From a virus (Duplodnaviria; Caudoviricetes): 64,000 nt of DNA. Both the position numbers and the translations under genes were made by a program. The number at the start of each line of letters is the position of its first letter. The first letter of the stretch is position 1. The notes under the pieces were generated by a model. That model searched no databases. It worked only from the letters and a program-made list of their open reading frames with translations, and was not told the DNA's origin. The stretch is taken from IMG/VR virus record IMGVR_UViG_3300045747_000276, positions 161 through 64,160 of that record. The stretch is one strand, 5' to 3'. Shown piece after piece: positions 1 through 64,000 of the stretch.

Positions 1-810
1 AGAGACTATGTTTCTAAGCTGATCAACCCAACAAGAATTACTGTTGCAGATGTTACCGGATTCAATGTAGGGGATAAAGTTACATCATCTGCTGGTGCAA
101 TATCCTATGTGTATGACATCAACGCAACATCAAACATCATAAGTACCATAAAGAATAGAGGGATTCCATGGGCAGTAACAAACACCATAACCAATGGTAC
201 TGTCACACAGACTATCTCTGGTGTTGTTCTTGGTGAGATTGACCTTCAATACTTCACACTTGATGATAGTATTTTCAACGTCATCAACATTATCAATACC
301 AGTTCATTGATGAATAACCAATTTGGTGACTTCATGTTCAATCCTCAGTATCAATTAATGGCACCGGAAGTATTGAATATGGTTAAGGGTGGGGCCGGCA
401 TGGGTGGTATAGGATACTTCTACGGTACAATGAATTATATCTCCCAATTAGATTTTGTATTGAGAAAAGTCAAGTCATTCAGGTTCAATAGAAGAATGAA
501 TAAATGTTTTCTAGATATTGATTGGGCATCAGAAGTTCATGTTGGTGACTACATTGCTATGGAAGTGTATAGAGCACTAGACCCAGAGTCCTACAATGAA
601 GTATATGATGATATGTGGCTTAAAGCGTACACAACTTCATTGTTCAAAAGACAGTGGGGAACAAACCTCAAAAAATACAGTGGTATGCAAATGCCTGGCG
701 GTATTACATATGATGGCCAAGGTATTTTCGATGAGTCTATAAGAGAAATTAGGGAATTGGAACAAAAATTAATTGACCAGGAACCACCACTTTTGATGAT
801 GGTAGGATAA
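1..810 (+). CDS. gp13: T4-like neck protein gp13 (5'-truncated at window edge)
   Basis: C-terminal 'YDDMWLKAYTTSLFKRQWGTNLKKYSGMQMPGGITYDG' is typical of gp13; the frame is open upstream of the annotated start at 109. Confidence 0.85.
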   Translation, partial: RDYVSKLINPTRITVADVTGFNVGDKVTSSAGAISYVYDINATSNIISTIKNRGIPWAVTNTITNGTVTQTISGVVLGEIDLQYFTLDDSIFNVINIINTSSLMNNQFGDFMFNPQYQLMAPEVLNMVKGGAGMGGIGYFYGTMNYISQLDFVLRKVKSFRFNRRMNKCFLDIDWASEVHVGDYIAMEVYRALDPESYNEVYDDMWLKAYTTSLFKRQWGTNLKKYSGMQMPGGITYDGQGIFDESIREIRELEQKLIDQEPPLLMMVG

Positions 811-811
811 T

Positions 812-1210
812 ATGAACTTCATACTTATGTTTTTAAAAAATATGTCATTAACTGGCATGTTACTTAGTGGATCTATTGCGTTAAATGCAGGATCTCTCAT
901 TTATATCAAATCATTAAGATCTGACCTAGTAGAAGCTCATGACTCAGTTGTATTATATGAGTCAGCTAACAAAGATATGGCCAGCAAGATAGAACTTCAG
1001 AATGCTGCGTTAAAAGAAGGTGAAAGTAAGTACAATGCTACTCAAACTGCACTCGATAAGGTATCTGGCAAAAATGACGCACTTACATCAGAGTTTTCTA
1101 AATTTAGAAAAGAACTAGGTGGTAAACCAGTACCTACAACATGTCCAGAATCAATCAATGATCTTAAGACAGTAGTTCAGCCACTTGCCACAGATTGGAA
1201 TAAAAAATGA
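812..1210 (+). CDS. Probable i-spanin (Rz-like)
   Basis: N-terminal hydrophobic segment followed by a coiled coil; overlaps the lipoprotein gene downstream. Confidence 0.65.
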   Translation: MNFILMFLKNMSLTGMLLSGSIALNAGSLIYIKSLRSDLVEAHDSVVLYESANKDMASKIELQNAALKEGESKYNATQTALDKVSGKNDALTSEFSKFRKELGGKPVPTTCPESINDLKTVVQPLATDWNKK

Positions 1211-1479
1211 AATTGATCGCTGCTTTATGCATTCCATTTATATTGTCAGCTTGCTGCACTAATCCTCCAGCGAATCCTTGTGCTGATAGGCCCATCTACA
1301 AGCCATATAAAATAGAAATGCCCATTAGACCCAAATTGGAGTCTGCAACCATGAGCGCTTTAACTGATGGGCTAGTTGTAAGGTCAGTTGAAAATGACTT
1401 CTCTAAGTTAATAGAATATTCTCAAAAGCTAGAAAACATCTTGACAACTTTACCTTCTGATATCGCCATTAAGCAATAG
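1207..1479 (+). CDS. Probable o-spanin (Rz1-like lipoprotein)
   Basis: Lipobox LSAC-C, Pro-rich, adjacent to the i-spanin candidate. Confidence 0.65.
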   Translation: MKLIAALCIPFILSACCTNPPANPCADRPIYKPYKIEMPIRPKLESATMSALTDGLVVRSVENDFSKLIEYSQKLENILTTLPSDIAIKQ

Positions 1480-1696
1480 ATTTGATTTAACAATCACTTC
1501 GTGATTGACTTCGTGACCTTAATCTTCTTTTAATCACATCTAATACAATATAATTAATTTACATTACACAGCAGCAGAAGCAGTTATGTCAAATGTAAGA
1601 CATCAGGGAATTAATGTCAAATTTATTTTCATATTTGACACAAACTCACGTTGTCATTACAATTGACACAATCCTGAAATATTATGAGTTTAAATT

Positions 1697-2746
1697 ATGC
1701 CTTTGTGGTTAGATGCGCAGTATGCAAAATTAATGGGGCACCGGTTAGAGGGTTGGCAGGTCAAGTTAGATAGTGGCGGCAAGTTCGCTGCAAACTTCAG
1801 GTGCCCCTTATGTGGTGACTCACAAAAAAACAAGTCAAAGAAACGTGGTAACTTCTTCACGCAAGAGAATGACGTTTATTTTAAGTGTTTCAATTGTATG
1901 CCTGACCAGGCATTGCACTTTGGTACATTCTTAAAAGACCAAGACCATTACTTATATCAGCAGTATGCTGTGGAACGGTATAAGCAGAACACAGATGGTC
2001 ATACACACACCAAAAAAGATATAGATTGGTCTGTTAAAATACTTAAGGTCGAACCTACCCTTAAATCCCAGGATATCCTTAAAGGAACAACTTGTGTTGA
2101 GGATCTGCCTAAAGGTCACCCAGCATTGGATTATGTAATCAATAGACAGATTCCAGAGCAGTATTGGGCAGAGATATTTTACGCACCTAAATTCATGGCA
2201 TGGGCATCAACAAACTCTGATAGGTTCAATCTCAAAGAAGGTGCCAAAGATCATCCTAGGCTTATAATCCCATGGTTTGACACAGATTTCAAAATATTCA
2301 CATATCAAGCAAGGGCCTTTGGAAAAGAAACTCCAAAATACTACACTATAAATGTTGAGACTAAAACTAACAAGTATTTTGGAGAAAATAGGTTAAACCC
2401 CAATCGCAGGGTTTATGTGGTTGAAGGTCCAATAGACTCGTTCTTTTTACCAAATTCTGTGGCGGTGGGATCATCAGCGCTAACATTATTTGATGAAAAA
2501 GGCATGGATGTGATATATTGTTATGACAATGAGGCCCGAAATAAGGAAATAGTCCATATCATTGAAAAATGTATCCTAGAAGGCAAAAAAACAGTTCTTT
2601 ACCCAGATAATTACATATACAAGGATATAAATGATGCAGTTGTTAAAGGTGGTATGTCTCCTAAGGACATCGTTAAGATGTTAGATGAAAATACATACAG
2701 TGGTTTGAGAGCGAGAATGAAATTTAATGATTGGAGAAAAGTATGA
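1697..2746 (+). CDS. gp61: DNA primase (T4 gp61-like)
   Basis: Zn finger 'NFRCPLCGDSQKNKSKKRG...YFKCFNC'; TOPRIM motifs 'VVEGPIDS', 'YDNE', 'KDIND'. Confidence 0.95.
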   Translation: MPLWLDAQYAKLMGHRLEGWQVKLDSGGKFAANFRCPLCGDSQKNKSKKRGNFFTQENDVYFKCFNCMPDQALHFGTFLKDQDHYLYQQYAVERYKQNTDGHTHTKKDIDWSVKILKVEPTLKSQDILKGTTCVEDLPKGHPALDYVINRQIPEQYWAEIFYAPKFMAWASTNSDRFNLKEGAKDHPRLIIPWFDTDFKIFTYQARAFGKETPKYYTINVETKTNKYFGENRLNPNRRVYVVEGPIDSFFLPNSVAVGSSALTLFDEKGMDVIYCYDNEARNKEIVHIIEKCILEGKKTVLYPDNYIYKDINDAVVKGGMSPKDIVKMLDENTYSGLRARMKFNDWRKV

Positions 2747-2955
2747 AAACGTATAAGTTTGAAAGTTATGATGAAGATTCAAATGTCAAAACAGTCGTAG
2801 AGTTCGATACAGAATCAGATATGTGGTCTGGGTACGAGGGTCCAATGTATAACTTCTTCAATTTCCTTAAGGGAAGTGGGTTTGTGTTTGATCTGGAAGA
2901 TAGTATTGGGATTATGCAGGGCAACGGCGATTTCAAAGCTGCTGCTGAGGGTTAA
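2743..2955 (+). CDS. Hypothetical protein
   Basis: Short ORF packed between primase and thyX. Confidence 0.6.
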   Translation: MKTYKFESYDEDSNVKTVVEFDTESDMWSGYEGPMYNFFNFLKGSGFVFDLEDSIGIMQGNGDFKAAAEG

Positions 2956-2956
2956 T

Positions 2957-3817
2957 ATGAGTGAAGTTAAATTGGTGTCGGTTTCCCACTCAAGAAACAT
3001 TGAGGGTGTCAAAACTGCAGAGGAATTCATTGCTTATACTGCAAGGGTGTCGAACCCAACGAATCAGATTAACAATGAAACTGCGCCTAAGCTATTGGCG
3101 TATTTAGTCAAACACTCCCATTGGAGTCCGTTTGAGATGGTTAATGTGTGTATTGAAATTAAGACTACTAGAGATATAGGTCGTCAAATTTTGAGGCACA
3201 GGTCATTTTCATTCCAAGAATTCAGTCAGAGATATGCTGAAGTGAATGATAACTTCGAGTTTCGTGAAGCGCGAATTCAGGATTTAAAGAATAGGCAGAA
3301 CAGTTTGCCTATTGATAATGATTCTACATTGAGTGGTGTATGGGAAGAAATACAGCGAAAGGTTGCTATTCAAGCTAGGGATTCCTACAATAAGGCAATT
3401 GAATTGGGTATTGCCAAGGAACAAGCTAGGGCGGTCCTTCCCGAAGGTATGACAAAGAGCACAATGTATATGTCTGGTACATTGCGGTCATGGATTCACT
3501 ATTGTCAACTTAGAATGGCGAATGGTACACAATTGGAACATCAATTAGTTGCAATTGCGTGTTGGAAAATCATCACAGAGGAATTTCCGTCCCTTAATAC
3601 TCTCATTGAACACGATACTGAAAAATCTGCAGAACCCGTAAAAACAGGAGTGCCAGAGCAGATCAACAAATCTGCATTTTTCTCTATGATGGACGAGTGG
3701 GCCCAAGCTAACCTACCACCTATTCCTAAAAATTGGAGAGATGCAAAGTTACCTGATGAAAAACCACCAGCTAAATGGGATCAGATGGGTGGAGTTCCTG
3801 TGAGTAGTGTTCAATGA
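2957..3817 (+). CDS. thyX: Flavin-dependent thymidylate synthase with C-terminal extension
   Basis: 'HWSPFE' and 'RQILRHRSFSFQEFSQRY' ThyX motifs; likely start MSEVKLV at 2957. Confidence 0.95.
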   Translation: MSEVKLVSVSHSRNIEGVKTAEEFIAYTARVSNPTNQINNETAPKLLAYLVKHSHWSPFEMVNVCIEIKTTRDIGRQILRHRSFSFQEFSQRYAEVNDNFEFREARIQDLKNRQNSLPIDNDSTLSGVWEEIQRKVAIQARDSYNKAIELGIAKEQARAVLPEGMTKSTMYMSGTLRSWIHYCQLRMANGTQLEHQLVAIACWKIITEEFPSLNTLIEHDTEKSAEPVKTGVPEQINKSAFFSMMDEWAQANLPPIPKNWRDAKLPDEKPPAKWDQMGGVPVSSVQ

Positions 3818-4464
3818 AGATAGAAACCGTTAGTGGGGTAAAGTTCAATACATTTACACCTGACCCAAATGATGTCAGGTTAGATGATATTGCGTGGGCA
3901 ACTAGTAGAATGCCCAGATTCGCTGGCCACACTATTCCTATGCTACCATATTCTGTTGCACAGCATGCTGTCGCTGTGTCTAACGAACTTCTTCGGATGT
4001 TTGATAGTGGTGCATATGATCAATATGGTGAGGAAATGTCATCTTTGATTTATGATTACCTTGATATGTATAATTTCGATGCAAAATTGAAATTCAAAAT
4101 GGCTATGCACGGATTAATGCACGACGCTGCAGAGGCATATATTGGAGACATCCCATCACCGGTGAAACATCTTCCTGGGTTATGTGATGCGATCAAATCC
4201 ATTGAAGACGGTATTCTTAAAGCTATATATACATCATTCAAAATAGAATATCCTACAGAAGAAGAGTGGGTGTTCATACATCATGCAGACATGGTCCAGC
4301 GCACCATCGAAGCATATAATTTCATGCATAGCAGAGGAAAAGATTGGGGTGATCTACCTGACGTATCTTTACGGCGACTTCAGGCATTCAACCCACCTAT
4401 GCCGTCGATCCAGGCATATGATGAGTTTTTAGAAAAGTTTAGATATTTGAGAGGAAAAATATGA
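3814..4464 (+). CDS. HD-domain 5'-deoxynucleotidase (YfbR-like)
   Basis: 'RFAGH...YSVAQH...LMHDAAEAYIGDIPSPVK'. Confidence 0.85.
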   Translation: MKIETVSGVKFNTFTPDPNDVRLDDIAWATSRMPRFAGHTIPMLPYSVAQHAVAVSNELLRMFDSGAYDQYGEEMSSLIYDYLDMYNFDAKLKFKMAMHGLMHDAAEAYIGDIPSPVKHLPGLCDAIKSIEDGILKAIYTSFKIEYPTEEEWVFIHHADMVQRTIEAYNFMHSRGKDWGDLPDVSLRRLQAFNPPMPSIQAYDEFLEKFRYLRGKI

Positions 4465-5012
4465 GTTTAGATGTGAGACAACCAACGACATTTAGGAATG
4501 TGCCTATGCAAACAGCGGCGGCACAACAAGAGAACAAGATGCCTTCTCCAGAGGAAATGCGAAGCATGATTCCAAAGGCACCAGTCCGTGTCATTAACAA
4601 ATCCAAACACCCTTTACCACAATATGAAACCAGTGGTGCATCTGGTATGGATGTAAAAGCAAATCTGGAAACAGACAAGATGATGATTTCATCAGGTGAA
4701 ACTGCTTTGGTTCCCACAGGTCTGTTTGTTGAAATTCCACCAGGTCTTGAAATTCAAGTTAGACCAAGAAGTGGTATGTCATTGAAGACAAAGATGCGAG
4801 TATGCAATAGCCCAGGAACAATCGACTCTTGCTATCGTGGCGAGGTTAAAGTCATTATGGAGAACACTGGGGTGGAACCGTTTGCAATTAACGACGGTGA
4901 CCGAATCGCACAATTAGTATTGTGCCCTGTCATTCAAGTTCAATGGCAAGAGACCGAAACATTGTCTGAAACAGACCGTGGTGTAGGTGGTTTCGGTAGT
5001 ACTGGCAAATAA
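4461..5012 (+). CDS. dut: Trimeric dUTPase
   Basis: 'SGMD', 'RPRSG', 'PGTIDSCYRGE', 'RIAQLV', 'RGVGGFGSTG'. Confidence 0.95.
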   Translation: MSLDVRQPTTFRNVPMQTAAAQQENKMPSPEEMRSMIPKAPVRVINKSKHPLPQYETSGASGMDVKANLETDKMMISSGETALVPTGLFVEIPPGLEIQVRPRSGMSLKTKMRVCNSPGTIDSCYRGEVKVIMENTGVEPFAINDGDRIAQLVLCPVIQVQWQETETLSETDRGVGGFGSTGK

Positions 5013-5032
5013 TTAAAATAATAAGGAAGAGC

Positions 5033-7576
5033 ATGACACGTTTTATTGAACCCTTCGCAGAAGAAATCTGGAATCAAACATACAAAGATCATAATGACAA
5101 AGACATTAATGACAATCTACGAAGAGTTGCTAAAGCAGTAGCTTCGGTAGAGACAACTGAGATTGATAAAATCAAATGGGGGCAATTGTTTTATGATTTA
5201 TTGACGGATTTTAAGGGTACTTGTGGTGGAAGAACATATTCAAACGCTGGTACAGAATGGAAGGGAACAACGCTATTAAACTGTTTTGTTTCACCTAGAT
5301 CGACCTCAGACATTGATTCATTAGACGTTATCATTGACGATCTGAAAAATCAGGCATTCACTCTAAAATCAGAGGGTGGTTGGGGTCAGAATTTCAGCTG
5401 GATCCGTCCTAGAGGTTCATTTATTGCTGGTGTTGGTGTTGAGACACCAGGTGCAGTAAAGTACATGGAGCTTTACGACAAAGCATCAGAAATCATTACT
5501 GCTGGATCAGGTAAAAAGAGCACAAATAAGAAGTCCAAAGGTAAGATCCGCAAGGGTGCTATGATGGGTGTTCTAGACGTGTGGCATCCAGATATTGTTG
5601 AATTTGTTACTGCCAAACAGAGTTCTGGTAGACTGACAAAGTTTAACATATCAGTTAATTTCACAAATGAATTTATGCAACGGTTGGATAAAATCAATGA
5701 GTTGAATCCTATTGATGACGCAGTTGAGATTGCAAAATTAGATGAATGGGAATTGAAATTTCCTGACACTTCATTTGAAAAGTACAAGAATGAATGGGAC
5801 GGCAATATAAAGACTTGGGAATCTAATGGGTACCCAATTGAAAAATATCAAACTATCTCTGTTAAGTGGTTGTGGAATTTGGTTATGGAATCCACATATA
5901 ACAGAGCAGAACCTGGTGTTCTATTCTTAGATAGAGCCAACGAGTTCAATCCATTGTATTATGGTGAAACGATCATAGCAACAAATCCTTGTGGTGAACA
6001 AACTCTGGCTCCAGGTGGTGTTTGCTGCCTGGGGTCATTGAACCTGACACAGTTTATTTCAGCAGATAATGAATTTGATCTTGTTAAGTTGACAAAATAC
6101 ACCAAGATTATGGTTCGGTTCTTAGATAATGTAAATGAATATTCAAATGCACCTCTACCAGAATACATTGATTCTATGCGTAACAAACGTCGTATTGGTA
6201 TTGGTGTTCTAGGTTGGGGATCTGCATTGTTCATGCTTAAAACTAGATTCGCATCCCCTGCTGCTGCGGTTTTGCGTGATCAGGTCATGAGCACTATTGC
6301 CAAGGCATCATATGAAGCATCTATTGATTTGGCAATAGAAAAAGGCATGTTTAAATACTGTGACCCATCAAAACATGCAGCAGGCAAATTTGTAAGTTCA
6401 ATTGGTCTATCTGCAGGTTATATGAAGAAGTTGACGACAACAGGAATTCGCAATAGTTCTCTGCTGTCTATCCAACCAACAGGGAACACAGGTATTTTAG
6501 CCAATATGGTATCCGGCGGATTAGAACCAATCTTTATGCCTGAATATGTTAGAACAGTAACAGTGGGCAAAGTGCCAGATGATATGCTATCATTTACACC
6601 AAAGTGGTATGAAGGTGCATGGCAAGAAACAGACGTATTTAAATTCACTAAGGAAGGTGATGAAGAAATTTTGAAAGCTGTTGTAGATGGTACAACATAC
6701 AAAATTGATAAAAATCGTGGATTGACAAAAGAAGTTGCTTGTATTGATTATGGTGTTCGTTGGTTAAAAGACAACAATCTATGGGAAGAAAACGCAGCTT
6801 GGGCAGCAACAGCCCTTAATGGTCTCACCGCAGAAGATCATCTGAATGATTTGATTGGGTTCGCTCGCTGGGTGGATTCGGCAATGTCAAAAACAATCAA
6901 TGTACCTAATGATTATTCGTTTGAAGATTTTAAAAACATCTATATGACTGCTTATCATTCAGGTGTGGTAAAAGGTGTTACAACATATAGGTCAGGTACT
7001 ATGACAGCTGTTTTGTCATCAAAAGAGAGCACCACTAATGGATATGATGAAGAAGTCATTTTAGACACAGTCAAAATGTCAGACTCAGCAGATGCATCAA
7101 TGAAGGTTCTTAGGGCAGAAGGTAGGAAATGGTACTTGACAGTGGTCTGGAATGAAACTAAGAGCAGGCCACAAGCATTGTTCGTTCATACCAATCATCA
7201 CGAGAAGACTGTACCAACGCACGATGCCTCTGACAAGATGATTCAACTTGCTAGGGACAAAGGAATTCCACAAAAGTTCATTGATGATGTAGAATCCAAA
7301 GTGTCGTCTGATACAAATACTACAAAGTTGACACGAATTATTTCATTGCTGTTACGGCATGGTGTGTTGATCAAGAATATTGTGGCAGTGCTCGACAGAG
7401 TAGATGGTGTATTTGTTGGAACCTTCTTGTTTCAGATCAAGAAATTCCTAAGCTCTTTTATCAAAGACGGCGAGAAGGTTGAAGGTGAGCTTTGTCGAGA
7501 ATGTGGATCAGATAAAGTTGTTTTCCGTGAGGGTTGCAAAATCTGTGTTTCTTGTGGCTCGAGTAGGTGCGGGTGA
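5033..7576 (+). CDS. nrdJ: Adenosylcobalamin-dependent (class II) ribonucleotide reductase
   Basis: 'TNPCGEQ', 'SIQPTG', 'KGVTTYR', C-terminal Cys-rich tail; no nrdB nearby. Confidence 0.85.
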   Translation: MTRFIEPFAEEIWNQTYKDHNDKDINDNLRRVAKAVASVETTEIDKIKWGQLFYDLLTDFKGTCGGRTYSNAGTEWKGTTLLNCFVSPRSTSDIDSLDVIIDDLKNQAFTLKSEGGWGQNFSWIRPRGSFIAGVGVETPGAVKYMELYDKASEIITAGSGKKSTNKKSKGKIRKGAMMGVLDVWHPDIVEFVTAKQSSGRLTKFNISVNFTNEFMQRLDKINELNPIDDAVEIAKLDEWELKFPDTSFEKYKNEWDGNIKTWESNGYPIEKYQTISVKWLWNLVMESTYNRAEPGVLFLDRANEFNPLYYGETIIATNPCGEQTLAPGGVCCLGSLNLTQFISADNEFDLVKLTKYTKIMVRFLDNVNEYSNAPLPEYIDSMRNKRRIGIGVLGWGSALFMLKTRFASPAAAVLRDQVMSTIAKASYEASIDLAIEKGMFKYCDPSKHAAGKFVSSIGLSAGYMKKLTTTGIRNSSLLSIQPTGNTGILANMVSGGLEPIFMPEYVRTVTVGKVPDDMLSFTPKWYEGAWQETDVFKFTKEGDEEILKAVVDGTTYKIDKNRGLTKEVACIDYGVRWLKDNNLWEENAAWAATALNGLTAEDHLNDLIGFARWVDSAMSKTINVPNDYSFEDFKNIYMTAYHSGVVKGVTTYRSGTMTAVLSSKESTTNGYDEEVILDTVKMSDSADASMKVLRAEGRKWYLTVVWNETKSRPQALFVHTNHHEKTVPTHDASDKMIQLARDKGIPQKFIDDVESKVSSDTNTTKLTRIISLLLRHGVLIKNIVAVLDRVDGVFVGTFLFQIKKFLSSFIKDGEKVEGELCRECGSDKVVFREGCKICVSCGSSRCG

Positions 7577-7830
7577 TGAGGGATTTAACAATAATCTCTA
7601 GCATTCTTGATGAAATAGCATTAGAAAAACCATTGGATTGGGAATCATACAACTATGAAGGTATGCGCGATGTGGCAATTCAAAGCACATTAGAACAGTA
7701 TTTTTCATTGATACATAATGTTAAGATGAACGGTGAATTGCAGGAGATAGCTCTGCTCTCCGTGATGTCTTATTTGGTGTTGGAGAACACCCAATTATGG
7801 CTAGAAATAACAAAAATGAAAAAGGGATAG
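7576..7830 (+). CDS. Hypothetical protein
   Basis: ORF in operon order. Confidence 0.55.
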   Translation: MRDLTIISSILDEIALEKPLDWESYNYEGMRDVAIQSTLEQYFSLIHNVKMNGELQEIALLSVMSYLVLENTQLWLEITKMKKG

Positions 7831-7832
7831 CA

Positions 7833-7985
7833 ATGGCAAAAAAAGAAAAATTCTGTTATGAATGTGACGTACCATTCACAGTGAAAGGCCCTTTGGGGTT
7901 TGAAGTCAATTATTGCCCAGCTTGTGGAGAAGAATTGGGTTCAGGTGAGGACAATGAATTTGAGGATGAAGAGTTAGACGAGTAA
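7833..7985 (+). CDS. Small Zn-ribbon protein with acidic tail
   Basis: CYEC...CPACG motifs. Confidence 0.6.
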   Translation: MAKKEKFCYECDVPFTVKGPLGFEVNYCPACGEELGSGEDNEFEDEELDE

Positions 7986-8423
7986 TATTGCCTTACGCAA
8001 GTTGTCAATATCGTCTTTTTTAACCCATGTTCTATAGACTTTAGCTCTTATATTTTCATTGAGCCAGTCGTGAGACTCTAGGGCGCCTACAGTGTAGAGC
8101 GCCCATTCTTCGCAGTAGGCAAGCGAACCTTTGCTTGTGCAAAATGTCAAAACTTCTCTGGTGAAGTCCGTTGTCCCGTGGTCCTTAATATATGCTTTGA
8201 GGAATGGCGATGATGACCAGTACGTTTTCCAATCCGACTCTTTCCGTATTTTCTTTTTCTTGCCTGCAACCATCTTGGTTGATGCTGAGGTTAGCAACTT
8301 CCTGCCTATGTACTTTTTTCCTGTGGAAACTTGACGTATGATGTATATGAACCCTAGTGCGTTCGCTGGGATGTCAGTTGGCAACAGCGGTTTGCCCAAA
8401 AATTTCCATTCATTATCAACCAT
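7974..8423 (-). CDS. GIY-YIG endonuclease (DenA/EndoII-like)
   Basis: 'GFIYII...KKYIGRK...ESDWKTYWSSS'. Confidence 0.8.
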   Translation of the reverse strand: MVDNEWKFLGKPLLPTDIPANALGFIYIIRQVSTGKKYIGRKLLTSASTKMVAGKKKKIRKESDWKTYWSSSPFLKAYIKDHGTTDFTREVLTFCTSKGSLAYCEEWALYTVGALESHDWLNENIRAKVYRTWVKKDDIDNLRKAILLV

Positions 8424-8686
8424 TTAGGTCATCCCTTTACATTTAAGTTGCAATGTGCAACAATATATGTATGTGTTTGAAATTTGAGGTGTTGTATGGT
8501 TGCTTGGGATGTGTTTATTGATGGCAAGTTGACAGATACTGTGTTCTTCTCTTTCGCTTGTGATAAGGAATACTTAATTCGATCTCTGATCATGTTTGAC
8601 GGACTTCCGGATAATATTGAGGTCAAGATAAAGTATTGACATAAAAGTAAATATGTGTCACAATCATTAACAATTCAAGGAAATTT

Positions 8687-9442
8687 ATGGAAATTCAGGT
8701 ATTTAGTGACGTGCATGGCGAGTGTTATCATTCACCCCACGTGGTTATGGGTTTATTTAAACCATCTGCTCCTGTTGCGGTAGTTGCTGGTGATATTCAC
8801 TCTCGTAAGTTTGAAGAACAACTGTCGTTAATAGCGTCAAAATTCGACAAAGTTATTGCTGTAATGGGTAATCACGAGTGGTATGCAGGGAAATCTGTTG
8901 AGTGGCGCCCCAAATTAGAATTACTTCCAGATAATGTTAGTGTTTTATCCCGTGGTGTATGTGAGTATAAAGACACTGTGTTCATTGGTGCCACATTGTG
9001 GACAGATTTCAAATCGAATGACTTCTTTGTTATGAACACGGCAAAGTCATTTATTAATGATTTTAGACTCATCCGTGCCCATGGTGGGGAAGATCCATTT
9101 ACACCAAAAATGGCATCTGAGCTGTATATGAAAGACAAGGCATATATTAAGCTAATGGTTGAGGAATACCGAGGTAAAGGTAAGAAGGTTGTCATTGTAA
9201 CTCATTTTATGCCATCTTATGAACTAGTTAATCCAAAGTGGAAAACAACCTCTACGAATGACCTAAATTATTACTTTTCGGCATCGTGCGACGAGTTGAT
9301 TGAATTTAGTGAAGCAGATGCATGGGTTTGTGGTCATACTCACGACTCATTTGATGTTATGTTGCATGGTGTCCGTTGTGTATGTAACCCAATGGGATAC
9401 CCAGGAGAAAACAATTACACCGATAAGGTTATCAAGATATGA
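8687..9442 (+). CDS. Calcineurin-like metallophosphoesterase
   Basis: 'SDVH', 'AGD', 'GNHE', 'GHTH', 'NPMGY'. Confidence 0.9.
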   Translation: MEIQVFSDVHGECYHSPHVVMGLFKPSAPVAVVAGDIHSRKFEEQLSLIASKFDKVIAVMGNHEWYAGKSVEWRPKLELLPDNVSVLSRGVCEYKDTVFIGATLWTDFKSNDFFVMNTAKSFINDFRLIRAHGGEDPFTPKMASELYMKDKAYIKLMVEEYRGKGKKVVIVTHFMPSYELVNPKWKTTSTNDLNYYFSASCDELIEFSEADAWVCGHTHDSFDVMLHGVRCVCNPMGYPGENNYTDKVIKI

Positions 9443-9499
9443 AAAGAGAGAATGCAGGCAGACAAATTCGGTTTTATATTGTATGAGGGTTATTGGAAA

Positions 9500-10063
9500 A
9501 TGAAAGTATTGTTTTTAGATTTTGACGGTCCTTTATTCAGTGATCGTGTAATTAAATTCGACCCAGACAACATTAAACCATATCCTGGTAATGTTGAAAT
9601 GTCTGAATGGGTCGGATACTGGAAGATGGATCCGTTGTCAGTGCATGTTTTAAATAAGATGAGAGACGTTCACCCATTCAAAACGGTGGTGTCGAGTTCT
9701 TGGAAACGGTTTGTAAATAAAGAACAGATCGTAGATCTATTCAGAGTTAATAACTTAATATTAGACCTGCATGATGATTACAGCACCCCAGATTTATCAA
9801 ATAGATACGGCCCATATTCCTCGGGATATTCTGGTGACACCAGATCAAGGGAAATTGAGGCATGGCTCAGGGATTGTGGTCGTGATGTTGATGACTACTT
9901 AATCATTGATGATCCAATGTCTGGGGCATCACTAGACGTCAATAATCATTCCCTCAATAAGGATAATATCATCATGGTTGATGGTGATGTGGGCCCAAAT
10001 ACAACTGACATCACCAGAATGCGGAGTATCGTATATACATGGGCAGGTTTTCAAGGAAAATAA
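9500..10063 (+). CDS. HAD phosphatase (Swiss-Army-knife RNA-repair-like HAD)
   Basis: 'VLFLDFDG', 'VVSSSWK', 'RSREIEAWL', 'YLIIDD'. Confidence 0.75.
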   Translation: MKVLFLDFDGPLFSDRVIKFDPDNIKPYPGNVEMSEWVGYWKMDPLSVHVLNKMRDVHPFKTVVSSSWKRFVNKEQIVDLFRVNNLILDLHDDYSTPDLSNRYGPYSSGYSGDTRSREIEAWLRDCGRDVDDYLIIDDPMSGASLDVNNHSLNKDNIIMVDGDVGPNTTDITRMRSIVYTWAGFQGK

Positions 10064-10678
10064 ATGGCAAGATTTAACTATAGTTTCAACATCCCAGACA
10101 GTATCTGGAGATTTAGATGGGAAAATATTAAAAATTATTCTATGTGGATATTCAATCCACATAGATGTTATGTCTGTAATAAAAGACTGCAGATTTCATC
10201 AACAGAAGTCGAGTACAACTTCAAAACCAAAAATGGTGACAAATCTTACAATGATAGGGTGATGGCACAATGGAGTGTGGAACGCGATTGGAAGTCTATT
10301 GATTACCATATTCCACCCGAACATATTTGTGTGGAATGTTTGGCAGAATGTGTTAAGGATGAAAACGCTGTTCCAAAAAGAGGAATCAGTAAATTCGGAG
10401 AGGATGACCTAAAAAACAAGTGTGACTGCTGCGGTAGTAAGAAGAAATCATACAAGTGGACATCTTTTAAAATTCCAAGTGGCAAAACCGCAGCATTCAT
10501 CTTAGGGAACTATTGCTCATGGAATAGTGCTCATTACTGTGCAGAGTGCATTCGGCACGCTATAGTTTTTGGTGACAAGAAGTCTAGTATCTTCACCTAT
10601 TGGTATGGTAAGAGAGCACACATTCAACAAAATGGTCTTCCGGTCGTCGACAATAAAGTTAGGTTTCCAGAAAGGTAA
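10064..10678 (+). CDS. Cys-rich hypothetical protein
   Basis: Four CxxC pairs. Confidence 0.6.
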   Translation: MARFNYSFNIPDSIWRFRWENIKNYSMWIFNPHRCYVCNKRLQISSTEVEYNFKTKNGDKSYNDRVMAQWSVERDWKSIDYHIPPEHICVECLAECVKDENAVPKRGISKFGEDDLKNKCDCCGSKKKSYKWTSFKIPSGKTAAFILGNYCSWNSAHYCAECIRHAIVFGDKKSSIFTYWYGKRAHIQQNGLPVVDNKVRFPER

Positions 10679-10899
10679 TATGAATTATAATCAACTACAA
10701 GAGTTCCTAAATAACTCTAATAAAGCATCCGTTGTTCTGGGGTTAGACATAGCCAAAACAATCTGCCAGAAGTATTTTTTAACAGCGTTTGATGTAGGAC
10801 CTGACGCCACAAACACAGTAGCAGCAATCACAAAAGATATTGCGGATACTATGCAGAAGATTGCTAATGATGATTACGATATTTACGAAAAGGTTAAAA

Positions 10900-11733
10900 A
10901 TGACAATTGATAAAGAATATTATGACTTGACATTGACTAGGGATGGAAAGCTCATCCTTGATAAATGGGAATATGATCATGTTGCTAAACATGGTGAGTA
11001 TATTAAAATTGACCACACCAGCAATCCATATGCAGTATTGAATAAGACGGTTCAAATTGAACCTGGTTTTACACTCAAACACCTATTTGAAATTGTCAAA
11101 GCAGACGCTGACATCTTGAATGTTGTATTGGATGACTGTTGGGTGGAAGCTTATATTAAACACTATGAATCTGTAAAAGGTGATGCTGTTCCGTGTCAAG
11201 GATACTCGCCAGACGGTATCGAATACATGAGGTTGTACTGGAATGCAGAATTAGATGATTCATATTCTGGTACTTATATCTGGGGAGACAACAAACCAGA
11301 CTTCGATGGGGTTGGGTGGCTTCTAAAAGAAGATAAACTTGAAGATACCTTTGTGATGTATAAAAAGGATACTAGAATTAATTGGGGCCTGGATTTTTCA
11401 CCACTTGTAGGTCTATTAAACCTCTCTATTGTTGCTGATGAGGAATTTATTATTCGTGATGATATTAAGAATTGGAACCAGGAAGATCCGTCTCTTATGC
11501 AACGATTCGAGTGTAAAAAGAAATACACTTTGCGTAATGTTATCGAGGGTGTATTCTGGGAACTGTCGTTCCACGGTACACCAGAAGATAAGGATACCAA
11601 TTCTGCAGAAGTTACTCGCAGATATGATGATGCCAAGGAATATCTTGCCACAGGAGATATGAGTAAATTTGTCAAAATTGATGATGCATTCATAAAGGGG
11701 TTGCGTAATACTATGGAGAAAAATGATGATTGA
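10900..11733 (+). CDS. Hypothetical protein
   Basis: Long ORF in operon order. Confidence 0.65.
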   Translation: MTIDKEYYDLTLTRDGKLILDKWEYDHVAKHGEYIKIDHTSNPYAVLNKTVQIEPGFTLKHLFEIVKADADILNVVLDDCWVEAYIKHYESVKGDAVPCQGYSPDGIEYMRLYWNAELDDSYSGTYIWGDNKPDFDGVGWLLKEDKLEDTFVMYKKDTRINWGLDFSPLVGLLNLSIVADEEFIIRDDIKNWNQEDPSLMQRFECKKKYTLRNVIEGVFWELSFHGTPEDKDTNSAEVTRRYDDAKEYLATGDMSKFVKIDDAFIKGLRNTMEKNDD

Positions 11734-11968
11734 GAAAGAAGAATTGCAAAAATTATTGCATGAAAACATTGTATCTGTTACATTTACAAAAATCAATGGA
11801 GATAAACGTGTTATGCCTTGCACCCTACAGGCTGATATGATCCCATATGAGAGCAAAGCAAAAGAGTCAGGCCGGGTTGTGAATCCTGATGTTTGTTCTG
11901 TTTGGGCAACAGATGCCAACGGGTGGAGAGCATTCCGGTGGGATTCGGTTGAATGTTTTAATGTTTAG
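11723..11968 (+). CDS. WYL-like SH3 small protein
   Basis: 'VTFTKINGDKRVMPCTL...GWRAFRWD' pattern. Confidence 0.65.
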   Translation: MMIEKEELQKLLHENIVSVTFTKINGDKRVMPCTLQADMIPYESKAKESGRVVNPDVCSVWATDANGWRAFRWDSVECFNV

Positions 11969-11981
11969 TAAAGGATAGAAA

Positions 11982-12245
11982 ATGGCAAAGACAGTAATTA
12001 TTCCTAGTAATCCAGCTGATCTGCAAAAGATTAACAAGTGGATTAAGGACGCATGCGATTGTAAGACACGCATTGCAGCAGAGAACGAAGCAATTAAAGA
12101 TATTGTTGCTGTCATCAAGGAAGAGTTTAAACTCCCACCTAAGTTCACAAATAAATTGATAAGGACAAAGTACAAGGACAATTTTGATCAGCAAGAAACA
12201 GAGCAAGAAGATTTCGCTGAATTGTACGGGAAAGTCATCAAGTGA
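11982..12245 (+). CDS. dsbA: dsDNA-binding protein (T4 DsbA-like)
   Basis: 'EAIKDI...KEEFKLPPKFTNKLIRTKYKDNF..E..E.FAELY' resembles DsbA; lies near rnh. Confidence 0.7.
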   Translation: MAKTVIIPSNPADLQKINKWIKDACDCKTRIAAENEAIKDIVAVIKEEFKLPPKFTNKLIRTKYKDNFDQQETEQEDFAELYGKVIK

Positions 12246-13375
12246 ATGCCACAAAGCGGGCTAAGGCCCATGCTCACGTAAGGAAAGCTGCTTGGATGAA
12301 CAACATCCCAGAATTCAATGTGATGGATTATAACATCTCATTGATCAAATGGCTTAACTTTTTCAATGTTGAAGTTCCAATGAAGGATAAACAAGCATGG
12401 GTTATCAGTTATTGGAAATCACAAGGAAAAGTAACAAAGGGTCTCGAGAAGTTAACCAACGGATTCAATCAGTGCGCTACTCTCATCAAGTTGAAAGAGC
12501 AGGGGTATAGTATTGAATCTAATCACGAAAAGTTCTTAGAATCGCATTATCAAACATTATTCAAACGAACTAAGCAACCTGTTTTGGATGAGAATGGTAA
12601 TGAAGTTGAGGACCCAGACGTTAAGGCAAAATTGGAATCAGAATCAAAGAAAACTGTTTCTATTCAGGAGAGAACTGATAAATTATTGCATACGCACCTT
12701 GCAGAATTCGACGCTGCCATTGATGAACTGTGCACTGCCGGTACAGAATTTGACACCAAGTCATATCTTTTAACCAATCAAGTTAAATCAGCGATGGCCA
12801 AAGATATAGGTGATTATATCAAAATACAGCTTACAGAATGGGAAACCACCCTTAAAGGAAAAGACCCCCAGCTGAATGAAGGTTATGGGCATTATGATAA
12901 AAAGGGATTAAAGCAAGTAATATCATTTTTGTCAGACGCTATGAATGAATGTTTTAGGACGTCAATCATATCAAAAACAACAAGAGCGCCGATTAAGAAA
13001 CGTGAGAAACCTGCAGCGTCACTTGTGTCGAAGATGAAATATCTCAAAGAATTTCCAGATTACAAAATGAGGTCATTGCAGCCAGAAAAATTGATAGGTG
13101 CATCCACAGTAATTTTGTTTGACACTAAATTCAGAAAACTGATACAATATGAATCATTAGAAGGATCAACATTGACAGTCAATGGAGCAACATTAAAGAA
13201 TTTTGACCCAGAAAAATCCTTTTCAAAGACAGTAAGAAAGGTTGAAATTCTTGATGGTGTACATAGGATGACAAAAAGACCATTTACTGCCCTTATGAAG
13301 GGGATAAATTCTGTAGAGGCTAAAGTCACAGGTAGAGTTAATGAAAATCAAATTATTTTGTCAGTGTTTAATTAA
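12242..13375 (+). CDS. Conserved T4-like hypothetical protein
   Basis: 'SIQER', 'KMKYLKE', 'PEKLIGA', 'KTVRK', 'TGRVNE' pattern seen in T4-like phages. Confidence 0.6.
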   Translation: MNATKRAKAHAHVRKAAWMNNIPEFNVMDYNISLIKWLNFFNVEVPMKDKQAWVISYWKSQGKVTKGLEKLTNGFNQCATLIKLKEQGYSIESNHEKFLESHYQTLFKRTKQPVLDENGNEVEDPDVKAKLESESKKTVSIQERTDKLLHTHLAEFDAAIDELCTAGTEFDTKSYLLTNQVKSAMAKDIGDYIKIQLTEWETTLKGKDPQLNEGYGHYDKKGLKQVISFLSDAMNECFRTSIISKTTRAPIKKREKPAASLVSKMKYLKEFPDYKMRSLQPEKLIGASTVILFDTKFRKLIQYESLEGSTLTVNGATLKNFDPEKSFSKTVRKVEILDGVHRMTKRPFTALMKGINSVEAKVTGRVNENQIILSVFN

Positions 13376-13851
13376 GGGTTAAAATGAAACGATATTATTA
13401 TGTGTATGTGAGAAGTGTTGATCCAGATACACTGGATCTTGTTTGGTCAGTTCATGTTTGCCTCCCAGATGCAACAACCAAGACTGATGTATTGGCATGG
13501 GCTAAAGATAGGTATGATGGTGAAGCATTTGGGTTTGTAGACTGTGGAAATGTATGTCCACCACGCTTTATAGCTGGTGCAATTGAACTAGGAATGAAAG
13601 GAAACTGATATGAATGATAATGAAGTAACTGATGTAGAGGTGATTGAAAAGTCCCCAGAGACTCCTGATTTGGGTCGTTTGTTGAATCCAGCAAGGTTTC
13701 CTGATGAGAAATTTGAGGATTACAAAGTGCGCCGCAAAAGTGCAAATAAGGTAGTTAAGAATCATATTCGCAATGGAACTATGTTTCACAACTCTCGGCC
13801 TGACCCAGATAAAAAGGGTGTAACATATCGTAAACCAAAGGTGGTGGCATA

Positions 13852-14157
13852 ATGGACGCAGACATCAAAAGGTCATCGGACACGGACAAGGATATGAATT
13901 CCCTATTCCCAAAAGCAGAGGAAGTTAAGCGAAAAATTGGTCGTCCTAAAAAGGAAGACACCTCTACGGTATCCCAGGTAGAAGAAGTTGAAGAATCCAT
14001 TCCACCTGTTGTTTATAACTCTGACTCTGAGGTGTGGAAGCAAGCCATGTTTGTTATCATGGAAAACTTCATGGTAAAGTCCCCAGTTGATATTGTTAGG
14101 TGCATTCCAGCTGCGGATGAATTTCTTCGTGTGTTTAAGGAACGTTGGGACGTATAA
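13852..14157 (+). CDS. Hypothetical protein with AT-hook-like motif
   Basis: 'RKIGRPKK'. Confidence 0.55.
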   Translation: MDADIKRSSDTDKDMNSLFPKAEEVKRKIGRPKKEDTSTVSQVEEVEESIPPVVYNSDSEVWKQAMFVIMENFMVKSPVDIVRCIPAADEFLRVFKERWDV

Positions 14158-15062
14158 TGTTAGTTATCGACTTCTCTCAGGTGGTTATATCCAATGCACA
14201 AGTTCAATTGGGTAAAGAGTTAAAATCCCCAAAACCTGAGGTAAAAAACCTAATCAAACACCTGTTCTTTTCACAGTTGCTACGGTACAAGAAAATGTTC
14301 CCAAAATCTGGGAGTGTAATCATAGCATGTGATGGTAGAAAATATTGGCGTAAAGAGTTTTTCCCCTATTACAAGGGGCACAGAAAGCTCATTAATGACT
14401 CTGATGGGTTTGATTGGGAATTTCTATACAATTGTATGGACGAGCTTAAGGAAGACATCAAGTTAAATTTTCCATACAAGTTAATTCAAGCTGACCGTGC
14501 AGAGGCAGATGATATTGTTGCAGTATTGGCAAAATATTCTCAAACCAACGAATTGATTTCTGACGGTTTGTTTGATGGAGAACCTCAAGAATTTGCCATC
14601 ATAAGCACAGACAATGACTTTGGCCAGCTACAGAAATATAAAAATGTTAAGCAGTATGCTCCAATGTTAAAGAAGATGATTAAGAATCCTAAACCATTAG
14701 AGTATGTCATTGAGCATATTTGTGAGGGTGATGCCGGTGATAATGTGCCTAATATTGTAACTGCTGATCAGTGGGCAATTGACAGAACCAACGGTGTTAA
14801 GGTCAGAGCAAAATCATTTATGAAGGAACGACAACACAGTTTTAATACTCATGGTATTGATGCGTGTTTGAATGACCTAGAACGAGCAAATTGGGTTAGA
14901 AATAGGACTCTCGTTGATTTTGATTACATTCCATCCGATGTAGAGAAATTAATACTCGATACATATAATACAACAGAAGTCAAAGGCAGTAAAACTAAGA
15001 TTATGAATTATTTGATGGCCAACAGGATGAAGTTGTTAATGGAATCGTTGGGTGATTTTTAA
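14157..15062 (+). CDS. rnh: T4-type RNase H (5'-3' exonuclease)
   Basis: 'IACDGRKYWRKEFFPYYKGHR', 'EADD', 'ISTDNDFGQL', 'GDAGDNVPN'. Confidence 0.92.
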   Translation: MLVIDFSQVVISNAQVQLGKELKSPKPEVKNLIKHLFFSQLLRYKKMFPKSGSVIIACDGRKYWRKEFFPYYKGHRKLINDSDGFDWEFLYNCMDELKEDIKLNFPYKLIQADRAEADDIVAVLAKYSQTNELISDGLFDGEPQEFAIISTDNDFGQLQKYKNVKQYAPMLKKMIKNPKPLEYVIEHICEGDAGDNVPNIVTADQWAIDRTNGVKVRAKSFMKERQHSFNTHGIDACLNDLERANWVRNRTLVDFDYIPSDVEKLILDTYNTTEVKGSKTKIMNYLMANRMKLLMESLGDF

Positions 15063-15173
15063 TGAATGAATTACATAGTACGATGGTTATTAATGCTGCC
15101 ATTTTCACACCAAGAGGATGTAGATCTCTTGGTGTTTATGGCATGTAGTGATTATATTTGGAGAAACAATAAC

Positions 15174-15623
15174 ATGGCTGAAAAAGAAGTAACGGTGGCG
15201 ACAGCCAAACACGCATTTGAGTTTTTCAAACTCATTCAGGCTGCAGGTACAGAAGAAGACAAAATTGTTCTTATTAAGAAGTGGGGTGCCACGCTGCCAT
15301 TGAATATGCTACTATCATTGAATTTTGATAGCACATTGGCATTAGATTTGCCTGAAGGTATGCCACCCCACAAGAGAGACGAGCAAACTCATTTTGATCT
15401 GTTCGCACCATTGGCATCACAATTGGTCAGATTGAAGGCATGCCTCAAAACATCAAAGATCAAAAAGATGGATAAAGAGAGAGTGTTTATTCAGGTAATT
15501 GAAAACGTGTCACCCGCAGAGGCAGATATTCTTATCGCTTGCAAGGACAGGGCTTTGACTGAGATGTTCCCAAGTATAACAAAAGAATTAGTTGCCAAAG
15601 TATACCCTGGATATTGCAGATGA
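15174..15623 (+). CDS. Conserved T4-like protein (DUF6433-like)
   Basis: 'LPEGMPP', 'KERVFIQVIENVSPAEADILIACKD'. Confidence 0.65.
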   Translation: MAEKEVTVATAKHAFEFFKLIQAAGTEEDKIVLIKKWGATLPLNMLLSLNFDSTLALDLPEGMPPHKRDEQTHFDLFAPLASQLVRLKACLKTSKIKKMDKERVFIQVIENVSPAEADILIACKDRALTEMFPSITKELVAKVYPGYCR

Positions 15624-16033
15624 AGAAGAGAGATATAGAATTGTATATGGACATTGCAGATAGGGTGTCCCAACAATCAAGAGCAGTCCGCGCTAAAGTT
15701 GGTGCAGTGTTTGTTGCTGAATCAGGCGTTCTATCTATAGGGTATAATGGAACTTTGCCTGGGTGTGATAATGAATGTGAGATTCGTGTTGGAACGGAAT
15801 TGGTTACTAAACCTGATGTATATCATGCTGAGGAAAACATATTCTCTAAGCTGTTGGAAGAGGGTGTATCTGCGAAAGGCGGCTCTGTGTTCTTGACAAT
15901 GGAACCTTGCCTGCCGTGTTCAAAATTAATACGTGGAGCTAAAGTTAAGAATGTATATTACAGAGATTCTTATCGCTCCCATGCCGGGGCAGAGTTCTTG
16001 TCTGCCAACGGAATTAATGTTGTTCAAGTATAA
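15620..16033 (+). CDS. cd: dCMP deaminase
   Basis: 'GYNG', 'HAEEN', 'PCLPC'. Confidence 0.9.
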   Translation: MKKRDIELYMDIADRVSQQSRAVRAKVGAVFVAESGVLSIGYNGTLPGCDNECEIRVGTELVTKPDVYHAEENIFSKLLEEGVSAKGGSVFLTMEPCLPCSKLIRGAKVKNVYYRDSYRSHAGAEFLSANGINVVQV

Positions 16034-16060
16034 ATATTGACATAATAACAAAGGATATTA

Positions 16061-16336
16061 ATGCCTACATATGATTACAGGTGTCCCAAGTGTGAATGGA
16101 ATTGGGAAACAGTCGTTAAGATCAGCGATAGAGATATTCCATTATCTGAACCTTGTCCAAATTGTGGCGCCCATGATTCTGTAGTCAGAACGATTTGTGG
16201 TGCTCCTATATTTGGAGACCCAGTGAGAATGGGTAGGATTAAACCTGACAACGGTTTTAAAGAGGTACTACAGAAGATTCACCAAAGAACTCCAGGGAGT
16301 CAACTGAACACAACGAGTACAATTAGAAGTTTGTGA
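16061..16336 (+). CDS. FmdB-family Zn-ribbon protein
   Basis: 'MPTYDYRCPKC...CPNCG'. Confidence 0.8.
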   Translation: MPTYDYRCPKCEWNWETVVKISDRDIPLSEPCPNCGAHDSVVRTICGAPIFGDPVRMGRIKPDNGFKEVLQKIHQRTPGSQLNTTSTIRSL

Positions 16337-16357
16337 TTTGATATACTATGAAATAGC

Positions 16358-16394
16358 AGGGCATAGCATTATGATGTTATGCCCTTTTTCTTTT
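16358..16394 (+). terminator. Intrinsic terminator
   Basis: agggcatagcat/atgttatgccct hairpin followed by a T-tract. Confidence 0.7.
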
Positions 16395-16411
16395 CACCAG
16401 AAGGAGTTTGC

Positions 16412-17152
16412 ATGGCTAAACTAGCACAAGTAGCAGTTAACGAAGATATTCCACAAGTAGTATCTACAAAGAAAATTAGGCAAGATTTATTAAAACGTAT
16501 CGAACCTAAGACCCCTGCTCAAGTGATGGCATTCAATGCTTATAGAGATCGCAATCTAGTTATGCTAGGTAGCGCAGGTACAGGTAAAACATTCATAGGT
16601 ATGTATTTGGCAATGAAGGAAGTACTATCTAGAGAATCAGGTTATACTAAATTGACAGTGGTTAGAAGCGCTGTGCCTGTTAGAGACCTTGGTTTTATGC
16701 CAGGAACCAAAGAAGAAAAAGAAGCAGTGTATGAAATGCCATACCATTCAATTTTCAAAGAGATTTTTCATCAGATTCAGGGAAATGGTTTAGTTGAAAA
16801 GTTAAAAGACCAGCATCTCTATGAGTTCATTTCTACCTCATACATTCGTGGTATCACTATGCACGATACTATAATATTGGTAGATGAATGTGAAAATATG
16901 ACATACCAAGAGTTGTCTTCTATCATCACCAGAATGGGTGACAATTGCAAGATCATGTTCTGCGGTGACTTTAGGCAATCTGACCTGCAGAAGAAAGCAG
17001 ATAAGGATGGACTAGTCAAATTCTTAGCAATTCTTAGGAAAATTTACGACTTCTCTTTTGTAGAGTTCAACAGAGAAGACATAGTAAGATCATCAATAGT
17101 CAAACAGTTCATTATTGCAGAAGAACAGTATGAAGAAGAAAATGGAGACTGA
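16412..17152 (+). CDS. phoH: PhoH-family ATPase
   Basis: 'GSAGTGKT', 'LGFMPG', 'YIRG', 'DECEN', 'GDFRQSD'. Confidence 0.93.
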   Translation: MAKLAQVAVNEDIPQVVSTKKIRQDLLKRIEPKTPAQVMAFNAYRDRNLVMLGSAGTGKTFIGMYLAMKEVLSRESGYTKLTVVRSAVPVRDLGFMPGTKEEKEAVYEMPYHSIFKEIFHQIQGNGLVEKLKDQHLYEFISTSYIRGITMHDTIILVDECENMTYQELSSIITRMGDNCKIMFCGDFRQSDLQKKADKDGLVKFLAILRKIYDFSFVEFNREDIVRSSIVKQFIIAEEQYEEENGD

Positions 17153-17154
17153 AA

Positions 17155-17598
17155 ATGACACCATCAAAAAACGTAATTGATATTATAAAGCAAATGGAGG
17201 GGTTTAGGAATAAATCCTACCAAGACGTAGTTGGCGTTTGGACAGTTGGGTACGGGTCAACTAGAATCAACGGTAAGCCAGTGTCGCTGGGTATGACTTG
17301 CACAGAGGAAGAAGCTGTGCAATATATTCTTGATGAATTGTCACCAGTGGCAGAGCGGATAACTAAAATGGTCACGGTTCCACTTACTCAAAACCAATTT
17401 GACAGCTTATGTGATTTTGCTTATAATTTAGGGTCAGGTGCATTGCAAGGCTCTACACTTATGAAGAGGTTGAATTTGAAAGATTATGAAGGGGCGGCAA
17501 ATGAGTTTGCAAAATGGAATAAAGCAGGAGGCAAGGTCCTTAATGGACTCGTCAAACGCCGCGAACTTGAACGTAAGTTATTTCTCAGCCAAGAATAA
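17155..17598 (+). CDS. Endolysin, GH24 muramidase
   Basis: 'EGFR...YQDVVGVWTVGYG', 'QFDSL..FAYNLG', 'GLVKRR..E..LF'. Confidence 0.92.
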   Translation: MTPSKNVIDIIKQMEGFRNKSYQDVVGVWTVGYGSTRINGKPVSLGMTCTEEEAVQYILDELSPVAERITKMVTVPLTQNQFDSLCDFAYNLGSGALQGSTLMKRLNLKDYEGAANEFAKWNKAGGKVLNGLVKRRELERKLFLSQE

Positions 17599-18256
17599 AT
17601 TTGATTTAGACTTTCTTCCGTTGCTTAAACTCAATAGAGTGGACGCACCGGAGGGAAGATACTATGTTACACCTGAAGGTAATCATTACACTTCGGTCAC
17701 TACATTTTTGTCCAAGTCAGATAAATCAAATTATATAGCAGAGTGGAGAGCCGCTGTAGGGGAAGCTGAAGCTGATAGGGTAAGTAATCGTGCTGCAAAT
17801 AGAGGAACTCTATTGCATGAGAATGCTGAAACATACCTTACAAATAACATAGTTGCTATACCTAAGGTTAGAATGATGGACATTTCTTTAATGAAAGGAA
17901 TGATACCATCGTTAGACAGGATAAGTAATATAAGGTTGCTTGAAGCTCAACTATATAGTGATAATTTTAAATTGGCAGGGACTGTTGATTGTGTGGCAGA
18001 TTTTGATGGAGTCCCCTCAATCATAGATTTTAAAACATCTAGTAAATTGAAGGGCAAAGAAGAGATAGATAATTATTTTATTCAAACCTCTATATATTCT
18101 TGGATGGTGGAAGAGCGGTATGGTATTAAAATACCCCAGATAGTTATTTTGATAAGTCAGGAATTTGGAAGTTCACAAATTTTTATTGAGAACAGGAAAA
18201 ATTGGGTGAGAAGAATGGGTGATTTGATTAGGGGTAGAAATAATGCCAATGTATGA
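17543..18256 (+). CDS. PD-(D/E)xK exonuclease
   Basis: 'YTSVTT', 'RGT..H', 'AGTVDC', 'IIDFKTS', 'QTSIY'; start uncertain, overlaps the endolysin. Confidence 0.85.
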   Translation: MDSSNAANLNVSYFSAKNKFDLDFLPLLKLNRVDAPEGRYYVTPEGNHYTSVTTFLSKSDKSNYIAEWRAAVGEAEADRVSNRAANRGTLLHENAETYLTNNIVAIPKVRMMDISLMKGMIPSLDRISNIRLLEAQLYSDNFKLAGTVDCVADFDGVPSIIDFKTSSKLKGKEEIDNYFIQTSIYSWMVEERYGIKIPQIVILISQEFGSSQIFIENRKNWVRRMGDLIRGRNNANV

Positions 18257-18437
18257 TTTTAAATGTATAAATTGTGGTGAGGTTAGGGAAGCAATTGCTA
18301 AACGTGATGACATTTTAGTTTGCCACAAGTGTGCTAGTGATATGCACAGAGCAGAGGTAAATTTGTCTAACTTTCAGTTGAAAGGATCTGGGTGGTTTAA
18401 GGACGGGTATTCTGATAAACGGAATAATAAACGATAA
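18243..18437 (+). CDS. FmdB-family Zn-ribbon protein
   Basis: 'MPMYDFKCINCG...LKGSGWFKDGY'. Confidence 0.8.
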   Translation: MPMYDFKCINCGEVREAIAKRDDILVCHKCASDMHRAEVNLSNFQLKGSGWFKDGYSDKRNNKR

Positions 18438-18455
18438 TAACTATAGGGCCGATGC

Positions 18456-19016
18456 ATGTTAAAATTAATAAACAAAGAAACACTAGGAATGAGAGAGGTT
18501 CCCTCATCATTCTTTTTATTGATGGATGAGATTGATAATGATAATTGCAAAGAGGCCATTCAGTGGATAATTGAAACGAATTTTGCCGAGGAAAAACCTC
18601 AAGTTATGAATTTGCTTGTGTGCAGCCCAGGTGGCGATTTGTCAGCAGCGTTTGCACTAATTGATGTAATGAGAGGTTCTTCTATCCCAATCAGAACAAT
18701 AGGATTGGGGCAGATTGCTAGCGCTGGCCTGCTTATATTCATTGCTGGCGCAAAGGGTCAACGCATACTTACGGAAAACACATCTATAATGTCTCATCAA
18801 TGGTCAGGTGGATCCATTGGCAAAGAGCACGAACTGATGGCAGTCATAAAGGAATTTGATCTTGTGACTAAGAGAATGATTCAGCATTATAAAAAGTGTA
18901 CAAAGTTGTCCGAAGCTGATGTTCGCAAGTATTTGCTGCCAAGCCAAGACGTTTGGCTTGAAAGTTCGGAAGCCAAGAAATTTGGGCTATGCGATGAAAT
19001 AAAATCCCTAAAGTGA
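18456..19016 (+). CDS. clpP: ClpP-like protease subunit
   Basis: 'SPGG', 'GQIASAG', 'MSHQ', 'DVWL...EAKKFGLCD'. Confidence 0.88.
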   Translation: MLKLINKETLGMREVPSSFFLLMDEIDNDNCKEAIQWIIETNFAEEKPQVMNLLVCSPGGDLSAAFALIDVMRGSSIPIRTIGLGQIASAGLLIFIAGAKGQRILTENTSIMSHQWSGGSIGKEHELMAVIKEFDLVTKRMIQHYKKCTKLSEADVRKYLLPSQDVWLESSEAKKFGLCDEIKSLK

Positions 19017-19207
19017 AGAAAAATTCAGTTTAAAAACAACCACATACATGGTGCATTTTACAAATAAGTGCACTAAATGTACAATTGGGTATGTAATGAC
19101 AGAAACGGTGGTTTAACAGTGAAATATGATTTAGTTGATGTTTTGACACCCATTGTTTACATATTGTGTCTTGTGGTTGTTTGTATTGATATTATTTGGA
19201 GGTTCGG

Positions 19208-19615
19208 ATGAAAGTTTGTATTAATTCGTGTTACGGTGGCTTCGGGCTATCGGATGAAGCGATGACATTGTATTGCGAAAAGAAGGGGATTGTGGTGTAC
19301 CCTGAGCCCGGGGCATACGGCGTCTCATTTTATCTAAAGCCCGCATCTGAGCGAATGACATCACCAATTTCTTGGGGTAAAATGACGAACTCCCAGCGGT
19401 CGGAATATAATGAGTCAAACAAGTCAATTTATTGTAGGGACATTGATAGGAACGACCCAGTATTGATAGAGGTTGTTCAAGAATTAGGGTCAAAGAAGGC
19501 ATCATGCAATTACGCTAATCTAACAATAGTGAATATTCCAGACGATGTGTTGTGGGAAATTGATGAGTATGATGGGTATGAAAGTGTCGCAGAAAAACAC
19601 CGTAAATGGGGTTAA
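19208..19615 (+). CDS. Conserved phage hypothetical protein
   Basis: 'INSCYGGFGLS...RNDPVLIEVV...IDEYDGYESV'. Confidence 0.7.
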   Translation: MKVCINSCYGGFGLSDEAMTLYCEKKGIVVYPEPGAYGVSFYLKPASERMTSPISWGKMTNSQRSEYNESNKSIYCRDIDRNDPVLIEVVQELGSKKASCNYANLTIVNIPDDVLWEIDEYDGYESVAEKHRKWG

Positions 19616-20004
19616 ATATGGATTATCTGATTGGTGCTATTTGTATGTGGGTGGTTTTTATACTCATTTTATGGTTGAAAAAGTCTGATTGTAATCATAA
19701 TTGTAATCAGGGTCGAACTTGTAATTGCAAAAAAGAGAGTAATAATGTTTAATTCTATCAATTTAGTCGAACTCAATAAACTAGTGACTGGCACACATGT
19801 GCACTATGGGAATTATGGCAGGACATTTCAGGTAGATGAAGACGGTAATGAAATAGATGATAAAGTTACAAAAGAAAAACGCGGTCGTGGTCGACCCAAA
19901 AGTTACATTAATGCATGTGAAATGGTTTGGTCACCTATTATCAATAAGGTGACGAATTCGTGGGGAAAAATGAGCATGCGTGGGAAATAGTTGAGGGATA
20001 TAAT

Positions 20005-21054
20005 ATGAGAAAATTGGCATCTATTAGAAAAATTGCAGACATTCGCCCTATAGAAGGGGCAGATGCAATTGAGTGTGTGGTTATAGACGGCTGGACAGTC
20101 GTATCTAAAAAGGGCGAGTTTCAGGTTGGTGAACTGTGTGTTTATTTTGAAATAGATTCTGTTCTACCTATTCAACCTGCATTTGAATTCCTTAGAAAAT
20201 CTTGCTATGTTAATAAGGATTGGTTACCTAATGGTGAGGGGTTTAGGTTGAAAACTATTCGTCTTAGGGGACAATTATCTCAAGGCCTTGTAGTTCCATT
20301 GGAGCCAGCTTGCGCTAACATTGAATCACAGCTGTTTGATGGGTTAGATGTGACATACCCATTGGGTGTTATTAAATGGGACCCTCCATTGCCAGCTTGC
20401 CTACAGGGTCAAGCCGAGGGGCTGTTTCCGTCATTCATTGCAAAGTCTGATCAAGAAAGAGCGCAGAATTTGACATTGGAAATTGCAGAAGCGTTTGCAA
20501 ACAAGGAACAATTTGAGGTCACAATAAAGTTAGATGGGTCATCTTGCACCGTGTTTCATCGTGATGGTGATACCGGGGTATGTTCTAGGAATTTGCATCT
20601 TAAGGACAATGATGAAAATAAAGACAACTCGTTTGTTCGCATTGCACATGACACTGGTCTTATCGCTGCATTGAAACAATATGGTAAAAATATTGCTGTT
20701 CAGGGTGAGCTAATGGGTCCTGGTATTCAAGGCAATAGAGAATGCCTGCCAAAAACCCAATTGTTTGTATTTGATATATTTGATATTGATGCACGCAAAT
20801 TCCTTATGCATAGGGATAGGATGAATGTGTTTGTAGATTTGCAAGAGTTGGGGTTCAACGGTATGCACACTCCTATATGCACAGATTTAGGGGTGACAAA
20901 ATTACCGTCCGGTGATGTGAATGATTTGCTAAAATTAGCTGACGGTAAGTCTCTAATCAACCCAGTCAGGGAAGGCATGGTGTGGAAATCAACATCAAGG
21001 AACTTCTCGTTCAAAACGATTTCTAACAAGTTTTTGTTGGGTGGTGGTGAGTAG
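20005..21054 (+). CDS. ATP-dependent RNA ligase (DRB0094/Rnl5-like, N-terminal OB domain)
   Basis: 'MRKLASIRKI..I.PIEGADAIE', 'KLDGSS', 'GELMG', 'REGMVWK', 'FKTISNKFLL'. Confidence 0.9.
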   Translation: MRKLASIRKIADIRPIEGADAIECVVIDGWTVVSKKGEFQVGELCVYFEIDSVLPIQPAFEFLRKSCYVNKDWLPNGEGFRLKTIRLRGQLSQGLVVPLEPACANIESQLFDGLDVTYPLGVIKWDPPLPACLQGQAEGLFPSFIAKSDQERAQNLTLEIAEAFANKEQFEVTIKLDGSSCTVFHRDGDTGVCSRNLHLKDNDENKDNSFVRIAHDTGLIAALKQYGKNIAVQGELMGPGIQGNRECLPKTQLFVFDIFDIDARKFLMHRDRMNVFVDLQELGFNGMHTPICTDLGVTKLPSGDVNDLLKLADGKSLINPVREGMVWKSTSRNFSFKTISNKFLLGGGE

Positions 21055-21104
21055 GTTGCAATAAAAAAATGCCTGTGTTATCATAGGCATATATAATACA
21101 ACAA

Positions 21105-21148
21105 AGAGATAGACTCAATGTTGCCAATAATTTTAAAGGATATTTAAA
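21105..21148 (+). promoter_or_regulatory. NAD-gene leader motif, copy 1 (GAG-ATAGA-CTC hairpin plus TTTTAAAGGA RBS)
   Basis: AGAGATAGACT recurs at about 22476 and 24409, each time ahead of an NAD gene start. Confidence 0.6.
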
Positions 21149-22177
21149 ATGACAAATTATGACACACTAGTTTTAATAGGGCGCTTTCAGCCCGTACACA
21201 ATGCACACGCAGAGATAATAGCCAAAGCCATCAATATGGCCAAACAGGTTATTGTGATCGTGGGATCGGCAAAACAACCCAGAACATATAAGAACCCATG
21301 GACTAGCCATGAACGTGTATTGATGCTGAACAATGTGGTTGATGATATGCTACCAAAGCTACCCACCAAAACAGTTAGGGTAGAAGAAAATGTAGATACT
21401 GTCTACAATGACCAATCATGGGCAGCCAGAATACAAGCCATAGTATCTAAACACACTATGCCAGGTGATAACATAGGTATCATTGGGCACACTAAAGATG
21501 ATACTAGTTATTATCTTAGTATGTTCCCCCAGTGGGGATTTGTTGAGGTGAATCTTATCCAGCCTCTAAATGCAACTAATATTAGGGATTTGTATTTTAG
21601 GAAAAACGCTAACATGAATTTCATTCGTGGTGTTGTTCCTCCAGTAGTAACAAGAATGCTTGAATCCTGGAAAGATACTCCAGATTATAATCAGATAATA
21701 AAAGAACGTGAGTTTGTTGATGATTATAAGAAACAGTATTCATCCTTACCATACGCTCCAGTTTTTGTAACTGTTGATGCTGTGGTTGTTTGTGCAGGAC
21801 ATGTATTGATGGTTAAACGAAGAAGTGAACCTGGTAGAGGCCTATGGGCAATGCCAGGCGGGTTCTTAAACGCTGCAACGGACAGAATCATTCGTGACGC
21901 AATGATAAGGGAACTTAGAGAAGAGACAATGATCAAGGTCCCAGGGCCTGTCCTTGTGGGAAGTATAACACGGTCAATGGTATTTGATGCTATTGATAGG
22001 AGTGCTAGGGGTCGAACAATTACACATTGTTTTAAGATCGACCTTCCACCAGGTGAATTGCCTAAAGTTAAAGGATCTGATGATGCAGAAAAGGCACAAT
22101 GGATTCCTATTGCATCAATAAATTCATCTACTTGCTTCGAAGATCATTTTGAGATTATAACAACCATGCTAGGATAA
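21149..22177 (+). CDS. nadM: Bifunctional NMN adenylyltransferase / Nudix ADP-ribose pyrophosphatase
   Basis: 'IGRFQPVHNAH'; Nudix box 'PGGF...MIRELREET'; 'GSDDA'. Confidence 0.93.
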   Translation: MTNYDTLVLIGRFQPVHNAHAEIIAKAINMAKQVIVIVGSAKQPRTYKNPWTSHERVLMLNNVVDDMLPKLPTKTVRVEENVDTVYNDQSWAARIQAIVSKHTMPGDNIGIIGHTKDDTSYYLSMFPQWGFVEVNLIQPLNATNIRDLYFRKNANMNFIRGVVPPVVTRMLESWKDTPDYNQIIKEREFVDDYKKQYSSLPYAPVFVTVDAVVVCAGHVLMVKRRSEPGRGLWAMPGGFLNAATDRIIRDAMIRELREETMIKVPGPVLVGSITRSMVFDAIDRSARGRTITHCFKIDLPPGELPKVKGSDDAEKAQWIPIASINSSTCFEDHFEIITTMLG

Positions 22178-22468
22178 ATTATGAAGTATAAAGCAACAAT
22201 TTTGAGTATATCTGTTCATCCAGATAACGAAAACCCAGTATTTGGCGAACGATCAACCCATATTACAGTGGACGATGAAGCTGGAGGGCCCTTCTTGAAA
22301 CTCATTCAATGTAATGATCAGATTACGTCAGGGGAGATCAGGGTTGACTTTGGAGAGATGGAAGTTATATATGCTACATCAAAAATATTGAGTTCGCAAT
22401 TTGACACAAAAGAAAATTCAATGTAAAATTAAATTGAGGTAAAAGTAGGTGTCCTTACAATGACATTA

Positions 22469-22516
22469 AAGTCCTAGAGATAGACTCGAGGCATATTAAT
22501 TTTAAAGGAGCTTTAA
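22469..22516 (+). promoter_or_regulatory. NAD-gene leader motif, copy 2
   Basis: aagtcctagagatagact...aggca...ttttaaaggagctttaa. Confidence 0.65.
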
Positions 22517-23218
22517 ATGAAAAATTCAATTATACTTGACACGGATTCCTATAAGGTATCAATGTGGAAACAGTACCCTAAAGGTACCGAATATGTATAC
22601 TCTTATATCGAATCACGCGGTGGTAAATATGACCGAACAGAATTCCTCGGTGTGCAGGCACTAGCTAAGTATCTAGCAACACCCATTACACAGGAACAAA
22701 TTGATTATGCAGATAAAATCTGGACTGCTCACGGAGAACCGTTCAATAGAGCCGGGTGGCAGTACATCTTGGATGTCTATCAAGGAAAATTACCCCTACG
22801 CATCCGCGCGGCTAAAGAGGGACTTATCATCCCAACCAAAAATGTCCTCTGCACAATCGAAAATACTGATCCAAAATGTTTCTGGCTTACAACTTGGGTT
22901 GAAACGGCAGCACTCAGAGCAATTTGGTATCCTACAACTGTCGGAACTACATCTTGGCACATAAAGCAAGAAATTCTAAACTACTTGGAGATGTCAGGTG
23001 ATCCTACCCTTATTAGTTTTAAGCTTCACGATTTTGGTGCCCGGGGTGTTAGTTCTCTCGAATCTGCAGGAATTGGTGGGGCGGCGCACCTGGTTAATTT
23101 TATGGGTACGGATACTATGTCTGGTGTTCTTCATATCATTGATGTATACGGAGGCGATGTGGTGGGGTTCTCGATCCCAGCAAGTGAACATTCAGTTGCA
23201 TGTAGTTACGGAAAATAA
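22517..23218 (+). CDS. nadV: Nicotinamide phosphoribosyltransferase, N-terminal half
   Basis: 'DTDSYK', 'LHDFGARG', 'GTDT', 'IPASEHS'; stops just after SEHS. Confidence 0.92.
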   Translation: MKNSIILDTDSYKVSMWKQYPKGTEYVYSYIESRGGKYDRTEFLGVQALAKYLATPITQEQIDYADKIWTAHGEPFNRAGWQYILDVYQGKLPLRIRAAKEGLIIPTKNVLCTIENTDPKCFWLTTWVETAALRAIWYPTTVGTTSWHIKQEILNYLEMSGDPTLISFKLHDFGARGVSSLESAGIGGAAHLVNFMGTDTMSGVLHIIDVYGGDVVGFSIPASEHSVACSYGK

Positions 23219-23273
23219 AAACAGTGCTCCGTAGCAGAAATCGCATAAATACATTATAGAGGAATACACTATT

Positions 23274-24410
23274 ATGCTTTATACGATTTACAAAATTACG
23301 AATAAAATGACAGGTCAGATTTATATTGGGCAACACATTACTGATAATTTGAATGACGGTTATATGGGTTCGGGCAGTAGAATCATAAACTCGGTTGCAA
23401 AATATGGAAAAGACCAATTTGATAAAGAAATTCTGTTTGTGTTTGATAATTTTGATGATATGGACCGAAGCGAGGCTGAATTAGTAAATGAAGAATTTAT
23501 TAAACGACCTGACACATATAATGTAGTATTGGGCGGAACAGGTTGGTGCAGCAAAGGAACTGTTACTGTAGAAGATTTATTAAATCCAGGCATTTTTATT
23601 AGGATACCAACTGACCATTTTGATTCTAAAATCCATAGGTATCCAACTTCAGGTTCGGTACAGGTTTACTTAAAAACAACAGGTGAGAAAATCAGAGTTA
23701 ATATGGAAGAATACAGAACTAATAAATCTCTGTATAATGCTGTATCAACCGGTAAGGTATCTATTAGAAACATAAAGACAGGAAAAACTTCTTCTATTGT
23801 AGTGTCGGAGTTTGATCCAAAAATTCATGAAAAAGTCCTTGGTGGTATCGTGGCAGTAAAAGAAGGTATTAAACAATACGTATCAAAGGAAGAATTTGTG
23901 CATAGTGGGTTGCAGGGTGTGCACAAGGGAAAAATAACCGCGGTAGATAAAGAAACAGGAGTTAAAAAGCACATAACACAGGCTGAATATTATGCAGATA
24001 AAAATAGATATTTACCCAATGGTTCAGGAACCACTTTAGTGAAAGATAAGTCGACCGGTAAACGGTATAGAATAGCTACTGAGTTAGTCGATAACACGCA
24101 GCATGTAGTAGGAACATCTGGGTGGGCTACAGTATACGACATAGCATTAGGTAAATTTTTAAATATCACTAAAGGAACAATAGATAATAGTAAACACAAA
24201 CGAGCTAGTGATAAGAAGTTTGTTTGCTACAATCCAGATGGTACAATTAAATTTGAATTTTGGGGCGGAAAGCAAGAATTTTTGGGAAGATATAAATGTC
24301 CTGCAAGCGTATGGGAATCTGCAGTAAAAGGAAATACATTTAAATCAGACAGAGCAGGTAGTAAGGATTTTAATGGGTGTAATTTTGTGCTCATTGATTG
24401 GAAGTCCTAG
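23274..24410 (+). mobile_element. Free-standing GIY-YIG (Seg-like) homing endonuclease splitting nadV
   Basis: 'YTIYKITN...YIGQH...DGYMGSG'; repeated C-terminal units; CATAAATA late-promoter-like site at 23244-23251. Confidence 0.88.
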
Positions 24411-24451
24411 AGATAGACTTTAGGCAATTTTATTTTTAAAGGAGCTTTAAA
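24402..24451 (+). promoter_or_regulatory. NAD-gene leader motif, copy 3 (near duplicate of copy 2)
   Basis: An identical 18-mer aagtcctagagatagact and an identical ttttaaaggagctttaaa. Confidence 0.7.
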
Positions 24452-25201
24452 ATGAGTGAAAGACAATATGTGTTAAATATGATAGAACAGTTTGCAAAAC
24501 CAGGAGCAATTTTTGCCATGGTAGCAGACTCATACAACATCTATAATTTTTGTGAGATGTTAGGTGACGATTTAGAGATTAAGGAGAAAATAGATGCACA
24601 CAGACTTACTGGGGGGTTTACTGTTATCCGCCCTGATTCTGGCGATCCTGTTGAAGTATTGCCGAAGATGTTCAAGATTCTTGGAGAAAAGTTCGGATTC
24701 ACTAAAAATGAAAAAGGATACAAAGTCCTTAACAGTGTCAGAGTTATATGGGGAGATGGCATTGACAGCAGTTCTCTTTCTACTATTCTTCGGACTGTTG
24801 TTGATGTTGGAGGCTGGTCTGCTGACAACATAGCATTCGGTATGGGTGGTGGGCTGTTGCAACAATGCAACCGTGACACCCTTGAGTTTGCTATGAAGGC
24901 ATCTGCGGTTGGTGTTCGTGAATGGGTTGAAGATGGTGATCTTGGTTCTGGATGGAAACTTGTATTCCGCGATGTGTTTAAAGACCCAATTACTGCATCA
25001 AACAAAGCATCTAAGAAGGGTAAGGTAAAACTTTGGACTAACAACGCCGGCGAATTTTATACAAGTGTAAATGAACCAACAGGATGGACTGATAAGGGGG
25101 TATATGGTGGCTGGCAAGATGCTATGGAAACATACTTTTTAGATGGTGCTGTAATGTTTACACAAACCTTTGAAGAAGTTCGGAACAATACAAGGAGTTA
25201 A
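24452..25201 (+). CDS. nadV: Nicotinamide phosphoribosyltransferase, C-terminal half
   Basis: 'VADSY', 'IRPDSGDP', 'GDGI', 'FGMGGGLLQ..NRDT..FAMK', 'KDPIT..NKASKKG'. Confidence 0.92.
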   Translation: MSERQYVLNMIEQFAKPGAIFAMVADSYNIYNFCEMLGDDLEIKEKIDAHRLTGGFTVIRPDSGDPVEVLPKMFKILGEKFGFTKNEKGYKVLNSVRVIWGDGIDSSSLSTILRTVVDVGGWSADNIAFGMGGGLLQQCNRDTLEFAMKASAVGVREWVEDGDLGSGWKLVFRDVFKDPITASNKASKKGKVKLWTNNAGEFYTSVNEPTGWTDKGVYGGWQDAMETYFLDGAVMFTQTFEEVRNNTRS

Positions 25202-25208
25202 ATAGTAA

Positions 25209-25685
25209 ATGATTGAAGTTAAGGCACCAAATAGATCTGGGTGGGACGCACCATGTTCTGTATTTCTGGGTGGGTCAATAGAGATGGGAAAAGCATCTGA
25301 TTGGCAAGATAAATTAAAAAATGATCTTGCTCAATACAATGTTGTTCTATTTAATCCAAGGAGAGAATATTGGGATTCGTCAATGGTTCAATCAATATCC
25401 AACCCAGAATTTAATGAGCAGGTATCATGGGAATTGGAACACATCGAACTCGCTGATCTAGTGGTGTTTTATTTTGACCCATTGACACAGTCCCCAGTAA
25501 CATTGATGGAAGTTGGGCTCTGCGCAGGACTTGGCAAGGCATCTGATGTTATTGTGTGTTGCCCAGACGGATACTTTCGCAAGGGGAACTTGGAAATTGT
25601 GTGCTCTAGGTATGGTATGCCAATTCTAGAAACTTATAATTCGCTTGTTGAGACACTACATCAAAGGTTATCATACTACAATTGA
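25209..25685 (+). CDS. Nucleoside 2-deoxyribosyltransferase-like protein
   Basis: 'VFLGGSI...WQ...FNPRR...QVSWEL...SPVTLMEVG'. Confidence 0.8.
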   Translation: MIEVKAPNRSGWDAPCSVFLGGSIEMGKASDWQDKLKNDLAQYNVVLFNPRREYWDSSMVQSISNPEFNEQVSWELEHIELADLVVFYFDPLTQSPVTLMEVGLCAGLGKASDVIVCCPDGYFRKGNLEIVCSRYGMPILETYNSLVETLHQRLSYYN

Positions 25686-25710
25686 CATTTAAGTCATAAA
25701 TATGTATAAT
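25682..25710 (+). promoter_or_regulatory. Sigma70-type early promoter
   Basis: TTGACA-17 nt-TATAAT directly before a tRNA. Confidence 0.85.
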
Positions 25711-25721
25711 TGATACATGAA

Positions 25722-25797
25722 GCAACTCTAGCATAATGGTTATTGCCGAGAACTCATAATTCTTACGATCCGGGTTCGAGTCCCGGGGGTTGCACCA
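25722..25797 (+). tRNA. tRNA with CAT anticodon (Met or Ile2)
   Basis: Cloverleaf; gagaa-CTCATAA-ttctt; TTCGAGT T-loop; ACCA end. Confidence 0.9.
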
Positions 25798-25953
25798 ATT
25801 TTTTATTTTTATATTATGAATGTGATAGAGTTAATTACGGCTCTTGGCAACAAACAGTTGCATTTTTCAAATTCTCGGCAGGTGATGTGCTTAACATCAC
25901 CTAAGTGGTATCATTGTATCACCAGTCCAGATAAAACAGCTAAAGGATCTAGA

Positions 25954-26613
25954 ATGAAAATGACAATCATTCCACCTGCCTCATCATTGAATTATGATAT
26001 TAAGAAGAAGGCATTTAAACTTCGAATAGATTGGATGGGTAAATTTAAGTCCATCGGTAAATTGTTTCGTGTAACTGCAATAACCTGCATTATTGCAGTT
26101 GGCTTACTTGGAGTAAATTCCGATGAAATAAAATCTGCAGAAATGGACTTACTATTATTGCCTGAAGCAATATTCACTAGGTATATCATAGACAGTAATC
26201 CCAAAGTCAATATGAACGACGCTGTGACTATGTCAAATTCTATATTGAAATGGGCAGATCAATTCAATATTGACCCCAGTTTATTGCTAGCATTATCACA
26301 AACAGAGTCTGGTTTTAATAAACACAGCATATCGTCTGTTGGTGCGGTTGGGTTAACTCAGATTATGGTCAGATATCATGTAGAGAAGATCAAAACAGCA
26401 AAAAAGTATCTTCCTACACCTGAACTATTTGACATCAATACCAATATCTATTTAGGAGCATGGGTTCTACGTGATTGTTTAACAAAGTTCAAGAGCACAA
26501 ATAGTGCATTGCTTTGTTATAACGGGTCCAATTCTAATCCTTCCGGGTACGATAAAGTTGTTCTAAGGTTCAAGAGTAATATCGACGGGTATTTGAAATC
26601 AGTAAAGGCATAA
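25954..26613 (+). CDS. Lytic transglycosylase (SLT domain) with membrane anchor
   Basis: 'ESGFN', 'GAVGLTQIM', 'NIYLGA..L', 'YNG'. Confidence 0.85.
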   Translation: MKMTIIPPASSLNYDIKKKAFKLRIDWMGKFKSIGKLFRVTAITCIIAVGLLGVNSDEIKSAEMDLLLLPEAIFTRYIIDSNPKVNMNDAVTMSNSILKWADQFNIDPSLLLALSQTESGFNKHSISSVGAVGLTQIMVRYHVEKIKTAKKYLPTPELFDINTNIYLGAWVLRDCLTKFKSTNSALLCYNGSNSNPSGYDKVVLRFKSNIDGYLKSVKA

Positions 26614-26615
26614 TT

Positions 26616-27377
26616 ATGGCAAAGATTGGTTATGAGTTTGAGTTTCTCTGCAATAGAGATAGCTCAGATATTGAAAGAGACATGGAAAAAATATTTGGGC
26701 CTAAGAACAAGTTTAGGGTAACCACAGACGGATCCATAAAGAGAAGTAAAAACACTATTAAACGAAACGGTTGGCATGGTGTGGAGTTAATAACACCACC
26801 ATTAACTAAATTAAAATCTATCAACACTTTGAATATATTACAGTTATATCTAGATAAGATAGGGGCAATAACAAACAACTCAACTGGATTTCATATAAAT
26901 GTGTCTTCATCGAGTATGAGAAATTTTGACCCTATGACATTGATTGGGGTAGTTGACGAGAGTAGAATTGCAAGAACTTTTGGTAGGGAATTAAACCCAT
27001 ACTGTGTCCCATGGGCATTTTATCTCAACTCTCTTGCGAGAAGCATAAAACGGGATAAGAGTGTCATAAACAAATTTGGTACTTTTATAAAAGAAGTTGA
27101 TGCAGTTACATATGCTATTTCTGTAGGGGATGCAGATTGTGGTCATATTCATGCAGATCGCCTTATGAAACGTATGATAGAAAAGTATATGACGACCAAT
27201 ATAAGTAAGTTGCAATTGGGTTACGTAGAATATAGAATGCTAGGTGGAAAAGATTATCATAAAAAGGGGCTGCAACCCATAGTAGAACATCTTGTCAGTT
27301 TGACAAACTATGCAGCCAAAGGGAAAAGCAACAGTATTAACAATGATTACTATAGTCAATATAAGGATTTACTATGA
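26616..27377 (+). CDS. Putative amidoligase family protein
   Basis: 'GYEFEF', 'DGSI', 'ELITP', 'TGFHIN', 'VEYR'. Confidence 0.8.
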   Translation: MAKIGYEFEFLCNRDSSDIERDMEKIFGPKNKFRVTTDGSIKRSKNTIKRNGWHGVELITPPLTKLKSINTLNILQLYLDKIGAITNNSTGFHINVSSSSMRNFDPMTLIGVVDESRIARTFGRELNPYCVPWAFYLNSLARSIKRDKSVINKFGTFIKEVDAVTYAISVGDADCGHIHADRLMKRMIEKYMTTNISKLQLGYVEYRMLGGKDYHKKGLQPIVEHLVSLTNYAAKGKSNSINNDYYSQYKDLL

Positions 27378-27551
27378 ATAAATTGCCCAGTATTTTGAAA
27401 TCTAATAAGATTCCCAATTCAATTGAGACAACTCGGTTGATTGAAATCAATGAAAAGAAAAGAGTGGCTGCAATAGAACGCCTTGGAGAGAGGTGGTTGT
27501 TCCATCCGTCGAATAAAGTTCAACGAAGCAATAGTATGGCATTAAATTAAT

Positions 27552-27977
27552 ATGAAATATCAATATCACAAAGACGGCACTGCACCTCCTGAGGCATGCG
27601 ACAAAACAATTTTTGTATTCGGCAGTAATCTATCTGGCATACATGGAGCAGGTGCAGCTCGGGCAGCATTTGAAAATTATGGTGCCAAGTGGGGCACTGG
27701 TGTGGGGTTTGCAGGACAGTCATACGCAATTCCAACAAAGGATTTTGGCATTGCCCGAACACTAACTATCGGTGAAATTTCTGATTATGTAATTTATTTT
27801 AAGTTGGCAGCAAATAATGTTAGGGGCATGGATGGCAACGTGTTGAAATATTTTGTAACCAGGATTGGCTGCGGTCTGGCAGGGTACAAAGACGAAGATA
27901 TTGCCCCATTATTTGCCAATTCCCCAGAAAACTGTAATTTTCCAGTAACATGGAAACCATTCTTGGAAGTCCTATAA
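27552..27977 (+). CDS. Macro-domain-like (A1pp-type) protein
   Basis: 'IFVFGSNLSGIHGAGAA', 'SYAIPTK', 'TRIGCGLAG'. Confidence 0.75.
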   Translation: MKYQYHKDGTAPPEACDKTIFVFGSNLSGIHGAGAARAAFENYGAKWGTGVGFAGQSYAIPTKDFGIARTLTIGEISDYVIYFKLAANNVRGMDGNVLKYFVTRIGCGLAGYKDEDIAPLFANSPENCNFPVTWKPFLEVL

Positions 27978-28053
27978 ATAGATTGTCGCAAAGTAATATT
28001 GCATTAAATTAAAATATATGTGACAATACATCATCAATCGAAAAGGAGCATAA

Positions 28054-28728
28054 ATGTTTGACGTTAAGAAAACCGACCCTGCATTGGGACAATTAGTAGA
28101 AGATAACCTTAATCGTCTTGGTCTACAAACACCAACGAAAAGAACTGCATTACTGGCAGGTGAAGATTATAAAATATCTCAGATTCAAAAATCATTCTCG
28201 GATATTATGACCGTTATGGGTTTAGATTTATCAGACGACTCTCTAGAGGATACACCCAAAAGGGTTGCCAAGATGTTTGTCAATGAGACAATGTGGGGCC
28301 TCAAACCTGAGAATTTCCCAAAAATCACAACCATCGAAAACAAGATGAAGTACGATGAGATGCTAATCGAAAAAGACATCTCAGTTATGTCAAATTGTGA
28401 GCATCATTTTGTCACCATTGAGGGTCGTGCCCACATAGCATACATTCCGAAAAATAGGGTAATCGGATTGTCAAAAATCAACCGAGTTGTTGAATATTTT
28501 AGTCGTCGTCCTCAAGTTCAGGAACGATTGACATCACAGATTTTTGAAACATTGAAATTTATTCTGGATACTGATGATGTTGCAGTAGTAGTTGACGCTA
28601 AGCATTATTGTGTTATTAGTCGCGGTATTCAAGATGAGAATAGTCATACCATCACAAGTGCCGTGGGTGGAAAGTTTAGAACAGAACCTGATGTCCGTAA
28701 AGAGTTCTTAGCATTAGTAAGAGTATGA
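28054..28728 (+). CDS. folE: GTP cyclohydrolase I
   Basis: 'TPKRVAKM', 'SNCEHH', 'GLSKINR', 'RPQVQERLT'. Confidence 0.95.
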   Translation: MFDVKKTDPALGQLVEDNLNRLGLQTPTKRTALLAGEDYKISQIQKSFSDIMTVMGLDLSDDSLEDTPKRVAKMFVNETMWGLKPENFPKITTIENKMKYDEMLIEKDISVMSNCEHHFVTIEGRAHIAYIPKNRVIGLSKINRVVEYFSRRPQVQERLTSQIFETLKFILDTDDVAVVVDAKHYCVISRGIQDENSHTITSAVGGKFRTEPDVRKEFLALVRV

Positions 28729-28834
28729 AGTATCTAAAGTTTATATTATTGACAATTGCTGCTATACCCTATATTTTTATATGGTGTATATTTCATCCTA
28801 AACTCGTATGGTTTCAATGTAAGAAAGATTACAA

Positions 28835-29374
28835 ATGGCTTTAAGTAAACATGCCCACATTATGATAGACACTGAGACACTGAGCCAGCATAAAAATGCT
28901 GTTATTGTGTCAATAGGTGCATGTAAGTTCTCCTTTGAAAAGGGGATCTTCGATGAATTTTATATCAACATTGATGCCAAAGATTCAAAGAAACACGGAC
29001 TCCACATTGATCAGAGCACAATTGATTGGTGGATGAAGCAGGATAAGGCAGCTCGCAATGCGTGGATGGTTGATCCTCAACCATTGAAATTTGCAATGGG
29101 AGAATTGACAAATTGGATTGGTGACGCGAATCATAACTTTTGGGCACACGGTGCATCATTCGACTATCCTATCCTAGAGAGTTCATGGGAAGCGGTCGGA
29201 ATGAAACCTCAGTGGAAATATTGGAATCTAAATGATTCTAGAACCATTATGAACATTGCTGGTATAAACAATAAGACTCTTAGGAGTAATGATGATACTG
29301 TTTACCACAATGCATTGGAAGATTCCAAAGCACAAACAAAGGTTTTGATTGAGTTATTGAAGGATATAATGTAA
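28835..29374 (+). CDS. DEDD 3'-5' exonuclease (DexA-like)
   Basis: 'IDTETL', 'GASFD', 'DSRT', 'HNALED'. Confidence 0.88.
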   Translation: MALSKHAHIMIDTETLSQHKNAVIVSIGACKFSFEKGIFDEFYINIDAKDSKKHGLHIDQSTIDWWMKQDKAARNAWMVDPQPLKFAMGELTNWIGDANHNFWAHGASFDYPILESSWEAVGMKPQWKYWNLNDSRTIMNIAGINNKTLRSNDDTVYHNALEDSKAQTKVLIELLKDIM

Positions 29375-30585
29375 TGAGTGAACATATTAAAACGCGCTTT
29401 CTATTGGCGCTTAGTGGTGGAAGTTTGACGGCAATTAAGAAGTATGTTTCTGGTAATTGGGAACAGCGCAATCTATCAAAGTCGTTTAAGTTTTATAACA
29501 AAGACGCAGATTCTTATTTCTATCACCCAGATTTGCTGTTCAGTGCATTCCATATGAAACCTATTCTTAAGGGTCGTACAATCTGGGATGTGTTAGAAAT
29601 CAACAGGAATGAAAAACGAATGATTTTCATCGACTCTGGTGGTTACTCTATTGCTACAGGTGCAGTGTCTCGAGACAAGTGGACAGACCAGATGGCATTT
29701 GACTTATCTGTCGCCAATGGTAATTTGTTCCCCATTCTAGATATTCCTGTTACACCCAATGCAGACTTTGATGAGCACCTAAAGATCAGCAAAAACAGTG
29801 CACAATTTTACAAGGCAAACAAACCAGGCAACGGTGAGATGATTTTGAATGTTGCACACGGTAGACACATTGAAGAAGTTAAGAGGTGGGTTGATTCTAT
29901 CAGTGAAGTAGAGTTGGATGGTTGGGCTCTAGGTTCAAGTCACAGAGGAAATCCAAAGGAAATCTTGAAGGGCATGTTCTACATGCTAACATCAGGTGTT
30001 CTTGACAAAGCAAAAGCATTCCACGTCTTCGGTGTATCGTCAGCATCAATGATCATTTATTTTGCAGCAGTTAAGCATGCTATTCGCCGAAACAAGTTGA
30101 AGTATAATTTTGATCTTACATTTGATAGTTCATATCCAATGAGGACATTCGCATTTGGTCACTTCTTTGCATTCCGCAAGTTTGATGGGTTTGTGAATGT
30201 GACCATGACTAACACTGTTGATTGGTCACAATTAAAGGATGATGATTTTGCAGATGGGTTCTTTTGTAATTGCCCAGTTTGTTCAAACATCAAGTCTTTC
30301 CCATCATTGATGAAGGATGAGAAGTCAGATGAGCGAGGTATGTGGGGTTCGTTGCATAATTTGCATGAAATGCTAATGTATAAACGGCAGATTGAGGCTC
30401 TGGTAGAAATGTGTATGGATGTAGATGGTCTTGTTGGGAACATTTTCCCTGCAACGATTGCTAGGAACATACTGGTTATCCAAGAGGCATTCAACGACAT
30501 TCCTAATGGTGAGGCAATCATCAATCGTAAATTTGAATACAAAGACATTGATGCAGGCAACTCATTGGAAGGATTCTTCGGATGA
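29374..30585 (+). CDS. TGT-family guanine transglycosylase (tRNA TGT or DpdA-like)
   Basis: 'DSGGY', 'LDIP', 'HG', 'GWALG', 'HVFG', 'FDSS', Zn site 'CNCPVC...HN'. Confidence 0.85.
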   Translation: MSEHIKTRFLLALSGGSLTAIKKYVSGNWEQRNLSKSFKFYNKDADSYFYHPDLLFSAFHMKPILKGRTIWDVLEINRNEKRMIFIDSGGYSIATGAVSRDKWTDQMAFDLSVANGNLFPILDIPVTPNADFDEHLKISKNSAQFYKANKPGNGEMILNVAHGRHIEEVKRWVDSISEVELDGWALGSSHRGNPKEILKGMFYMLTSGVLDKAKAFHVFGVSSASMIIYFAAVKHAIRRNKLKYNFDLTFDSSYPMRTFAFGHFFAFRKFDGFVNVTMTNTVDWSQLKDDDFADGFFCNCPVCSNIKSFPSLMKDEKSDERGMWGSLHNLHEMLMYKRQIEALVEMCMDVDGLVGNIFPATIARNILVIQEAFNDIPNGEAIINRKFEYKDIDAGNSLEGFFG

Positions 30586-30836
30586 ACCGAAACCCATATT
30601 TGTCCTATTACACAGACAAAATTAAGAGTCTACGGAGTGAAATCAATTTGCTCCGTAGAACAGAACGAGCATTCGTAAAGGAAATGAGGAAAGCTTGTTC
30701 TCACTCTGGTCATTTGAAACGTCTACCTGTAATGAGTAAATTACCTATGTTTGCTGCACAGGGCTCAGATCCATTCACAGCGACGGTTAAGTATAAAGTT
30801 GTGTGTCAGGATTGTGGAAAGGTTATTCAGAAATGA
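30582..30836 (+). CDS. Small Zn-binding hypothetical protein
   Basis: CSH...CQDCGK. Confidence 0.6.
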   Translation: MNRNPYLSYYTDKIKSLRSEINLLRRTERAFVKEMRKACSHSGHLKRLPVMSKLPMFAAQGSDPFTATVKYKVVCQDCGKVIQK

Positions 30837-31111
30837 AAATACGAAATGCAGTAAAAAGACTTGAAGATAAAATAACTAAACTATATAATGACATTAAGGA
30901 CATTAGGGAAACCTGTCCCCATGAACATTTGCAAGGCAAATTCGGTGCAAACACGGGGAATTGGTGTAGTAGTGATGATTCCTATTGGGTAGACTTTGTG
31001 TGTCAGGATTGTGGAAAACGCTGGACAGAAGATCAAATGGAGATTGGGTACGGCGTGACCAAAGATGGTTTTAAATTTACTAGAGTTAAGGAGTTCGTTG
31101 TGACTTCTTGA
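30833..31111 (+). CDS. Small Zn-binding hypothetical protein (paralog of the previous ORF)
   Basis: CPH...CQDCGK; shares a 20-nt identical stretch. Confidence 0.6.
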   Translation: MKIRNAVKRLEDKITKLYNDIKDIRETCPHEHLQGKFGANTGNWCSSDDSYWVDFVCQDCGKRWTEDQMEIGYGVTKDGFKFTRVKEFVVTS

Positions 31112-31781
31112 TGTAATATGAAGTCTTCGGTTTACCTATCGACCTGGTGTGTAATTTAATATTGCCAGCATTGAATAGTTTATTACAATGCTGGCACTCA
31201 TACATGTTCTTTGTGGCAAATGTTTTCCTTGTTTCCGCATCATGCACCTTTCCTTTGTTTATCATAACAACTTCCCCAGAAATATAAATAGGATCTGATT
31301 TGTTTATACGAAATATATTACCCAATTTATCCTTAACTGTTACTGAATTGTGCCCTGGATCTGGTACTCTCCCTGGTAACCTACCCTTTATAAAGGTATC
31401 GGGTATTGGTAATCCCTTTGGTATTCTACGTTCTATAGACCCGTTGTTACAATAGTAGTTGCCGTTTCTTTTATAACTCTCATAGTTAGGATAATGATCA
31501 ATCATGTTAATCCACTTTTCTTCATTCTTGGCGTTCAATCGTTTTAGCACCATGGACTCCCATTTCATTGCTACAGACGCACCCTCGAATATTTTTCGTA
31601 TTTGTATTATATCTGGTTCCCCATAAGTATTACGAAAATCTTTTACATATCTAGAACTAGTGAAGTATACTTTCCATAGGTCTTGATGTGGTGTTGTTTT
31701 GTTTGCTGTTCGGACACCATAGTACCATCTATTGTGTTTGGTCCAACCAATTAGGTAGGTGTAAGGTTGAAATTTTGACAT
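31086..31781 (-). mobile_element. GIY-YIG-like homing endonuclease
   Basis: 'YTYLIGW...YYGVR...YFTSS'; TATAAATA on the minus strand at 31816-31823. Confidence 0.75.
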
Positions 31782-31836
31782 AAAATAAGATTTCCTTTAT
31801 CATCAATGTATGTATTATTTATAAGGAGAACATATC

Positions 31837-33282
31837 GTGTGTGGAATAGGTGGTGTATTAAATTTTGGGTCAAATACGTTTGAGGATTATAATGGTTTTC
31901 TCAATCAGTTGACACAACGCGGTAGGGACTCTTTAGGTATTATGGTATATGACGACCAGGGTCGGGTGTCTACTACTAAGTACCTAGATCAAAAGAGCAT
32001 AGGAAGTTACTTCCCATTGAACGACATCGTTAAGTTGATGATGGTTAATGTTAGAGCGGTGCCCACATCATTCTCAGAGGGTAATGTTAAGATGGAAGAT
32101 GGTTACCTTCAACCTTATGTTATTCGTGGTGAAGCGTCACCCAAGCAACATCGTGCCATAATTCACAATGGCACAATAGCTAATGATGACACTCTAAACA
32201 AGACATTCGATTACCTAATCAATGACGACAATGGTGCAGTGTATTTTGATAGACGGCAAGTTCCTATTGATTCAACTGTATTTTTGAATTATTCCTCTAA
32301 GACCCTATGTGATGCTATTCGTGATCAAGAGATAGTCGGTTCATTTAGTGGGGCTCTGTGGGATGAACCTGAAGCCACAGTAGTGTTGTTTAAAAATTAT
32401 ATGCCATTACATATTATGATTGACTACACTGCCCGGCGTGTGTGGTGGTCTAATGTAAAAGAAGCACTATATGAGGTGGGTGGGAACGAAGTTGCATATT
32501 TTGATGTCCCTGCATATACATCTATTTTTATCCCGTATCACCGGACTTTTGATGAAGTTGTGCATATCATCAAACAAGGTATGCGAAAGGGTGGTAACCT
32601 CTATGGGAAACAAAAAGCGGAAAAGGCATTAGTTGTTTGCTCTTCCGGATTGGATTCAACTACAGTTGCAGCTCTCGCTGTAAAGAAATACGGCAAAGAC
32701 AATGTGACATTGTTGCATTATAACTATGGATGTAAGGCAGAATCACGGGAACAATTCCGAATTGTTCAAATTGCAGAACGATTAGGTTGTTCCTATAAGA
32801 TAGTTGACATTAGCACAGTTTTTGCAGGAATGAAGTCCCCTATTCTAGGTACAAATGGCGACATTAGCAAAGGTGATGCAGGGGTAGAATATGCAAAGGA
32901 ATGGGTACCAGCACGTAATTTGATTATGATGTCTGTAGCGTTGGGTGTTGCAGAAGATGGTGGGTTCTCTACAATCCAATTGGGTGCCAACTTGACAGAA
33001 CAAGCATCATTCCCAGACAACTCATTGGATTTCACAGAGAAGTTGAATGTATTGAGCGCGTATGCCGTGCAGAATAATGTACGAATCCGGGTTGAAGCAC
33101 CTCTTGTGAATCTGATGAAACAAGAGATCGTGAAGATTGGTATTGAAGTGAACACACCTTACGAGTTAACATGGTCTTGCTATCACAATGGAGAAACCCA
33201 CTGTGGTGAGTGTGCTCCATGCCAGATGAGGAAGCAAGCATTTGAAATGAACGGGTTAGTTGACCCGGTGATGAAAGGTTAA
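31837..33282 (+). CDS. queC: Gat-QueC fusion (Ntn glutamine amidotransferase plus preQ0 synthase)
   Basis: 'MCGIGG', 'RGRDS', 'HNGTI'; QueC 'SSGLDS', 'VPARN', 'TWSCY...HCGECAPC..R'. Confidence 0.9.
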   Translation: MCGIGGVLNFGSNTFEDYNGFLNQLTQRGRDSLGIMVYDDQGRVSTTKYLDQKSIGSYFPLNDIVKLMMVNVRAVPTSFSEGNVKMEDGYLQPYVIRGEASPKQHRAIIHNGTIANDDTLNKTFDYLINDDNGAVYFDRRQVPIDSTVFLNYSSKTLCDAIRDQEIVGSFSGALWDEPEATVVLFKNYMPLHIMIDYTARRVWWSNVKEALYEVGGNEVAYFDVPAYTSIFIPYHRTFDEVVHIIKQGMRKGGNLYGKQKAEKALVVCSSGLDSTTVAALAVKKYGKDNVTLLHYNYGCKAESREQFRIVQIAERLGCSYKIVDISTVFAGMKSPILGTNGDISKGDAGVEYAKEWVPARNLIMMSVALGVAEDGGFSTIQLGANLTEQASFPDNSLDFTEKLNVLSAYAVQNNVRIRVEAPLVNLMKQEIVKIGIEVNTPYELTWSCYHNGETHCGECAPCQMRKQAFEMNGLVDPVMKG

Positions 33283-33283
33283 T

Positions 33284-33571
33284 ATGGAAAATCAACATAG
33301 AAAAATTAACGGATACCGTGAGTTGAGCCAGGTCGAAATTGATCTGATGAATGAAGTCAAGCAAAAAGGTGTGGAATTAGAGCATTTGATAAAACGGATT
33401 CATAAACACATTAATGACCAGGCATTGATTGCTTTCAAGGAACCAGATGATGTAGAAGCTCGAAGGATACAGTCTGCGGCACCATCAAAGTGGCTAAGAG
33501 AGGGGACAACCCAATTACAATTGGGCCTCATGGAGTTGACCAGGTCGATTGCACAACCAACATTCTTCTAA
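33284..33571 (+). CDS. Acb2-like cyclic-oligonucleotide sponge (anti-CBASS)
   Basis: 'MENQHRKINGYRELSQ.EIDLMN..K...W......LQLGLM.L.RSIAQP' matches the Acb2 family pattern. Confidence 0.75.
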   Translation: MENQHRKINGYRELSQVEIDLMNEVKQKGVELEHLIKRIHKHINDQALIAFKEPDDVEARRIQSAAPSKWLREGTTQLQLGLMELTRSIAQPTFF

Positions 33572-33604
33572 TTTGCATAAAAACAACACATTCTCAAAAT
33601 AAAT

Positions 33605-33633
33605 TTGACAGTTAAGATTCAAAATGCTATAAT
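33605..33633 (+). promoter_or_regulatory. Sigma70-type promoter
   Basis: TTGACA-17-TATAAT. Confidence 0.8.
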
Positions 33634-33723
33634 AGAATTTGTCAAGTGTTTATTTTGGGTTTAAGAAAGAAGATAGGGTTGTGCGAAGCACCAGCACGAA
33701 GTGCTGTCATTGATAGGTTATTA

Positions 33724-34185
33724 ATGTTTTATGATTCTAATGGTGGAAGACATTCGACAGTAAATGAAGTCGGTGTTTATGGGTTCTTTGGTGATTATAG
33801 ATTTTTGTCTAATTTTGAGATTTGTCAATTCAAGTTAGATGGCCTTTCGTGGTCATCTTCTGAATCAGCATATATGGCATGTAAGGTAGATAATTGGTAT
33901 TTAAAAGAAGAAATATCTAAAATGACACCTAATGAGGCAAAGAAGGTCGGCAGATCAATTAAATTGATACCTGATTGGGATCTTTTAAAAGTATATCACA
34001 TGACCAGAATTCTATTTGCTAAATTTAAACAAAATCAATTTCTAGCAGACAAGCTATCTAGAACAGGTAATCTTTATCTTGAAGAGACCAATGATTGGAA
34101 TGATAAGTTTTGGGGTAGAGATACATTCGGCGATGGCCATAACATGTTGGGTAGTTGTTTAATGATAGTAAGGGATAATATCTGA
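33724..34185 (+). CDS. NADAR family protein
   Basis: 'FLSNF', 'SSESAYMACK', 'KFKQN..L...L..TG...LEE', 'DKFWG', 'GHNMLG..LM.VR'. Confidence 0.88.
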   Translation: MFYDSNGGRHSTVNEVGVYGFFGDYRFLSNFEICQFKLDGLSWSSSESAYMACKVDNWYLKEEISKMTPNEAKKVGRSIKLIPDWDLLKVYHMTRILFAKFKQNQFLADKLSRTGNLYLEETNDWNDKFWGRDTFGDGHNMLGSCLMIVRDNI

Positions 34186-35048
34186 TGCATATTTGTATTA
34201 TTGGAATAGCTGGAGTAGGTAAAGCACATGCGCTTGCAGCTGCAAAGTTTCTTGATGGGCAGAAATCTGGAACAGGTATAATCACGCTGGTTGATTATCA
34301 AGATAAGCTCAATAATAATTTGGGCCCATTGCAAGAAGTGTGGACGAATTCTTGGGGCCCTATTAGTGATTCATATTGTATATGTGACACAAGAGAAGAT
34401 CAATTTATCACAGTAAATAGGGTTGCTCTTGAAAATATGACGGATATTAATTCTATTGGTGCAGACCTCTATATTATATCTACTCCAAATGAATATCACG
34501 AGATTTACCTACATTCTATTAAATCTGGTAAAATCTTATGTGAAAAACCATTAGTTGCACACAATCAGATTCCTGAATGGGGTGTGCTCGATACAGTGCA
34601 CCTTGGGATTGAGTGGTTATTCCACCCAGATGTTGAAAAAGTGAGGAGAGTAAAATCTATTTCCTTTGTACATGGTTTCCCACCAGACGCTGCATTTTGG
34701 GACACTACCCATGAAGTGTTTGATTTGGGTAGTCATGTTATCTCTATCTATCAGTATTTGTCTGGCATAGATATGGTGTATTTTAAGTCTATATCTAGGT
34801 CTGGTAGGGTCGTCACATGCATAACTGATGATGGAACCGAATTACAATTTGGTTACAAAAAGGGAGTTACCACAGACTCTATTATTATAAATGGTGATCT
34901 TGTGTTAGAGTGGATTCCATTTGAATCTGGCGATCTATTCTACAAACAAATAGAATATATTATGTCGAATAAACCTTCACTATTGAATACATCCCAAATC
35001 TATATTGGGCACAGTACATTGCAACACATCAGAAAGGCTATAGTATGA
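34185..35048 (+). CDS. Gfo/Idh/MocA-like NAD(P) oxidoreductase
   Basis: Rossmann motif 'IIGIAGVGKAH', 'STPN..H', 'CEKP', 'DLGSH'. Confidence 0.75.
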   Translation: MHICIIGIAGVGKAHALAAAKFLDGQKSGTGIITLVDYQDKLNNNLGPLQEVWTNSWGPISDSYCICDTREDQFITVNRVALENMTDINSIGADLYIISTPNEYHEIYLHSIKSGKILCEKPLVAHNQIPEWGVLDTVHLGIEWLFHPDVEKVRRVKSISFVHGFPPDAAFWDTTHEVFDLGSHVISIYQYLSGIDMVYFKSISRSGRVVTCITDDGTELQFGYKKGVTTDSIIINGDLVLEWIPFESGDLFYKQIEYIMSNKPSLLNTSQIYIGHSTLQHIRKAIV

Positions 35049-36031
35049 CAATATGGATAGTTGGAAGTCTCAATTATCACAATGAGACAATTGTAGGGCC
35101 TATCATTGATAAGTTTAAGGAAAAGCATCTACAGTATAATTGGTTTAAGCCAGATAATGGGGACGGTGCTAACGTACACATCTCAGAATTCACAAATCAA
35201 ACTATAAAGTATTGGATGAATTTTAATGCTCTGGGACATAGATTGCAGAAAAATGATATTGTATTAGTTCTAGATTTTTGGAATCCCACAATTTTTGATC
35301 TCAAGTTTTATTCTACTCGTAATAATCTCAATATCAAATTCTTTACCATACATCATGGATCTAGTCATCTTCCAGGAGATTTTGCATCACAACCTGGGTA
35401 TGAGTGGGCATATAAATTTGAACAGGCATGGACAGGTTGTTATGAAAAGATATTCTTTGGTTCATATAATGCATTAGATCAGTTCGACGAATTGGAACCC
35501 GGGCAAGGAGTAGTGAGTTATCTCCCAATCAAATACATTGAGGACATAAAGAAAGATTTGGATTTGTCTACTGTAGTCAGAGATCCTAAATCAGTAGTTA
35601 TGCCATTAAGGTTAGACGACGATAAGGGGGTTTATGATTTTTATAAGATTGTCAAGAACAATCCAGGTTATAATTTCCACGCGTCATTATTCCACGCTGC
35701 AGCAACAAAACTAGATGCACCAAACATCGTATACCATGACGCAATGGACAGACCTACCATGTTTGCATTGATGGCATCATGCGAGTATGTAGTGAGTTGT
35801 GCCAAGCAAGAGACGTTTGGGTACGCTGTTCTTGAAGCAGTGTCGATGGGGTGTAAGCCAATTTTACAAAACTCCACAGATAATTGTTACAGTGAGATGT
35901 ATGAAGATTCAAGTTTATTCATCTACCCAGAATTGGTGAAGATTGAAGACTATGAAAATAGTGCAGGCCTGATACCTAGTGTATTGAAAACACCTGCAGA
36001 AGAGATTATTGTTCGGGGGATGCTATTTTGA
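35045..36031 (+). CDS. GT-B (GT4-like) glycosyltransferase
   Basis: 'RLDDDKG', 'QETFGYAVLEAVSMGC'. Confidence 0.82.
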   Translation: MTIWIVGSLNYHNETIVGPIIDKFKEKHLQYNWFKPDNGDGANVHISEFTNQTIKYWMNFNALGHRLQKNDIVLVLDFWNPTIFDLKFYSTRNNLNIKFFTIHHGSSHLPGDFASQPGYEWAYKFEQAWTGCYEKIFFGSYNALDQFDELEPGQGVVSYLPIKYIEDIKKDLDLSTVVRDPKSVVMPLRLDDDKGVYDFYKIVKNNPGYNFHASLFHAAATKLDAPNIVYHDAMDRPTMFALMASCEYVVSCAKQETFGYAVLEAVSMGCKPILQNSTDNCYSEMYEDSSLFIYPELVKIEDYENSAGLIPSVLKTPAEEIIVRGMLF

Positions 36032-36318
36032 AACCAGAAGAAATAGAGACATTGATAATTCTTGCTGAAGAATGTTCTGAGGTGGCGCAGGCATGCACCA
36101 AAGTTCTTCGTTTCGGTTTTGATGATTATGATAGTAGAGACCCTGATCGTGTTCCAAATTATAAGAAGTTGGAGACAGAGATCGGTGATGTTATTGCTAT
36201 GGTAAAATTCGCTATAGACATGAATGTTGGTATAACACAAGATGGCATAGAAAAGGCATTTAATGCCAAATTGGAAAAATTGAAAAAATACTCGAGCTAT
36301 TTGTATGACAAGAGTTAA
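36028..36318 (+). CDS. MazG-like nucleotide pyrophosphohydrolase
   Basis: 'EECSEV.QA..K..RFG...EIGD'. Confidence 0.75.
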   Translation: MKPEEIETLIILAEECSEVAQACTKVLRFGFDDYDSRDPDRVPNYKKLETEIGDVIAMVKFAIDMNVGITQDGIEKAFNAKLEKLKKYSSYLYDKS

Positions 36319-36733
36319 TTTGGTTGATGTTAGTGTTTTGTCTGATCAGCATCTAATTGCTGAACGGTTAGAATTAACATGGGTATTCAAGAGTGCTATT
36401 AAATCATTACATAGTAAAAATGGGTTGAGCACATATCCTGAATTTGTATTGGGTACTGGCCATGTTTCGTTCTTTCACGATAAGCTCCAATATATAAAGA
36501 ACAGGTTTTATGAAATAACAGACGAGATGATAAATCGAGGTATGTCACCGAAGATGCCGTATCCTGATGATTCAGAAGTTCCTAAATATATGATGAATGA
36601 TTACATACCTACAGACAAGGCGCTTAAGGTCATAAAGTTGAGAATCTATGAGCGTCTGAATATGAAAATACCATGGTATAAGTATAGGGGCAAGGGAATC
36701 ACACAAACGTGGGTAGATGAGGTGTATAAATGA
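36305..36733 (+). CDS. denV: Pyrimidine-dimer DNA glycosylase (endonuclease V)
   Basis: 'MTRVNLV....LSDQHLIAE', 'LGTGHV.FF.DKL', 'EM..RG'. Confidence 0.92.
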   Translation: MTRVNLVDVSVLSDQHLIAERLELTWVFKSAIKSLHSKNGLSTYPEFVLGTGHVSFFHDKLQYIKNRFYEITDEMINRGMSPKMPYPDDSEVPKYMMNDYIPTDKALKVIKLRIYERLNMKIPWYKYRGKGITQTWVDEVYK

Positions 36734-37305
36734 TGAAGGATTTATTGGATATAATTGATAGTAAGAGTACTGTCTCTGATACAAGAGCAACGCAGTACAG
36801 TAAAGACATGTATGAATATGGAGCGATCCATTGTCACTCTTGCGGCAGAGATATGCCAGCAAATGGGTCAAGTCATGAAGTTATAGAGGTAGCGACAGGA
36901 CGATCAAGTGGATCTACCACATATTCAGGTTCTGTTGGTATGTCCATATTCAATACATCAGGTAAAAAGAGGACTTACGGTAGAGTCGGAAAAACATACA
37001 ACACGGGTAGGACATATTATAAAAATGTGTCAGTTGATATTTGTGCATGGTGTAAGGAAAAAGAGAATGTGGGATCTGAATTTTGGATGTTAATTGGGTC
37101 ACTGGTATTTCTTTTGGGGTCTGGATGGCTATGGTGGGATGCATTGCAACTTGCTGAATTTTTGATGGGTCCTGTCGCTAAGAAATTCTTTCCGTGGTCG
37201 CCATTAATTATGATTTCTGGTATAGCATTAATGAAGTTTGGCGATTATGCTGATTCATTGACAATCAAGGGTATTAACGAAAAATGGAAAAATTATTATG
37301 CATAA
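36730..37305 (+). CDS. Membrane protein with Zn ribbon
   Basis: CHSC/CAWC motifs and two hydrophobic segments. Confidence 0.6.
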   Translation: MMKDLLDIIDSKSTVSDTRATQYSKDMYEYGAIHCHSCGRDMPANGSSHEVIEVATGRSSGSTTYSGSVGMSIFNTSGKKRTYGRVGKTYNTGRTYYKNVSVDICAWCKEKENVGSEFWMLIGSLVFLLGSGWLWWDALQLAEFLMGPVAKKFFPWSPLIMISGIALMKFGDYADSLTIKGINEKWKNYYA

Positions 37306-38623
37306 GTTTTTAAGGAAATTTTCACTGCCGCATAGAGAATTTTCTCTTAGTAAACATGCATCTATCACTGATGCGGCAGCGGCAGCAACATATAACGCAG
37401 TCAAGAACTCGTCCCAACAATTTAGGGACGAAATTTCAGACATCTATTTTGGTCATTCATACAGGTACTATTACAATGGTAACTTGACTAGATTCGGTGA
37501 GGTTATGGGTGTTGAAGCCTCAGACTCCCAAATCTTACATCTGTTCAAAATTCAGGACGAATTCAATATTCCAATCTCACTTACTCTAAACACATTAGAG
37601 ACTCATATGGAGATTATGCATGATAAGACTATTCGAGAAGGTCTTATTTCATACATCAAGAATTTTTATGATCATGGTCTTAGAATTTGTACTATAAGTA
37701 GTAGACACCTTATGACGTCTGGGATTCTGCAAGAACATTTTCCAGATATGGAGTGGAAAAACACTGTTAATCATATGGTTAGAACAGCGCAGGAAGTCGC
37801 AGATTATGCTGCTCTAGGGTACACTACAATTCAACTTGATAGATCTCTGAATAGAAATTTTGATGAGATTAAAAAATGCAAAATCGTAGCTGATAGGAAA
37901 GGTGTGAAGACATCATTACTTGTCAGTGAGGGTTGTTTACCGTCTTGCCCATTCAAAGATGAGCATGATATGGTGCAATACCAAGCACAAAACACTGTTA
38001 ATTATTGGTTAATGTATGGGGACTTGTCCTGCAATAGGTGGAGATTGTCCGGTGAACCAATGCCCAGGACAGGCACTGACCTAAATGCAGTTACTGCAGA
38101 ACAATTAGATTTGCTGTTAGAGAATGTTGATATTTTGAAATTCTCGGGACGATTGGGTGCGCCTGTTCAAAATGATTCGATGTTAGATTGTTATCATTGG
38201 CGAATCAAACCTTCGGCAATGGCAGGAGGAAAACCAGAAGAGATCCCAGTAAAGATGGATTCATTTCAGTCAATCTATGATAAGGGGTTTGAACCTTATA
38301 ATTTGTGGATTGCTAGTGCAACAATAGAGAAAAATTTTGCTGATAAAATAAATGCAGTTGACACAGCATCATTCAAAAACAATATTAAGAATTCAATGTT
38401 TTACCGATGGAACACACCTAAGGGTCGTGCATTGTCAAAGGTGTTAACAAATTGTCAAAATCAATGCTATGATTGCCATGCGTGTGAAAAGGTGTTCGGT
38501 CAACCTAATATGGACACGCTTTTGGAATTGAAAAAACCAAATACAAATAAGTATTATGAGGAAGTCGAAAAAAATGGACAAGAATTAGAGAAGCGTGTTA
38601 TTATGTTAAAGAATTCAATTTAA
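37298..38623 (+). CDS. U32-peptidase-like Fe-S protein
   Basis: 'LDRSLNR', 'EGCLPSCPF..EH', 'DILKFSGR', 'NCQNQCYDCHAC'. Confidence 0.65.
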   Translation: MHKFLRKFSLPHREFSLSKHASITDAAAAATYNAVKNSSQQFRDEISDIYFGHSYRYYYNGNLTRFGEVMGVEASDSQILHLFKIQDEFNIPISLTLNTLETHMEIMHDKTIREGLISYIKNFYDHGLRICTISSRHLMTSGILQEHFPDMEWKNTVNHMVRTAQEVADYAALGYTTIQLDRSLNRNFDEIKKCKIVADRKGVKTSLLVSEGCLPSCPFKDEHDMVQYQAQNTVNYWLMYGDLSCNRWRLSGEPMPRTGTDLNAVTAEQLDLLLENVDILKFSGRLGAPVQNDSMLDCYHWRIKPSAMAGGKPEEIPVKMDSFQSIYDKGFEPYNLWIASATIEKNFADKINAVDTASFKNNIKNSMFYRWNTPKGRALSKVLTNCQNQCYDCHACEKVFGQPNMDTLLELKKPNTNKYYEEVEKNGQELEKRVIMLKNSI

Positions 38624-38635
38624 GGAGAACGGTTA

Positions 38636-39499
38636 ATGCAAAGCACGATGTTTTTATCAAACCTTACAGTGGTTGATCACGCGTACGTAAATCAATATGG
38701 TGATATTGTTGGTGGGTCTTTCAACCCATCATTTGTGGTAGAAGGTGAAGTAGATGAGAAAGAGCAGGTTGTTATCGACTTTTCTACATGCAAGAAGGAT
38801 ATTAAATCTATCATTGATAGTAAGGAAATCGGTCTAGACCACAAATTGTGGATTGGCAATTTTTCAAATTGTTCTGTAGAAGCCACAGCAAATAATGCAT
38901 CTTATATCATCACAACTCCACAGTGGGTGATTGAAGCACCAGAGAATGCTGTTAGGTTCGTTGATGAGACATATTATGATGTTGATTCTATTGGTATGGC
39001 TATGCAGTCATTTGTTACAAGAGAGTTGCAGAAAAAATATCCTACTGTTAATGTTAAAGTTTACAATAATGTAGATGCTCACGGTCTCCCATTTCTAAAA
39101 GATAAATCATACTTCAGATATAGTCACGGTCTAAAGAATAGTACATCTTGGGGCTGTCAGAACATTGCTCACGGTCATTTGAGTTACATATCAATTGTAG
39201 GTGAAGATGAAATTGGAGCAAAGGCTCTGTCGCAGAAGATCGCTGCAGAGTTAGATGGTATTATGTTTGTGTGGACAGAAAATGAAACACAAACAGGATT
39301 GGGGTACACAACTGAACGTGGAGAATTTAAATTAACAGTAAGAGGTAACCCTAAAATTCAATATTGTACCACTGAAACGACAATTGAGAATTTGGTTGAG
39401 ATGATTAGTGTTATGTATGCGAAAGATCTAAAATCGATCTACGCTGAGCAAATTTATGTGTCAGAAGGTTTAAGCAAAGGAGCGGTATTTTATGTCTAA
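38636..39499 (+). CDS. queD: QueD-like (6-carboxytetrahydropterin synthase) tandem T-fold protein
   Basis: 'IDFS..KK.I....DHK', 'YSHGL...GCQNIAHGH', 'TTIENL'. Confidence 0.7.
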   Translation: MQSTMFLSNLTVVDHAYVNQYGDIVGGSFNPSFVVEGEVDEKEQVVIDFSTCKKDIKSIIDSKEIGLDHKLWIGNFSNCSVEATANNASYIITTPQWVIEAPENAVRFVDETYYDVDSIGMAMQSFVTRELQKKYPTVNVKVYNNVDAHGLPFLKDKSYFRYSHGLKNSTSWGCQNIAHGHLSYISIVGEDEIGAKALSQKIAAELDGIMFVWTENETQTGLGYTTERGEFKLTVRGNPKIQYCTTETTIENLVEMISVMYAKDLKSIYAEQIYVSEGLSKGAVFYV

Positions 39500-39785
39500 T
39501 ATTTGGGTTTTGAAATTGATTACAGGTGAGGAGATTGTTACTCGTGGGGCATTCCACAAAGAGACCGACAATTGGATTTGTGAGCGTCCATATATCTTCC
39601 AGGTTGTCCCAGATTATCAGGGAGGTAATCATCGTGCTGCCCTCGGACCGTATTTTATGACGGATCGTAACGCAGATTGTGATTTTAAGGATTCTCATGT
39701 TGTTTCATTTATTGAGGCACCACAAGAGATGAAAACTCAGTACATCAGACAGACTACTGGGATTGAAATTGCTGGTGTTGTTTAA
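39492..39785 (+). CDS. Sm-like small protein
   Basis: 'VLKLITGEEIV...Y...TTGI' pattern of T4-like Sm-fold proteins. Confidence 0.6.
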   Translation: MSNIWVLKLITGEEIVTRGAFHKETDNWICERPYIFQVVPDYQGGNHRAALGPYFMTDRNADCDFKDSHVVSFIEAPQEMKTQYIRQTTGIEIAGVV

Positions 39786-39886
39786 AAACAACAAGTGAAT
39801 AATAATTGTTGTAAATAAATCAAATAACACTTATTATTGATACATTGCAATTGAGCAATAGATATATAATTTTCATAAGGATACAT

Positions 39887-40435
39887 ATGAGTAAGATTAC
39901 AAAATTGGCAGCTATTGTTGCTGTAATGGTGAGCAGCGTGGCAATGGCAGGTGAATTTGCCACAGTTGAATTTCAGGGAGCCAAGACATACGGTAATGCA
40001 GTTCAGTCTGATACTGGTTCATTAGTAGTGGGGACACAGCGAGGCCCAGTTACTCTTGATGTCAAGTTGCAAACAGAACGTCAACGTGATGCTGGCACTA
40101 ATGCTAATGATGTTCAATTCCGAGTAACTGCACCTGTAGGTCCTGTTTGGGTTCGTGTGGGCCTAGGTAAGCAAGTCGATGGCGGTCTTGGTGATAACAC
40201 ATATTACACATACGCTGCAGGTGTTGATTATTCAATTTATAAGAATATCGTTTTAAACGCATCGGCAGAACGCCAAAAGGCATTCGATGGGGCGAAACCA
40301 ACATTTGAAACATACCGATTCGGTGCAACTTATGCATTGACTGCAGTTGATTATGTAGGTGCAGCTTGGGTCATCAATCGTGGTGATGTAGATGCTCATG
40401 CAGTCGGCGTAAATTACACGCGAAAGTTTAATTAA
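39887..40435 (+). CDS. Secreted outer-membrane beta-barrel-like protein
   Basis: Signal peptide ending AMA; alternating beta-strands; C-terminal 'NYTRKFN'. Confidence 0.65.
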   Translation: MSKITKLAAIVAVMVSSVAMAGEFATVEFQGAKTYGNAVQSDTGSLVVGTQRGPVTLDVKLQTERQRDAGTNANDVQFRVTAPVGPVWVRVGLGKQVDGGLGDNTYYTYAAGVDYSIYKNIVLNASAERQKAFDGAKPTFETYRFGATYALTAVDYVGAAWVINRGDVDAHAVGVNYTRKFN

Positions 40436-40476
40436 AATTGTGGCATCCATCGCGGTGCCATTCTTAGTTCATTATT

Positions 40477-40664
40477 AGGAAAAGTTCAGCAAACATACAC
40501 TTTACGTAAATACTAATACTAATGTATGGAGATTCTCGAAGGAGATGACAGATCGGAAAGACGGTATGCCGATAGGAAAGACTATTGCTAATTGATAAAA
40601 GTAGTCAATGACTCTGTGACAAAGACACAGTAATAGTGGTAATCCACAATACTTTTCCTGTTAA
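40477..40664 (+). ncRNA. TCAGCAA-box structured RNA, copy 1
   Basis: aggaaaagt-TCAGCAA...acttttcct-GTTAA; several internal hairpins. Confidence 0.7.
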
Positions 40665-40669
40665 AATTT

Positions 40670-40906
40670 TGGATAATTTCAGCAATTATTAAACGACAAA
40701 TGCTGTTGACGGTGCCTTGTTTGGGGTGATGTGTAGTTATGTTAGAAATAACACACCAATGGAACAGATATGCGATGTAACAGAAAACACATCGGGTGAA
40801 GAGACCTTACATCTTATAGCTCATAAGCGAAAGTTATGATATTGCGTGGAGGGTTTCAGGTAACACGCGTGAATAAATTGAAACAAGACCTCAGATATCC
40901 AGTTAA
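40670..40906 (+). ncRNA. TCAGCAA-box structured RNA, copy 2
   Basis: tggata..TCAGCAA...tatcca-GTTAA; multi-stem interior. Confidence 0.65.
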
Positions 40907-40915
40907 TCGAATAGT

Positions 40916-41045
40916 AGGATAGATTCAGCAACTAATTAAAAGTACTAAGACGGCATATCGAAGCGGACTGATAATCTCCGTGGATATATGCCAAACAAGT
41001 TTTTGACAGTCACTTGTAAAATAAACTACCAAAGCTATCCTGATA
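40916..41045 (+). ncRNA. TCAGCAA-box structured RNA, copy 3
   Basis: aggatag.t-TCAGCAA...ctatcct-GATA. Confidence 0.65.
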
Positions 41046-41111
41046 CTATTTAAATACAACAGACTTTAATTTACGCTCTTAGTCTGTGAGCGGTAATAAG
41101 TAGGAGACGAC

Positions 41112-41873
41112 ATGATGTATAATCAAAAATTTATAGCGACAGTTAAAACAGACGGTAAAGTTCTTAGGGAGTTTAAGGACACAATTTACATACCGTACGG
41201 CAGCGAATATTCTGTATACCTAATGAACATGAATAGTGTTCGAGCAAAAGTCAAGGTATCAATTGATGGTGAGGATGTACTAAATGGTGATGATTTAGTA
41301 ATTGCACCAAACACTTCAATTGAACTAGAGCGGTTTATGGAGACTATGGACAAAGGTCACAAGTTCAAATTCATTGAACGATCATCTGAAATAGAATCGC
41401 ACAGGGGTCTCAGGGCAGAAGATGGTTTGTTGAGGGTAGAATATACCTTTGAGAAAGTATCCGCTCCAATTGTTAATAATTACCCACCCTTTAATTACCC
41501 ACCAGGTGTTCGCGCATTCGGTGTCAATGATTGGGGTAAACCGGTGCTTATGGCACAAACATACGATAGTTATTCACCTAGCAATAGTAGTTTGTTTGTA
41601 TCTGCTTCTGCAAAATCTTTCAGTTCATCAAGTGTGGGTATAACTACTAAAGGTAGTATTTCAACTCAGCAATTTCAGAAAGTTTCAGATTTTACAACCG
41701 ATGGCGTGTCTCATGTTATGGTACTACACCTTCAAGGTGAAAATCAAGGTAAACCGGTAGTCACCCCAATTGATGTTAAGAGGGTACAGAAGTGTGATTG
41801 TTGCGGCAAGGTAAATCCAGTCTCAGCAAAGTTCTGCAATTCGTGTGGAACATCATTAGAAGTGTTAGTGTAA
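41112..41873 (+). CDS. Hypothetical protein (beta-rich N-terminus, C-terminal Zn ribbon)
   Basis: RBS aggag; 'CDCCG...FCNSCG'. Confidence 0.75.
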   Translation: MMYNQKFIATVKTDGKVLREFKDTIYIPYGSEYSVYLMNMNSVRAKVKVSIDGEDVLNGDDLVIAPNTSIELERFMETMDKGHKFKFIERSSEIESHRGLRAEDGLLRVEYTFEKVSAPIVNNYPPFNYPPGVRAFGVNDWGKPVLMAQTYDSYSPSNSSLFVSASAKSFSSSSVGITTKGSISTQQFQKVSDFTTDGVSHVMVLHLQGENQGKPVVTPIDVKRVQKCDCCGKVNPVSAKFCNSCGTSLEVLV

Positions 41874-41962
41874 ATATTTTTAAAATATTTTGATATTTTT
41901 CAGAATTTTGAATATTTCAGGCATATATATTATATAGAAAACAAATTCCAACAGGAAACCAA

Positions 41963-42085
41963 ATGACAAGACTTTTATGTAACATGCAAAAAACAACCCA
42001 GGGTGCAACACGCCCTGAGTGGCATGCTGCAGTACCATTTTATGGTAATGATTCTATTAGTGGGTTGGGGAGTGGGTCTTGTTGA
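41963..42085 (+). CDS. Putative leader peptide (40 aa; not in the ORF track)
   Basis: RBS agga; MTRLLCNMQKTTQGATRPEWHAAVPFYGNDSISGLGSGSC; its end overlaps the antiterminator strand. Confidence 0.6.
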   Translation: MTRLLCNMQKTTQGATRPEWHAAVPFYGNDSISGLGSGSC

Positions 42086-42152
42086 AGGTGTAAAAAGAAG
42101 AAGAAAGAACAAGACCCAACAAGTAGCAATATTTGTTGGGTTTTGTCATTTT
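42073..42152 (+). terminator. Attenuator-like terminator/antiterminator
   Basis: 42073-42083 tgggtcttgtt pairs with 42108-42118 aacaagaccca, which alternatively pairs in the 15-bp stem 42109-42123/42132-42146. Confidence 0.65.
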
Positions 42153-42251
42153 AGTGGTTCAAATCAATGGGTTATGAAAGTGCTTGCAATTTAAGTTGAA
42201 GTCTGTCATAATTGATTTTGTTGTGTTGATTGAAGATGTAAAAATCATCGG

Positions 42252-42280
42252 TTGACATTAAAGATTTTGTATTATACAAT
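42252..42280 (+). promoter_or_regulatory. Sigma70-type promoter ahead of the RNA cluster
   Basis: TTGACA-17-TACAAT. Confidence 0.7.
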
Positions 42281-42309
42281 AAGGTTTGAATAAAAGGTTT
42301 ATATTATGT

Positions 42310-42610
42310 TTCAGCGAAATATGGGTTTGTAGGAAACAAGAGCCCGACAAGAAGTTTCCCCTTATGAGACGCCTCCGGTTTCATATTGAAAGAAGTTAAT
42401 CACACCGTCAGGTGAATGGTAAAATTGTTTGACAAACAACAGTGAGGTGTGGGGATGCAACGAGAGCTGGAAACCACAAGAAAAAGATCAATAGTCGTCC
42501 TGATATTCAGAAATGAATATCGTGATGCTCAAAAAGCATTATCCGGAAAAGCCATCACCAGGATGGATTAAAGGAGGATTTAAAATGAGCCTTGATGCAA
42601 TGTCAGGGCA
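42310..42610 (+). ncRNA. Unidentified multi-hairpin RNA (about 300 nt)
   Basis: No credible ORF; successive hairpins such as gatattca-GAAA-tgaatatc, tatgagac/gtttcata, gccttga/tcagggc. Confidence 0.45.
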
Positions 42611-42711
42611 CATTTTGAAGTGTTTTATTTCATTGCTGAAATTTGATCAGTTAGACAGGGTGCATCAAATAACCTATGTCGTGAATGATAGAATATTTCA
42701 AAATGTAAATT

Positions 42712-42797
42712 GGACGTGTAGGAAAATTGGTAACCCCAGAAGACTGTAAATCTTCCGCCTCACGGCATTGTTGGTTCGACCCCAACCGCGTCCACCA
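42712..42797 (+). tRNA. tRNA-Tyr(GTA)
   Basis: gaaga-CTGTAAA-tcttc; long variable arm; ACCA. Confidence 0.9.
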
Positions 42798-42803
42798 AAC
42801 AAT

Positions 42804-42878
42804 GTCGCATTAGACTTCTAGTGAGGTCATCAGCCTTTCACGCTGACCAGACGGGGGCAGAACCCGTATGCGACTCCA
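42804..42878 (+). tRNA. tRNA-Glu(TTC)
   Basis: tcagc-CTTTCAC-gctga; atypical T-loop GGCAGAA; TCCA. Confidence 0.85.
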
Positions 42879-42889
42879 GACAAATTAAT

Positions 42890-42958
42890 GGGCTTACCGA
42901 ATGGGTCGGGAAAGACACTTGCAATGTCATGCTTGCGGATCGTTACCGCATAGGTCCA
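42890..42958 (+). tRNA. tRNA-Ala(TGC)
   Basis: gaca-CTTGCAA-tgtc; G3.U70 pair; no encoded CCA. Confidence 0.7.
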
Positions 42959-42999
42959 CACAGAGTGAATTTTGCATAAATACATGTAAGGAGGACAAG

Positions 43000-43582
43000 A
43001 TGTTCTATTATTTGTATGAGATAACCAATAAGGTTAATGACAAAATTTACGTAGGGGTGCATAAGACATCAGATTTGAATGATGGTTTATATGGGCTCTG
43101 GAAAGATAATTCAGCATGCAATTGCAAAGCATGGTGTACTGAATTTTTCTAAAGTCATACTAGAGCATTTTGATACATCAGATGCTATGTATGCAAGAGA
43201 AGCAGAATTGGTGAATGCCGAATTCTTAGAAAGAGATGACGTGTATAACCTCCGTAGAGGAGGACATGGCGGGTTTGATTACATTAACAAATATTGTGGT
43301 AATCAGGGTATCCGGATGAATTCACACATGTCTAATGAGACCAGACGCAAGGGTGCATTTAAAATGATTGAAATATGTAAACGTGACGGATTGGGTGTTT
43401 ACTCAGATTCCAGAATAAACATATTTAAAGATAAATCATTCCAAGATGAAATGACAAATAGGGCCAGAATTCATAATATGGGTTCTAAATGGGTCACTAA
43501 TGGTATAGAGAATAGAAAAATAAAGAAAGATGTTTTGATACCTGATGGGTGGAAATTAGGTAGAGTCATTAAGCCGCTGTAG
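43000..43582 (+). pseudogene. Frameshifted GIY-YIG homing endonuclease
   Basis: MFYYLYEITN..YVGVH..DG then YMGSG in another frame (one extra T near 43087); CATAAATA at 42975. Confidence 0.8.
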
Positions 43583-43647
43583 TCCTCGGGGAGGGCAGTT
43601 GATTGTCTATCAATATCAGGTGGGTTCGAGTCCCATCAGCGGCGCCA
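43573..43647 (+). tRNA. tRNA-Asp(GTC)
   Basis: gttga-TTGTCTA-tcaat; GCCA. Confidence 0.85.
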
Positions 43648-43652
43648 ATATT

Positions 43653-43735
43653 AGGATGAATTCAGCAACCAATTAAAATCTGTCTGTGGTTTTCGATTTT
43701 CCACTTAAATAAAAAGTAGGTATTCATCCTGTTAA
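43653..43735 (+). ncRNA. TCAGCAA-box structured RNA, copy 4
   Basis: aggatgaat-TCAGCAA...attcatcct-GTTAA (perfect 9-bp stem). Confidence 0.7.
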
Positions 43736-43860
43736 AATCAATCGGAGTAATTGACCGAAAAGTAAATGTTGATCATCTTGGCTATTTGGGTGATCCATGC
43801 AGTGTTACACAGCTATGAAAAGACGGGGTAAGAATCCTCACGTAAAGTATGCAGAAATAT

Positions 43861-43939
43861 TGACCGTAAGTCGACAAGGTGTTAGGCGCCTCGCTGTTAA
43901 CGAGGAATAAGTTAGGTTCGATTCCTAAACGGTCAGCCA
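43861..43939 (+). tRNA. tRNA-Asn(GTT)
   Basis: cctcg-CTGTTAA-cgagg; GCCA. Confidence 0.88.
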
Positions 43940-43944
43940 ATTAT

Positions 43945-44038
43945 TTCCCAGTTTACCTCACATCGCGCGAGAGGCAATGGAGTCACATATTTTATATGTG
44001 TGCGGACAACATGAGTTCAATTCTCATCTGGGAAGCCA
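43945..44038 (+). ncRNA. Atypical tRNA-like RNA (TTT at anticodon position)
   Basis: Acceptor ttcccag/ctgggaa-GCCA; T-arm atgag-TTCAATT-ctcat; enlarged D region. Confidence 0.65.
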
Positions 44039-44133
44039 ATTTTGTAGTTACAAGGTTATCTGCACCACAATGTTAAGCAGATCTACAAATTATAGTGTAT
44101 TATAGTCAATTATAGTATATTTTAATTTGTATT

Positions 44134-44207
44134 GCCCGGTTAATTAAAAAGTATAATATTCGCCTGATAAGCGAAATTCAGAGGAGCGTTACCTCTACTG
44201 GGTACCA
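44134..44207 (+). tRNA. tRNA-Ile(GAT)
   Basis: ttcgc-CTGATAA-gcgaa; T-loop AGCGTTA; ACCA. Confidence 0.82.
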
Positions 44208-44215
44208 ACGATAAT

Positions 44216-44290
44216 ATCCCCATAGTTCAATGTATAGAATAGAAGTTTCCTAAACTTTAGGTCAGGGTTAGATTCCCTGTGGGGGTTCCA
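44216..44290 (+). tRNA. tRNA-Arg(CCT)
   Basis: gaagt-TTCCTAA-acttt; TCCA. Confidence 0.82.
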
Positions 44291-44295
44291 AATAA

Positions 44296-44355
44296 AGAAT
44301 GCGTTCAGCAAACAAAAAAATTCAACTTTTAATTGAAAAATAAGCATTCTGTTAA
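44296..44355 (+). ncRNA. TCAGCAA-box structured RNA, copy 5 (carries a Lys-UUU anticodon stem-loop mimic)
   Basis: agaatgc.t-TCAGCAA...ttcaa-CTTTTAA-ttgaa...gcattct-GTTAA. Confidence 0.72.
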
Positions 44356-44359
44356 TTTT

Positions 44360-44433
44360 CTCGGTGTGGTGAAATGGTATCACTCTTGGTTTGGGACCAA
44401 GGAGCGAAGGTTCGATTCCTTCTACCGAGACCA
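44360..44433 (+). tRNA. tRNA-Pro(TGG)
   Basis: cttgg-TTTGGGA-ccaag; ACCA. Confidence 0.9.
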
Positions 44434-44560
44434 GTTATGGACGAAAGACGCGAAAGCGGTTTAGTATGTCCACCAAGTTTTGTAGTTTGATCGGTCAGAT
44501 CATGTTAAAGGCGATGCGCATCTTAATGATAATATGTGCAGCCTACTACAGGTTGATTAT

Positions 44561-44631
44561 TGCGGGGATTCAGGGTATCGGCAAGTCTCATAAGCTCGGC
44601 CTAGGTGTTTCGAGTACACCCTCCGCTTCCA
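44561..44631 (+). tRNA. Degenerate initiator-like tRNA-Met(CAT)
   Basis: 1:72 mismatch; CTCATAA loop; weak anticodon stem; TCCA. Confidence 0.6.
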
Positions 44632-44636
44632 ATAAT

Positions 44637-44710
44637 AGTGCATTAGGCTAAAAGAAAACCATGTGTCTCATAAGCACAATTCGATGGAGCGTTACCATCA
44701 TGCACTACCA
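44637..44710 (+). tRNA. tRNA with CAT anticodon (Met or Ile2)
   Basis: tgtgt-CTCATAA-gcaca; ACCA. Confidence 0.82.
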
Positions 44711-44716
44711 AACAAT

Positions 44717-44803
44717 GCGAGTTGTGGTGGAACGGTATACACTCCAGACTTAAAATCTGGCGCCCGTAAGGGATTGAGGGTTCAAGTCCCTCCACTCGTA
44801 CCA
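44717..44803 (+). tRNA. tRNA-Leu(TAA)
   Basis: ccaga-CTTAAAA-tctgg; long variable arm; ACCA. Confidence 0.88.
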
Positions 44804-44809
44804 AATTGT

Positions 44810-44886
44810 GCACCGTTCGTATAACGGCTTATTATACATGGCTCTTAACCATGGAGATCTGGGTTCAAATCCCAGGCGGTGCACCA
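44810..44886 (+). tRNA. tRNA-Lys(CTT)
   Basis: catgg-CTCTTAA-ccatg; ACCA. Confidence 0.9.
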
Positions 44887-44892
44887 AACAAT

Positions 44893-44967
44893 GGCTCGAT
44901 CATATAATGGTCATTATCGCGGATTGTCTATCCGTAGATCGCAGTTCGATTCTGCGTCGGGTCGCCA
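44893..44967 (+). tRNA. tRNA-Asp(GTC)
   Basis: gcgga-TTGTCTA-tccgt; GCCA. Confidence 0.88.
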
Positions 44968-44974
44968 ATATTAT

Positions 44975-45050
44975 TCTTCGATAGCTCAGTTGGTAGAGCC
45001 TTTGACTGTTAATCAAAATGTCCGTGGTTCGAGCCCACGTCGAGGAGCCA
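44975..45050 (+). tRNA. tRNA-Asn(GTT)
   Basis: tttga-CTGTTAA-tcaaa; GCCA. Confidence 0.92.
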
Positions 45051-45076
45051 GAATAACAATAAAAGCAAGAAATTAT

Positions 45077-45150
45077 GCGGGTATGGTATATGGTTTGTGC
45101 CCTAGCCTTCCAAGCTATAGAATCCGGTTAGAGTCCGGATACCCGCTCCA
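45077..45150 (+). tRNA. tRNA-Gly(TCC)
   Basis: tagc-CTTCCAA-gcta; TCCA. Confidence 0.85.
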
Positions 45151-45156
45151 AACAAT

Positions 45157-45231
45157 GCATCCAGAGCCAGTCAGCACAGGCACTCGTCTGCAAAACGAGG
45201 TAATAGAGGGCAGCACTCTATGGGTGTTCCA
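45157..45231 (+). tRNA. tRNA-Cys(GCA)
   Basis: ctcgt-CTGCAAA-acgag; T-loop GGCAGCA; TCCA. Confidence 0.8.
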
Positions 45232-45245
45232 GATAGGTAAATGAT

Positions 45246-45509
45246 ATGACAAAGGATGAACATCTGGGTATCATAAATTCATCGTATCCCAGAATTTACA
45301 AAGCATTGGCGCTTTTCTGGGGTGAACGAGAGTTTATCCCTTATGTTGAAAAGTTACTATCAGATACAAGAGACGGTGATAGGGCAGGGTTCCCATCAAA
45401 TATCGCTGACTCTTTTGTAGAATTGCAGAATATGCACAATAAAGAATTCCCACAATTTGAAACCCAGTGGGGCAATGTGTGGTTAAAAACACATTTTGGA
45501 AAAGTATAA
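45246..45509 (+). CDS. Hypothetical protein within the tRNA cluster
   Basis: 'YPRI...L..FWG...F..Y...LL.DTR.G.R.GFP'. Confidence 0.7.
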   Translation: MTKDEHLGIINSSYPRIYKALALFWGEREFIPYVEKLLSDTRDGDRAGFPSNIADSFVELQNMHNKEFPQFETQWGNVWLKTHFGKV

Positions 45510-45585
45510 GCAACTTTAGCTGATGTGGTCATAGCGGTGTCTTGAAGCGGCATTGAAGTAGGTTCGATTCCTACAGGTTGCACCA
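45510..45585 (+). tRNA. tRNA-Phe(GAA)
   Basis: gtgtc-TTGAAGC-ggcat; ACCA. Confidence 0.82.
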
Positions 45586-45590
45586 AATAT

Positions 45591-45676
45591 AGGTCGGTGG
45601 TGAAATGGTAGCCACACTACGCTTTGAACGTAGCGCCTTAAGTGGCATGGAGGTTCAAGTCCTTCCCGGCCTGCCA
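45591..45676 (+). tRNA. tRNA with TTG (Gln) anticodon on a long-variable-arm body
   Basis: ctacg-CTTTGAA-cgtag; variable arm gcc-ttaagt-ggc; GCCA. Confidence 0.75.
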
Positions 45677-45682
45677 AATAAT

Positions 45683-45756
45683 ATCTCTCTGGTGTAATGG
45701 CAGCACCGCGGTCTCCAAAACCGTCAGTCAAGGTTCGAGTCCTTGGGGGGATGCCA
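45683..45756 (+). tRNA. tRNA-Trp(CCA)
   Basis: gcggt-CTCCAAA-accgt; GCCA. Confidence 0.9.
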
Positions 45757-45763
45757 GTGATAA

Positions 45764-45840
45764 GCGGATGTGACGCAATTGGTAGACGTACTGGTCTTAG
45801 AAACCAGGTCCTGAGAGTTCGAGTCTCTCCATCCGCACCA
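45764..45840 (+). tRNA. tRNA-Leu(TAG), short variable loop
   Basis: ctggt-CTTAGAA-accag; ACCA. Confidence 0.88.
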
Positions 45841-45844
45841 ATAT

Positions 45845-45880
45845 GGAGTTTGTGATGTAATGGTAGCATCAGGGTCTTAA
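45845..45880 (+). pseudogene. 5' half of a disrupted tRNA
   Basis: ggagtttg-tg-gatg-taatggtag-catc D-arm, then breaks off before the endonuclease promoter. Confidence 0.55.
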
Positions 45881-45908
45881 TTTCATAAATAACATATAGG
45901 AGACGAAT

Positions 45909-46577
45909 ATGTTATATTACTTATATGAAATTAGGAATAATATCAATGGCAAAATTTACATTGGTGTTCATAAGTCTAATGATATAGATGATGGTTATAT
46001 GGGATCGGGTGCTCTCATCCAATTAGCTATAAAGAAGTATGGGATTGAAAATTTTACCAAGACTATATTAGAATATTTTGATGATTCCAAATCAATGTTC
46101 TTAAAGGAATATGAGATTGTCGATATTGAGTTTGTATCTCGCAGAGATACATATAATTTGGCGATTGGAGGATGTGGTGGATCTATGTTACAAAACAGAA
46201 GATCATTTTCAGGAAAGCATTCTGATCAATCGAGGAAAAAAATTTCAGATAGCAGTAAAGGAAGAATAGTTGCAGATGCAGCAAAAATAAATATGTCTAG
46301 GCATCATTGGGTAAAGTTGGACCCAGTTGCTCAGAAGGAACACTCCATATATGCTGCCAGAAAATCTGTTGAATCTAGGAAGATGAATAACAATATCTCA
46401 TACAACAAGGTTTCGTGTTCATTGTTGGAACGAAATAAAGAAAATAGAGATTGTGGTATTCCTCATCACAATAGTGGGATTCCAAAGAAAAAGATTGAAT
46501 GTCCCATATGTAATAAGATGGTGGCTATTAACACTGCCAACAGATGGCACTTTGATAACTGTAAAATGAGAACTTAG
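45909..46577 (+). mobile_element. GIY-YIG (SegB-like) homing endonuclease with NUMOD3
   Basis: 'YLYEIRN...YIGVH...DGYMGSG', 'GKHSDQSRKKIS'; CATAAATA at 45884. Confidence 0.88.
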
Positions 46578-46581
46578 AGGT

Positions 46582-46654
46582 GTGGCCTTATCATAAAAGT
46601 AATGACCTAGGCTGTGAACTTAGTTAAGAGGGGGCGGTACCCTCAGGTCACCCC
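46582..46654 (+). tRNA. tRNA-His(GTG)
   Basis: ctagg-CTGTGAA-cttag; C73; no encoded CCA. Confidence 0.8.
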
Positions 46655-46674
46655 TGTAAGTTTTCATTCTCCCC

Positions 46675-46752
46675 AATTGATTATCAGACATATATTGTGT
46701 GTCGGTCTCCGATAAACTTTAATTAGAGATGATATATGTCTGATAATCAATT
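46675..46752. repeat. 21-bp perfect inverted repeat
   Basis: aattgattatcagacatatat / atatatgtctgataatcaatt. Confidence 0.85.
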
Positions 46753-46754
46753 TT

Positions 46755-46829
46755 ATCCCACTAGTGAAATGAATATCACGGAACCCTGCGAAGGTTTAGA
46801 TCCAGGTTTAATTCCTGGGTGGGGTACCA
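46755..46829 (+). tRNA. tRNA-Arg(GCG)
   Basis: gaacc-CTGCGAA-ggttt; ACCA. Confidence 0.8.
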
Positions 46830-46836
46830 AATTAAT

Positions 46837-46912
46837 GCCTGATTGGTGAAACGGATAATCATCATTGTCTTCGAAACAATAGTTGCGGGTTCGATTCCTG
46901 CATTAGGCTCCA
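46837..46912 (+). tRNA. tRNA-Arg(TCG)
   Basis: attgt-CTTCGAA-acaat; TCCA. Confidence 0.85.
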
Positions 46913-46917
46913 GATAT

Positions 46918-46994
46918 GCTGTGTTAGTATAATGGTTTTAGTACAATGGTTTTGTAGTCCATAGACGAGGGTTCGACTCCTTCACACAGCACCA
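46918..46994 (+). tRNA. tRNA-Thr(TGT)
   Basis: atgg-t-TTTGTAG-t-ccat; ACCA. Confidence 0.85.
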
Positions 46995-46999
46995 GATTA

Positions 47000-47073
47000 G
47001 CTCTTTTAGTTCAGAAGTAGAATAGTGCTTTGGTAAAGCACAGATGGTGGAGCATTACCATCAAGGAGCACCA
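47000..47073 (+). tRNA. tRNA-Thr(GGT)
   Basis: gtgct-TTGGTAA-agcac; ACCA. Confidence 0.82.
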
Positions 47074-47079
47074 AACAAT

Positions 47080-47154
47080 GCCTTGTTAACTCAGCGGTAG
47101 AGTGTCTCCCTTACAAGGAGAAGGTCGGCGGTTCGATCCCGTCACAAGGTACCA
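47080..47154 (+). tRNA. tRNA-Val(TAC)
   Basis: tctcc-CTTACAA-ggaga; ACCA. Confidence 0.92.
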
Positions 47155-47160
47155 GATTAT

Positions 47161-47225
47161 GGGAAAGTTCCGAAAGGACGCAGCCTGATAGGTTGATGAC
47201 AGCAAACAAAAATTCTTTCCCGCCA
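47161..47225 (+). ncRNA. T-armless tRNA-like RNA carrying the CAGCAAAC box
   Basis: gggaaag/ctttccc-GCCA; tcc-GAAA-gga; cagc-CTGATAG-gttg; CAGCAAACAAAAA. Confidence 0.6.
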
Positions 47226-47272
47226 ATTACATCCTCTCCCATCCTGATTTTTTGTAAGCAGGAAATTGATTG

Positions 47273-47363
47273 GATTTTATAGTTTAATGGTAGAACAGCG
47301 GATTTATATCCCGTATGCAACAGATAATTGGTTAGTCCAGGTTCGAGTCCTGGTGGGGTACCA
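47273..47363 (+). tRNA. tRNA-Ile(TAT)-like, long variable region, weak acceptor stem
   Basis: gcgg-a-TTTATAT-c-ccgt; ccagg-TTCGAGT-cctgg; ACCA. Confidence 0.6.
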
Positions 47364-47369
47364 AATTAA

Positions 47370-47456
47370 GGATGGTTGTCAGAGTGGTAATGAAGCAGTT
47401 TGCTAAACTGTCGGTTAGAAATAGCCTCATAGGTTCGATCCCTATACCATCCGCCA
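47370..47456 (+). tRNA. tRNA-Ser(GCT)
   Basis: gcagt-TTGCTAA-actgt; long variable arm; GCCA. Confidence 0.9.
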
Positions 47457-47463
47457 CAAATTA

Positions 47464-47538
47464 GCGCCGTTCGTTCAACGGATAGGACAAGACTCTTCTA
47501 AAGTCTATATGGGGGTTCGATTCCCTCACGGCGCACCA
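47464..47538 (+). tRNA. tRNA-Arg(TCT)
   Basis: agact-CTTCTAA-agtct; ACCA. Confidence 0.9.
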
Positions 47539-47582
47539 ATATTGTTTAATTACAATTAAGTTCAGTTAAGTCGATATTGGGT

Positions 47583-48268
47583 ATCATTTTAAAGGGTACT
47601 CGCAGGTAATGGCAAGCAGGTAGGTCATCCAGTTAACTCTGGTGCTGTAGTCAAAGGTTCGACTCCTTTGTGTCCTTCAAAATGATTTTTGTGAAAGTAA
47701 GGGGCGGTACCGTTGTGTGCCGAAAGACGGAGTCAGTTCAGTCGCAAGCCGTGTAAAATCTTCCATTCCTCAGAACTCACAAATCATTCACTATGCCGAT
47801 AGTAGAGACTATCCACCGGGACGGGCGAGAAGCGACCCCACCAATTTTGATGCCTAAGTGTATGTAACTGCCAGGGCACAGGGTCAGCGAAGAAATTCAC
47901 CGACGGGGAGCATACACATCATTTTAAAGTATATTTTGCAACCGTTTCGCACTGCTTTCGGTCAATGTTCAATATACTTTAAAATGATTATCACAGTTGT
48001 TATGTAAGCCATTCACGGGGCTGCTGAAGAGATATTGGAACTCGGAATTCCAGATACTAACGACAGGTTATTGCAAACATTGTTGCAACAGTGTAGCGTG
48101 GTCGCAGCGGATACTATCCGCTTTCAGGTCCGATTCCTGGCGATAACCGTGATTATCATTTTTAAATCTATTGTGTGTTGAGTATATGAGTATCTTGGGA
48201 ACCGTCGAACGAACACTCTATTTCATGTCGTTAGACTGCGGCCGCAGCACAGTAGGTTTAAAAATGAT
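47583..48268 (+). repeat. Array of inverted-repeat-bounded structured cassettes (ATCATT.../...AATGAT arms)
   Basis: Long stems at 47583-47686, 47681-47788, 47918-47988, 47983-48160, 48155-48268. Confidence 0.7.
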
Positions 48269-48341
48269 ATTCCAATTGAAGTACCAATAAATATAATGAA
48301 GAAATTGCCTATAATGGCGCTTTTATATTTACGGAGAAAAC

Positions 48342-48989
48342 GTGATTACTTTTATAAAGAAATTAATTGGGAAAAATGGAGTTAAATGCGACAACGATTT
48401 TTCCGAAGATACTCGTGGGGTGACTATCATAGATGAATTGGAATCTAGTGATGAAAGAATGGAATTAGATGCACGAAAAAAATGGAGATTGTCTATGGCT
48501 AAATCTGCCATGAGGGACGTTTTCTATAGATTTGGTGTCGGCGGTGATAGGTATAAGTTTAAAATATTGCCAATTGATGAAAGAAATCACAACTTTGTGA
48601 TTCTTGTTGATATAGTAAAGCATTTTGAACTGGATGAGTTGACCACATCATCAAAACTTATAGAGATGGAAAAGGCCCTTAAGAAAGAATCATATTATAA
48701 TTATGGTGTAAATGTGCATGGGTTGTATTGGGGAGCAATTGACGGCGTTAGTATAGTTTCGCCAGCTAATATCGATTACCATATTAACATACCTAGGGAA
48801 GAAGCCGATTTAGCAGACACATCCTTATGGGTAACAGGTGATTGTCCTCAAACAGAGGACTTTTTTGATAATGTATCACTTGAGGATAAATTAGCATTTC
48901 AAAATGCTATTAAAAACGGTGATGCTTCTCTCCCTCCGATAAAAAATCGTGGGAAGATTTATAATACAGATTTGGCACCATTTGAATAG
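48342..48989 (+). CDS. Hypothetical protein
   Basis: RBS ggag; 'RDVF...YKFKILPID' resembles betaproteobacterial hypotheticals (from memory, unverified). Confidence 0.65.
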   Translation: MITFIKKLIGKNGVKCDNDFSEDTRGVTIIDELESSDERMELDARKKWRLSMAKSAMRDVFYRFGVGGDRYKFKILPIDERNHNFVILVDIVKHFELDELTTSSKLIEMEKALKKESYYNYGVNVHGLYWGAIDGVSIVSPANIDYHINIPREEADLADTSLWVTGDCPQTEDFFDNVSLEDKLAFQNAIKNGDASLPPIKNRGKIYNTDLAPFE

Positions 48990-48998
48990 GAATTTAAT

Positions 48999-49181
48999 AT
49001 GAATACAAAATCTACACCAAAGAGTTGTTCTTGTACTCAATGCACAAGAGGCAAACATACAAAAAGTGGAAGACAGCTTATGCGTCTTGATGAACGTGCA
49101 TTTAGACACAGTCAAAAGCAAAAGATTAAGAAGAGTTCGGGTGACTACGAGATAGCACCCATTGGAAATTATTACGATTAG
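48999..49181 (+). CDS. Small basic hypothetical protein
   Basis: RBS agga; CSCTQC. Confidence 0.6.
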   Translation: MNTKSTPKSCSCTQCTRGKHTKSGRQLMRLDERAFRHSQKQKIKKSSGDYEIAPIGNYYD

Positions 49182-49302
49182 GAGAAAATATGAAACCGAG
49201 AAATTATTTGGTGCCTTTGGCACTGAAACGAAAGGCGGGATTGCATTGTAAAACCAACAAAGCAACTCGCCGTAAAGAAAATGCAGAAATGGTAAAAATT
49301 AT

Positions 49303-49378
49303 GGAATCGTAGTGAAACGGTTATCACAGCAGACTTTTAATCTGCCAGTTCTGGGTTCGAATCCCAGCGGTTCCACCA
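49303..49378 (+). tRNA. tRNA-Lys(TTT)
   Basis: gcaga-CTTTTAA-tctgc; ACCA. Confidence 0.92.
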
Positions 49379-49578
49379 TTATTTAAATGTATTGATTGTA
49401 GTGTATTTAAACAATGGAGTATAATAATGCCAAAGATCATCATAGTAGACAACCAAGAAGAACACAATAAAATTTTGTTTGAATTGGGTTTATTGGATGA
49501 TGAGGAAGATTGGGATTTATACCAGAAACAAGAAAAGATATTTGATGATATAGATGAAGAATCCTATATAAAGTATAC

Positions 49579-49655
49579 GCGGATGTGACGCAATTGGTAG
49601 ACGTGTTTGATTCAAAATCAAAATTCTGAGAGTTCGAGTCTCTCCATCCGCACCA
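49579..49655 (+). tRNA. tRNA-Leu(CAA), short variable loop
   Basis: tttga-TTCAAAA-tcaaa; body nearly identical to 45764-45840. Confidence 0.88.
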
Positions 49656-49929
49656 CAATTTGAGATAGACGATGAGATTGAGTCCCTTATATTCTAGTGC
49701 CCTATTCTTGAGCATGACACACCAGTAGAATTGTATAAGGTTGTATAAACTCTCTCATTCGAGACAACCCAGCGAGTCCTTAAGAAAGATAGTTGGTCGC
49801 TCAAACCCTTTTTGTATTCAATCGCTACAGTGGAACACCGATAGCCCCAACAAGTCTCGAGTACGGTAAGGCAGGCCATGAAGGAGGGCGGTTCATGGGT
49901 TCAAGTCCCGGAATACAAATTTATTTGAA

Positions 49930-50270
49930 TGGTAGTAAACTGATCGTAAGAAACGATTGCAACACGGGAGTGCAACTCTCCTCACCTCCACCATAAGAAC
50001 TCTGAATCTTGCAGCAATGCATGATCAGGTTTGGTACTCCAGATCCCTCTTGCACGGTAACACCGATAACAAAGACAGATGCACCGAGAGTTCTTTTGAT
50101 GGGGGTGCCTTAGGATCGACTGCGAAAGAAGTACAATGCATTGGCTACTCGTCACAGATAGACGTAAAAAGTAAAACGCAATTAAATGCAAACGACGAAA
50201 GATTCGCTTTAGCCGCATAGGCCTAGCGTAAGGAGTTCGATGGGTTGTCCTTATAACAGACTCAACCCAT
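49930..50270 (+). ncRNA. ssrA: Circularly permuted (two-piece) tmRNA
   Basis: Acceptor piece ends cacctcc-ACCA at 49993; coding piece begins GGGGGTG at 50101 (G3.U70); tag ANDERFALAA* at 50188-50220. Confidence 0.92.
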
Positions 50271-50457
50271 CATAATTGAGTGCGAATCGAAATTGATCCT
50301 AACCATGTCGCTCTACCTGCTAAGGGATAAACAATGCTGGAAACCTTTGACTGTGGTGGTCATTGCACACACCAGTGCAGGGCACTCAATTATTGCAGAA
50401 TTTGACATCAAAGAATTTGTCATATATAATTCATACATCAATTAAATAAACCAAAGG

Positions 50458-50643
50458 ATGTTTGATATGGCAGCAGTAAATATGAAGGAATGGCATGTGG
50501 TAGTTCTTGAGGGTTGCAAGCGCTTGTTTGACAAGGTTTATTACAAGGTAGAAGAAGCCCGTGCAGCAGAGAAAGAAAAACGTGTCGAGTATGCTGACCG
50601 CATGGCAGCAGGTGAAGTTCGTGTTGTTCGTGAATGGTATTAA
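50458..50643 (+). CDS. Hypothetical protein
   Basis: Follows TTGACA-17-TATAAT at 50402-50430. Confidence 0.6.
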   Translation: MFDMAAVNMKEWHVVVLEGCKRLFDKVYYKVEEARAAEKEKRVEYADRMAAGEVRVVREWY

Positions 50644-50844
50644 TTTAAAGGATATATAATGGCTAAGTTGACAGGTCCCAATTTCAATTTGAGTAAGACT
50701 ACCAAGCGTTTGATGGCTACTATTGCCAATGATGACGCTCGGCACACATTCAAGCATTGCATGATCGGTGCTCAATATGCTGCAAGCATAGTGCCTAAGT
50801 CGAAGAAGGAAAAGGACGTAGTTACAGGTTTATTGTAAGATTTC

Positions 50845-50918
50845 GCCCCATTAGTACAGAGGTAGTACAACGGTTTTGTAGTCCGTAGACGGCAGTTCGA
50901 TTCTGTCATGGGGCACCA
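50845..50918 (+). tRNA. tRNA-Thr(TGT)
   Basis: acgg-t-TTTGTAG-t-ccgt; ACCA. Confidence 0.88.
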
Positions 50919-50923
50919 GATTT

Positions 50924-50997
50924 GCGTGGTTAGTTAAATGGTAGAACCAGGCGTTGCCAACGCTTAAACAGGAGTTCGATTCTCCTACCCCGCACCA
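50924..50997 (+). tRNA. tRNA-Gly(GCC)
   Basis: aggcg-TTGCCAA-cgctt; ACCA. Confidence 0.88.
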
Positions 50998-51005
50998 AAA
51001 TTTAT

Positions 51006-51079
51006 ATCGGTATCGTCTAAGAGTAGGATGGTTGCCCCTCAAGCAGCAGATCGGATTGCAATTATCCGTACCGATTCCA
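51006..51079 (+). tRNA. tRNA-Glu(CTC)
   Basis: gttgc-CCCTCAA-gcagc (C33); TCCA. Confidence 0.75.
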
Positions 51080-51084
51080 GTTAC

Positions 51085-51172
51085 GGGGTGTGGAAACCTT
51101 GGAGGTTAAGCGGCTTTGAATACCGTTCCACTGTTAATAGCGGTGATGGTTCGACTCCATCATACCCCGCCA
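51085..51172 (+). tRNA. tRNA-Ser(TGA)
   Basis: gcgg-c-TTTGAAT-a-ccgt; long variable arm; GCCA. Confidence 0.78.
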
Positions 51173-51177
51173 TTTAT

Positions 51178-51267
51178 AGCGAGTTGCCAGAGAGGCCTAT
51201 TGGCGCATCTTGGAAAGATGATGGCTCCGCAAGGGGCACGGGAGTTCGAATCTCCCACTCGCTGCCA
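51178..51267 (+). tRNA. tRNA-Ser(GGA)
   Basis: catc-TTGGAAA-gatg; long variable arm; GCCA. Confidence 0.88.
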
Positions 51268-51273
51268 AATAAT

Positions 51274-51362
51274 GGAAGATTATTGATGCAGGTGCATCAC
51301 ATTGCCTCGAAAACAATTGGGGTCCTAAAGGGCCTGGGGTTCGATACCTCAATCTTCCTCCA
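51274..51362 (+). tRNA. tRNA-Ser(CGA)
   Basis: attg-c-CTCGAAA-a-caat; long variable arm; TCCA. Confidence 0.78.
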
Positions 51363-51391
51363 TATAAATATTCTTTTTATCAGAGAATATT

Positions 51392-51943
51392 ATGCAAAGT
51401 TTCAAAGATTTCTTGTCAGAACATATATTGTCTATAGGATTCAATCCAGATCACGAAAAGTATCGTGAGACGCATAGATCAGAAATGCACAATCTTATTA
51501 AAAATGCTTATAAAGAAATAGGCGGTTATGCTGGCCTAGGTCACGGATCTAAAGAAGAATCTGATACAATTCATAATGATATTAGTAAGCTAAATATCAA
51601 AGCAGTCAAGAGAGATGGCAAAATATCATCAATGAATATGTATAAAGACCAACACGGTCGCAAGTCAGTGGCATCAGCTACCGACACTAGTACACAAGGC
51701 AAAAAAGATTTCATCAAAACAAAAGATGAAGATAATAAGCAGAAGCGGGCGTGGGGTGAAGTTTCTGGCGCTGTTGAACATTTACAAAAGAAGTTGGGAG
51801 TTCCTAGTATACCGTCTAGTAGGACTAAGGAATTGATTGATAAAGATGTCAATAAGCATGATGATGGCTATCATTATGACCGGAAAATTGGTGCTGAGCA
51901 CCACACCAAAGTCATGATGGGTCACCCCAAGGTTGTCAAATAA
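51392..51943 (+). CDS. Late-expressed protein, possible internal head protein
   Basis: TATAAATA at 51363-51370; N-terminus 'MQSFKDFLSE' resembles T4-type capsid-targeting sequences. Confidence 0.6.
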   Translation: MQSFKDFLSEHILSIGFNPDHEKYRETHRSEMHNLIKNAYKEIGGYAGLGHGSKEESDTIHNDISKLNIKAVKRDGKISSMNMYKDQHGRKSVASATDTSTQGKKDFIKTKDEDNKQKRAWGEVSGAVEHLQKKLGVPSIPSSRTKELIDKDVNKHDDGYHYDRKIGAEHHTKVMMGHPKVVK

Positions 51944-51967
51944 GTTTAACTGTGATACAATAAAAAT

Positions 51968-52486
51968 ATGAAAACAGTAGTAGTTTATTTCCATGGGTAT
52001 GCCAGTTCCCCAAATTCTGACAAAGTAGATAGGTTGCGTTCTGCTGGATTTGATGTATATTCATTTCCAATTGATGTTAACCCAGATATTTCATTACCAG
52101 CATTGAGGGACAGTATTGATCAAATGCTGGTGGGTTATAATGATTATGACACAAGGGTGGTGTTTGTCGGAACCTCATTGGGTGCGTGGTATGCGTCAGT
52201 TATGGGGGTTGAATATGATGTATTCTCAATACTAATTAACCCATCATTCGCTCCTAACCCATCATTACTAAAATATGATGTTCCTAAAGATATTGTTGAA
52301 AAATATTTTAGAATGGAAGTCATAACAGGTGCAAAGTATTTCATCGGATTAGAAGATGAAGTTTTAAAATTCGACAAAGTGATGTTATCACATTTAGATA
52401 CAACTTATGTCGAAAATGCAGGTCACAGATTCAATGGCCCAGAATTCGATTTAGTTATAGAATATATTAAAGGTCTTGTTAAGTAA
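51968..52486 (+). CDS. YqiA/UPF0227-like alpha/beta hydrolase
   Basis: 'YFHGYASSPNS.K', 'GTSLG', 'INPS', 'DEVL', 'GHRF'. Confidence 0.85.
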   Translation: MKTVVVYFHGYASSPNSDKVDRLRSAGFDVYSFPIDVNPDISLPALRDSIDQMLVGYNDYDTRVVFVGTSLGAWYASVMGVEYDVFSILINPSFAPNPSLLKYDVPKDIVEKYFRMEVITGAKYFIGLEDEVLKFDKVMLSHLDTTYVENAGHRFNGPEFDLVIEYIKGLVK

Positions 52487-52546
52487 AAAGAATACTACGA
52501 CTTTGACATAGTCGAATCAGAGGAGCGTTACCTCTACAAGATACCA
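52473..52546 (+). tRNA. tRNA-Val(GAC)
   Basis: cgact-TTGACAT-agtcg; T-loop AGCGTTA; ACCA. Confidence 0.78.
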
Positions 52547-52571
52547 ACAATTGCCAAGAGCAACTCAATAA

Positions 52572-52645
52572 GCTGTGTTCGTATAGTGGGATTACACAAC
52601 CCTCGTAACGTTGATACGCTGGTTCGATCCCAGCACGCAGCTCCA
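52572..52645 (+). tRNA. tRNA-Thr(CGT)
   Basis: caac-c-CTCGTAA-c-gttg; TCCA. Confidence 0.85.
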
Positions 52646-52684
52646 CAATTTTACAAATAAGTTTCAATCGTGCATAATTGATTT

Positions 52685-53245
52685 ATGAACATGACAGAAC
52701 ATTTATTGAGTAGATGGTTTGACCAAACCAAATATCCCAATGCAACATTACATGAAAACCAATTGACATTACCACTTTACAATATGAGTGGCAAGTTTGT
52801 GGGTTACCAAACTTATAACCCGACATTACCAAAATTACATGTTGACGATCCCAGATTAGCTAGGTATTTTACATGGGTAACTAAACCTTGCGGCAGTAAA
52901 AACGCTGAAGTTGCTGTGTGGGGTTTAGAAACAGTTAACTGGTATGATAAAGTTTTATTTTTGACTGAAGGTGTGTTTGATGCATGTAGATTACATTGGC
53001 ATGGCTTCCCTGCTGTTGCAGTATTGAGTAATAACCCAGTGCACCTTAGGAGTTGGCTAAAAGCGTTACCCAGTAAAAAGGTTGCTTGCGTGCAAGGTGA
53101 TGCAGCAGGAATGAAGTTGGCCAAATTTGGTGACTATCAGGTGTTCCTTCCTGCAGGCAAAGATGTGGGTGATTTGACAGAAAGCGAACTCGAACAATGC
53201 TTTGCCAGGTTCCTTGACAACAAAGTCCCTATGGTGCATAATTGA
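52685..53245 (+). CDS. TOPRIM-domain (primase-like) protein
   Basis: 'LTEGVFDA', 'GDAAG', 'KDVGD'. Confidence 0.75.
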   Translation: MNMTEHLLSRWFDQTKYPNATLHENQLTLPLYNMSGKFVGYQTYNPTLPKLHVDDPRLARYFTWVTKPCGSKNAEVAVWGLETVNWYDKVLFLTEGVFDACRLHWHGFPAVAVLSNNPVHLRSWLKALPSKKVACVQGDAAGMKLAKFGDYQVFLPAGKDVGDLTESELEQCFARFLDNKVPMVHN

Positions 53246-53430
53246 TTCATATTTTGAAAGTTTAACATGATTGATATTGATGATTTGCAAGGTAGCAGCG
53301 AATACGCTGAATACATTATGGAACATGCTGCAGGGGATAGAATCATCTGCAATGGTGATACATTAGTTATTGCTATGGAAGACGGATATTTGTTTGATGA
53401 TTTTCTAGATTCAATAGGAGTAGTTCAATA

Positions 53431-53886
53431 ATGAAAGTACTGTATATCATTCGGGGATTGCCAGGTTCTGGTAAATCTACCCTTGCTAAAAATATGAGGC
53501 AAGATGGATTTTATGGACTCCCAAAATATTTCGAGGCAGATATGTTTTTCACTGGCCCCGATGGAGCATATAAATTTGACGCATCGAAGTTATCGGAAGC
53601 CCATCAAAAATGCAAATTATGTACTGAGGCAGAGATGCTTCTGGGTAAGAATGTTACGGTATCAAATACATTCACTAAGTACTGGGAAATGGCAGTATAT
53701 TTTGAAATGGCGACCAGATACGGATATGCAATAAAAATTATCCACTGTAAGAAGCGATATAATAATATCCATGGGGTATCAAACGAAATTATTGATATGA
53801 TGGAATTGAGGATGGAATCAGATAATTTTATTGCAGAACAGTGTGCGAATAAAGGTTTAACTGTTGAAATTTCAGAAATAATTTAA
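53431..53886 (+). CDS. P-loop (AAA_33) kinase, polynucleotide-kinase-like
   Basis: 'IRGLPGSGKSTLA', 'EAD.FF', 'VSNTFT', 'NIHGV'. Confidence 0.82.
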   Translation: MKVLYIIRGLPGSGKSTLAKNMRQDGFYGLPKYFEADMFFTGPDGAYKFDASKLSEAHQKCKLCTEAEMLLGKNVTVSNTFTKYWEMAVYFEMATRYGYAIKIIHCKKRYNNIHGVSNEIIDMMELRMESDNFIAEQCANKGLTVEISEII

Positions 53887-54200
53887 ATAGGAGTTTATAT
53901 GTTCACTTTGATGTTTTGCCTGGTGCTCATACTTTTGCTTGCAGCTCGCGATAATAATAACTGGCCGTTCCCATGAAAATGAACAATATGGTTAGTGTGC
54001 TAATGCACCGCGAAGATATGACCTATGATGAGGTCGCATCATGGATTAAATCTGCGACTGATGATATGACAGATCCTGAGGAACTACTTCTTGATGAATT
54101 TGGGCTCGAACCAGATTACATCTGGGATCTGCTAGAATTTGTGTGATTGACATTTAAGTTCCCATCACTCATAATTGAAATATGATGAAGGATGCATTAA

Positions 54201-54434
54201 ATGAAATTGTTTTTAGAAACAACGGTTTGGGATAACAACATCCCAAACCACACTTACATATTAGAAGACGACAAATCTCGTATGCATGGGTATATTCAAA
54301 TGGGGCACAAAGAACCGTTTATGTTTAAAAAACCTATAGGGTTCAGTGCAAGTAAGAGAACATTTAAAATGCTTGGTGAATATACAGATGTGGTTCCCAG
54401 GAAGCCATGGCCATTTGCAAAGGTAACAGAATGA
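54201..54434 (+). CDS. Hypothetical protein
   Basis: 'ETT.W....PNHTY' pattern; follows the promoter at 54147-54175. Confidence 0.65.
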   Translation: MKLFLETTVWDNNIPNHTYILEDDKSRMHGYIQMGHKEPFMFKKPIGFSASKRTFKMLGEYTDVVPRKPWPFAKVTE

Positions 54435-54973
54435 GTAAAATATTTTTCACAAGCGACACGCATTTTTTCCACAGGAACATTTTGAAGTTTTGCCCTAACA
54501 CTAGGCGAGGTTCCAACGAAATAGATATGACTAATCATATAGTGCATGATTGGAATTCTAAGGTATCAGCAAACGATTTGGTTTATCATCTTGGCGACGT
54601 ATCTTTTGGTGATGAGGAAAAGACTAAATCTGTATTGTGGAGGCTTAACGGAAAAATCATCCTAGTTAAGGGAAATCACGACAAAGTTGTAACTAATGGT
54701 GATTGTTCGGCTAGATTCGAGTCTATTACAGACTATGCCAGAATTTCTATTGACGGGCATGAAGTTATGATGTTTCACTTCCCTATTTGGGAATGGGATA
54801 AAATGCACCGAGGGTCTTTTCACCTATATGGCCATGTACACGGTAATAGTTCTGTGCCTGGTAGGGCAATGGATGTTGGTGTTGATATGAGACCAGGCGT
54901 CGATATGTCACCATGGTCATGGGATGAGATTAAGAAAAAAATATCACCTATTGAAATTCGGAGTCATCACTAG
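54431..54973 (+). CDS. Calcineurin-like phosphoesterase
   Basis: 'FTSDTHF.H', 'HLGD', 'GNHD', 'GHVH', 'DVGVD'. Confidence 0.88.
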   Translation: MSKIFFTSDTHFFHRNILKFCPNTRRGSNEIDMTNHIVHDWNSKVSANDLVYHLGDVSFGDEEKTKSVLWRLNGKIILVKGNHDKVVTNGDCSARFESITDYARISIDGHEVMMFHFPIWEWDKMHRGSFHLYGHVHGNSSVPGRAMDVGVDMRPGVDMSPWSWDEIKKKISPIEIRSHH

Positions 54974-55045
54974 GGTTAAATATAAAGAGGGTTACACTGA
55001 CCCATTAATCAGTGTTTAAATAGGAGTAGGAAGTTGAGGTAGATT

Positions 55046-55615
55046 ATGACAGCAATTTTAGCATTAGATATTTCAGGACAACCGGTTAAGTGGATAAACG
55101 TCGAAGAGGCAGTTCACTATTACGCAACAGACAAAGTAATTTTTGAATTGGGTGATGTAGTAGCGACTTTGCGCGGTGGGCACAATAACCAAGGAATTCA
55201 ATCTAAGATTTCGACTAAATCTATCATTGCAGTTTCTGGTGGAGGTTCCAAAAATAATAAGCAAGATGCCACTCTAAGCAAGAATGATTATCTATTCAGA
55301 CGAGACCGGTGTGTATGTGCATACTGTGGCGAAACATTCAGAGAGTTTGAATTGACTCGTGAACACATTACACCAAAGGCACAAGGTGGAAAAGACACAT
55401 GGATGAACCTAGTTACTGCTTGCGGTCCTTGTAATCACCACAAGGCAAATAGGACACCAGAGCAAGCAGGCATGGAATTGATTTACGTTCCTTACATACC
55501 ATCAAGGTGGGAGGGATTTATTTTGGCAAACAGGAAGATTCTTGTTGATCAAATGGAATATCTTACATCTAAGCTTCCAAAACATAGCCGGTGGCACCCA
55601 AACTATATTTGTTAA
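55046..55615 (+). CDS. HNH endonuclease (McrA/HNH_5-like)
   Basis: 'RD...CAYCG', 'EHITPK..GG..TW.NLVTACGPCN..K'. Confidence 0.88.
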   Translation: MTAILALDISGQPVKWINVEEAVHYYATDKVIFELGDVVATLRGGHNNQGIQSKISTKSIIAVSGGGSKNNKQDATLSKNDYLFRRDRCVCAYCGETFREFELTREHITPKAQGGKDTWMNLVTACGPCNHHKANRTPEQAGMELIYVPYIPSRWEGFILANRKILVDQMEYLTSKLPKHSRWHPNYIC

Positions 55616-55628
55616 CATTTAAATTATT

Positions 55629-56786
55629 ATGAAAATTGTTCGATATCCAGTAACCAATACAAAACGTCTGTTTAGTGATGACTACAATTATCACTTTAAT
55701 CAGAAAACAGGTGCATTCGCCAGATGGGGTGCAACACTAGAAGATGATCCTAAGGTAGGAAAACTGGAAATTTTCGACCTTGAGGTATCAGAAGAATGCA
55801 ATGGTATTCCTGATGTTGGGTCTAGTATTGCCGTTCCCTGTAAACATTGTTACAAGAGCAATACTAAATCTGGTCGAAATATGTCCTTTGAAACATTTAA
55901 GAACATTTTCGATAAATTGCCTGAATCCCTAACCCAGATAGCATTTGGTATTGGTGATATGGACGCAAACCCAGACTTAGTTAAAATGTTTGATTACTGC
56001 AGGGTCAATAAACACAATCCGGGTGTAGTTCCGAATTTAACTATTAATGGGTGGGGATTGACTGACGAATGGGCAGATATACTGGCAGAAAAATGTGGTG
56101 CCGCTGCAGTTAGCAGGTATGATAATAAGGATGTGTGTTATGATGCAGTTAAGAAGTTGACTGACCGTGGCATGGCGCAGGTTAACATTCACGCTGTGAT
56201 TGCTAATGAGAATGTAGAACAATGCTATGAATTAATAAATGATGCAATTTCTGACCCTCGTCTAAGTAAGATGAAAGCTATTGTTTTCCTCACGCTTAAA
56301 CCAAAAGGCAAACGCAATACATGGACAACAATTAAAGATGTCACTGTTTATCGCAACTTGGTTTCTTATGCCATGGATAGAGACATTGGAATTGGGTTTG
56401 ATTCTTGTAGTGCACCAACATTCCTTGCAGCGATGAAGGATCATCCGAGGTTTGATTTATTTAGTCAGTTGAGCGAATCGTGTGAATCCGATCGCTTCAG
56501 TGGTTATGCTAATGTGGACGGAATATGGAGTCATTGTTCATTCACTGAGGGTCTTCCAAATTGGGGGACAGTTGACCTTAAAACGATAACAGATTTTGAT
56601 AAAGAAGTTTGGAATGCACCCGAGGTAAAACGATTTCGTGAATGCCTTACCTGCCAAGATAACTCTCATATTGGGGATGAAGTATATTTGTGCCCAGTAT
56701 ATGATTTGTACTCAGAAGAAGTGGGTAGAGCAAAAAGTGCAGTTGTTAAATCTGACCGACGGGTCATTGAAATTATGAGTGCTTAA
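55629..56786 (+). CDS. Radical SAM protein
   Basis: Expanded C-x12-C-xx-C motif 'CNG...PCKHCY'; C-terminal Cys cluster. Confidence 0.8.
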   Translation: MKIVRYPVTNTKRLFSDDYNYHFNQKTGAFARWGATLEDDPKVGKLEIFDLEVSEECNGIPDVGSSIAVPCKHCYKSNTKSGRNMSFETFKNIFDKLPESLTQIAFGIGDMDANPDLVKMFDYCRVNKHNPGVVPNLTINGWGLTDEWADILAEKCGAAAVSRYDNKDVCYDAVKKLTDRGMAQVNIHAVIANENVEQCYELINDAISDPRLSKMKAIVFLTLKPKGKRNTWTTIKDVTVYRNLVSYAMDRDIGIGFDSCSAPTFLAAMKDHPRFDLFSQLSESCESDRFSGYANVDGIWSHCSFTEGLPNWGTVDLKTITDFDKEVWNAPEVKRFRECLTCQDNSHIGDEVYLCPVYDLYSEEVGRAKSAVVKSDRRVIEIMSA

Positions 56787-57274
56787 TGGAAAAATGTTTT
56801 GATGGTTGGGCCCGAGACAATGGAAATATTTCAGGTAGGTGTTGCTGCAACTGTAAATATCAGAGGCCTATTGTGGGGCACCCATGGAATAAAAGAATGG
56901 GTAGTCCCATACAGGGCCCAATGGATATAGTTATAGGGTTTGGGTGCAACATACCAGATGCACCCAATACAGTTTTTTTTGAATTTAAGCACGGAATGTG
57001 TGAAAACCATGATTGGGATAGAGATGAAGAAAAATAGCGAATTTAATGTTTTTAGAAAGTTGTTTGCTGTCGCAACTGACAATTGTTCTATAGAGGGTGT
57101 GAATAGTGCTTATTCGTGGGAAGATGAATATGCTAAGCTCATAGCAAAAGAAATAATCACTAGGATCGAAGATTCCGCTGTGGGTGATTATGGTGCAGGT
57201 GAATGGGACAGGGGGTATGATACAGGATTAGCGCAAGCCACTGCAGTCATACGTCTTATGATCAAGGAAATGCT

Positions 57275-57550
57275 ATGAAATTGAGGATGGGGTTTGTTTC
57301 AAACTCATCTAGCAGCTCTTTTATTGTTGCTAAGGCATATCTTAAGCCATGGCAGATTGATGCACTCATCGAGGTGTGCAAAGAGTCTATGGGCCCCTGG
57401 GACGATTCTTGGGGTGTAGAAGTTGATGATTACAATGTAAGGGGATTTACTTATATGAATAATAATCGTGATGAAGAAGGTGGTCTGGAATCTTGGATGA
57501 TTAAAAACAAGTTTCCTATGAAAGCAATTGTTTGGGAGAATGATGAATGA
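57275..57550 (+). CDS. GFVSNSSSSSF-motif protein 1
   Basis: N-terminus MKLRMGFVSNSSSSSF. Confidence 0.8.
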   Translation: MKLRMGFVSNSSSSSFIVAKAYLKPWQIDALIEVCKESMGPWDDSWGVEVDDYNVRGFTYMNNNRDEEGGLESWMIKNKFPMKAIVWENDE

Positions 57551-57852
57551 AGATTAGACAAGGTTTTGTATCGAACAGTTCAAGTTCGTCTTTTGTGTGT
57601 TGTATCTCTGGTGTGTCATTTGAAGGGTATGACGGAGAATATGATTGTACCTACGCTCAGTGTGCGGCAGGACATGAATTTGAAGCAGATGACTTTCCAG
57701 AAGTATTGGCATATTTGAAAGAAGATGGTGATAACTACGAAGTTCCTAAGGACATCTGCCCTGTATGTAATGGTAAGGCTAAGACTCTTATCGTAACTAG
57801 GTTGAAAAAGGAACTGAAACATTTGGGTATTGATATTGGGGATTTGGTATGA
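57547..57852 (+). CDS. GFVSNSSSSSF-motif protein 2
   Basis: N-terminus MKIRQGFVSNSSSSSF; Cys-rich body. Confidence 0.8.
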   Translation: MKIRQGFVSNSSSSSFVCCISGVSFEGYDGEYDCTYAQCAAGHEFEADDFPEVLAYLKEDGDNYEVPKDICPVCNGKAKTLIVTRLKKELKHLGIDIGDLV

Positions 57853-58334
57853 AAGTTAGATCTGGGTTTGTTAGTAACAGTAGTTCAAGTTCATTTATAA
57901 TCGCAGTTCCTGCTGATATGAATCTTGGGTTTGATGAGTTGCACAATGCAGTTTTTGGTAGTGATAAAATTCAATACTTTGGTCCTGAATACCCAGGGAT
58001 GTCCCGCGTCTCTGTGGATTCTTGTCAGATCATTAGTAGTATGTTGAATAGAATCAAGAAGGTTGATGATTTGTCTGATTTGATTGAAGCAGCATACGAT
58101 CAACCCAACATGGACGATTACAGAATGGAAGACGGAAAGTACGACTGGGATGCATATGATGAAGTTCGCAAAGTAGAAAATAGTAAAGAGGCAGCAAAGT
58201 TATCATCTAAGTTTCCAAAACATGATTTCTACAGCGTAGAATATAGTGATAATGATGGAGAATTTGAATGTGAGGTTGAGCATGGCGCCGCACTAAGGTA
58301 CCAGGAGAATATTGTAAGAGTGAGTCACCATTAA
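57849..58334 (+). CDS. GFVSNSSSSSF-motif protein 3
   Basis: N-terminus MKVRSGFVSNSSSSSF; acidic body. Confidence 0.8.
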   Translation: MKVRSGFVSNSSSSSFIIAVPADMNLGFDELHNAVFGSDKIQYFGPEYPGMSRVSVDSCQIISSMLNRIKKVDDLSDLIEAAYDQPNMDDYRMEDGKYDWDAYDEVRKVENSKEAAKLSSKFPKHDFYSVEYSDNDGEFECEVEHGAALRYQENIVRVSHH

Positions 58335-58342
58335 GGAACTAA

Positions 58343-59005
58343 ATGAAATTAGCTATAGCATCCATTTTATTAACTGCATCATTGAGTGCAGTTTCAGGCA
58401 ATTGTGATAAATTTTACCCAGGTGGTAAAGAGTTTATTGTGCCATCCACAGTAGAATTATGTAACTCTTTCTACGTCACCAGGTTTGATAATACACATAA
58501 CAGAAATGTAATGTCTATTGACCTAGTTAAAGCATCCCGACCCAGGGTCCAGCGTGAAGATAATTTCAGGGCTGATTCTAGGGTGACTAGACCAGCGAAC
58601 CCGAGCGATTATACCCGATCTGGGTATGACAAAGGGCACATGGTTCCTGCAGCAGATGCGAATACTCCTCAAGATATGAGTGATACGTTTTTATTGACTA
58701 ATATGACGCCACAGGTACCGTCATTAAATAGGGGAGCATGGCGTGAACTTGAGGAATCAATTAGGAATAATGCATGGACAACTCGTAGGGACACGTACGT
58801 TATAACCGGTGCACTTTACAAGTCCATCATCACCGCTACAATTGGCAAAAACAAAGTTCCGGTTCCTACTGGGTATTACAAGATTGTATATTTGCCATTA
58901 GGTGTAAAGGCATATTATGCTGATAATACACCAACAGGTACAGTTAAACCAGTGCCAGTCAGTGAAATAGAAAATAAATCAGGATTGGTTTTCCCTAAAT
59001 TATGA
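58343..59005 (+). CDS. Secreted DNA/RNA non-specific endonuclease (NucA-like)
   Basis: Signal peptide; 'DKGHM', 'NMTPQ...NRG.W..LE'. Confidence 0.9.
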   Translation: MKLAIASILLTASLSAVSGNCDKFYPGGKEFIVPSTVELCNSFYVTRFDNTHNRNVMSIDLVKASRPRVQREDNFRADSRVTRPANPSDYTRSGYDKGHMVPAADANTPQDMSDTFLLTNMTPQVPSLNRGAWRELEESIRNNAWTTRRDTYVITGALYKSIITATIGKNKVPVPTGYYKIVYLPLGVKAYYADNTPTGTVKPVPVSEIENKSGLVFPKL

Positions 59006-59724
59006 TTAAGCCACATGAGGTATTCACAAACTCCTTTGTTATTCTACTGGAATCTATGGGGTTTGTGTTTGATAGAAAAATAAAGAGAAACCTTAAGGAT
59101 GAACAGTTGTGCTTGTCCTACGATAGTAAAATCAACCCCATAAACATAATTGACGAGTCCCTAGTCAAAATGGGGATAAAGTCAGACAGGTCAGCGATTG
59201 ACACATATTCGGGTCAATGGTTGATCTGGGGAAAGAAGCCAAGCGGGCTGTGGCTCATCATCATAGACACCCAAAAACGCACTTTGACGTTATTTTTCAG
59301 TGTTGTTCCGTTGCACTATTGACATTTAAGTTTAGATGCATCATAATTCATTCATGTGTTTGAAACAATCAATTTGGAGAATGTAATTTATGATACGACA
59401 GATCGCCCCAAATATCCGGATTTCATATCAAGGAGATCCCAGGATTGTTGCTTACGATGTTTGTGTAGAGAAGTTGGATTCTGACGAATGGACAATGGTG
59501 CGTGGGTTCAATAGCATGTCTGATGACTATGCTTGCATAAATGCAAATGAATTCGCATACGCCATGATTGAACGCGACCGGTTGACGGTTAAGTTGCATT
59601 AGTGTATAATTAATTCAATTATGAAATTTAACAAGTTTGATCAATCAACGGTTGACAAATAAGGCAAATAAAATCATAATTGTTTTATTGATGTTTTTGA
59701 AACAACCCTTAAAGGAAATTTATT

Positions 59725-60054
59725 ATGACAGTTATCAACACCCAAATCAAGCGCAAACAAGAACTCGTTGCAGCATTGCAAGCAGAGATTCGTGGGTTGC
59801 GTGAACAGCGCAACATTGTTTGGAATGGCAAAATTGATGCCAACAAGGCCAAAAAGGCCGAGCGTGAACAAAAGGCAGCTCTCCGAGCACAAACAAAAGC
59901 AGTTAAAGATGAAACAAAAGCGATCAAGGCAGCATCTCTTGCAAAAGCCAAAGCAGATCGTGTAATGAAACTTGAACTTAAACTTGCATCATTGAAAGCA
60001 AAGCGCGAACCAATGACAAAAGAAGACCTCCGTAAATCCGGCGGCATGGTTTAA
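59725..60054 (+). CDS. Lys/Ala-rich coiled-coil protein
   Basis: RBS aagga; follows the promoter at 59652-59680. Confidence 0.7.
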   Translation: MTVINTQIKRKQELVAALQAEIRGLREQRNIVWNGKIDANKAKKAEREQKAALRAQTKAVKDETKAIKAASLAKAKADRVMKLELKLASLKAKREPMTKEDLRKSGGMV

Positions 60055-60067
60055 TTTGCAGGGAGTG

Positions 60068-60096
60068 TTGACAATAAATCGACACTCCCTTACAAT
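60068..60096 (+). promoter_or_regulatory. Sigma70-type promoter for the DUF2828 gene, overlapping a GC hairpin
   Basis: TTGACA-17-TACAAT inside gggagtgttg/cgacactccc. Confidence 0.7.
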
Positions 60097-60121
60097 AATC
60101 AAACATTGAAAAATGTAATTT

Positions 60122-60177
60122 AGTTTGGGTTCAGCAACCTATATCAATCATACTGAAACCAAAGTCCAAACTGTTAA
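60122..60177 (+). promoter_or_regulatory. TCAGCAA-box element, copy 6, in the 5' UTR next to the RBS
   Basis: agtttgg-gt-TCAGCAA...ccaaact-GTTAA-aaggaatttaaATG. Confidence 0.72.
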
Positions 60178-60188
60178 AAGGAATTTAA

Positions 60189-61592
60189 ATGAACGCATTT
60201 GTTAACGCTATCGGTACTCCAAATAAGACTGTAACTACCAATGGAATGGTAGCATTCGATAAGACAGGCTCCAAGTTGGTAGATATGTTCTTCAACATTG
60301 GTGCAGCTCGCAACAACCCAAATATTGTTCCTCAATTCATGCAAGCATTTGCAGAGGACAAACTGTTGGCCACAAAGATGTTATTCTGGGCCCGTGATGT
60401 TCGAGGTGGAGCAGGTGAACGTAAGGTTTTCCGTGATATTTTGTCAAAGCTGGCAGTAACTAACCCAGATTTAGTGAAGAAGAATTTGCCGCTTGTGGCA
60501 AAGTATGGTCGTTGGGATGACCTCCTTATCCTTAAGGGTGATGTATTGCAATCTGCATATCGCCTAATTGGTACTGCCATTAAATCAGGCAATGGTCTGT
60601 GCGGTAAGTGGATGCCCCGCAAGGGCCCAGAGGCTGCAGCACTTCGGTCAGCACTTGGGATGTCACCAAAACAATACAGAAAGACCCTTGTCGGTTTAAC
60701 GTCGGTTGTTGAGACCCAAATGTGTGCTAAGACATGGGATAACATTGAGTTCGGTCATGTGCCTTCAATTGCAGCAGCACGGTATCAAAAAGCATTCGCA
60801 AAGAACGCTGAGGTGAAGTATAAAGAATATCGAGACGCTCTAGTTACTGGTGAAGCAAAGATCAACGCATCTAGCATTTTCCCTCACGATGTTATCAAGA
60901 GCCTGCAGTCGGGTCTGGTAGATGTTGCAACAGCACAATGGAATGCATTACCTAATTATCTAGGTGACCAAAAGGTGTTGGCACTGGTTGACGTGTCAGG
61001 TTCTATGTCCTGCCCAGCAGGAAAGAATAGTAACACAACATGTCTAGATGTGTCATTGTCCCTTGGTTTGTATGTGTCGGACAAATTGACTGGTGCTTTC
61101 AAGGATACATTCTTGACATTTAGTGCATCACCACAATTGTTGACCCTTAAAGGTTCTATTGCAGAAAAGTTAGGACAATTGGAGTCATCTGATGATTGGG
61201 AAATGAATACTAATATTGAATTGGCGTTTGATGCAATTCTTAAGACGGCAGTAAAGGCAAATGCTCCCCAAGAGGATATGCCAGATGTTCTGTTGATTAT
61301 GTCAGATATGCAATTTGATCAATGTGCAGATTGGGGCGACACCATGCAAACTATGATGCAACGCAAGTATGAAAATGCGGGGTATAAGGTGCCTACAATT
61401 GTGTTCTGGAATCTCAATGGTTCACACGGAAATGTGCCTGGCACATCCGTTGATAAGGGAGTTATGATGGTTTCTGGGTTCTCCCCAGCAATCCTTAAGG
61501 CAGTTCTTGCCTGTGATCTGACCAATGTCACACCATACAGTATGATGTTGGAGGTCCTAAACGGTGATCGTTACGCAAACGTAACCGTATAA
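60189..61592 (+). CDS. DUF2828-family helical plus vWA protein (putative Ro60/TROVE-like RNA-binding protein)
   Basis: 'RDVRGGAGER', 'YGRWDDL', 'KWMPR', MIDAS 'DVSGSM', 'SDMQFD', 'FWNL', 'SGFS'. Confidence 0.82.
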   Translation: MNAFVNAIGTPNKTVTTNGMVAFDKTGSKLVDMFFNIGAARNNPNIVPQFMQAFAEDKLLATKMLFWARDVRGGAGERKVFRDILSKLAVTNPDLVKKNLPLVAKYGRWDDLLILKGDVLQSAYRLIGTAIKSGNGLCGKWMPRKGPEAAALRSALGMSPKQYRKTLVGLTSVVETQMCAKTWDNIEFGHVPSIAAARYQKAFAKNAEVKYKEYRDALVTGEAKINASSIFPHDVIKSLQSGLVDVATAQWNALPNYLGDQKVLALVDVSGSMSCPAGKNSNTTCLDVSLSLGLYVSDKLTGAFKDTFLTFSASPQLLTLKGSIAEKLGQLESSDDWEMNTNIELAFDAILKTAVKANAPQEDMPDVLLIMSDMQFDQCADWGDTMQTMMQRKYENAGYKVPTIVFWNLNGSHGNVPGTSVDKGVMMVSGFSPAILKAVLACDLTNVTPYSMMLEVLNGDRYANVTV

Positions 61593-61598
61593 TAATAA

Positions 61599-61626
61599 GG
61601 GGTGGTGCAATGCCACCCCAATTTAA
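61599..61626 (+). terminator. Probable terminator hairpin
   Basis: ggggtgg-tgcaatg-ccacccc. Confidence 0.55.
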
Positions 61627-61952
61627 TTCATATTGTGTTTAGAAAATTTTTAACAAAACTTAGCGAAAAATGCCTGCAATTAACCTCCACACCAAGTTCG
61701 GATATAAAACATACTGCGAAGTAGAGAATAAATTTCTTGATGCCAAATATAGTGACACATTAGACGCATATAAGGGAGTTCTTTTTAAAGAACGAGATAA
61801 AGCAGAGCGTGATGTTCTACATTTCCTCAATGATGAAAAATTGACAAAAAAGTATAAAATGGATGATAATGACAAAGAGGGGTGGGTTCTCTGGAAAGAA
61901 ATGTCAGAGAAGTATTCAGTATTAAATTATTTTTATAATCGTAGGAGTTAAA

Positions 61953-62300
61953 ATGTTTTTCAAGTCATTTAAGAAGGAAGACGAGAAACCTAGAGATGGA
62001 GAAGTGGAATCAGCATTAATGACCACAATCGAATCTCTTGAAAATGATATAAGTGCACTAAAACATACAATTGCCAAATTAAAGTGCAATGATGATTGTG
62101 AATTTGTATTTGATTGGGAATCTGCTGGTGCATTCTCAATCGAAAGAAGTCGGGACGGAGTAACAACCATAGGTTATACTAGGAATGTTGATTCTAAAAC
62201 TTCCCCAGGTGAATGGGCACTATATTGTAATATAACAACACACAATAAGTTGGCAGAATCATTCCGAGAGTGGCTCCGAGTTAAAGGGACTGCAGAATGA
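61953..62300 (+). CDS. Hypothetical protein
   Basis: RBS aggag. Confidence 0.65.
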   Translation: MFFKSFKKEDEKPRDGEVESALMTTIESLENDISALKHTIAKLKCNDDCEFVFDWESAGAFSIERSRDGVTTIGYTRNVDSKTSPGEWALYCNITTHNKLAESFREWLRVKGTAE

Positions 62301-62533
62301 CTGATACAGAACAACCTAGGTTTCTAGACGCCACAACATTCCAACTCGGGGTGGAGGCGCTAACACGAGAAAAACGAATTGACCACCTGGATGCAGTAAT
62401 TATGTTCTGCAAAGAAAATGATCTAGAACCAGATGAGATTAAGAAGTTATTGACATCAAATCTCAAAGATAAAATTAAGATGGCTGCTATTGACGGCGGC
62501 TATATGAAAAGAGAAGCAACACTTCCAATTTAG
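62297..62533 (+). CDS. gp33: Late-promoter co-activator gp33
   Basis: 'F...VE.......HLDAV..FC.EN.LEP...KKLL...LK.KI'; precedes gp59 and gp32. Confidence 0.85.
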   Translation: MTDTEQPRFLDATTFQLGVEALTREKRIDHLDAVIMFCKENDLEPDEIKKLLTSNLKDKIKMAAIDGGYMKREATLPI

Positions 62534-62729
62534 ACATGGCACATTATTTTTATATATTATCGTGGGTTTTTGCTGCGCTGAGCACAATTTCTGTCGTTAG
62601 CACAATTATGTGGTTTTTGAGTCTTGCACCATTCCAGCAACATCATGCTAGAATTTCAATTATTCCGTTTATTATCGCTATCGTTTGTTGGCCGTATGTG
62701 TTAGTTGGACCTAAATAGGAAATATTATC

Positions 62730-63344
62730 ATGACTGGGTTTGAATTTTTTAAGATTTACACCCCATTAAAATTACATTTTACGCAAGAGTCGTATGATGG
62801 ATTCAAATATAAATGGCAAACTAGGGCTATATCTAATGATGGGTTTTGTGCTAGGAAAGATCGGTTTCTATTTGAAAAATGGGGAAAACAACATAAAAAT
62901 AGCATATCCGCTGGGCAATTGGTTATTAGCAATTTCATATATAACAGTGCGAATTGGTTATATGATGATATGCAAGACGCGCAAGATGTTTATACCAAAT
63001 GGAAGTCCGTAAGAGAGTCTATAACAAAAACATTCGAAGATGATTTAAATGAACTCAATGCACACAAACTACTATGGGATCAATGCATTTCCAGAACCCC
63101 AAAGGGAAATGCTGCTCCACTTCTCCAATTATATTTGGCTAAACGGATACACCCAGAGTCAGTGGTTATATCCGATAACATCAATTCTTTTATTGATAGG
63201 TGGGCAAATGAATACAACCTAGATCCACTTATAAAAGACGAGATGGTCAAATTAAAAAAGTATGTCCCTTTTGTCAAGTTCGATAGGGATAAAGTGCAAG
63301 AAAAATTTACTAGTTTATTTAGAGAAGAAAATGAAAAAAATTGA
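62730..63344 (+). CDS. gp59: Helicase loader gp59
   Basis: 'Y..LKLHFT..SYD.FKY...F..RKDR..FEK'. Confidence 0.88.
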   Translation: MTGFEFFKIYTPLKLHFTQESYDGFKYKWQTRAISNDGFCARKDRFLFEKWGKQHKNSISAGQLVISNFIYNSANWLYDDMQDAQDVYTKWKSVRESITKTFEDDLNELNAHKLLWDQCISRTPKGNAAPLLQLYLAKRIHPESVVISDNINSFIDRWANEYNLDPLIKDEMVKLKKYVPFVKFDRDKVQEKFTSLFREENEKN

Positions 63345-63757
63345 GGCAGGTATTGAGGGAAGTTTGGAGAAGATTAAAAAGGTTGTAGTTGAGAAAAAAC
63401 GCAATCCTTGGGAGTTTGAAGAACCAATCTTTAAAGACCCCACTAAACGAAACCATACTAAATTCATCGACGACTGTGGGTTTGAAGACGAAGATGAGAT
63501 GCAAAACTACAAGTATTTAATAAAATGACAAATACACAATTACTATTGCTGGCAGGTACTGTTTACATCGCCCCTCATGTACCCAAACACATAGGGTTAG
63601 TAGTGGGAAGTATTGTAATGATAGTAGCATTCCTGCACGGAAACGCATTTATTTAGGTATAAATAAAAACTTGATATTAATTCGCTATGTGTTATACAAT
63701 GTAAATCGTGTCAAATAAAACACAATCAAATGTAATCTTAAATTAAGGAACAATCAA

Positions 63758-64000
63758 ATGGCTACAAAAAATTCAAAGGCATTCGCCAACATTCTCGGTG
63801 CAGTTCAGAAAATGAAACAAGGCACTGTTGCACAAGATCCGAATCAGGACAAATTCTGGAAAGCTGAAACAGACAAAACAGGAAGTGGTTTTGCAGTAAT
63901 TCGTTTCCTACCTGGTCGTACCGATGACGATGTGCCTTTTGTTAAAACATATAATCACGGGTTCCAAGGCCCTGCAGGCAAATGGTTCATTGAAAATTGC
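63758..64000 (+). CDS. gp32: ssDNA-binding protein gp32 (3'-truncated)
   Basis: 'D.FWKAETDKTGSGFAVIRFLP...HGFQGPAGKWFIENC'. Confidence 0.93.
   Translation, partial: MATKNSKAFANILGAVQKMKQGTVAQDPNQDKFWKAETDKTGSGFAVIRFLPGRTDDDVPFVKTYNHGFQGPAGKWFIENC

Follow-up and report, generated by a model that had tools for sequence, protein, structure and literature searches.

Endonuclease-split enzyme genes named in the available text of a review are nrdA, 39/60 and 43 (PMC2988022). In phage Aeh1, where mobE divides nrdA, the two resulting polypeptides assemble into an active enzyme (PMC3045599; PMC2988022), and its activity depends on tails that arose through the insertion (PMC3045599). Gene 43 of Aeromonas phage 25, with seg43(25), and genes 39 and 60 of T4, with mobA, are likewise split at the homing endonuclease gene (HEG) and their halves reassemble (PMC2988022). 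Separately, the NARP2 pathway, in which a Nampt acts with an Nmnat/Nudix enzyme (NadV and NatV in phage KVP40), has been reported to counter NAD-depleting defence systems (bioRxiv 10.1101/2024.02.11.579819). The Nampt described there is a single chain, whereas that of the virus analysed here is encoded as two halves. The words 'split', 'endonuclease' and 'promoter' are absent from the text of bioRxiv 10.1101/2024.02.11.579819, and the available text of this preprint and of PMC5107563, PMC9503650 and PMC6715854 is silent on a split nadV, although supplementary tables might list such genes.

In the window, by which we mean the whole stretch of 64,000 nt of viral DNA that was analysed, nadV evidently consists, as first reported, of an N-half gene and a C-half gene parted by a free-standing GIY-YIG endonuclease gene (Table 1). 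ORF, Pfam and PHROG analyses confirmed the positions of all three genes and the stop of the Nampt reading frame just after SEHS; the flanks, put at about 55 and 40 nt in the initial annotation, measure 55 nt and 41 nt (the latter 24411-24451). The N-half carries the motifs DSYK, GARG, GTDT and SEHS and ends in ...PASEHSVACSYGK, its stop lying 7 residues past SEHS, while the C-half carries RPDSGDP, GDG, GMGGG and KDP. Residues 4-233 of the N-half align with residues 20-251 of the bacterial Nampt structure 7yqo_A (E 6.8e-79), and residues 8-245 of the C-half with residues 259-475 (E 1.2e-44). The insertion point falls between codons 233 and 234, 8 residues past the catalytic-site His of the EHS motif and approximately after human Nampt residue 255, in a numbering read from alignment ranges.

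Table 1. Features of the split nadV locus and its surroundings (positions in the window).
Feature	Position	Strand	Details
natV-leader hairpin	21096-21124	+	R1 covariance-model match with filters off, E 0.016; fold z -2.65; loop GATAGAC 21108-21114
natV	21149-22177	+	Pfam CTP_transf_like + NUDIX; NMN adenylyltransferase fused to Nudix domain; adjoins nadV
Sigma-70-like promoter candidate	22434-22461	+	TTGAGG-16-TACAAT; 9 of 12 in consensus scan
Native nadV leader	22469-22516	+	R1 match 44 bits, E 1.7e-11; hairpin arms 22473-22478 / 22486-22491, loop GATAGAC 22479-22485
nadV N-half	22517-23218	+	233 aa; Pfam NAMPT_N and NAPRTase profile positions 1-59 of 239
Upstream cassette-type (co-converted) flank	23186-23218	+	...SEHSVACSYGK, then stop
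Spacer, N-half stop to HEG	23219-23273	+	55 nt; block TGCTCYGYRGCA; late-promoter-like CATAAATA (23244-23251); HEG RBS in weak hairpin
GIY-YIG homing endonuclease gene (HEG)	23274-24410	+	378 aa; PHROG 314
Cassette-borne nadV leader copy	24402-24451	+	R1 match 43.3 bits; AAGTCC, hairpin, GGCA, SD hairpin; arms 24406-24411 / 24419-24424, loop 24412-24418
nadV C-half	24452-25201	+	249 aa; NAPRTase profile positions 61-221
Downstream cassette-type (co-converted) flank	24452-24610	+	MSERQYVLNM...FAKPGAIFAMVADSY...FCEMLGD...TGGF

The gene is single in relatives and takes the form of two ORFs flanking the HEG here. Of 80 related loci, 77 have an undivided nadV, in which exactly 24 nt (8 codons) separate the N-half end from a C-half match starting at residue 9, and 3 nt from one starting at residue 2. 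The halves therefore abut on intact NadV, and the split has neither lost nor added residues; the NAPRTase profile positions of the two halves (1-59 and 61-221) abut in the same way. A tally of locus records, not de-duplicated by contig, gave 158 contiguous and 8 separated. Contigs of two runs agree with the assembly: one of 3,250 nt from run X1, possibly the sample from which the window came, matches 22962-25300 without a difference, and a contig of run X2, from a second study, is identical to the window over 23148-23339, crossing the N-half stop and the HEG start. None of the DNA contigs of the compared runs joins across the cassette.

As regards gene arrangement, the parallel with Aeh1 drawn in the initial annotation is supported: in both cases a free-standing HEG interrupts a metabolic enzyme gene in a conserved part near the active site and leaves two ORFs, each with its own translation signals, without an intron or intein. 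The Aeh1 endonuclease is nevertheless of the HNH type and that of nadV a Seg-like GIY-YIG enzyme. Unlike the Aeh1 subunits, the halves in the window carry no added tail residues, junction residues having been replaced instead; insertion-derived tails are equally lacking in the split alleles L011 and L096, and short or long tails occur in other split alleles. The nadV cassette further differs in carrying a copy of its target gene's own regulatory leader, and it is found in many lineages, whereas the Aeh1 split is reported for that phage only in the texts consulted. Activity has been demonstrated for the Aeh1 enzyme and is presumed for the split Nampt. Like T4 segA-G, the endonuclease gene is free-standing and its N-terminal ~90 aa are ~60% identical to Seg-like genes, and it shows the presence/absence polymorphism with co-conversion of flanking markers described for free-standing endonucleases (PMC2988022). 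Seg genes are normally intergenic and cut a neighbouring gene, whereas this HEG sits inside its presumed target. In seg43(25) and mobA other enzymes are targeted, and no captured leader is mentioned for them in the available text of PMC2988022. In common with NARP2 loci, the window encodes a Nampt and an adjoining NMN adenylyltransferase. With Nampt making up half of this two-enzyme anti-defence pathway, its split and its regulation bear on the conflict between phage and host.

The endonuclease product matches PHROG 314, 'homing endonuclease', at E 2.5e-31, and Pfam SegE_GIY-YIG at 23.4 bits, just below the curated 25-bit cut-off. Its residues ~1-90 form a Seg-like nuclease domain, ~60% identical to annotated Seg-like HEGs of T4-like phages, and the C-terminal ~280 aa had zero full-length matches in cultured phages (50,697 phage records). 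Against the same records, megablast of 22100-25700 returned zero matches and blastn only the GIY-YIG domain and one piece of nadV. A search of viral contigs with the single HEG sequence gave zero matches; relatives were found by a search with an alignment of two HEGs, and the full-length ones occupy the same nadV site. A model of the cassette's origin predicts a HEG just upstream of an intact nadV leader, an arrangement absent among the relatives searched.

The same insertion, at the same nadV codon, is present in three other phage lineages, with HEGs 70% (L010/L011/L012/L086), 72% (L096, a 323-kb contig) and 55% (L270) identical to that of the window. The spacer block TGCTCYGYRGCA is conserved among the window, L011 and L096, and the spacer after the N-half of L270 is different and 28 nt long. 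Among N-half-sized proteins, the best 120 of 1,261 at E<=1e-20 were examined, and ~45 of these, read by eye, end at the split site; automatic labelling gave 34 short-tail and 10 long-tail proteins, with two long-tail and one short-tail (P0077) misfiled and three labelled 'other' also ending there. On the other side of the junction, 23 of the best 120 C-half-sized proteins, the window's included, begin MS(E/Q)(K/R)(Q/K)Y..., followed by ...VADS(Y/F), and eight N-half/C-half pairs apparently lie on the same contigs, to judge by longest contigs of equal size. Among the 30 loci listed by a metagenome scan with the junction peptide, L270 was the one split allele that was new, and a DNA pattern for the HEG 3' end, CTCATTGATTGGAAGNCC, had 12 matches, 8 of which were chance matches in unrelated DNA. 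The split nadV allele is widespread in environmental phages, and the insertion is a mobile cassette rather than a local accident. Annotation pipelines may be calling the two halves truncated genes.

Comparison of the flanks indicates how the cassette travels. The junction reads AEHST(I/V)TSWGR in all 77 intact loci and SEHS(V/I)xx(S/A)(Y/F)G(K/R) in all split forms. The closest relatives of the window, L004-L007 and L023, have an intact nadV. Over residues 1-213 the window is 87-93% identical to its closest intact relatives; over residues 234-285, however, it is only 43-49% identical to them and 64% to the split allele L011. Identity thus switches at approximately residues 224-285, and the window shows a co-conversion tract of ~30 nt upstream and ~155 nt downstream of the insertion. 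When the last 25 aa were removed from 23 split N-halves, the best match was an intact allele in every case (23/23), with a split allele among the three listed matches in 4. A tree of 74 rows requires the split label to change 17 times, and starred branches force at least 5 of these changes; an AU test comprising 25 split and 46 intact rows rejects the grouping of all split alleles in one clade (delta lnL 461.9, p 6.1e-5). The split alleles are therefore scattered over the nadV tree, and the cassette has moved between lineages. With dozens of lineages, co-existing intact alleles and HEG-less derivatives, NadV joins the endonuclease-split enzymes, and a complete life cycle can be followed in its natural variants: the cassette invades, spreads with co-conversion of its flanks, loses its endonuclease and leaves the gene permanently split.

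We consider it probable, at roughly 85%, that nadV was brought into a two-gene form by this mobile cassette and that its separately made halves form one Nampt protomer. The cassette comprises, in order, the N-half stop, a spacer with the translation signals of the HEG, the HEG itself, a copy of the nadV leader overlapping the HEG end, and an ATG. From the sequence we infer that neither RNA nor protein splicing takes place in vivo, so that polypeptides of 233 and 249 aa would be made separately and would fold into a single protomer whose active site needs both. This split Nampt would work with NatV as a NARP2-type NAD reconstitution pathway. During co-infection the endonuclease probably cuts intact nadV within the conserved AEHSTITSWGR-coding stretch, and repair would copy the cassette with the ~30 nt and ~155 nt of adjoining nadV, a cleavage-resistant junction being carried along. 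The captured leader would keep the C-half translatable downstream of the HEG, probably under the control that acts on nadV and natV.

Several observations favour continued function of the halves. Between three cassette lineages, pS is saturated (0.72-0.88) and pN ranges from 0.16 to 0.32 over the N-half, HEG and C-half: the HEG has pN 0.16-0.20 against pS 0.72-0.88, the two halves pN 0.25-0.32 against pS 0.75-0.81, and the first 52 C-half codons pN 0.14-0.15. Purifying selection thus acts on all three ORFs, in keeping with the earlier remark that both halves look intact. In structure prediction the complex of N-half and C-half scored 0.94 (best control 0.40), a mark that 58 of 80 solved complexes attain, as do 2 of 110 mismatched pairs; runs agreed in at least 98% of contacts and the partner pLDDT was 91. 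Since single-chain Nampt structures have been solved, this result speaks for likeness to Nampt and is no independent evidence of binding. The two polypeptides would come together as a working enzyme, and the natural split site could guide split-enzyme or fragment-complementation designs.

A different relationship between the halves would hold if the 1.2-kb insert were a self-splicing group I or II intron bearing the HEG, with a mature mRNA encoding single-chain NadV. Phage GIY-YIG endonucleases are often intron-encoded (I-TevI and I-TevII; PMC2988022, Table 1), and intron sites are commonly found in conserved active-site regions such as the one interrupted here. Against this, no intron family of Rfam 15 matched at E<=10 in window positions 22000-25800 or at E<=1 in L011, L096 and L270, models that may miss degenerate or ORF-interrupted introns; this result in all four cassettes, with the colinear halves, bears out the initial description of the HEG as intron-less. 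Outside the ORF there are only 55 + 41 nt (28 + ~45 nt in L270), an in-frame stop closes the upstream exon in every lineage, and SD, ATG and an MSE(K/R) start are conserved at the head of the downstream piece, as seen in 23 of the best 120 C-half-sized proteins of the database. In the 3' spacer the leader of the nadV mRNA, and not an intron 3' end, can be recognised as a copy, and in the HEG-less allele L312 nadV still forms two overlapping ORFs. We regard an intron as highly improbable, and joining of the halves after translation by a split intein as close to negligible. Such 'fractured gene' arrangements, with an endonuclease between the halves, are known in metagenomes (PMC2677866), but intein fragments would have no room here, the N-half end and C-half start being adjacent on intact NadV, and Pfam detects only Nampt domains in the halves and zero Hint/intein domains. 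Neither an intron nor an intein was thus found around the HEG in the four cassettes.

It is also conceivable that the insertion inactivated nadV and that the halves are decaying pseudogene fragments or lack a joint function. NARP2 is accessory rather than essential, and the KVP40 operon is reported to be metabolically costly and toxic in E. coli, so that its loss may be tolerable (bioRxiv 10.1101/2024.02.11.579819). Such decay is nonetheless very unlikely in view of the low pN of both halves beside saturated pS: both halves are open in every split lineage seen, both retain the motifs aligned to solved Nampt, eight pairs apparently co-occur on contigs, and the hairpin of the cassette-borne leader is kept through compensatory changes. 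A separate question is the order of events, as nadV might have been split earlier by an unrelated event and its spacer later invaded by the endonuclease, a scenario raised for gene 43 and seg43(25) of Aeromonas phage 25, where the untranslated spacer may predate the endonuclease (PMC2988022). In L312 the HEG is lost and nadV still split, and at least 8 proteins among the best 120 of N-half size bear similar long tails. However, a piece of the HEG 3' end survives in L312, whose stop and start codons overlap: its N-half tail ends CSFTLIDW, coded by ...CTTATTGATTGGA..., and the HEG of the window ends NFVLIDW, coded by ...CTCATTGATTGGA.... Because the tail matches the last HEG codons, L312 looks like a deletion derivative of the cassette and not its ancestor. 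Moreover, the HEG is present in four of the five split lineages whose DNA was inspected, the exception being this scar allele, and all split forms have the junction signature in common. An earlier, unrelated split is therefore unlikely, though less so than loss of function, and we retain the cassette as the agent that divided nadV.

The initial annotation also described a duplicated leader serving the C-half. The copy is real: 47 of 53 aligned columns from AAGTCC to the ATG are identical to the native leader, and the 64,160-nt record holds exactly two copies of the 17-mer AGTCCTAGAGATAGACT. With up to 3 mismatches this 17-mer has 4 matches in the window, against 0.10 expected, a number reached in none of 100 shuffles. 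The duplication did not, however, arise recently within this genome, the copy being part of an old mobile cassette. It is the region most conserved at the nucleotide level across three cassettes, and the cassette leader of L096 keeps a GATAGAC-loop hairpin though the phage's own nadV leader has a different loop. The native leader runs AAGTCC, hairpin, GGCA and then an SD within an A/U hairpin (TTTAAA-GGAGC-TTTAAA) abutting the ATG; in the copy, the HEG stop TAG (24408-24410) falls inside the 5' arm of the hairpin. Only three R1 matches below E 0.05 occur in the 64 kb, all at natV or nadV, the natV-leader loop starting 41 nt before the natV ATG.

In viral contigs the strict hairpin motif has 105 exact matches, 99 of them preceding nadV or its C-half, and the hairpin is also found in the cultured Synechococcus phage B23. 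Across 39 distinct leader segments, pairing in the hairpin is 83.5%, against 60.9% in shuffles (0/500 reach this value), 59 cells have changed on both sides against 17.8 expected, and slid controls are 20-39% paired. The arms of the cassette hairpins covary in all four copies (CCTAGA/TTTAGG, CCTGAA/TTCAGG, CCCGAA/TTCGGG and CATAAA/TTTATG). The hairpin, a G-C-closed AUAGA pentaloop on a covarying stem, thus appears to be a previously undescribed motif of nadV and natV leaders in many phages. Rfam cis-regulatory RNAs, including NAD riboswitches, had zero matches over 22400-22520 or 24390-24455 at E<=10, and none of the top literature matches for GAUAGAC is on phage or NAD regulation in its available text.

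Short hairpins serve as operators on phage mRNAs in the T4 gene 43 translational operator and lambda boxB. The nadV hairpin resembles these in its short stem, conserved loop and position near the RBS or 5' end, features suggesting that a protein recognises it, and differs from them in its loop (G-AUAGA-C) and its gene set (nadV, natV). It may tentatively be read, at rather less than even odds, as an RNA operator dedicated to a phage regulon for NAD salvage, made up of nadV, natV and a few small neighbours, and captured with the RBS by the cassette. Were this so, the hairpin would be read by a protein of the phage or host, or conceivably by a metabolite of the pathway, and a costly process that consumes PRPP would thereby be limited; the broken gene would stay expressed and co-regulated, the selfish element compensating its own damage; and HEG-less scar alleles would be the end state, with the enzyme permanently in two pieces. 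The hairpin, being specific to NAD-salvage genes, offers a direct experimental handle on the regulation of a pathway reported to be costly or toxic (bioRxiv 10.1101/2024.02.11.579819). Immediately before the C-half leader a sigma-70-like promoter is not evident, and the hairpin at that position would therefore lie inside a polycistronic RNA, whereas native leaders have it at the predicted 5' end; its role may differ between the two positions. Since L312 has no leader at all, C-half expression can do without the hairpin.

Other identities considered for the hairpin fared poorly. The C-half leader copy was flagged as terminator-like, but most relatives have no U-tract after the hairpin, and an intrinsic terminator was rejected as a general reading. 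A palindromic DNA operator was likewise rejected, the arms varying freely yet staying complementary and the conserved part being the asymmetric loop. PeSL-type promoter/stem-loop cassettes of T4-type phages occur in many copies across the early regions of a genome; this hairpin has three matches in 64 kb, all at natV or nadV, and is not such a generic cassette.

Two smaller features of the initial annotation stood in part. A stem bracketing the first stop codon exists, GTTACGGA (23205-23212) pairing with TCCGTAGC (23228-23235) in 8 pairs, one of them G-U, but its fold is unremarkable (z -1.71; 17 of 200 shuffles fold as well) and it is absent in L011 (z +0.73). The late-promoter-like site ascribed to the HEG is likewise present, as CATAAATA, in three of the four cassettes inspected and absent in L270; it stays a candidate by pattern match, TATAAATA being found 6 times in the window against 5.76 expected, a count that gives no evidence of the phage using such late promoters. 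Upstream of the native leader, the predicted start of the sigma-70-like candidate (~22468) coincides with the leader's first base. TTGACA-N17-TATACT stands at the same distance in relatives, and it is exactly upstream of 22468/22469 that contigs of relatives part from the window sequence. A further promoter-like site, at 21056-21084, lies just upstream of the natV-leader hairpin.

The initial annotation's reading of nadV, the Nampt gene, as two ORFs arranged around an endonuclease gene was confirmed: Nampt halves of 233 and 249 aa (the N-half and C-half) flank a 378-aa GIY-YIG ORF. The junctions are reproduced without any difference by contigs of two sequencing runs, one of which belongs to a different study. 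Endonuclease-split enzyme genes are established elsewhere, as nrdA/mobE in Aeh1, 39/60/mobA in T4 and gene 43 in phage 25 (PMC3045599, PMC2988022). NadV and NatV, the NMN adenylyltransferase/Nudix partner, constitute the NARP2 counter-defence pathway, which its authors call costly because PRPP is consumed (bioRxiv 10.1101/2024.02.11.579819). Searches of article texts returned neither a split nadV nor a nadV/natV leader hairpin in print. The record (64,160 nt, CheckV completeness ~36%) also encodes, within the window, primase, ribonucleotide reductase, RNA ligase and 29 tRNA genes, the last mostly in one cluster, with nearly all genes on the + strand. In three runs, contigs of related phages begin to match the window only at the nadV leader's first base (22468/22469) and diverge upstream of it, so that the predicted nadV transcription start is also a mosaic boundary.

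Features of the split nadV locus and of related loci on other phage contigs (L handles)
Sequence	Feature	Coordinates	Strand	Remark
Window	natV	21149-22177	+	flanks split nadV on upstream side
Window	81-aa ORF	22181-22426		between natV and nadV; no Pfam match
Window	Nampt N-half	22517-23218	+	
Window	GIY-YIG endonuclease	23274-24410	+	
Window	Nampt C-half	24452-25201	+	
Window	nucleoside 2-deoxyribosyltransferase-like gene	25209-25685		directly after C-half; PF15891, E 7.7e-34
Window	tRNA genes	42712-52645; 25722-25797		
Window	leader hairpins	21096-21124; 22465-22499; 24398-24432		
L269	leader hairpins	2443-2477; 659-693		
L312	N-half; C-half	3471-4268; 4261-4956		split nadV without endonuclease
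L052	hairpin-preceded small ORF	2020-2346		
L083	hairpin-preceded small ORF	2881-3204		
L007	hairpin-preceded small ORF	1927-2295		
L049	hairpin-preceded small ORF	1852-2316		
L004	hairpin-preceded small ORF, 76 aa	3137-3364		largely tandem HSFI repeats
L123	intact nadV, then two Seg-like GIY-YIG genes	2336-3151; 4001-4270; 5038-5307		
L011/L012	endonuclease-start fragment	1384-1482	-	34 codons

The division of the gene is clean. Among the 80 loci found with the C-half, a set in which, as in some other locus tallies, some contigs are counted more than once, nadV is a single ORF in 77. In most intact loci the match to N-half residue 233 is followed by exactly 8 codons and then by the match to C-half residue 9, so those 8 codons correspond to the first 8 residues of the C-half; a few loci have a C-half match that begins at residue 2, 3 nt past the N-half match. 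The N-half follows the Pfam NAPRTase profile up to position 59, and the C-half resumes it at position 61. Judged from these alignments, the split adds nothing to NadV and removes nothing from it. The flanks had been described as too short for a group I intron core, and this held: only 55 nt and 41 nt flank the endonuclease ORF, and Rfam intron families gave no match in the window's cassette, from N-half stop to C-half ATG (E<=10), or in three other cassettes (E<=1). A split intein is excluded, since neither half contains any non-Nampt domain.

Along a solved bacterial Nampt, the N-half aligns with residues 20-251 and the C-half with residues 259-475; in human NAMPT numbering the last N-half residue falls at 255 and residue 11 of the C-half at 266. 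The conserved motifs DSYK, GARG, GTDT and EHS are thereby carried on the N-half, and RPDSGDP, GDG, GMGGG and KDP on the C-half, all of which we take to have catalytic roles in Nampt. A complex of the halves was predicted with a score of 0.94 (best control 0.40; mark reached by 58 of 80 solved pairs and 2 of 110 mismatched pairs), which measures likeness to Nampt, not binding, because single-chain Nampt structures are already solved. The prediction has ~350 contacts, a partner pLDDT of 91 and between-run agreement of at least 98%. Across N-half, endonuclease and C-half, three cassette lineages differ with pS 0.72-0.88 (saturated) and pN 0.16-0.32. Saturated synonymous sites against low non-synonymous differences indicate that the split arrangement is old and that all three ORFs have been kept.

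The same cassette recurs in other phages. Full-length endonuclease relatives occupy the same codon boundary in three further lineages, namely L010/L011/L012/L086 (endonuclease and N-half each 70% identical, C-half 54%), L096 on a 323-kb contig (endonuclease 72%) and L270 (endonuclease 55%); among 50,697 records, cultured phages held no full-length endonuclease. In a 5.8-billion-protein collection, the best 120 of 1,261 N-half-sized matches were examined, and ~45 of them end at the split site (34 short-tail and 10 long-tail script labels, misfiled rows corrected by eye), while 57 are truncated intact genes. The start MS(E/Q)(K/R)(Q/K)Y..FAKPGA.FA.VADS(Y/F) is found in 23 of the 120 best C-half-sized matches, the window's own counted, and for 8 N-half/C-half protein pairs the longest contigs are of equal length. 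The four cassette lineages are only a sample of split alleles.

One allele has the split but no endonuclease. On an 87-kb contig (L312), the N-half ORF carries 21 extra codons (...CSYASIPTINLPRDCSFTLIDWINQNE), and the end of this tail matches the last codons of the endonuclease at protein and DNA level. The stop of the N-half and the ATG of the C-half overlap (ATGAATGA), and no leader precedes the C-half in this locus. Similar tails occur in at least 8 of the 120 best N-half-sized proteins. A gene still divided around an endonuclease remnant indicates that decay of the endonuclease does not reunite nadV. Such persistence speaks, from sequence, for a working two-piece enzyme and against easy reversion.

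The window's nearest relatives, L004-L007 and L023, have an intact nadV (N-half 86-91% identical), and with the junction-proximal 25 residues removed an intact allele was the best match for 23 of 23 split N-halves tested. On a 74-row tree, the split state requires 17 changes, and well-supported branches impose no fewer than 5 of these. A single clade of split alleles was rejected (AU test, p 6.1e-5), in a test run after the tree had been seen and on a group defined by the trait. Against intact relatives, the window's identity is 87-93% at residues 1-213, 78-87% at 300-382 and only 43-49% at 234-285; against the split L011 it is 64% at residues 234-285 and 51-71% elsewhere. This profile along the protein reveals a co-conversion tract. 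All split alleles have a derived junction in common, comprising SEHS(V/I)..., MSE..., VADSY, FCEMLG and a TGGF insertion. In the window the residues on the two sides of the split are SVACSYGK and MSERQYVL; they might help the halves assemble, a role that tails play in Aeh1 NrdA. At the junction, all 77 intact loci encode AEHST(I/V)TSWGR in very conserved DNA, which is a plausible candidate for the endonuclease recognition site.

A near-exact copy of the nadV leader had been noted before the C-half, and it stands: 22469-22516 and 24402-24451 agree at 47 of 53 aligned columns, and a 17-mer common to both occurs nowhere else in the record. All four cassettes retain the hairpin of this copy, which has compensatory arms (CCTAGA/TTTAGG, CCTGAA/TTCAGG, CCCGAA/TTCGGG, CATAAA/TTTATG) and a constant loop. 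In L096 the native nadV leader has the loop TCCAGAT and the cassette copy keeps GATAGAC despite this different resident loop, indicating that the copy travels with the cassette. Its nadV-type AAGTCC...GGCA flanks, seen in three of four copies (L011 with one mismatch; not in L270), point to derivation from the nadV leader, not the natV leader. The endonuclease stop codon lies inside the hairpin in every cassette, and nucleotide-level conservation peaks over the endonuclease 3' end, the leader and the first ~40 C-half codons. The window's cassette-borne hairpin and the native leader hairpin of the intact relative L007 are identical in sequence, which might be explained by gene conversion between these leaders or by a cassette origin near the window's lineage.

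The proposed late-promoter-like site of the endonuclease fared less evenly. TGCTCYGYRGCA and YATAAAT are common to the spacers of the window, L011 and L096, though not L270, so the pattern is present; TATAAATA is not enriched in the window, and the likeness to a late promoter is therefore a resemblance only. In the window and L096, folding predicts base-pairing of the endonuclease RBS/AUG with sequence immediately downstream of the YATAAAT box. This layout is similar to the late-promoter/hairpin control described for I-TevI, segB and Aeh1 mobE (PMC2988022).

Upstream of intact nadV, a fixed leader arrangement was found in 43 of the 73 loci with the start in view. A TTGACA-N17-TATACT-like promoter is followed ~7 nt on by AAGTCC, a 5-6 bp stem, the loop GATAGAC, the complementary arm and GGCA; ~20 nt past GGCA, a short A/U hairpin abutting the ATG presents the SD. 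Among 39 distinct segments, the stem is 83.5% paired (60.9% in shuffles, 20-39% in slid controls), 59 stem cells are changed on both sides versus 17.8 expected, and the closing pair (AU 17, CG 14, GC 4, UA 4) is never unpaired. ViennaRNA folds the loop as an AUAGA pentaloop closed by G-C. A covariance model gave three matches at E < 0.05 in the 64-kb window, which are both nadV leaders and the natV leader. Over 707 kb of related loci, a tally that includes repeat pulls of the same contigs, 62 of 63 hairpin matches fall on the coding strand; of the 15 matches away from nadV, 10 are followed by natV-like ORFs at a distance of 37-41 nt and 5 by small ORFs of the same cluster. In a viral-contig collection the strict nadV-type motif occurs 105 times: 98 before nadV, 1 before a C-half, 2 with too little downstream sequence and 4 before something else. 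In the cultured Synechococcus phage B23, the motif precedes nadV, and a variant with an A-U closing pair precedes natV. No Rfam family matches the motif, and we propose the G-AUAGA-C hairpin marking nadV/natV leaders in many uncultured phages as a candidate new cis-regulatory RNA.

The hairpin-preceded small ORFs of the nadV/natV cluster encode 76-155 aa, two of them (108-109 aa) with a common HTDGCGW motif. These ORFs may be part of the same regulon, or the regulator itself may be among them. Additionally, nadV neighbourhoods may attract Seg-like endonucleases: in L123, both such genes (57% and 50% identity over the nuclease domain) lie within 2 kb of the intact gene. The L011/L012 fragment, ~1.6 kb upstream of split nadV, is 65% identical to the endonuclease start. 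Finally, at 14 of the 61 + strand ORF starts examined in the window (e.g. 21149, 22517, 24452, 19208, 54407), versus 3.3 +/- 1.6 in shuffled upstream regions, a short hairpin directly before the start codon carries the SD in its loop, and the longest such stems are those of the three NAD genes.

What the first reader, a model, noticed from the sequence alone, without database searches (positions are those of the whole stretch)
40477..61592. Candidate new RNP system: a TCAGCAA-box ncRNA family plus a DUF2828/vWA protein whose own leader carries the same element
Seen in sequence: six elements at 40477-40664, 40670-40906, 40916-41045, 43653-43735, 44296-44355 and 60122-60177 share one grammar. 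Each has a 6-9 bp closing stem whose sequence differs between copies but always pairs (aggaaaagt/acttttcct, tggata/tatcca, aggatag/ctatcct, aggatgaat/attcatcct, agaatgc/gcattct, agtttgg/ccaaact). An invariant TTCAGCAA follows the 5' strand, and GTTAA (GATA in copy 3) follows the 3' strand. Interiors are unrelated, about 30-210 nt. Five copies are free-standing in or near the tRNA cluster. The sixth lies between the promoter and the RBS of the DUF2828 gene. Established: Ro60/Rsr (helical ring plus vWA) binds Y RNAs through a conserved terminal stem while the rest varies, and is linked to RNA repair. Inference: this helical+vWA protein binds the box, uses the RNAs as Y-RNA-like modular adaptors or decoys, and autoregulates its translation through copy 6.
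Basis: partly seen in the sequence, partly recalled or inferred. Interest (0 to 1): 0.95.

Follow-up and report, generated by a model that had tools for sequence, protein, structure and literature searches.

The report
Small RNAs partnering a Ro-like protein
A family of small structured RNAs with one fixed "handle" sits beside a Ro60-like protein gene in hundreds of phages and probably forms a Y-RNA-like particle with that protein; the handle closely resembles that of an unexplained RNA class of social amoebae.

Summary
The six elements are real and not chance. Each has 9 nt (usually AGGNNNNNN) whose first 6-9 nt pair with a distant 3' strand, then UCAGCAA, then a variable interior, then ...CCU followed by GUUAA.

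The same grammar lies beside DUF2828/DUF7788 (vWA) genes, on the gene's strand:
- 64 of 80 related IMG/VR loci.
- 51 of 80 bacterial or archaeal genome contigs.
- Felix O1, Bas63, KVP40, S13, Listeria P100, a mycobacteriophage, Campylobacter CP8, Enterococcus EFDG1 and a cyanophage.

T4, T5 and Bas51 lack the gene and lack the RNA. The 5' half alone predicts the complementary 3' strand in 99 of 106 sites, against about 7 in shuffles.

Some interiors mimic tRNA T/D arms (sub-threshold YrlA hits) or anticodon arms. The protein's vWA half is homologous to that of TROVE/Ro60 proteins. Its Bas63 orthologue, gp130, is a published counter-defence protein described as Ro60-like.

Best reading: a Y-RNA-like RNP with a new handle, (A/U)CAGCAA instead of GNCGAA. 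Binding and autoregulation remain untested.

The handle also matches Dictyostelium Class I RNAs (RF01414, below the gathering score). I found no Dictyostelid DUF2828 protein among the rows I could examine.

The parts
40477..40664 (+). Copy 1. Stem AGGAAAAGU/ACUUUUCCU (9 bp), UCAGCAA box, about 158-nt interior, tail GUUAA.
   Evidence: Terminal stem is in the MFE fold. Missed by model R1 because of the long insert.
40670..40906 (+). Copy 2. Stem UGGAUA/UAUCCA (6 bp), box, about 210-nt interior, tail GUUAA.
40916..41045 (+). Copy 3. Stem AGGAUAG/CUAUCCU (7 bp), box, variant tail GAUA.
   Evidence: R1 scores 26.0 bits and the copy was not in the seed.
43653..43735 (+). Copy 4. Starts 6 nt after tRNA-Asp. 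9-bp stem, box, interior with a weak T-arm-like hairpin, tail GUUAA.
   Evidence: R1 scores 32.1 bits and the copy was not in the seed.
44296..44355 (+). Copy 5. Lies between tRNA-Arg and tRNA-Pro. 7-bp stem, box, anticodon-arm-like hairpin (uucaa CUUUUAA uugaa), tail GUUAA.
   Evidence: Matches RF01414 Dicty_Class_I_RNA at 35.4 bits, gathering score 41.5, model positions 1-56 of 56. R1 scores 53.8 bits; this copy is in the seed.
47190..47248 (+). Possible degenerate seventh copy, between tRNA-Val and tRNA-Ile. AGGUUGAUG ACAGCAA ... CAUCCU GA; the stem needs a bulge.
   Evidence: R1 scores 17.4 bits, E 0.16. Sequence read. Weak.
60068..60096 (+). Sigma-70-like promoter site TTGACA-17-TACAAT upstream of copy 6.
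   Evidence: 11 of 12 positions. Across the region such sites are no more frequent than in shuffles, so this is a consensus match only.
60122..60177 (+). Copy 6, in the leader of the DUF2828 gene. 7-bp stem (9 bp with two G-U pairs), box, tail GUUAA running straight into AAGGA (60178-60182) and the ATG at 60189.
   Evidence: R1 scores 35.8 bits; this copy is in the seed. Homologous placement recurs in related contigs.
60189..61592 (+). DUF2828/DUF7788 protein, 467 aa. Helical N-terminal part plus a vWA domain with the MIDAS motif DVSGSM (residues 268-273).
   Evidence: Pfam PF25043 6.8e-45 and PF11443 4.3e-28. PHROG 850 'RNA-binding protein' 5.8e-143. hhalign to TROVE proteins gives 95.4% probability over residues 225-439.
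61599..61628 (+). G+C-rich hairpin (GGGGUGG...CCACCCC) followed by AAUUUAAUU, just after the stop codon. Terminator-like.
   Evidence: Read by eye. It lies outside the range scanned.

Best explanation
The elements are genes for small non-coding RNAs that share one 'handle'. The 5' and 3' ends pair in a 6-9 bp stem (consensus AGGAU.../...AUCCU). The 5' strand is followed, after 2 nt, by a single-stranded (A/U/G)CAGCAA box. The 3' strand is followed by GU(U).

Between the two halves sits an exchangeable module of about 30-250 nt. In a substantial minority this module mimics part of a tRNA: T and D arms as in YrlA, or an anticodon arm.

The RNAs are made by processing of tRNA-cluster transcripts, or from the leader of the DUF2828 mRNA.

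Inference: the DUF2828/vWA protein, a distant relative of Ro60, binds the handle much as Ro60 binds the conserved 5'-proximal motif and terminal stem of Y RNAs. The modules then tether or decoy tRNA-recognising host factors such as nucleases and repair or modification enzymes. Where a copy abuts the Shine-Dalgarno sequence of the protein's own mRNA, binding there would also throttle its translation.

Shown: the RNA grammar, its structure signal, and its genomic coupling to the gene. Inferred: binding, the adaptor or decoy role, and autoregulation.
For: (1) The grammar is real.
- In the window, 6 of 6 + strand boxes have the stem and tail; none of the 4 stem hits that the same scan found on the - strand has the tail.

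(2) Protein to RNA.
- In 80 IMG/VR loci chosen only by DUF2828 homology (519 kb), the strict grammar finds 133 elements in 64 loci on the gene strand.
- It finds 12 elements in 11 loci on the other strand, and 0-10 in each of 20 shuffles.
- 60 of 75 loci with more than 300 nt of upstream sequence have an element ending within 600 nt upstream of the start codon. None lies inside the CDS.
- In 80 bacterial or archaeal genome-contig loci (504 kb): 90 elements in 51 loci on the gene strand, against 6 on the other.

(3) Breadth.
- Tandem copies lie beside the gene in Felix O1, Bas63, KVP40, S13, P100, Clautastrophe, CP8, EFDG1 and BUCT-ZZ01.

(4) Genome-wide specificity.
- Model R1 was run over five complete DUF2828-positive genomes (667 kb). 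All 11 hits of 27 bits or more lie next to the gene or its tRNA cluster, on its strand. One is a KVP40 hit that was not in the seed.
- T4, T5 and Bas51 lack the gene. Their best hits are 19.1 bits or less.

(5) RNA to protein, and a non-circular test of the stem.
- The 5' half alone (TTTAGGATNNNTWCAGCAA) hits 106 sites in 80 IMG/VR loci.
- 99 of the 106 have a partner strand of at least 6 bp followed by G. Shuffles give 7.1 (maximum 12), and a displaced window gives 3 of 91.
- DUF2828 is on 50 of the 80 contigs. In the 34 where the gene lies in the stored locus, the motif is always on the gene's strand.
- The three complete genomes without the gene had only stemless matches, which are chance matches.

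(6) Ro60 likeness.
- The best PDB hit of the family profile is the TROVE protein of phage phiLo, at a marginal E of 0.07.
- hhalign against TROVE proteins gives 95.4% (E 1.9e-8, 191 columns) for the phage forms and 96.5% (E 9.4e-10, 250 columns) for the eukaryotic forms.
- UniRef names a Sphagnum member 'TROVE domain-containing protein'.
- Passages of PMC11482910 state that Bas63 gp130 is structurally similar to Ro60. bas63_0130 is the orthologue, E 8.4e-92.

(7) Y-RNA-like modules.
- Sub-threshold YrlA hits lie inside or next to the elements: 40.9, 44.9, 39.3 and 34.2 bits.
- A T-loop motif occurs in 19 of 111 unique elements.
- Anticodon-arm-like hairpins occur in 31 of 118 short elements, against 4.7 in shuffles (maximum 12 of 200).

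(8) Context.
- RNA repair or tRNA genes lie nearby: RtcB in P100, an RNA ligase in GAP32, and CCA-adding enzymes in S13 and GAP32.
Against: - No binding or expression data exist for any of these RNAs. No RNA run was listed for the window.
- The N-terminal two thirds of the protein shows no sequence-level match to the TROVE ring.
- The Ro60-binding motif of bacterial Y RNAs, GNCGAA, is absent: 1 of 257 unique elements has it.
- According to passages of PMC11482910, gp130 alone, from a plasmid or inserted into T7, restores plaquing on the ppl defence strain. At least that activity therefore needs none of the phage's own RNAs.
- GAP32 has the gene, but no convincing element was seen within +/-4 kb.
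- The covariation counts come from rows that were selected for pairing, so they are partly circular.
Confidence: 0.7

Rival explanations
1. Translational operator first. The handle is the protein's autoregulatory binding site in its own leader, and the free-standing copies merely titrate the protein. It does not exclude the best explanation.
For: In the window's clade the last element ends 15-36 nt before the ATG, and the Shine-Dalgarno sequence follows the GU tail directly. 34 of 75 loci have an element within 100 nt upstream. CP8 and BUCT-ZZ01 show the same arrangement, at 21-22 nt.
Against: In Felix O1, Bas63, S13 and Clautastrophe all copies lie downstream of the gene. In KVP40 they lie kilobases away. 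tRNA-like modules are not needed for an operator. Compact co-transcription would also place an RNA gene right before the Shine-Dalgarno sequence.
Confidence: 0.3
2. The RNAs work on their own, or with a host partner. They would be tRNA-fragment decoys or processing scaffolds. DUF2828 would merely be co-inherited in the same tRNA/RNA-repair gene neighbourhood.
For: The elements sit in tRNA clusters. Their modules mimic T, D or anticodon arms. gp130 acts without them against ppl (passages).
Against: tRNA-cluster phages without DUF2828 (T4, T5, Bas51) lack the RNA. The linkage holds in phages of Actinobacteria, Firmicutes, Proteobacteria, Campylobacterota and cyanobacteria, and in loci with only 0-1 tRNA genes detected in the locus, namely L125, L118 and L115. 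A conserved handle with swappable modules implies one common reader of that handle.
Confidence: 0.15
3. Pure processing or punctuation signals. The stems would be RNase sites that cut polycistronic tRNA transcripts, leaving no stable RNA product.
For: The flanks are U-rich. The elements are packed head to tail about 10 nt apart, like tRNAs.
Against: A single-stranded box invariant across phyla, together with conserved termini, is more than a cleavage hairpin needs. The closest look-alikes, Dictyostelium Class I RNAs, are abundant stable RNAs (PMC7919456, passages). The tRNA-like modules are conserved.
Confidence: 0.08
4. DNA-level repeats: a miniature mobile element or recombination sites.
For: Inverted repeats flank variable inserts. 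Homing endonuclease genes lie nearby.
Against: Orientation relative to the gene is strict: 133 against 12, and 90 against 6. G-U pairs are tolerated on the sense strand only. The arm sequences differ between copies within one genome. No target-site duplications were seen.
Confidence: 0.02

Closest known systems
Ro60 (Rsr)-Y RNA particles, especially bacterial YrlA (Rfam RF02553; Chen et al. 2014, PMC4201824, abstract and passages read)
   Same: - An RNA gene or genes lie next to the gene of a protein with a vWA/MIDAS domain.
- The 5' and 3' ends pair.
- A short conserved motif near the 5' end is the presumed protein site.
- The rest is modular and often tRNA-like, with the T arm before the D arm.
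- The neighbourhood holds RNA repair genes such as RtcB.
   Different: - The protein is DUF2828/DUF7788, not Pfam TROVE. Only the vWA half, plus about 60 residues before it in the eukaryotic forms, aligns.
- The handle is (A/U/G)CAGCAA after a 7-bp AGGAU stem, instead of GNCGAA(N)G.
- No element reaches the YrlA gathering score.
- Many copies are only 45-65 nt long and have no tRNA-like part.
phiRo60 with Yrl1/Yrl2 of Thermus phage phiLo (PMC12135203, passages read; PDB 9KOP and 9L5Y)
   Same: A phage-encoded Ro-type protein with two small RNA genes directly upstream. Binding and a PNPase complex have been shown there. It is the best PDB match of the DUF2828 profile.
   Different: phiRo60 is a canonical TROVE ring, and its RNAs use the CGAA motif. 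The match to DUF2828 is marginal (E 0.07) and confined to the MIDAS region.
Dictyostelid Class I RNAs (Rfam RF01414; Kjellin et al. 2021, PMC7919456 and its preprint, passages and one section read)
   Same: - They start with (A)AG.
- A short terminal stem keeps its structure but not its sequence.
- A conserved unpaired motif, CCUUACAGCAA, directly follows the 5' strand.
- The interior is variable.
- They end in CUGU.
- They are 42-65 nt long.
- Window copy 5 aligns end to end with the model at 35.4 bits. 113 of 257 unique phage or bacterial elements end in CUGU, and 149 carry ACAGCAA.
   Different: - All hits are below the gathering score: 35.4, 34.2 and 29.6 bits against 41.5. None appeared in six further loci.
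- The spacer is one nucleotide shorter.
- There is no DUSE promoter.
- The known direct binder in Dictyostelium is the RRM protein Rnp1A/CIBP.
- I found no Dictyostelid DUF2828 protein among the rows I could examine.
Bas63 gp130, a Felixounavirus protein (PhageMaP preprint, PMC11482910, passages read)
   Same: It belongs to the same protein family: bas63_0130 matches the window protein at E 8.4e-92. It lies directly upstream of the tRNA stretch. The authors call it structurally similar to Ro60 and suggest that some 'tRNAs' may be Y RNAs.
   Different: The RNAs were not identified there. Here four CAGCAA-box elements are located between the Bas63 tRNAs, two of them under small opposite-strand CDS annotations. 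The published phenotype, countering the ppl defence, did not need them.

Membership tests
Ro60/TROVE protein family | Match to the TROVE (HEAT-like ring) domain, Pfam PF05731 | tested here: not met
   No TROVE hit even at E up to 10. A six-frame search of the whole record with PF05731 found nothing. hhalign covers only residues 225-439.
Ro60/TROVE protein family | C-terminal vWA domain with a MIDAS motif (DxSxS), homologous to that of Ro60 | tested here: met
   DVSGSM at residues 268-273 is invariant in 26 homologues. hhalign against 7 TROVE proteins gives 95.4%, E 1.9e-8. Eukaryotic DUF2828 proteins against TROVE give 96.5%, E 9.4e-10.
Ro60/TROVE protein family | Closed ring structure with a central cavity | not testable with these tools
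The Atlas holds a model (pTM 0.85) but listed only DUF2828 neighbours. PMC11482910 asserts structural similarity for gp130; its supplementary figure was not seen.
Ro60/TROVE protein family | Binds Y RNA | not testable with these tools
   Only genomic linkage is shown here.
YrlA / bacterial Y RNA (RF02553) | Score at or above the Rfam gathering score of 69 bits | tested here: not met
   The best scores are 44.9, 40.9, 39.3 and 34.2 bits, all in related loci. None was found in the window.
YrlA / bacterial Y RNA (RF02553) | tRNA-like T and D arms in the middle | tested here: met
   Met in a subset only. L060:1692-1754 aligns to model positions 24-84. T-loop motifs occur in 19 of 111 and 33 of 257 unique elements. 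They were not detected in the six window copies.
YrlA / bacterial Y RNA (RF02553) | GNCGAA(N)G motif near the 5' end (Chen et al. 2014) | tested here: not met
   G.CGAA occurs in the first 35 nt of 1 of 257 unique elements. The CAGCAA box takes its place.
Dictyostelid Class I RNA (RF01414) | Score at or above the Rfam gathering score of 41.5 bits | tested here: not met
   The scores are 35.4 (window copy 5), 34.2 and 29.6 bits. There was no hit at E up to 5 in six further loci.
Dictyostelid Class I RNA (RF01414) | Terminal stem of about 6 bp joining the 5' and 3' ends, conserved in structure but not in sequence | tested here: met
Dictyostelid Class I RNA (RF01414) | The 11-nt motif right after the 5' strand, with T3, C6, C9, A10 and A11 near-invariant (PMC7919456) | tested here: met
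   In the cmscan alignment, GUU-CAGCAA lies against CUUACAGCAA. All five positions match, with a 1-nt deletion. CAGCAA is invariant in the A2 alignment, but only by selection.
Dictyostelid Class I RNA (RF01414) | Conserved ends: AAG at the start and CUGU at the end | tested here: met
   The window copies start AGG, AGA, AGU or UGG. Four of the six end CUGU; copy 2 ends CAGU and copy 3 CUGA. Across 257 unique elements, 148 start AG, 40 start AA and 113 end CUGU.
Dictyostelid Class I RNA (RF01414) | DUSE promoter about 60 nt upstream; found only in Dictyostelia | tested here: not met
   The sources are a phage and bacteria. The window copies lie within tRNA-type arrays or behind a sigma-70-like site.

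The most novel reading that the evidence does not exclude
The phage and bacterial CAGCAA-box RNAs and the 'Dictyostelia-specific' Class I RNAs are one ancient RNA class. They are the Y-RNA-like partners of DUF2828/vWA proteins, a Ro60 sister family found in phages, giant viruses, bacteria and many eukaryotes. The handle recruits the protein, and the exchangeable module (tRNA arm mimics in phages) selects the target. This would give Class I RNAs a candidate protein partner and mechanism. It would also explain the counter-defence activity of Bas63 gp130 as RNA-guided interference with tRNA-directed or nucleic-acid-directed host immunity.
Probability: 0.25. Interest if true: 0.95.

Novelty: new variant of a known kind. 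Interest (0 to 1): 0.85.

Why it matters
- DUF2828 homologues occur in 709 of 50,697 phage records. These include work-horse and applied phages: Felix O1 and 250 further records that carry its gene, KVP40, Listeria P100, Campylobacter and Enterococcus phages, and mycobacteriophages. Homologues also occur in plants, fungi, Naegleria and other eukaryotes.
- Here the protein gets a concrete, easily testable RNA partner family with a defined handle. No Rfam 15 family covers it, and none of my literature searches found it described.
- It extends the Ro60-Y RNA principle to a second protein family with a different recognition motif.
- It shows that the small 'gaps', over-long 'tRNAs' and tiny opposite-strand ORFs in phage tRNA clusters are RNA genes.
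- It links to a published counter-defence phenotype (gp130 against ppl).
- The resemblance to Dictyostelium Class I RNAs makes a twenty-year-old question, what those abundant RNAs do and whether they are truly lineage-specific, directly testable.

Tried and rejected
- Rfam at gathering thresholds over the whole window found only tRNAs and a permuted tmRNA. At E-value level nothing overlapped any element apart from RF01414 in the window and, in related loci, RF01414, YrlA and partial tRNA hits.
- Megablast of the region against named phages found no match, so the window's phage has no close named relative.
- phmmer of the protein against the PDB gave nothing meaningful.
- NCBIfam gave no family.
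- The search for homologous proteins with 'longer' on the full protein found none.
- The ESM Atlas listed only DUF2828 clusters.
- Expression: the look-up of sequencing runs listed no RNA holder.
- Dictyostelium link:
  - DDB_G0281243 is the uncharacterised protein from the DdR-21 pull-down (preprint 10.1101/2020.04.05.026054). It could not be looked up: it occurs in no other held paper.
  - Avesson et al. 2011 is not held.
  - No Dictyostelid row appears among the 119 long homologues.
  - None appears among the 10 of 150 representatives that I named. The other 140 were not named.
  - This is no evidence of absence.
- GAP32: the grammar hits there are 264-329 nt long and lie over coding sequence. 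I judged them chance. R1 was not run on GAP32.
- The DNA-repeat or mobile-element reading was rejected on strand bias and G-U pairs.
- The covariation table is partly circular, because its rows were chosen for pairing. Searches are the non-circular test.
- Supplements were closed. The following were not seen and may bear on novelty:
  - Chen et al. 2014 Table S2 (which phages had YrlA).
  - PhageMaP Supplementary Fig. 7E.
  - Kjellin et al. Tables S4 and S5.

Full report
**1.

The window is 64,000 of the 64,160 bases of an IMG/VR viral contig, estimated 36% complete. The phage is of T4 type: it has a gp59-like loader, 29-30 tRNA genes and a permuted tmRNA.

- All six elements are on the + strand at the stated coordinates, with the stated stems.
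- TTCAGCAA occurs 11 times, against 3.69 +/- 1.88 expected; 0 of 100 shuffles reach 11.
- The six + strand occurrences are the six elements. Each has a complementary 3' strand followed by GTTAA (GATA in copy 3). None of the four 6-bp stem hits that the same scan found on the - strand carries that tail.
- The geometry is fixed: the box starts exactly 9 nt after the first stem base.
- The terminal stem is in the minimum-energy fold of every copy.
- Copy 6 lies between a TTGACA-17-TACAAT site and the AAGGA/ATG of a 467-aa protein. That protein matches DUF7788 (6.8e-45), DUF2828 (4.3e-28) and PHROG 850 'RNA-binding protein'.

**2. The grammar travels with the gene (protein to RNA)**

*IMG/VR loci.* I fetched 80 IMG/VR loci solely by homology to the protein, at 45-54% identity.

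- A strict grammar was used: 9 nt, then [TA]CAGCA[ACT]; at least 6 bp counted from the first base; tail G[TG].
- It finds 133 elements in 64 of the 80 loci on the gene's strand, against 12 in 11 loci on the other strand.
- It finds 0-10 in each of 20 mononucleotide shuffles.
- With a slightly more tolerant G-U rule there are 144 elements. Of these, 111 end within 500 nt upstream of the start codon and none lies inside the 1.4-kb coding sequence.
- 60 of 75 loci with more than 300 nt of upstream sequence have an element within 600 nt. 34 have one within 100 nt. 16 loci have none.
- The consensus is UUUU|AGGAU-NNN-U-(U/A)CAGCAA ... A-rich ... AUCCU|GUU(A/G)U.

*Named phages.*
- Felix O1 has four copies among the tRNAs just downstream of the gene, and so does Bas63. 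The last copy carries T and D arms.
- KVP40 has two long copies in its tRNA cluster, plus a short one found by the model.
- S13 has copies just downstream, overlapping an over-long 'tRNA-Ser' and a 'tRNA-OTHER' annotation.
- Listeria P100 has three tandem copies directly upstream.
- Mycobacteriophage Clautastrophe has three directly downstream.
- Campylobacter CP8 has two, Enterococcus EFDG1 at least two, and Synechococcus phage BUCT-ZZ01 three.
- GAP32 showed none that I trust.

*Genome contigs.* An independent set of 80 bacterial or archaeal genome contigs with the gene gives 90 elements in 51 loci on the gene strand, against 6 on the other, at stem length of at least 7 bp.

**3. Specificity, and the reverse direction (RNA to protein)**

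*Covariance model.* I built model R1 from 51 short copies.

- It recovers window copies 3 and 4, which were not in its seed.
- Across five complete DUF2828-positive genomes (667 kb), all 11 hits of 27 bits or more lie beside the gene or its tRNA cluster, on its strand.
- T4, T5 and Bas51 have tRNA genes but no DUF2828. Their best scores are 19.1 bits or less.

*5' half alone.* I scanned IMG/VR with the 5' half only.

- It gives 106 sites in 80 loci.
- 99 of the 106 have a partner strand of at least 6 bp followed by G within 330 nt.
- Shuffling the downstream sequence gives 7.1 (maximum 12 in 50 runs). A displaced window gives 3 of 91.
- This is the non-circular evidence for the stem. The covariation table (97.6% of cells paired against 62.6% in shuffles; 118 double changes against 30.7) is partly circular, because its rows were selected for pairing.

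*Co-occurrence.*
- DUF2828 lies in the stored stretch of 34 of the 80 loci. In all 34 the motif is on the gene's strand.
- It lies elsewhere on the contig in 16 of the other 46.
- Most of the remaining 30 contigs are small fragments.
- The three complete genomes without the gene had only stemless, chance matches.

**4. What the RNAs look like inside**

Interiors range from about 20 to about 300 nt.

- In related loci, parts of the interiors match YrlA below threshold: 40.9 bits over the tRNA-like core, then 44.9, 39.3 and 34.2 bits. Others match partial tRNA models.
- A T-loop motif occurs in 19 of 111 unique elements.
- Among 118 unique short elements, 31 carry a hairpin with a 7-nt YU-NNN-R-N loop, like an anticodon arm. 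Shuffles give 4.7, with a maximum of 12 in 200. Window copy 5 has CUUUUAA.
- The YrlA protein-site motif GNCGAA is absent: 1 of 257.

The family therefore has the modular logic of Y RNAs but a different handle.

**5. The protein**

- Pfam TROVE does not match.
- The best PDB hit of the family profile is the TROVE protein of Thermus phage phiLo (9L5Y, 9KOP), at a marginal E of 0.07 over the MIDAS region.
- Profile-profile comparison with seven TROVE proteins that I extracted from Pseudomonadota genomes gives 95.4%, E 1.9e-8, over residues 225-439.
- Twelve eukaryotic DUF2828 proteins against the same TROVE set give 96.5%, E 9.4e-10, reaching about 60 residues upstream of the vWA domain.
- Homologues occur in 709 of 50,697 phage records. 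Some are annotated 'Ro-like RNA binding protein'.
- Long forms occur in plants, fungi, chrysophytes, Naegleria, a green alga, an aphelid and a mite. Mimivirus-like forms are mentioned in a passage of 10.1101/033464.
- bas63_0130 is the orthologue (E 8.4e-92) and lies directly upstream of the Bas63 tRNAs.

Passages of the PhageMaP preprint (PMC11482910) say that gp130:
- is structurally similar to Ro60;
- counters the ppl defence;
- does so even when expressed alone with T7.

The authors only guessed that some neighbouring 'tRNAs' might be Y RNAs.

**6. Mechanism**

*Shown:* a structured-RNA grammar, strand-specific and tightly coupled to one protein family across phyla.

*Inferred, about 0.7:*
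- The protein binds the handle, as Ro60 binds the 5'-proximal motif and stem of Y RNAs.
- The modules tether or decoy tRNA-recognising factors.
- Nearby RtcB, RNA ligase and CCA-adding enzyme genes recall the rsr-yrlA-rtcBA operon. That operon structure is recalled from memory. The Y RNA-Rsr-PNPase link is in PMC4201824.

*Autoregulation.* It is plausible in the window's clade. There the last copy ends 15-36 nt before the ATG and runs into the Shine-Dalgarno sequence. It cannot be general, because several phages place all copies downstream of the gene.

*Against a strict RNA requirement:* gp130 works alone against ppl.

**7. The Dictyostelium resemblance**

- Window copy 5 aligns end to end with RF01414 at 35.4 bits (gathering score 41.5; E 3.8e-4 in a 4-kb search). 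Two copies in other loci reach 34.2 and 29.6 bits. Six further loci gave none.
- By the published description (PMC7919456, passages), Class I RNAs have the following features:
  - They start AAG.
  - They have a 6-bp terminal stem of variable sequence.
  - An unpaired 11-nt motif, CCUUACAGCAA, follows directly.
  - The interior is variable.
  - They end in CUGU.
- The phage handle matches all of these, with a spacer 1 nt shorter.
- The authors concluded that the class is unique to Dictyostelia. Outside Dictyostelia they searched eukaryotic genomes and one bacterium (Myxococcus xanthus); the word 'virus' does not occur in the paper.
- I could not establish whether Dictyostelids have a DUF2828 protein, nor what DDB_G0281243 is. 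That is the uncharacterised protein in their DdR-21 pull-down.
- The unified-family reading stays open, at about 0.25.

**8. Novelty and verdict**

- Phage Ro60-Y RNA pairs are known: Chen et al. 2014, and phiLo phiRo60 with Yrl1/2.
- The Ro likeness of DUF2828 proteins is already in annotations.
- The RNA partner family, its handle, its breadth and its tRNA-arm modules appear new. No Rfam 15 family covers it, and no paper was found in searches for:
  - DUF2828;
  - YrlA + phage + Ro60;
  - Y RNAs + bacteriophage + Ro60 + von Willebrand;
  - Ro60 + phage + anti-defense + noncoding RNA;
  - PF11443, IPR011205 or UCP015417.
- Supplements were closed, so the phage list of Chen et al. was not seen.
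- I file it as a new variant of a known kind, with high interest.

Noticed in passing
window 49931-50220 (+): A permuted tmRNA (RF04321, 91.7 bits) sits inside the phage tRNA cluster. EFDG1 carries a standard tmRNA about 3.5 kb upstream of its DUF2828 gene (L095:65-415, 140.6 bits).
   Followed up: no
L092:2468-3019 (Listeria phage P100): A ROOL RNA match (86 bits, below the gathering score of 99.1) lies about 640 nt upstream of the three CAGCAA-box RNAs and the DUF2828 gene. An RtcB-type 'tRNA splicing ligase' lies 1.3 kb downstream.
   Followed up: no
window 42901-43582 (+): A GIY-YIG-like homing endonuclease reading frame inside the tRNA cluster appears split over two overlapping frames (42901-43152 and 43079-43582). 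The GIY-YIG assignment rests on my reading of the N-terminal sequence, not on a family search. A second gene at 45909-46577 gave GIY-YIG and SegE hits below Pfam's cut-offs.
   Followed up: partly
window 53431-54973 (+): An AAA_33 P-loop kinase (53431-53886) and a calcineurin-like phosphoesterase (54407-54973) lie close together, recalling a polynucleotide kinase/phosphatase repair pair. An HNH endonuclease, a radical SAM protein and a non-specific DNA/RNA endonuclease follow.
   Followed up: partly
L101:2949-3223 (Bas63, bas63_0137 and bas63_0138); L091:7896-8138 (S13): Two small opposite-strand CDSs in Bas63, and an over-long 'tRNA-Ser' (121 nt) and a 'tRNA-OTHER' (113 nt) in S13, overlap or adjoin CAGCAA-box elements. 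These are probably misannotations of the RNA genes.
   Followed up: partly
G284:C1:30205-32567 and G293:C1:114284-116784 (IMG/VR records behind L247 and L260): The DUF2828 gene is in two pieces about 1-1.1 kb apart, split at residue ~134-137. One record has an in-frame TGA. This suggests an intervening element (intron or endonuclease insertion) or a broken gene.
   Followed up: no
L125 (Dysosmobacter segnis isolate contig), L118 (Novimethylophilus kurashikiensis): Cultured bacteria carry DUF2828 with upstream CAGCAA-box elements. In L125 a tRNA-Ser lies next to them, and a class-V aminotransferase and a weak RNA-ligase-like ORF follow. I did not determine whether these are prophages.
   Followed up: partly
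L072, L073, L082, L060, L029 leaders: Some leader-proximal copies carry box variants UCCGCAA or ACCGCA(A/U) instead of CAGCAA. My grammar missed them, so the counts of elements are lower bounds.
   Followed up: no
window 41112-41873 (+): A 253-aa ORF directly after copies 1-3 has only weak C-terminal zinc-ribbon hits, below Pfam's cut-offs, and no PHROG family. Function unknown.
   Followed up: partly

What the first reader, a model, noticed from the sequence alone, without database searches (positions are those of the whole stretch)
40477..41873. Three tandem box RNAs with distinct multi-hairpin cargo, directly upstream of a Zn-ribbon gene
Copies 1-3 sit head to tail, 5-10 nt apart, like a processed array. 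Copy 1 repeats hairpins with similar loops (cg-GAAAGA-cg, tag-GAAAGA-cta, ctgtg-ACAAAGA-cacag), resembling a multivalent protein sponge. Copy 3 has gga-CTGATAA-tct (Ile-GAU-like loop) and a TTGACAG loop (Val-GAC-like). The 253-aa gene that follows may be a partner protein (inference).
Basis: partly seen in the sequence, partly recalled or inferred. Interest (0 to 1): 0.7.

Follow-up and report, generated by a model that had tools for sequence, protein, structure and literature searches.

The report
Phage Y-RNA-like "box" RNA family
The three tandem RNAs belong to a large phage family of small structured RNAs that share one conserved handle, carry varied and often tRNA-like inserts, and lie beside a Ro60-like protein gene, much as bacterial Y RNAs do.

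Summary
The three tandem elements are real (40476-40660, 40669-40902, 40915-41042, + strand). Each has a 7-10 bp terminal stem, the exact box UUCAGCAA just inside it, and a different insert ("cargo"). Three shorter copies lie elsewhere in the window: two between tRNAs, and one in the 5' leader of a DUF2828/DUF7788 gene. A model of that protein matches only Ro60/TROVE structures at E<=0.001.

The same handle (UAGGAU..AUCCUG stem plus box) lies upstream of the DUF2828 gene, same strand, in 60 of 75 usable related viral contigs, about 20-fold above background. The inner stem pairs covary. A model of the handle also hits the complete genomes of phages S13, KVP40, BUCT-ZZ01 and RSP15; by eye and a weak hit it is in a Felixounavirus too. 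About a fifth of family members carry a rotated tRNA-like insert like YrlA Y RNAs. Others carry an anticodon-arm look-alike. No Rfam family covers the handle.

Best reading: Y-RNA-like partners of a phage Ro60-like protein. Binding is inferred, not shown. The 253-aa Zn-ribbon gene is not the regular partner: 76 of 80 homologous loci have no box RNA upstream. The inserts of copies 1-3 have no detectable relatives, and no RNA data exist.

The parts
40476..40668 (+). Box RNA copy 1. Handle stem 40476-40485 with 40651-40660, box UUCAGCAA at 40485-40492, about 160-nt multi-hairpin insert, GUUAAAA tail.
   Evidence: partial model hit
40669..40907 (+). Box RNA copy 2. Handle stem 40669-40675 with 40896-40902, box at 40678-40685, about 210-nt insert of uncertain fold, GUUAAU tail.
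   Evidence: partial model hit (E 0.04)
40915..41047 (+). Box RNA copy 3. Handle stem 40915-40922 with 41035-41042, box at 40924-40931, about 100-nt insert with two hairpins, deviant GAUAC tail.
   Evidence: full-length model hit of 21.8 bits, E 0.015,
41112..41873 (+). 253-aa gene: N-terminal beta-sandwich, disordered linker, C-terminal Zn ribbon. Probably co-transcribed with the three RNAs. Not a regular neighbour of the RNA family.
42109..42146 (+). Terminator-like hairpin (17 pairs) that would end the unit made of the RNA array and the 253-aa gene.
43652..43736 (+). Box RNA between tRNA-Asp and the next genes of the tRNA array. Not in the model's seed.
   Evidence: 40.3 bits, E 7.1e-7,
44296..44358 (+). 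Short box RNA between tRNA-Arg and tRNA-Pro. Its insert is one hairpin with the 7-nt loop CUUUUAA, the same loop as the window's own tRNA-Lys(UUU). It is 88-93% conserved over 58 nt in many other contigs.
   Evidence: (a seed member, so it matches by construction)
60068..60096 (+). Sigma-70-like promoter (11 of 12 matches) in front of the leader box element.
60121..60178 (+). Minimal box element in the 5' leader of the DUF2828 gene. It ends 15 nt before the start codon.
   Evidence: (a seed member)
60189..61592 (+). DUF2828/DUF7788 protein (phrog_850, 'RNA-binding protein'), predicted to be a Ro60-like helical-repeat ring plus vWA domain. Proposed partner of the box RNAs.

Best explanation
The three tandem elements are stable small non-coding RNAs of a widespread phage family that works like Y RNAs. 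Each RNA has a constant 'handle': an 8-bp stem formed by its 5' and 3' ends, with six sequence-conserved outer pairs (UAGGAU with AUCCUG) and two freely covarying inner pairs. The single-stranded box UUCAGCAA lies on the inner 5' side, an A-rich stretch on the inner 3' side, and a U/A-rich tail outside. Inferred: the handle is the binding site of the phage's Ro60-like protein (DUF2828/DUF7788; window 60189-61592). The exchangeable insert then gives each RNA-protein particle its specificity. Inserts seen in the family include a rotated tRNA-like domain as in YrlA, an anticodon-arm look-alike, GAAAGA hairpins, and lineage-specific multi-hairpin domains as in copies 1-3. Inferred: the RNAs are cut out of longer transcripts (tRNA arrays, or here the leader of the 253-aa gene) at the U/A-rich spacers and by the enzymes that process the neighbouring tRNAs. 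Inferred: the minimal copy in the leader of the Ro60-like gene, which ends 15 nt before the start codon, lets the protein repress its own translation. Shown here: the family, its handle, the covariation, and its genomic link to the Ro60-like gene and to tRNA arrays. Not shown: transcription, processing, binding, and any biological role.
For: (1) Handle structure. In 14 short members, 97.1% of cells pair, 5 of 8 pairs show changes on both sides (26 cells), and 0 of 500 shuffles reach the observed score; slid controls pair in 33-53% of cells. A looser census of 443 distinct elements gives the same pattern. (2) Link to the protein gene. A strict element (box with at most 1 mismatch, closure of at least 6 Watson-Crick pairs, then GUU) occurs 123 times in the 72.7 kb lying within 1 kb upstream of 80 DUF2828 genes, on the + strand. 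The rest of the + strand holds 37 in 446.5 kb and the - strand 30 in 519.2 kb. 60 of the 75 loci with at least 200 nt of upstream sequence have at least one. (3) Reverse test. Starting from a 15-base handle pattern, 33 of 80 viral loci hold a DUF2828 homologue in the stored stretch, and in all 35 of 35 match rows with such a gene it is on the same strand. (4) Complete genomes. The handle model finds 1-4 hits at E<=0.01 in 4 of 4 cultured phages that have the gene (S13, KVP40, BUCT-ZZ01, RSP15), all on the gene's strand, and 0 in XacN1, which lacks the gene. (5) The protein is Ro60-like. Model pLDDT is 82.6. All 13 PDB matches at E<=0.001 are Ro60/TROVE structures (phage phiLo 9kop at E 3.3e-9; Xenopus 2i91 at TM 0.62). 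D268, S270 and S272, which fit the vWA metal-site pattern, are invariant in 38 sequences. (6) Y-RNA-like inserts. 70 of 325 elements contain a T-loop motif. Rfam YrlA gives sub-threshold hits to the tRNA-like part only, model positions 24-84 (L064 at 40.9 bits, also L078 and L051). (7) The handle acts as a separable module. In phage S13 two over-long annotated 'tRNAs' carry the box and a capped stem where the anticodon loop should be (by eye; fold). (8) Known Ro60 proteins, including a phage one, bind Y RNAs encoded next to their genes (PMC4201824 and PMC12135203, passages read).
Against: No RNA data exist for this phage, so transcription, ends and processing are untested. Binding to the Ro60-like protein rests only on gene neighbourhood and analogy. 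The handle box differs from the Ro60-binding motifs in print (GNCGAAN0-1G, GGUCCGA, CGAA). The protein does not match Pfam TROVE at E<=0.01. Many box RNAs lie kilobases from the gene inside tRNA arrays: 47 of the 80 pattern-found loci show no DUF2828 gene in the stored stretch. The link could therefore partly reflect that both features live in tRNA islands (63 of 80 such loci hold tRNAs). A mycobacteriophage with a DUF2828-type 'Ro-like' gene showed neither this handle nor YrlA within 2.5 kb. The inserts of copies 1-3 have no detectable relatives. Copy 2's insert folds no better than shuffled sequence.
Confidence: 0.62

Rival explanations
1. The handle is a processing or stability cassette of phage tRNA-island transcripts. 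In this reading it is a stem with U/A-rich flanks that host RNases or another host factor recognise. It has no special tie to the Ro60-like protein, whose gene merely tends to sit in the same islands.
For: 63 of 80 pattern-found loci hold tRNAs, 1027 in all, and box RNAs sit a few nucleotides from tRNA ends. 47 of those 80 loci show no DUF2828 gene in the stored stretch. Copies 1-3 precede an unrelated gene.
Against: Six stem pairs and an 8-nt single-stranded box are conserved in sequence, which points to a specific binder. Elements concentrate in the last few hundred nucleotides before the DUF2828 start: 24 of the 123 upstream elements end 20-38 nt before it, the commonest distance being 21 nt. 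XacN1 is a 385-kb phage without the gene and has no hit. The YrlA-like inserts match the known design of Ro60 partners.
Confidence: 0.17
2. The elements act only in cis, as 5'-leader regulators such as translational operators or attenuators of the genes downstream, here the 253-aa gene and the DUF2828 gene. They are not free RNAs.
For: The leader copy ends 15 nt before the DUF2828 start and follows a promoter-like site. No terminator-like site separates copy 3 from the 253-aa gene. KVP40 has a box variant 20 nt before the start codon without a clear stem.
Against: Many copies lie between tRNAs with no ORF downstream. Tandem arrays with different large inserts, and tRNA-like inserts, are not expected of operators.
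Confidence: 0.08
3. One reading: the three RNAs are partners or sponges of the 253-aa Zn-ribbon protein encoded just downstream.
For: The same arrangement, tandem box RNAs directly upstream of a homologue, recurs in L003 (42% identity). L265, L283 and L286 also have elements within 1 kb upstream.
Against: 76 of 80 homologous loci have no element within 1 kb upstream, and the density equals background. XacN1 has the gene but no box RNA. 0 of 80 DUF2828 loci hold the gene. The predicted fold shows no known RNA-binding domain.
Confidence: 0.04
4. The elements are small mobile DNA repeats with terminal inverted repeats, MITE-like or spread by the homing endonucleases in the tRNA island. They are not functional RNAs.
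For: Terminal inverted repeats, multiple dispersed copies, and GIY-YIG/HNH homing endonuclease genes nearby.
Against: The strand bias is strong: 123 plus 37 on the gene strand against 30 on the other. Changes in the inner stem pairs are compensatory. The box is asymmetric and lies on one side only. The inserts are unrelated between copies. One short member is 88-93% conserved while the neighbouring DUF2828 protein is only about 50% identical to the window's.
Confidence: 0.03

Closest known systems
YrlA / bacterial Y RNAs (Rfam RF02553; Chen et al. 2014, PMC4201824, abstract and passages read)
   Same: They are encoded beside a Ro60-type gene on the same strand, often in tandem. The 5' and 3' ends pair into a stem next to a short conserved single-stranded motif. 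In about a fifth of family members the insert is a tRNA-like domain in the order T arm, acceptor-like hairpin, D arm.
   Different: The motif is UUCAGCAA (variants UACAGCAA, UUCCGCAA), not GNCGAAN0-1G. The stem itself is conserved in sequence. No member reaches the Rfam threshold (best 40.9 bits against 69), and the hits cover the tRNA-like part only. Most members, including copies 1-3, have no tRNA-like domain. Copies are scattered through tRNA arrays. The partner candidate belongs to Pfam DUF2828/DUF7788, not TROVE.
Thermus phage phiLo Ro60 with Yrl1/Yrl2 (PMC12135203, abstract and passages read; PDB 9kop, 9l5y)
   Same: A phage Ro60-type protein with two Y-like RNAs encoded directly upstream of its gene. 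Its structure is the best structural match of the window's protein.
   Different: The phiLo RNAs were picked by a CGAA motif in an internal bulge. Protein identity to the window's is about 15-17%. No tRNA-array context or exchangeable inserts are described in the passages read.
Bas63 gp130 (Felixounavirus; preprint 10.1101/2024.10.10.617714, passages read)
   Same: A Ro60-like phage protein encoded directly upstream of a tRNA array. The authors guess that some 'tRNAs' there are Y RNAs. In the related phage VpaE1 I find two tandem box RNAs between tRNA-Asp and tRNA-Lys, about 1 kb downstream of the DUF2828 gene.
   Different: The preprint names no RNA. Bas63 itself was not examined here. The VpaE1 handle stem differs (AGACCR with YGGUCU), and the model scores it only 12.8 bits, E 0.43; the rest is reading by eye.
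Small stable RNAs of the T4 tRNA gene cluster (recalled from memory, no call)
   Same: Small non-tRNA RNAs encoded inside a phage tRNA cluster and presumably processed with the tRNAs.
   Different: No sequence or structural comparison was made here. T4 was not tested for a DUF2828 gene.

Membership tests
Y RNA (partner of Ro60) | Encoded close to a Ro60-type gene, on the same strand | tested here: met
   60 of 75 usable loci have at least one element within 1 kb upstream. Same strand in 35 of 35 match rows. 4 of 4 complete genomes with the gene have hits on its strand. Copies 1-3 themselves lie 19 kb upstream of the gene.
Y RNA (partner of Ro60) | Stem formed by the 5' and 3' ends next to a conserved protein-binding motif | tested here: met
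   8-bp stem, 97.1% of cells paired, 5 of 8 pairs with compensatory change. Box conserved. True RNA ends are unknown.
Y RNA (partner of Ro60) | Published Ro60-binding sequence (GGUCCGA, GNCGAAN0-1G or CGAA) | tested here: not met
   The box is UUCAGCAA and variants. Rfam YrlA positions 1-23 never align.
Y RNA (partner of Ro60) | Physical binding to the Ro60-type protein | not testable with these tools
   Needs pull-down or gel-shift experiments.
YrlA (Rfam RF02553) | Reaches the Rfam gathering score (69 bits) | tested here: not met
   No hit in window 39500-43500 at E<=10. Best hit in related loci is 40.9 bits. None at E<=0.1 in five cultured-phage loci.
YrlA (Rfam RF02553) | tRNA-like domain (T arm, acceptor-like hairpin, D arm) | tested here: not met
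   Copies 1-3 and the other three window copies show none. It is present in 70 of 325 family members elsewhere.
Ro60 / TROVE protein (the DUF2828 gene product) | Helical-repeat ring plus vWA fold | tested here: met
   All 13 PDB matches at E<=0.001 are Ro60/TROVE, TM up to 0.62.
Ro60 / TROVE protein (the DUF2828 gene product) | Matches the Pfam TROVE profile | tested here: not met
   Only DUF7788 (6.8e-45) and DUF2828 (4.3e-28) are listed at E<=0.01. No PDB chain is found by sequence.
Ro60 / TROVE protein (the DUF2828 gene product) | Metal-site (MIDAS) motif DxSxS in the vWA domain | tested here: met
   D268, S270 and S272 are invariant in 38 sequences. Calling this the MIDAS motif rests on recall.

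The most novel reading that the evidence does not exclude
The handle is a universal adaptor. It lets one phage Ro60-like protein display a library of exchangeable RNA baits. Some baits mimic parts of tRNA: a whole L-shaped domain, or just an anticodon arm with the loop CUUNUAA, which would read as Lys UUU, Thr UGU or Arg UCU. These baits would decoy, sense or help repair damage from host defence nucleases that cut tRNA. The lineage-specific multi-hairpin inserts of copies 1-3 would be baits for other host factors. That would be a programmable RNA-decoy counter-defence system spread across T4-like, Felix O1-like and cyanobacterial phages.
Probability: 0.15. Interest if true: 0.9.

Novelty: new variant of a known kind. 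Interest (0 to 1): 0.72.

Why it matters
DUF2828-type 'RNA-binding proteins' occur in 709 of 50,697 deposited phage records, including Felix O1-like, KVP40-like, Listeria, Staphylococcus and Campylobacter phages. I found no RNA partner named for them in print. One preprint reports that the Felixounavirus protein counters a host defence and only guesses at Y RNAs. This family supplies a concrete, testable RNA partner with a defined handle, present in cultured phages. It widens the Y RNA concept from a tRNA mimic to a handle with exchangeable inserts. It also explains unannotated gaps and over-long 'tRNAs' in phage tRNA clusters.

Tried and rejected
No RNA holder was listed for the stretch. Contigs of three DNA runs laid on 40400-42200 were identical where they covered it, so they gave no natural variation.

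blastn of 39800-42300 against deposited phages found no match. blastn of the inserts of copies 1-3 against all fetched loci found nothing beyond the handle, so conservation of their hairpins could not be tested.

Rfam shows no family on the three copies, at gathering scores or at E<=10. PDB sequence searches were uninformative: the DUF2828 protein gave one chance-level row (E 0.63) and the 253-aa protein none.

The 253-aa protein has no PHROG family and no PDB fold match at E<=0.001. It does have 26 matches among viral predicted structures, all uncharacterised.

There is no RtcB in the 64-kb fragment, which is only about 36% of the genome. The T4 late-promoter word TATAAATA is not enriched and is absent near the array. 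No sigma-70-like site lies directly before copy 1.

Mycobacteriophage Crossroads has no handle and no YrlA hit near its Ro-like gene.

A loose element definition (any 7-bp closure) was dropped because its background was too high, 0.55 per kb.

A strict-scan 'element' at 41822-42140 (box with one mismatch) lies across the end of the 253-aa gene and is taken as a false positive.

Earlier findings looked up by place, by sequence and by the first word set returned nothing.

Literature searches on DUF2828, DUF7788, Ro60 with phage and Y RNA, and YrlA found no description of this handle. The supplementary tables of Chen et al. 2014, which list their 22 phages, could not be seen and may overlap.
Full report
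SETTING. The window is nearly all of a 64,160-base viral metagenome record, estimated to be 36% complete. GC content is 38.8%. It carries 29 tRNA genes by ARAGORN and a permuted tmRNA, homing endonuclease genes and a T4 gp59-like helicase loader. It is therefore a large T4-like phage. Near-identical DNA occurs in pond, wetland and riverine metagenome runs.

THE OBSERVATION. The 8-mer TTCAGCAA occurs 11 times in the window against 3.69 expected by chance. Six of the seven + strand copies have the same anatomy: 40485, 40678, 40924, 43661, 44304 and 60130. A 7-11 bp stem starts just 5' of the box and closes 50-230 nt downstream. It is followed by GUUAA, or GAUAC in copy 3.

The three copies in the finding span 40476-40660, 40669-40902 and 40915-41042, with spacers of 8 and 12 nt. 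Copy 3 has z = -3.29. Copy 2 folds no better than shuffled sequence (z = -0.52). In copy 3 the two 'anticodon-like' words fall in 9- and 11-nt loops, so that detail is not reproduced. The region holds only ORFs of 44 aa or fewer.

THE HANDLE IS A CONSERVED RNA STRUCTURE. I aligned 14 short members from the window and from related contigs. The 8-bp terminal stem pairs in 97.1% of cells. Five of its 8 pairs change on both sides (26 cells). None of 500 shuffles reaches the covariation score, and sliding one strand drops pairing to 33-53%.

A looser census of 443 distinct elements includes some background but gives the consensus: U-G, A-U, G-C, G-C, A-U or U-A, U-A, then two pairs that take all four Watson-Crick types. 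The box follows directly. An A-rich stretch precedes the 3' strand in 182 of 325 elements. The flanks are U/A-rich.

A covariance model of the handle (R1) was run over the whole window without filters. It finds the two seed members by construction. It also finds the non-seed copy at 43649-43739 (40.3 bits, E 7.1e-7) and copy 3 full length (21.8 bits, E 0.015), and partial hits on copies 2 and 1. Nothing else scores below E 0.5.

LINK TO A Ro60-LIKE GENE. The sixth window copy lies in the leader of a 467-aa gene. It sits behind a promoter-like site and ends 15 nt before the start codon. The protein matches Pfam DUF7788 and DUF2828 and phrog_850, 'RNA-binding protein'. An AlphaFold model built from 38 sequences has pLDDT 82.6. 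All 13 of its PDB matches at E<=0.001 are Ro60/TROVE structures, led by the Thermus phage phiLo protein. It does not match the TROVE profile by sequence at E<=0.01.

I fetched 80 viral contigs with homologues of 45-54% identity. Strict elements number 123 in the 72.7 kb immediately upstream on the gene's strand. The rest of that strand holds 37 in 446.5 kb, and the opposite strand 30 in 519.2 kb. Of the 75 loci with at least 200 nt of upstream sequence, 60 have at least one, often two to four. Twenty-four of the 123 upstream elements end 20-38 nt before the start, the commonest distance being 21 nt.

The reverse test started from a handle pattern scanned over the viral collection. Of the first 80 loci, 69 of 90 matches have the closing stem. 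Thirty-three loci hold a DUF2828 homologue in the stored stretch, always on the same strand (35 of 35 rows). Sixty-three of the 80 hold tRNAs, 1027 in all.

In complete cultured genomes R1 finds 1, 1, 4 and 4 hits in S13, KVP40, BUCT-ZZ01 and RSP15, all on the strand of the gene. It finds none in XacN1, which lacks the gene. The KVP40 hit lies in an unannotated gap of its tRNA cluster.

In Felixounavirus VpaE1, two tandem elements with a different stem lie between tRNA-Asp and tRNA-Lys, about 1 kb downstream of the gene. The model scores one of them only 12.8 bits (E 0.43); the rest is my reading of the sequence.

WHAT THE INSERTS ARE. The inserts differ widely. Seventy of 325 elements contain a T-loop motif. 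Many of these show T arm, acceptor-like hairpin and D arm in that order, which is the YrlA design. Rfam YrlA hits those parts below threshold (40.9, 29.0 and 28.3 bits, model positions about 24-84) but never the YrlA 5' motif.

A short class, to which window 44296-44358 belongs, carries a single 5-bp hairpin with the loop CUUNUAA. The window's copy has CUUUUAA, identical to the anticodon loop of the window's own tRNA-Lys(UUU). This class is 88-93% identical over 58 nt in many contigs, while the DUF2828 proteins are only about 50% identical. Among 58 seven-nucleotide loops in the folds of 122 elements, 20 are T-loop-like and 10 anticodon-loop-like, against 2 of 74 in shuffled inserts.

In phage S13 a standard element with a tRNA-like insert lies at L086:4154-4288. 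Two over-long annotated 'tRNAs' there carry the box and a tetraloop-capped stem where the anticodon loop should be (by eye). So the handle behaves as a separable module.

The inserts of copies 1-3 have no detectable relatives among about 280 fetched loci.

THE Zn-RIBBON GENE. The 253-aa protein has a large family, 1577 proteins at E<=0.001. Its model (pLDDT 77.4) shows a beta-sandwich, a disordered linker and a C-terminal Zn ribbon. It has no PDB match at E<=0.001. It resembles uncharacterised proteins of iridoviruses, nudiviruses, baculoviruses and giant viruses.

One homologous contig, L003, repeats the arrangement of three tandem box RNAs directly upstream. L265 has the order DUF2828 gene, box RNAs, then this gene. 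But only 4 of 80 homologous loci have an element within 1 kb upstream, which is background density. L103 has none directly upstream. XacN1 has none at all. The gene is an occasional neighbour, not the partner.

No terminator-like site separates copy 3 from the gene, and a strong one follows at 42109-42146. Co-transcription is therefore likely, as an inference.

MECHANISM AND COMPARISON. The anatomy parallels Y RNAs: a terminal stem with a conserved motif, an exchangeable effector module that is sometimes a tRNA mimic, tandem genes beside a Ro60-type gene, and a Ro60-fold protein. In known systems Ro60 binds the stem motif and the Y RNA tethers it to other factors (PMC4201824; PMC12135203, where phage phiLo Ro60 binds two upstream Y-like RNAs; passages read). 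I therefore read the box RNAs as the Y-RNA counterparts of DUF2828-type phage Ro60-like proteins, and the leader copy as a likely self-repression site.

They are not members of YrlA. The Rfam threshold and the published binding motif are both not met.

A preprint reports that the Felixounavirus protein Bas63 gp130 is Ro60-like, counters the ppl defence, and may use unidentified Y RNAs among the neighbouring tRNAs (10.1101/2024.10.10.617714, passages read). The elements found in VpaE1 are candidates for exactly that.

My literature searches found no description of this handle. Supplements were closed, so overlap with the 22 phages of Chen et al. 2014 cannot be excluded.

Earlier notes of this scan describe tRNA-mimic RNAs in other phages, some 'without Ro60'. 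I did not test whether those carry this handle or a DUF2828 gene.

VERDICT. This is a real, widespread and apparently undescribed variant of the Y RNA theme. The three flagged copies are members with lineage-specific inserts. Transcription, binding and function remain to be shown.

Noticed in passing
window 43860-44035: Two tRNA-sized sequences with acceptor-like ends, a T arm and CCA-like tails but odd D regions lie between the 43652 box RNA and the next tRNA. Neither ARAGORN nor Rfam calls them. A further tRNA at 44134-44204 is called by Rfam only.
   Followed up: no
L086:3896-4016 and L086:4026-4138 (Cronobacter phage S13): Two annotated 'tRNAs' of 121 and 113 nt have normal acceptor, D and T arms. 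In place of the anticodon loop they carry an insert of about 55 nt that holds the box and a capped stem: tRNA/box-handle chimeras.
   Followed up: partly
L013:876-1304: A GOLLD RNA (Rfam RF02032, 196.6 bits, gathering score 150) lies in the same tRNA island as the box RNAs and the DUF2828 gene of a related viral contig.
   Followed up: no
window 41112-41873: The predicted fold of the 253-aa protein matches uncharacterised proteins of iridoviruses (ORF098, ICP-18), nudiviruses, baculoviruses and giant viruses (26 matches at E<=0.001 in BFVD). This fold is shared by phages and large eukaryotic DNA viruses.
   Followed up: partly
window 49931-50220: A permuted (two-piece type) tmRNA gene lies inside the phage tRNA island (91.7 bits).
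   Followed up: no
window 42290-42700: About 400 nt without an ORF of 50 aa or more until 42513, behind a near-consensus promoter (42252-42280) and before tRNA-Tyr. There is no Rfam match. It may hold another non-coding RNA.
   Followed up: no
window 39845-40435: The gene just upstream of the RNA array has a weak match to a Gram-negative porin profile (E 8.7e-4, below cut-off). By eye it has a signal-peptide-like N-terminus, so it may be a phage-encoded outer-membrane protein.
   Followed up: no
L087 about 1975-1985 (Vibrio phage KVP40): The box variant UUACAGCAA lies 20 nt before the start codon of the KVP40 DUF2828 gene without an evident closing stem. It may be a minimal operator.
   Followed up: no
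L265:444-3750: One viral contig has the order DUF2828 gene, box RNAs (2087-2390), then a homologue of the 253-aa Zn-ribbon gene (3001 onward). This is the only locus of 80 that joins all three.
   Followed up: partly
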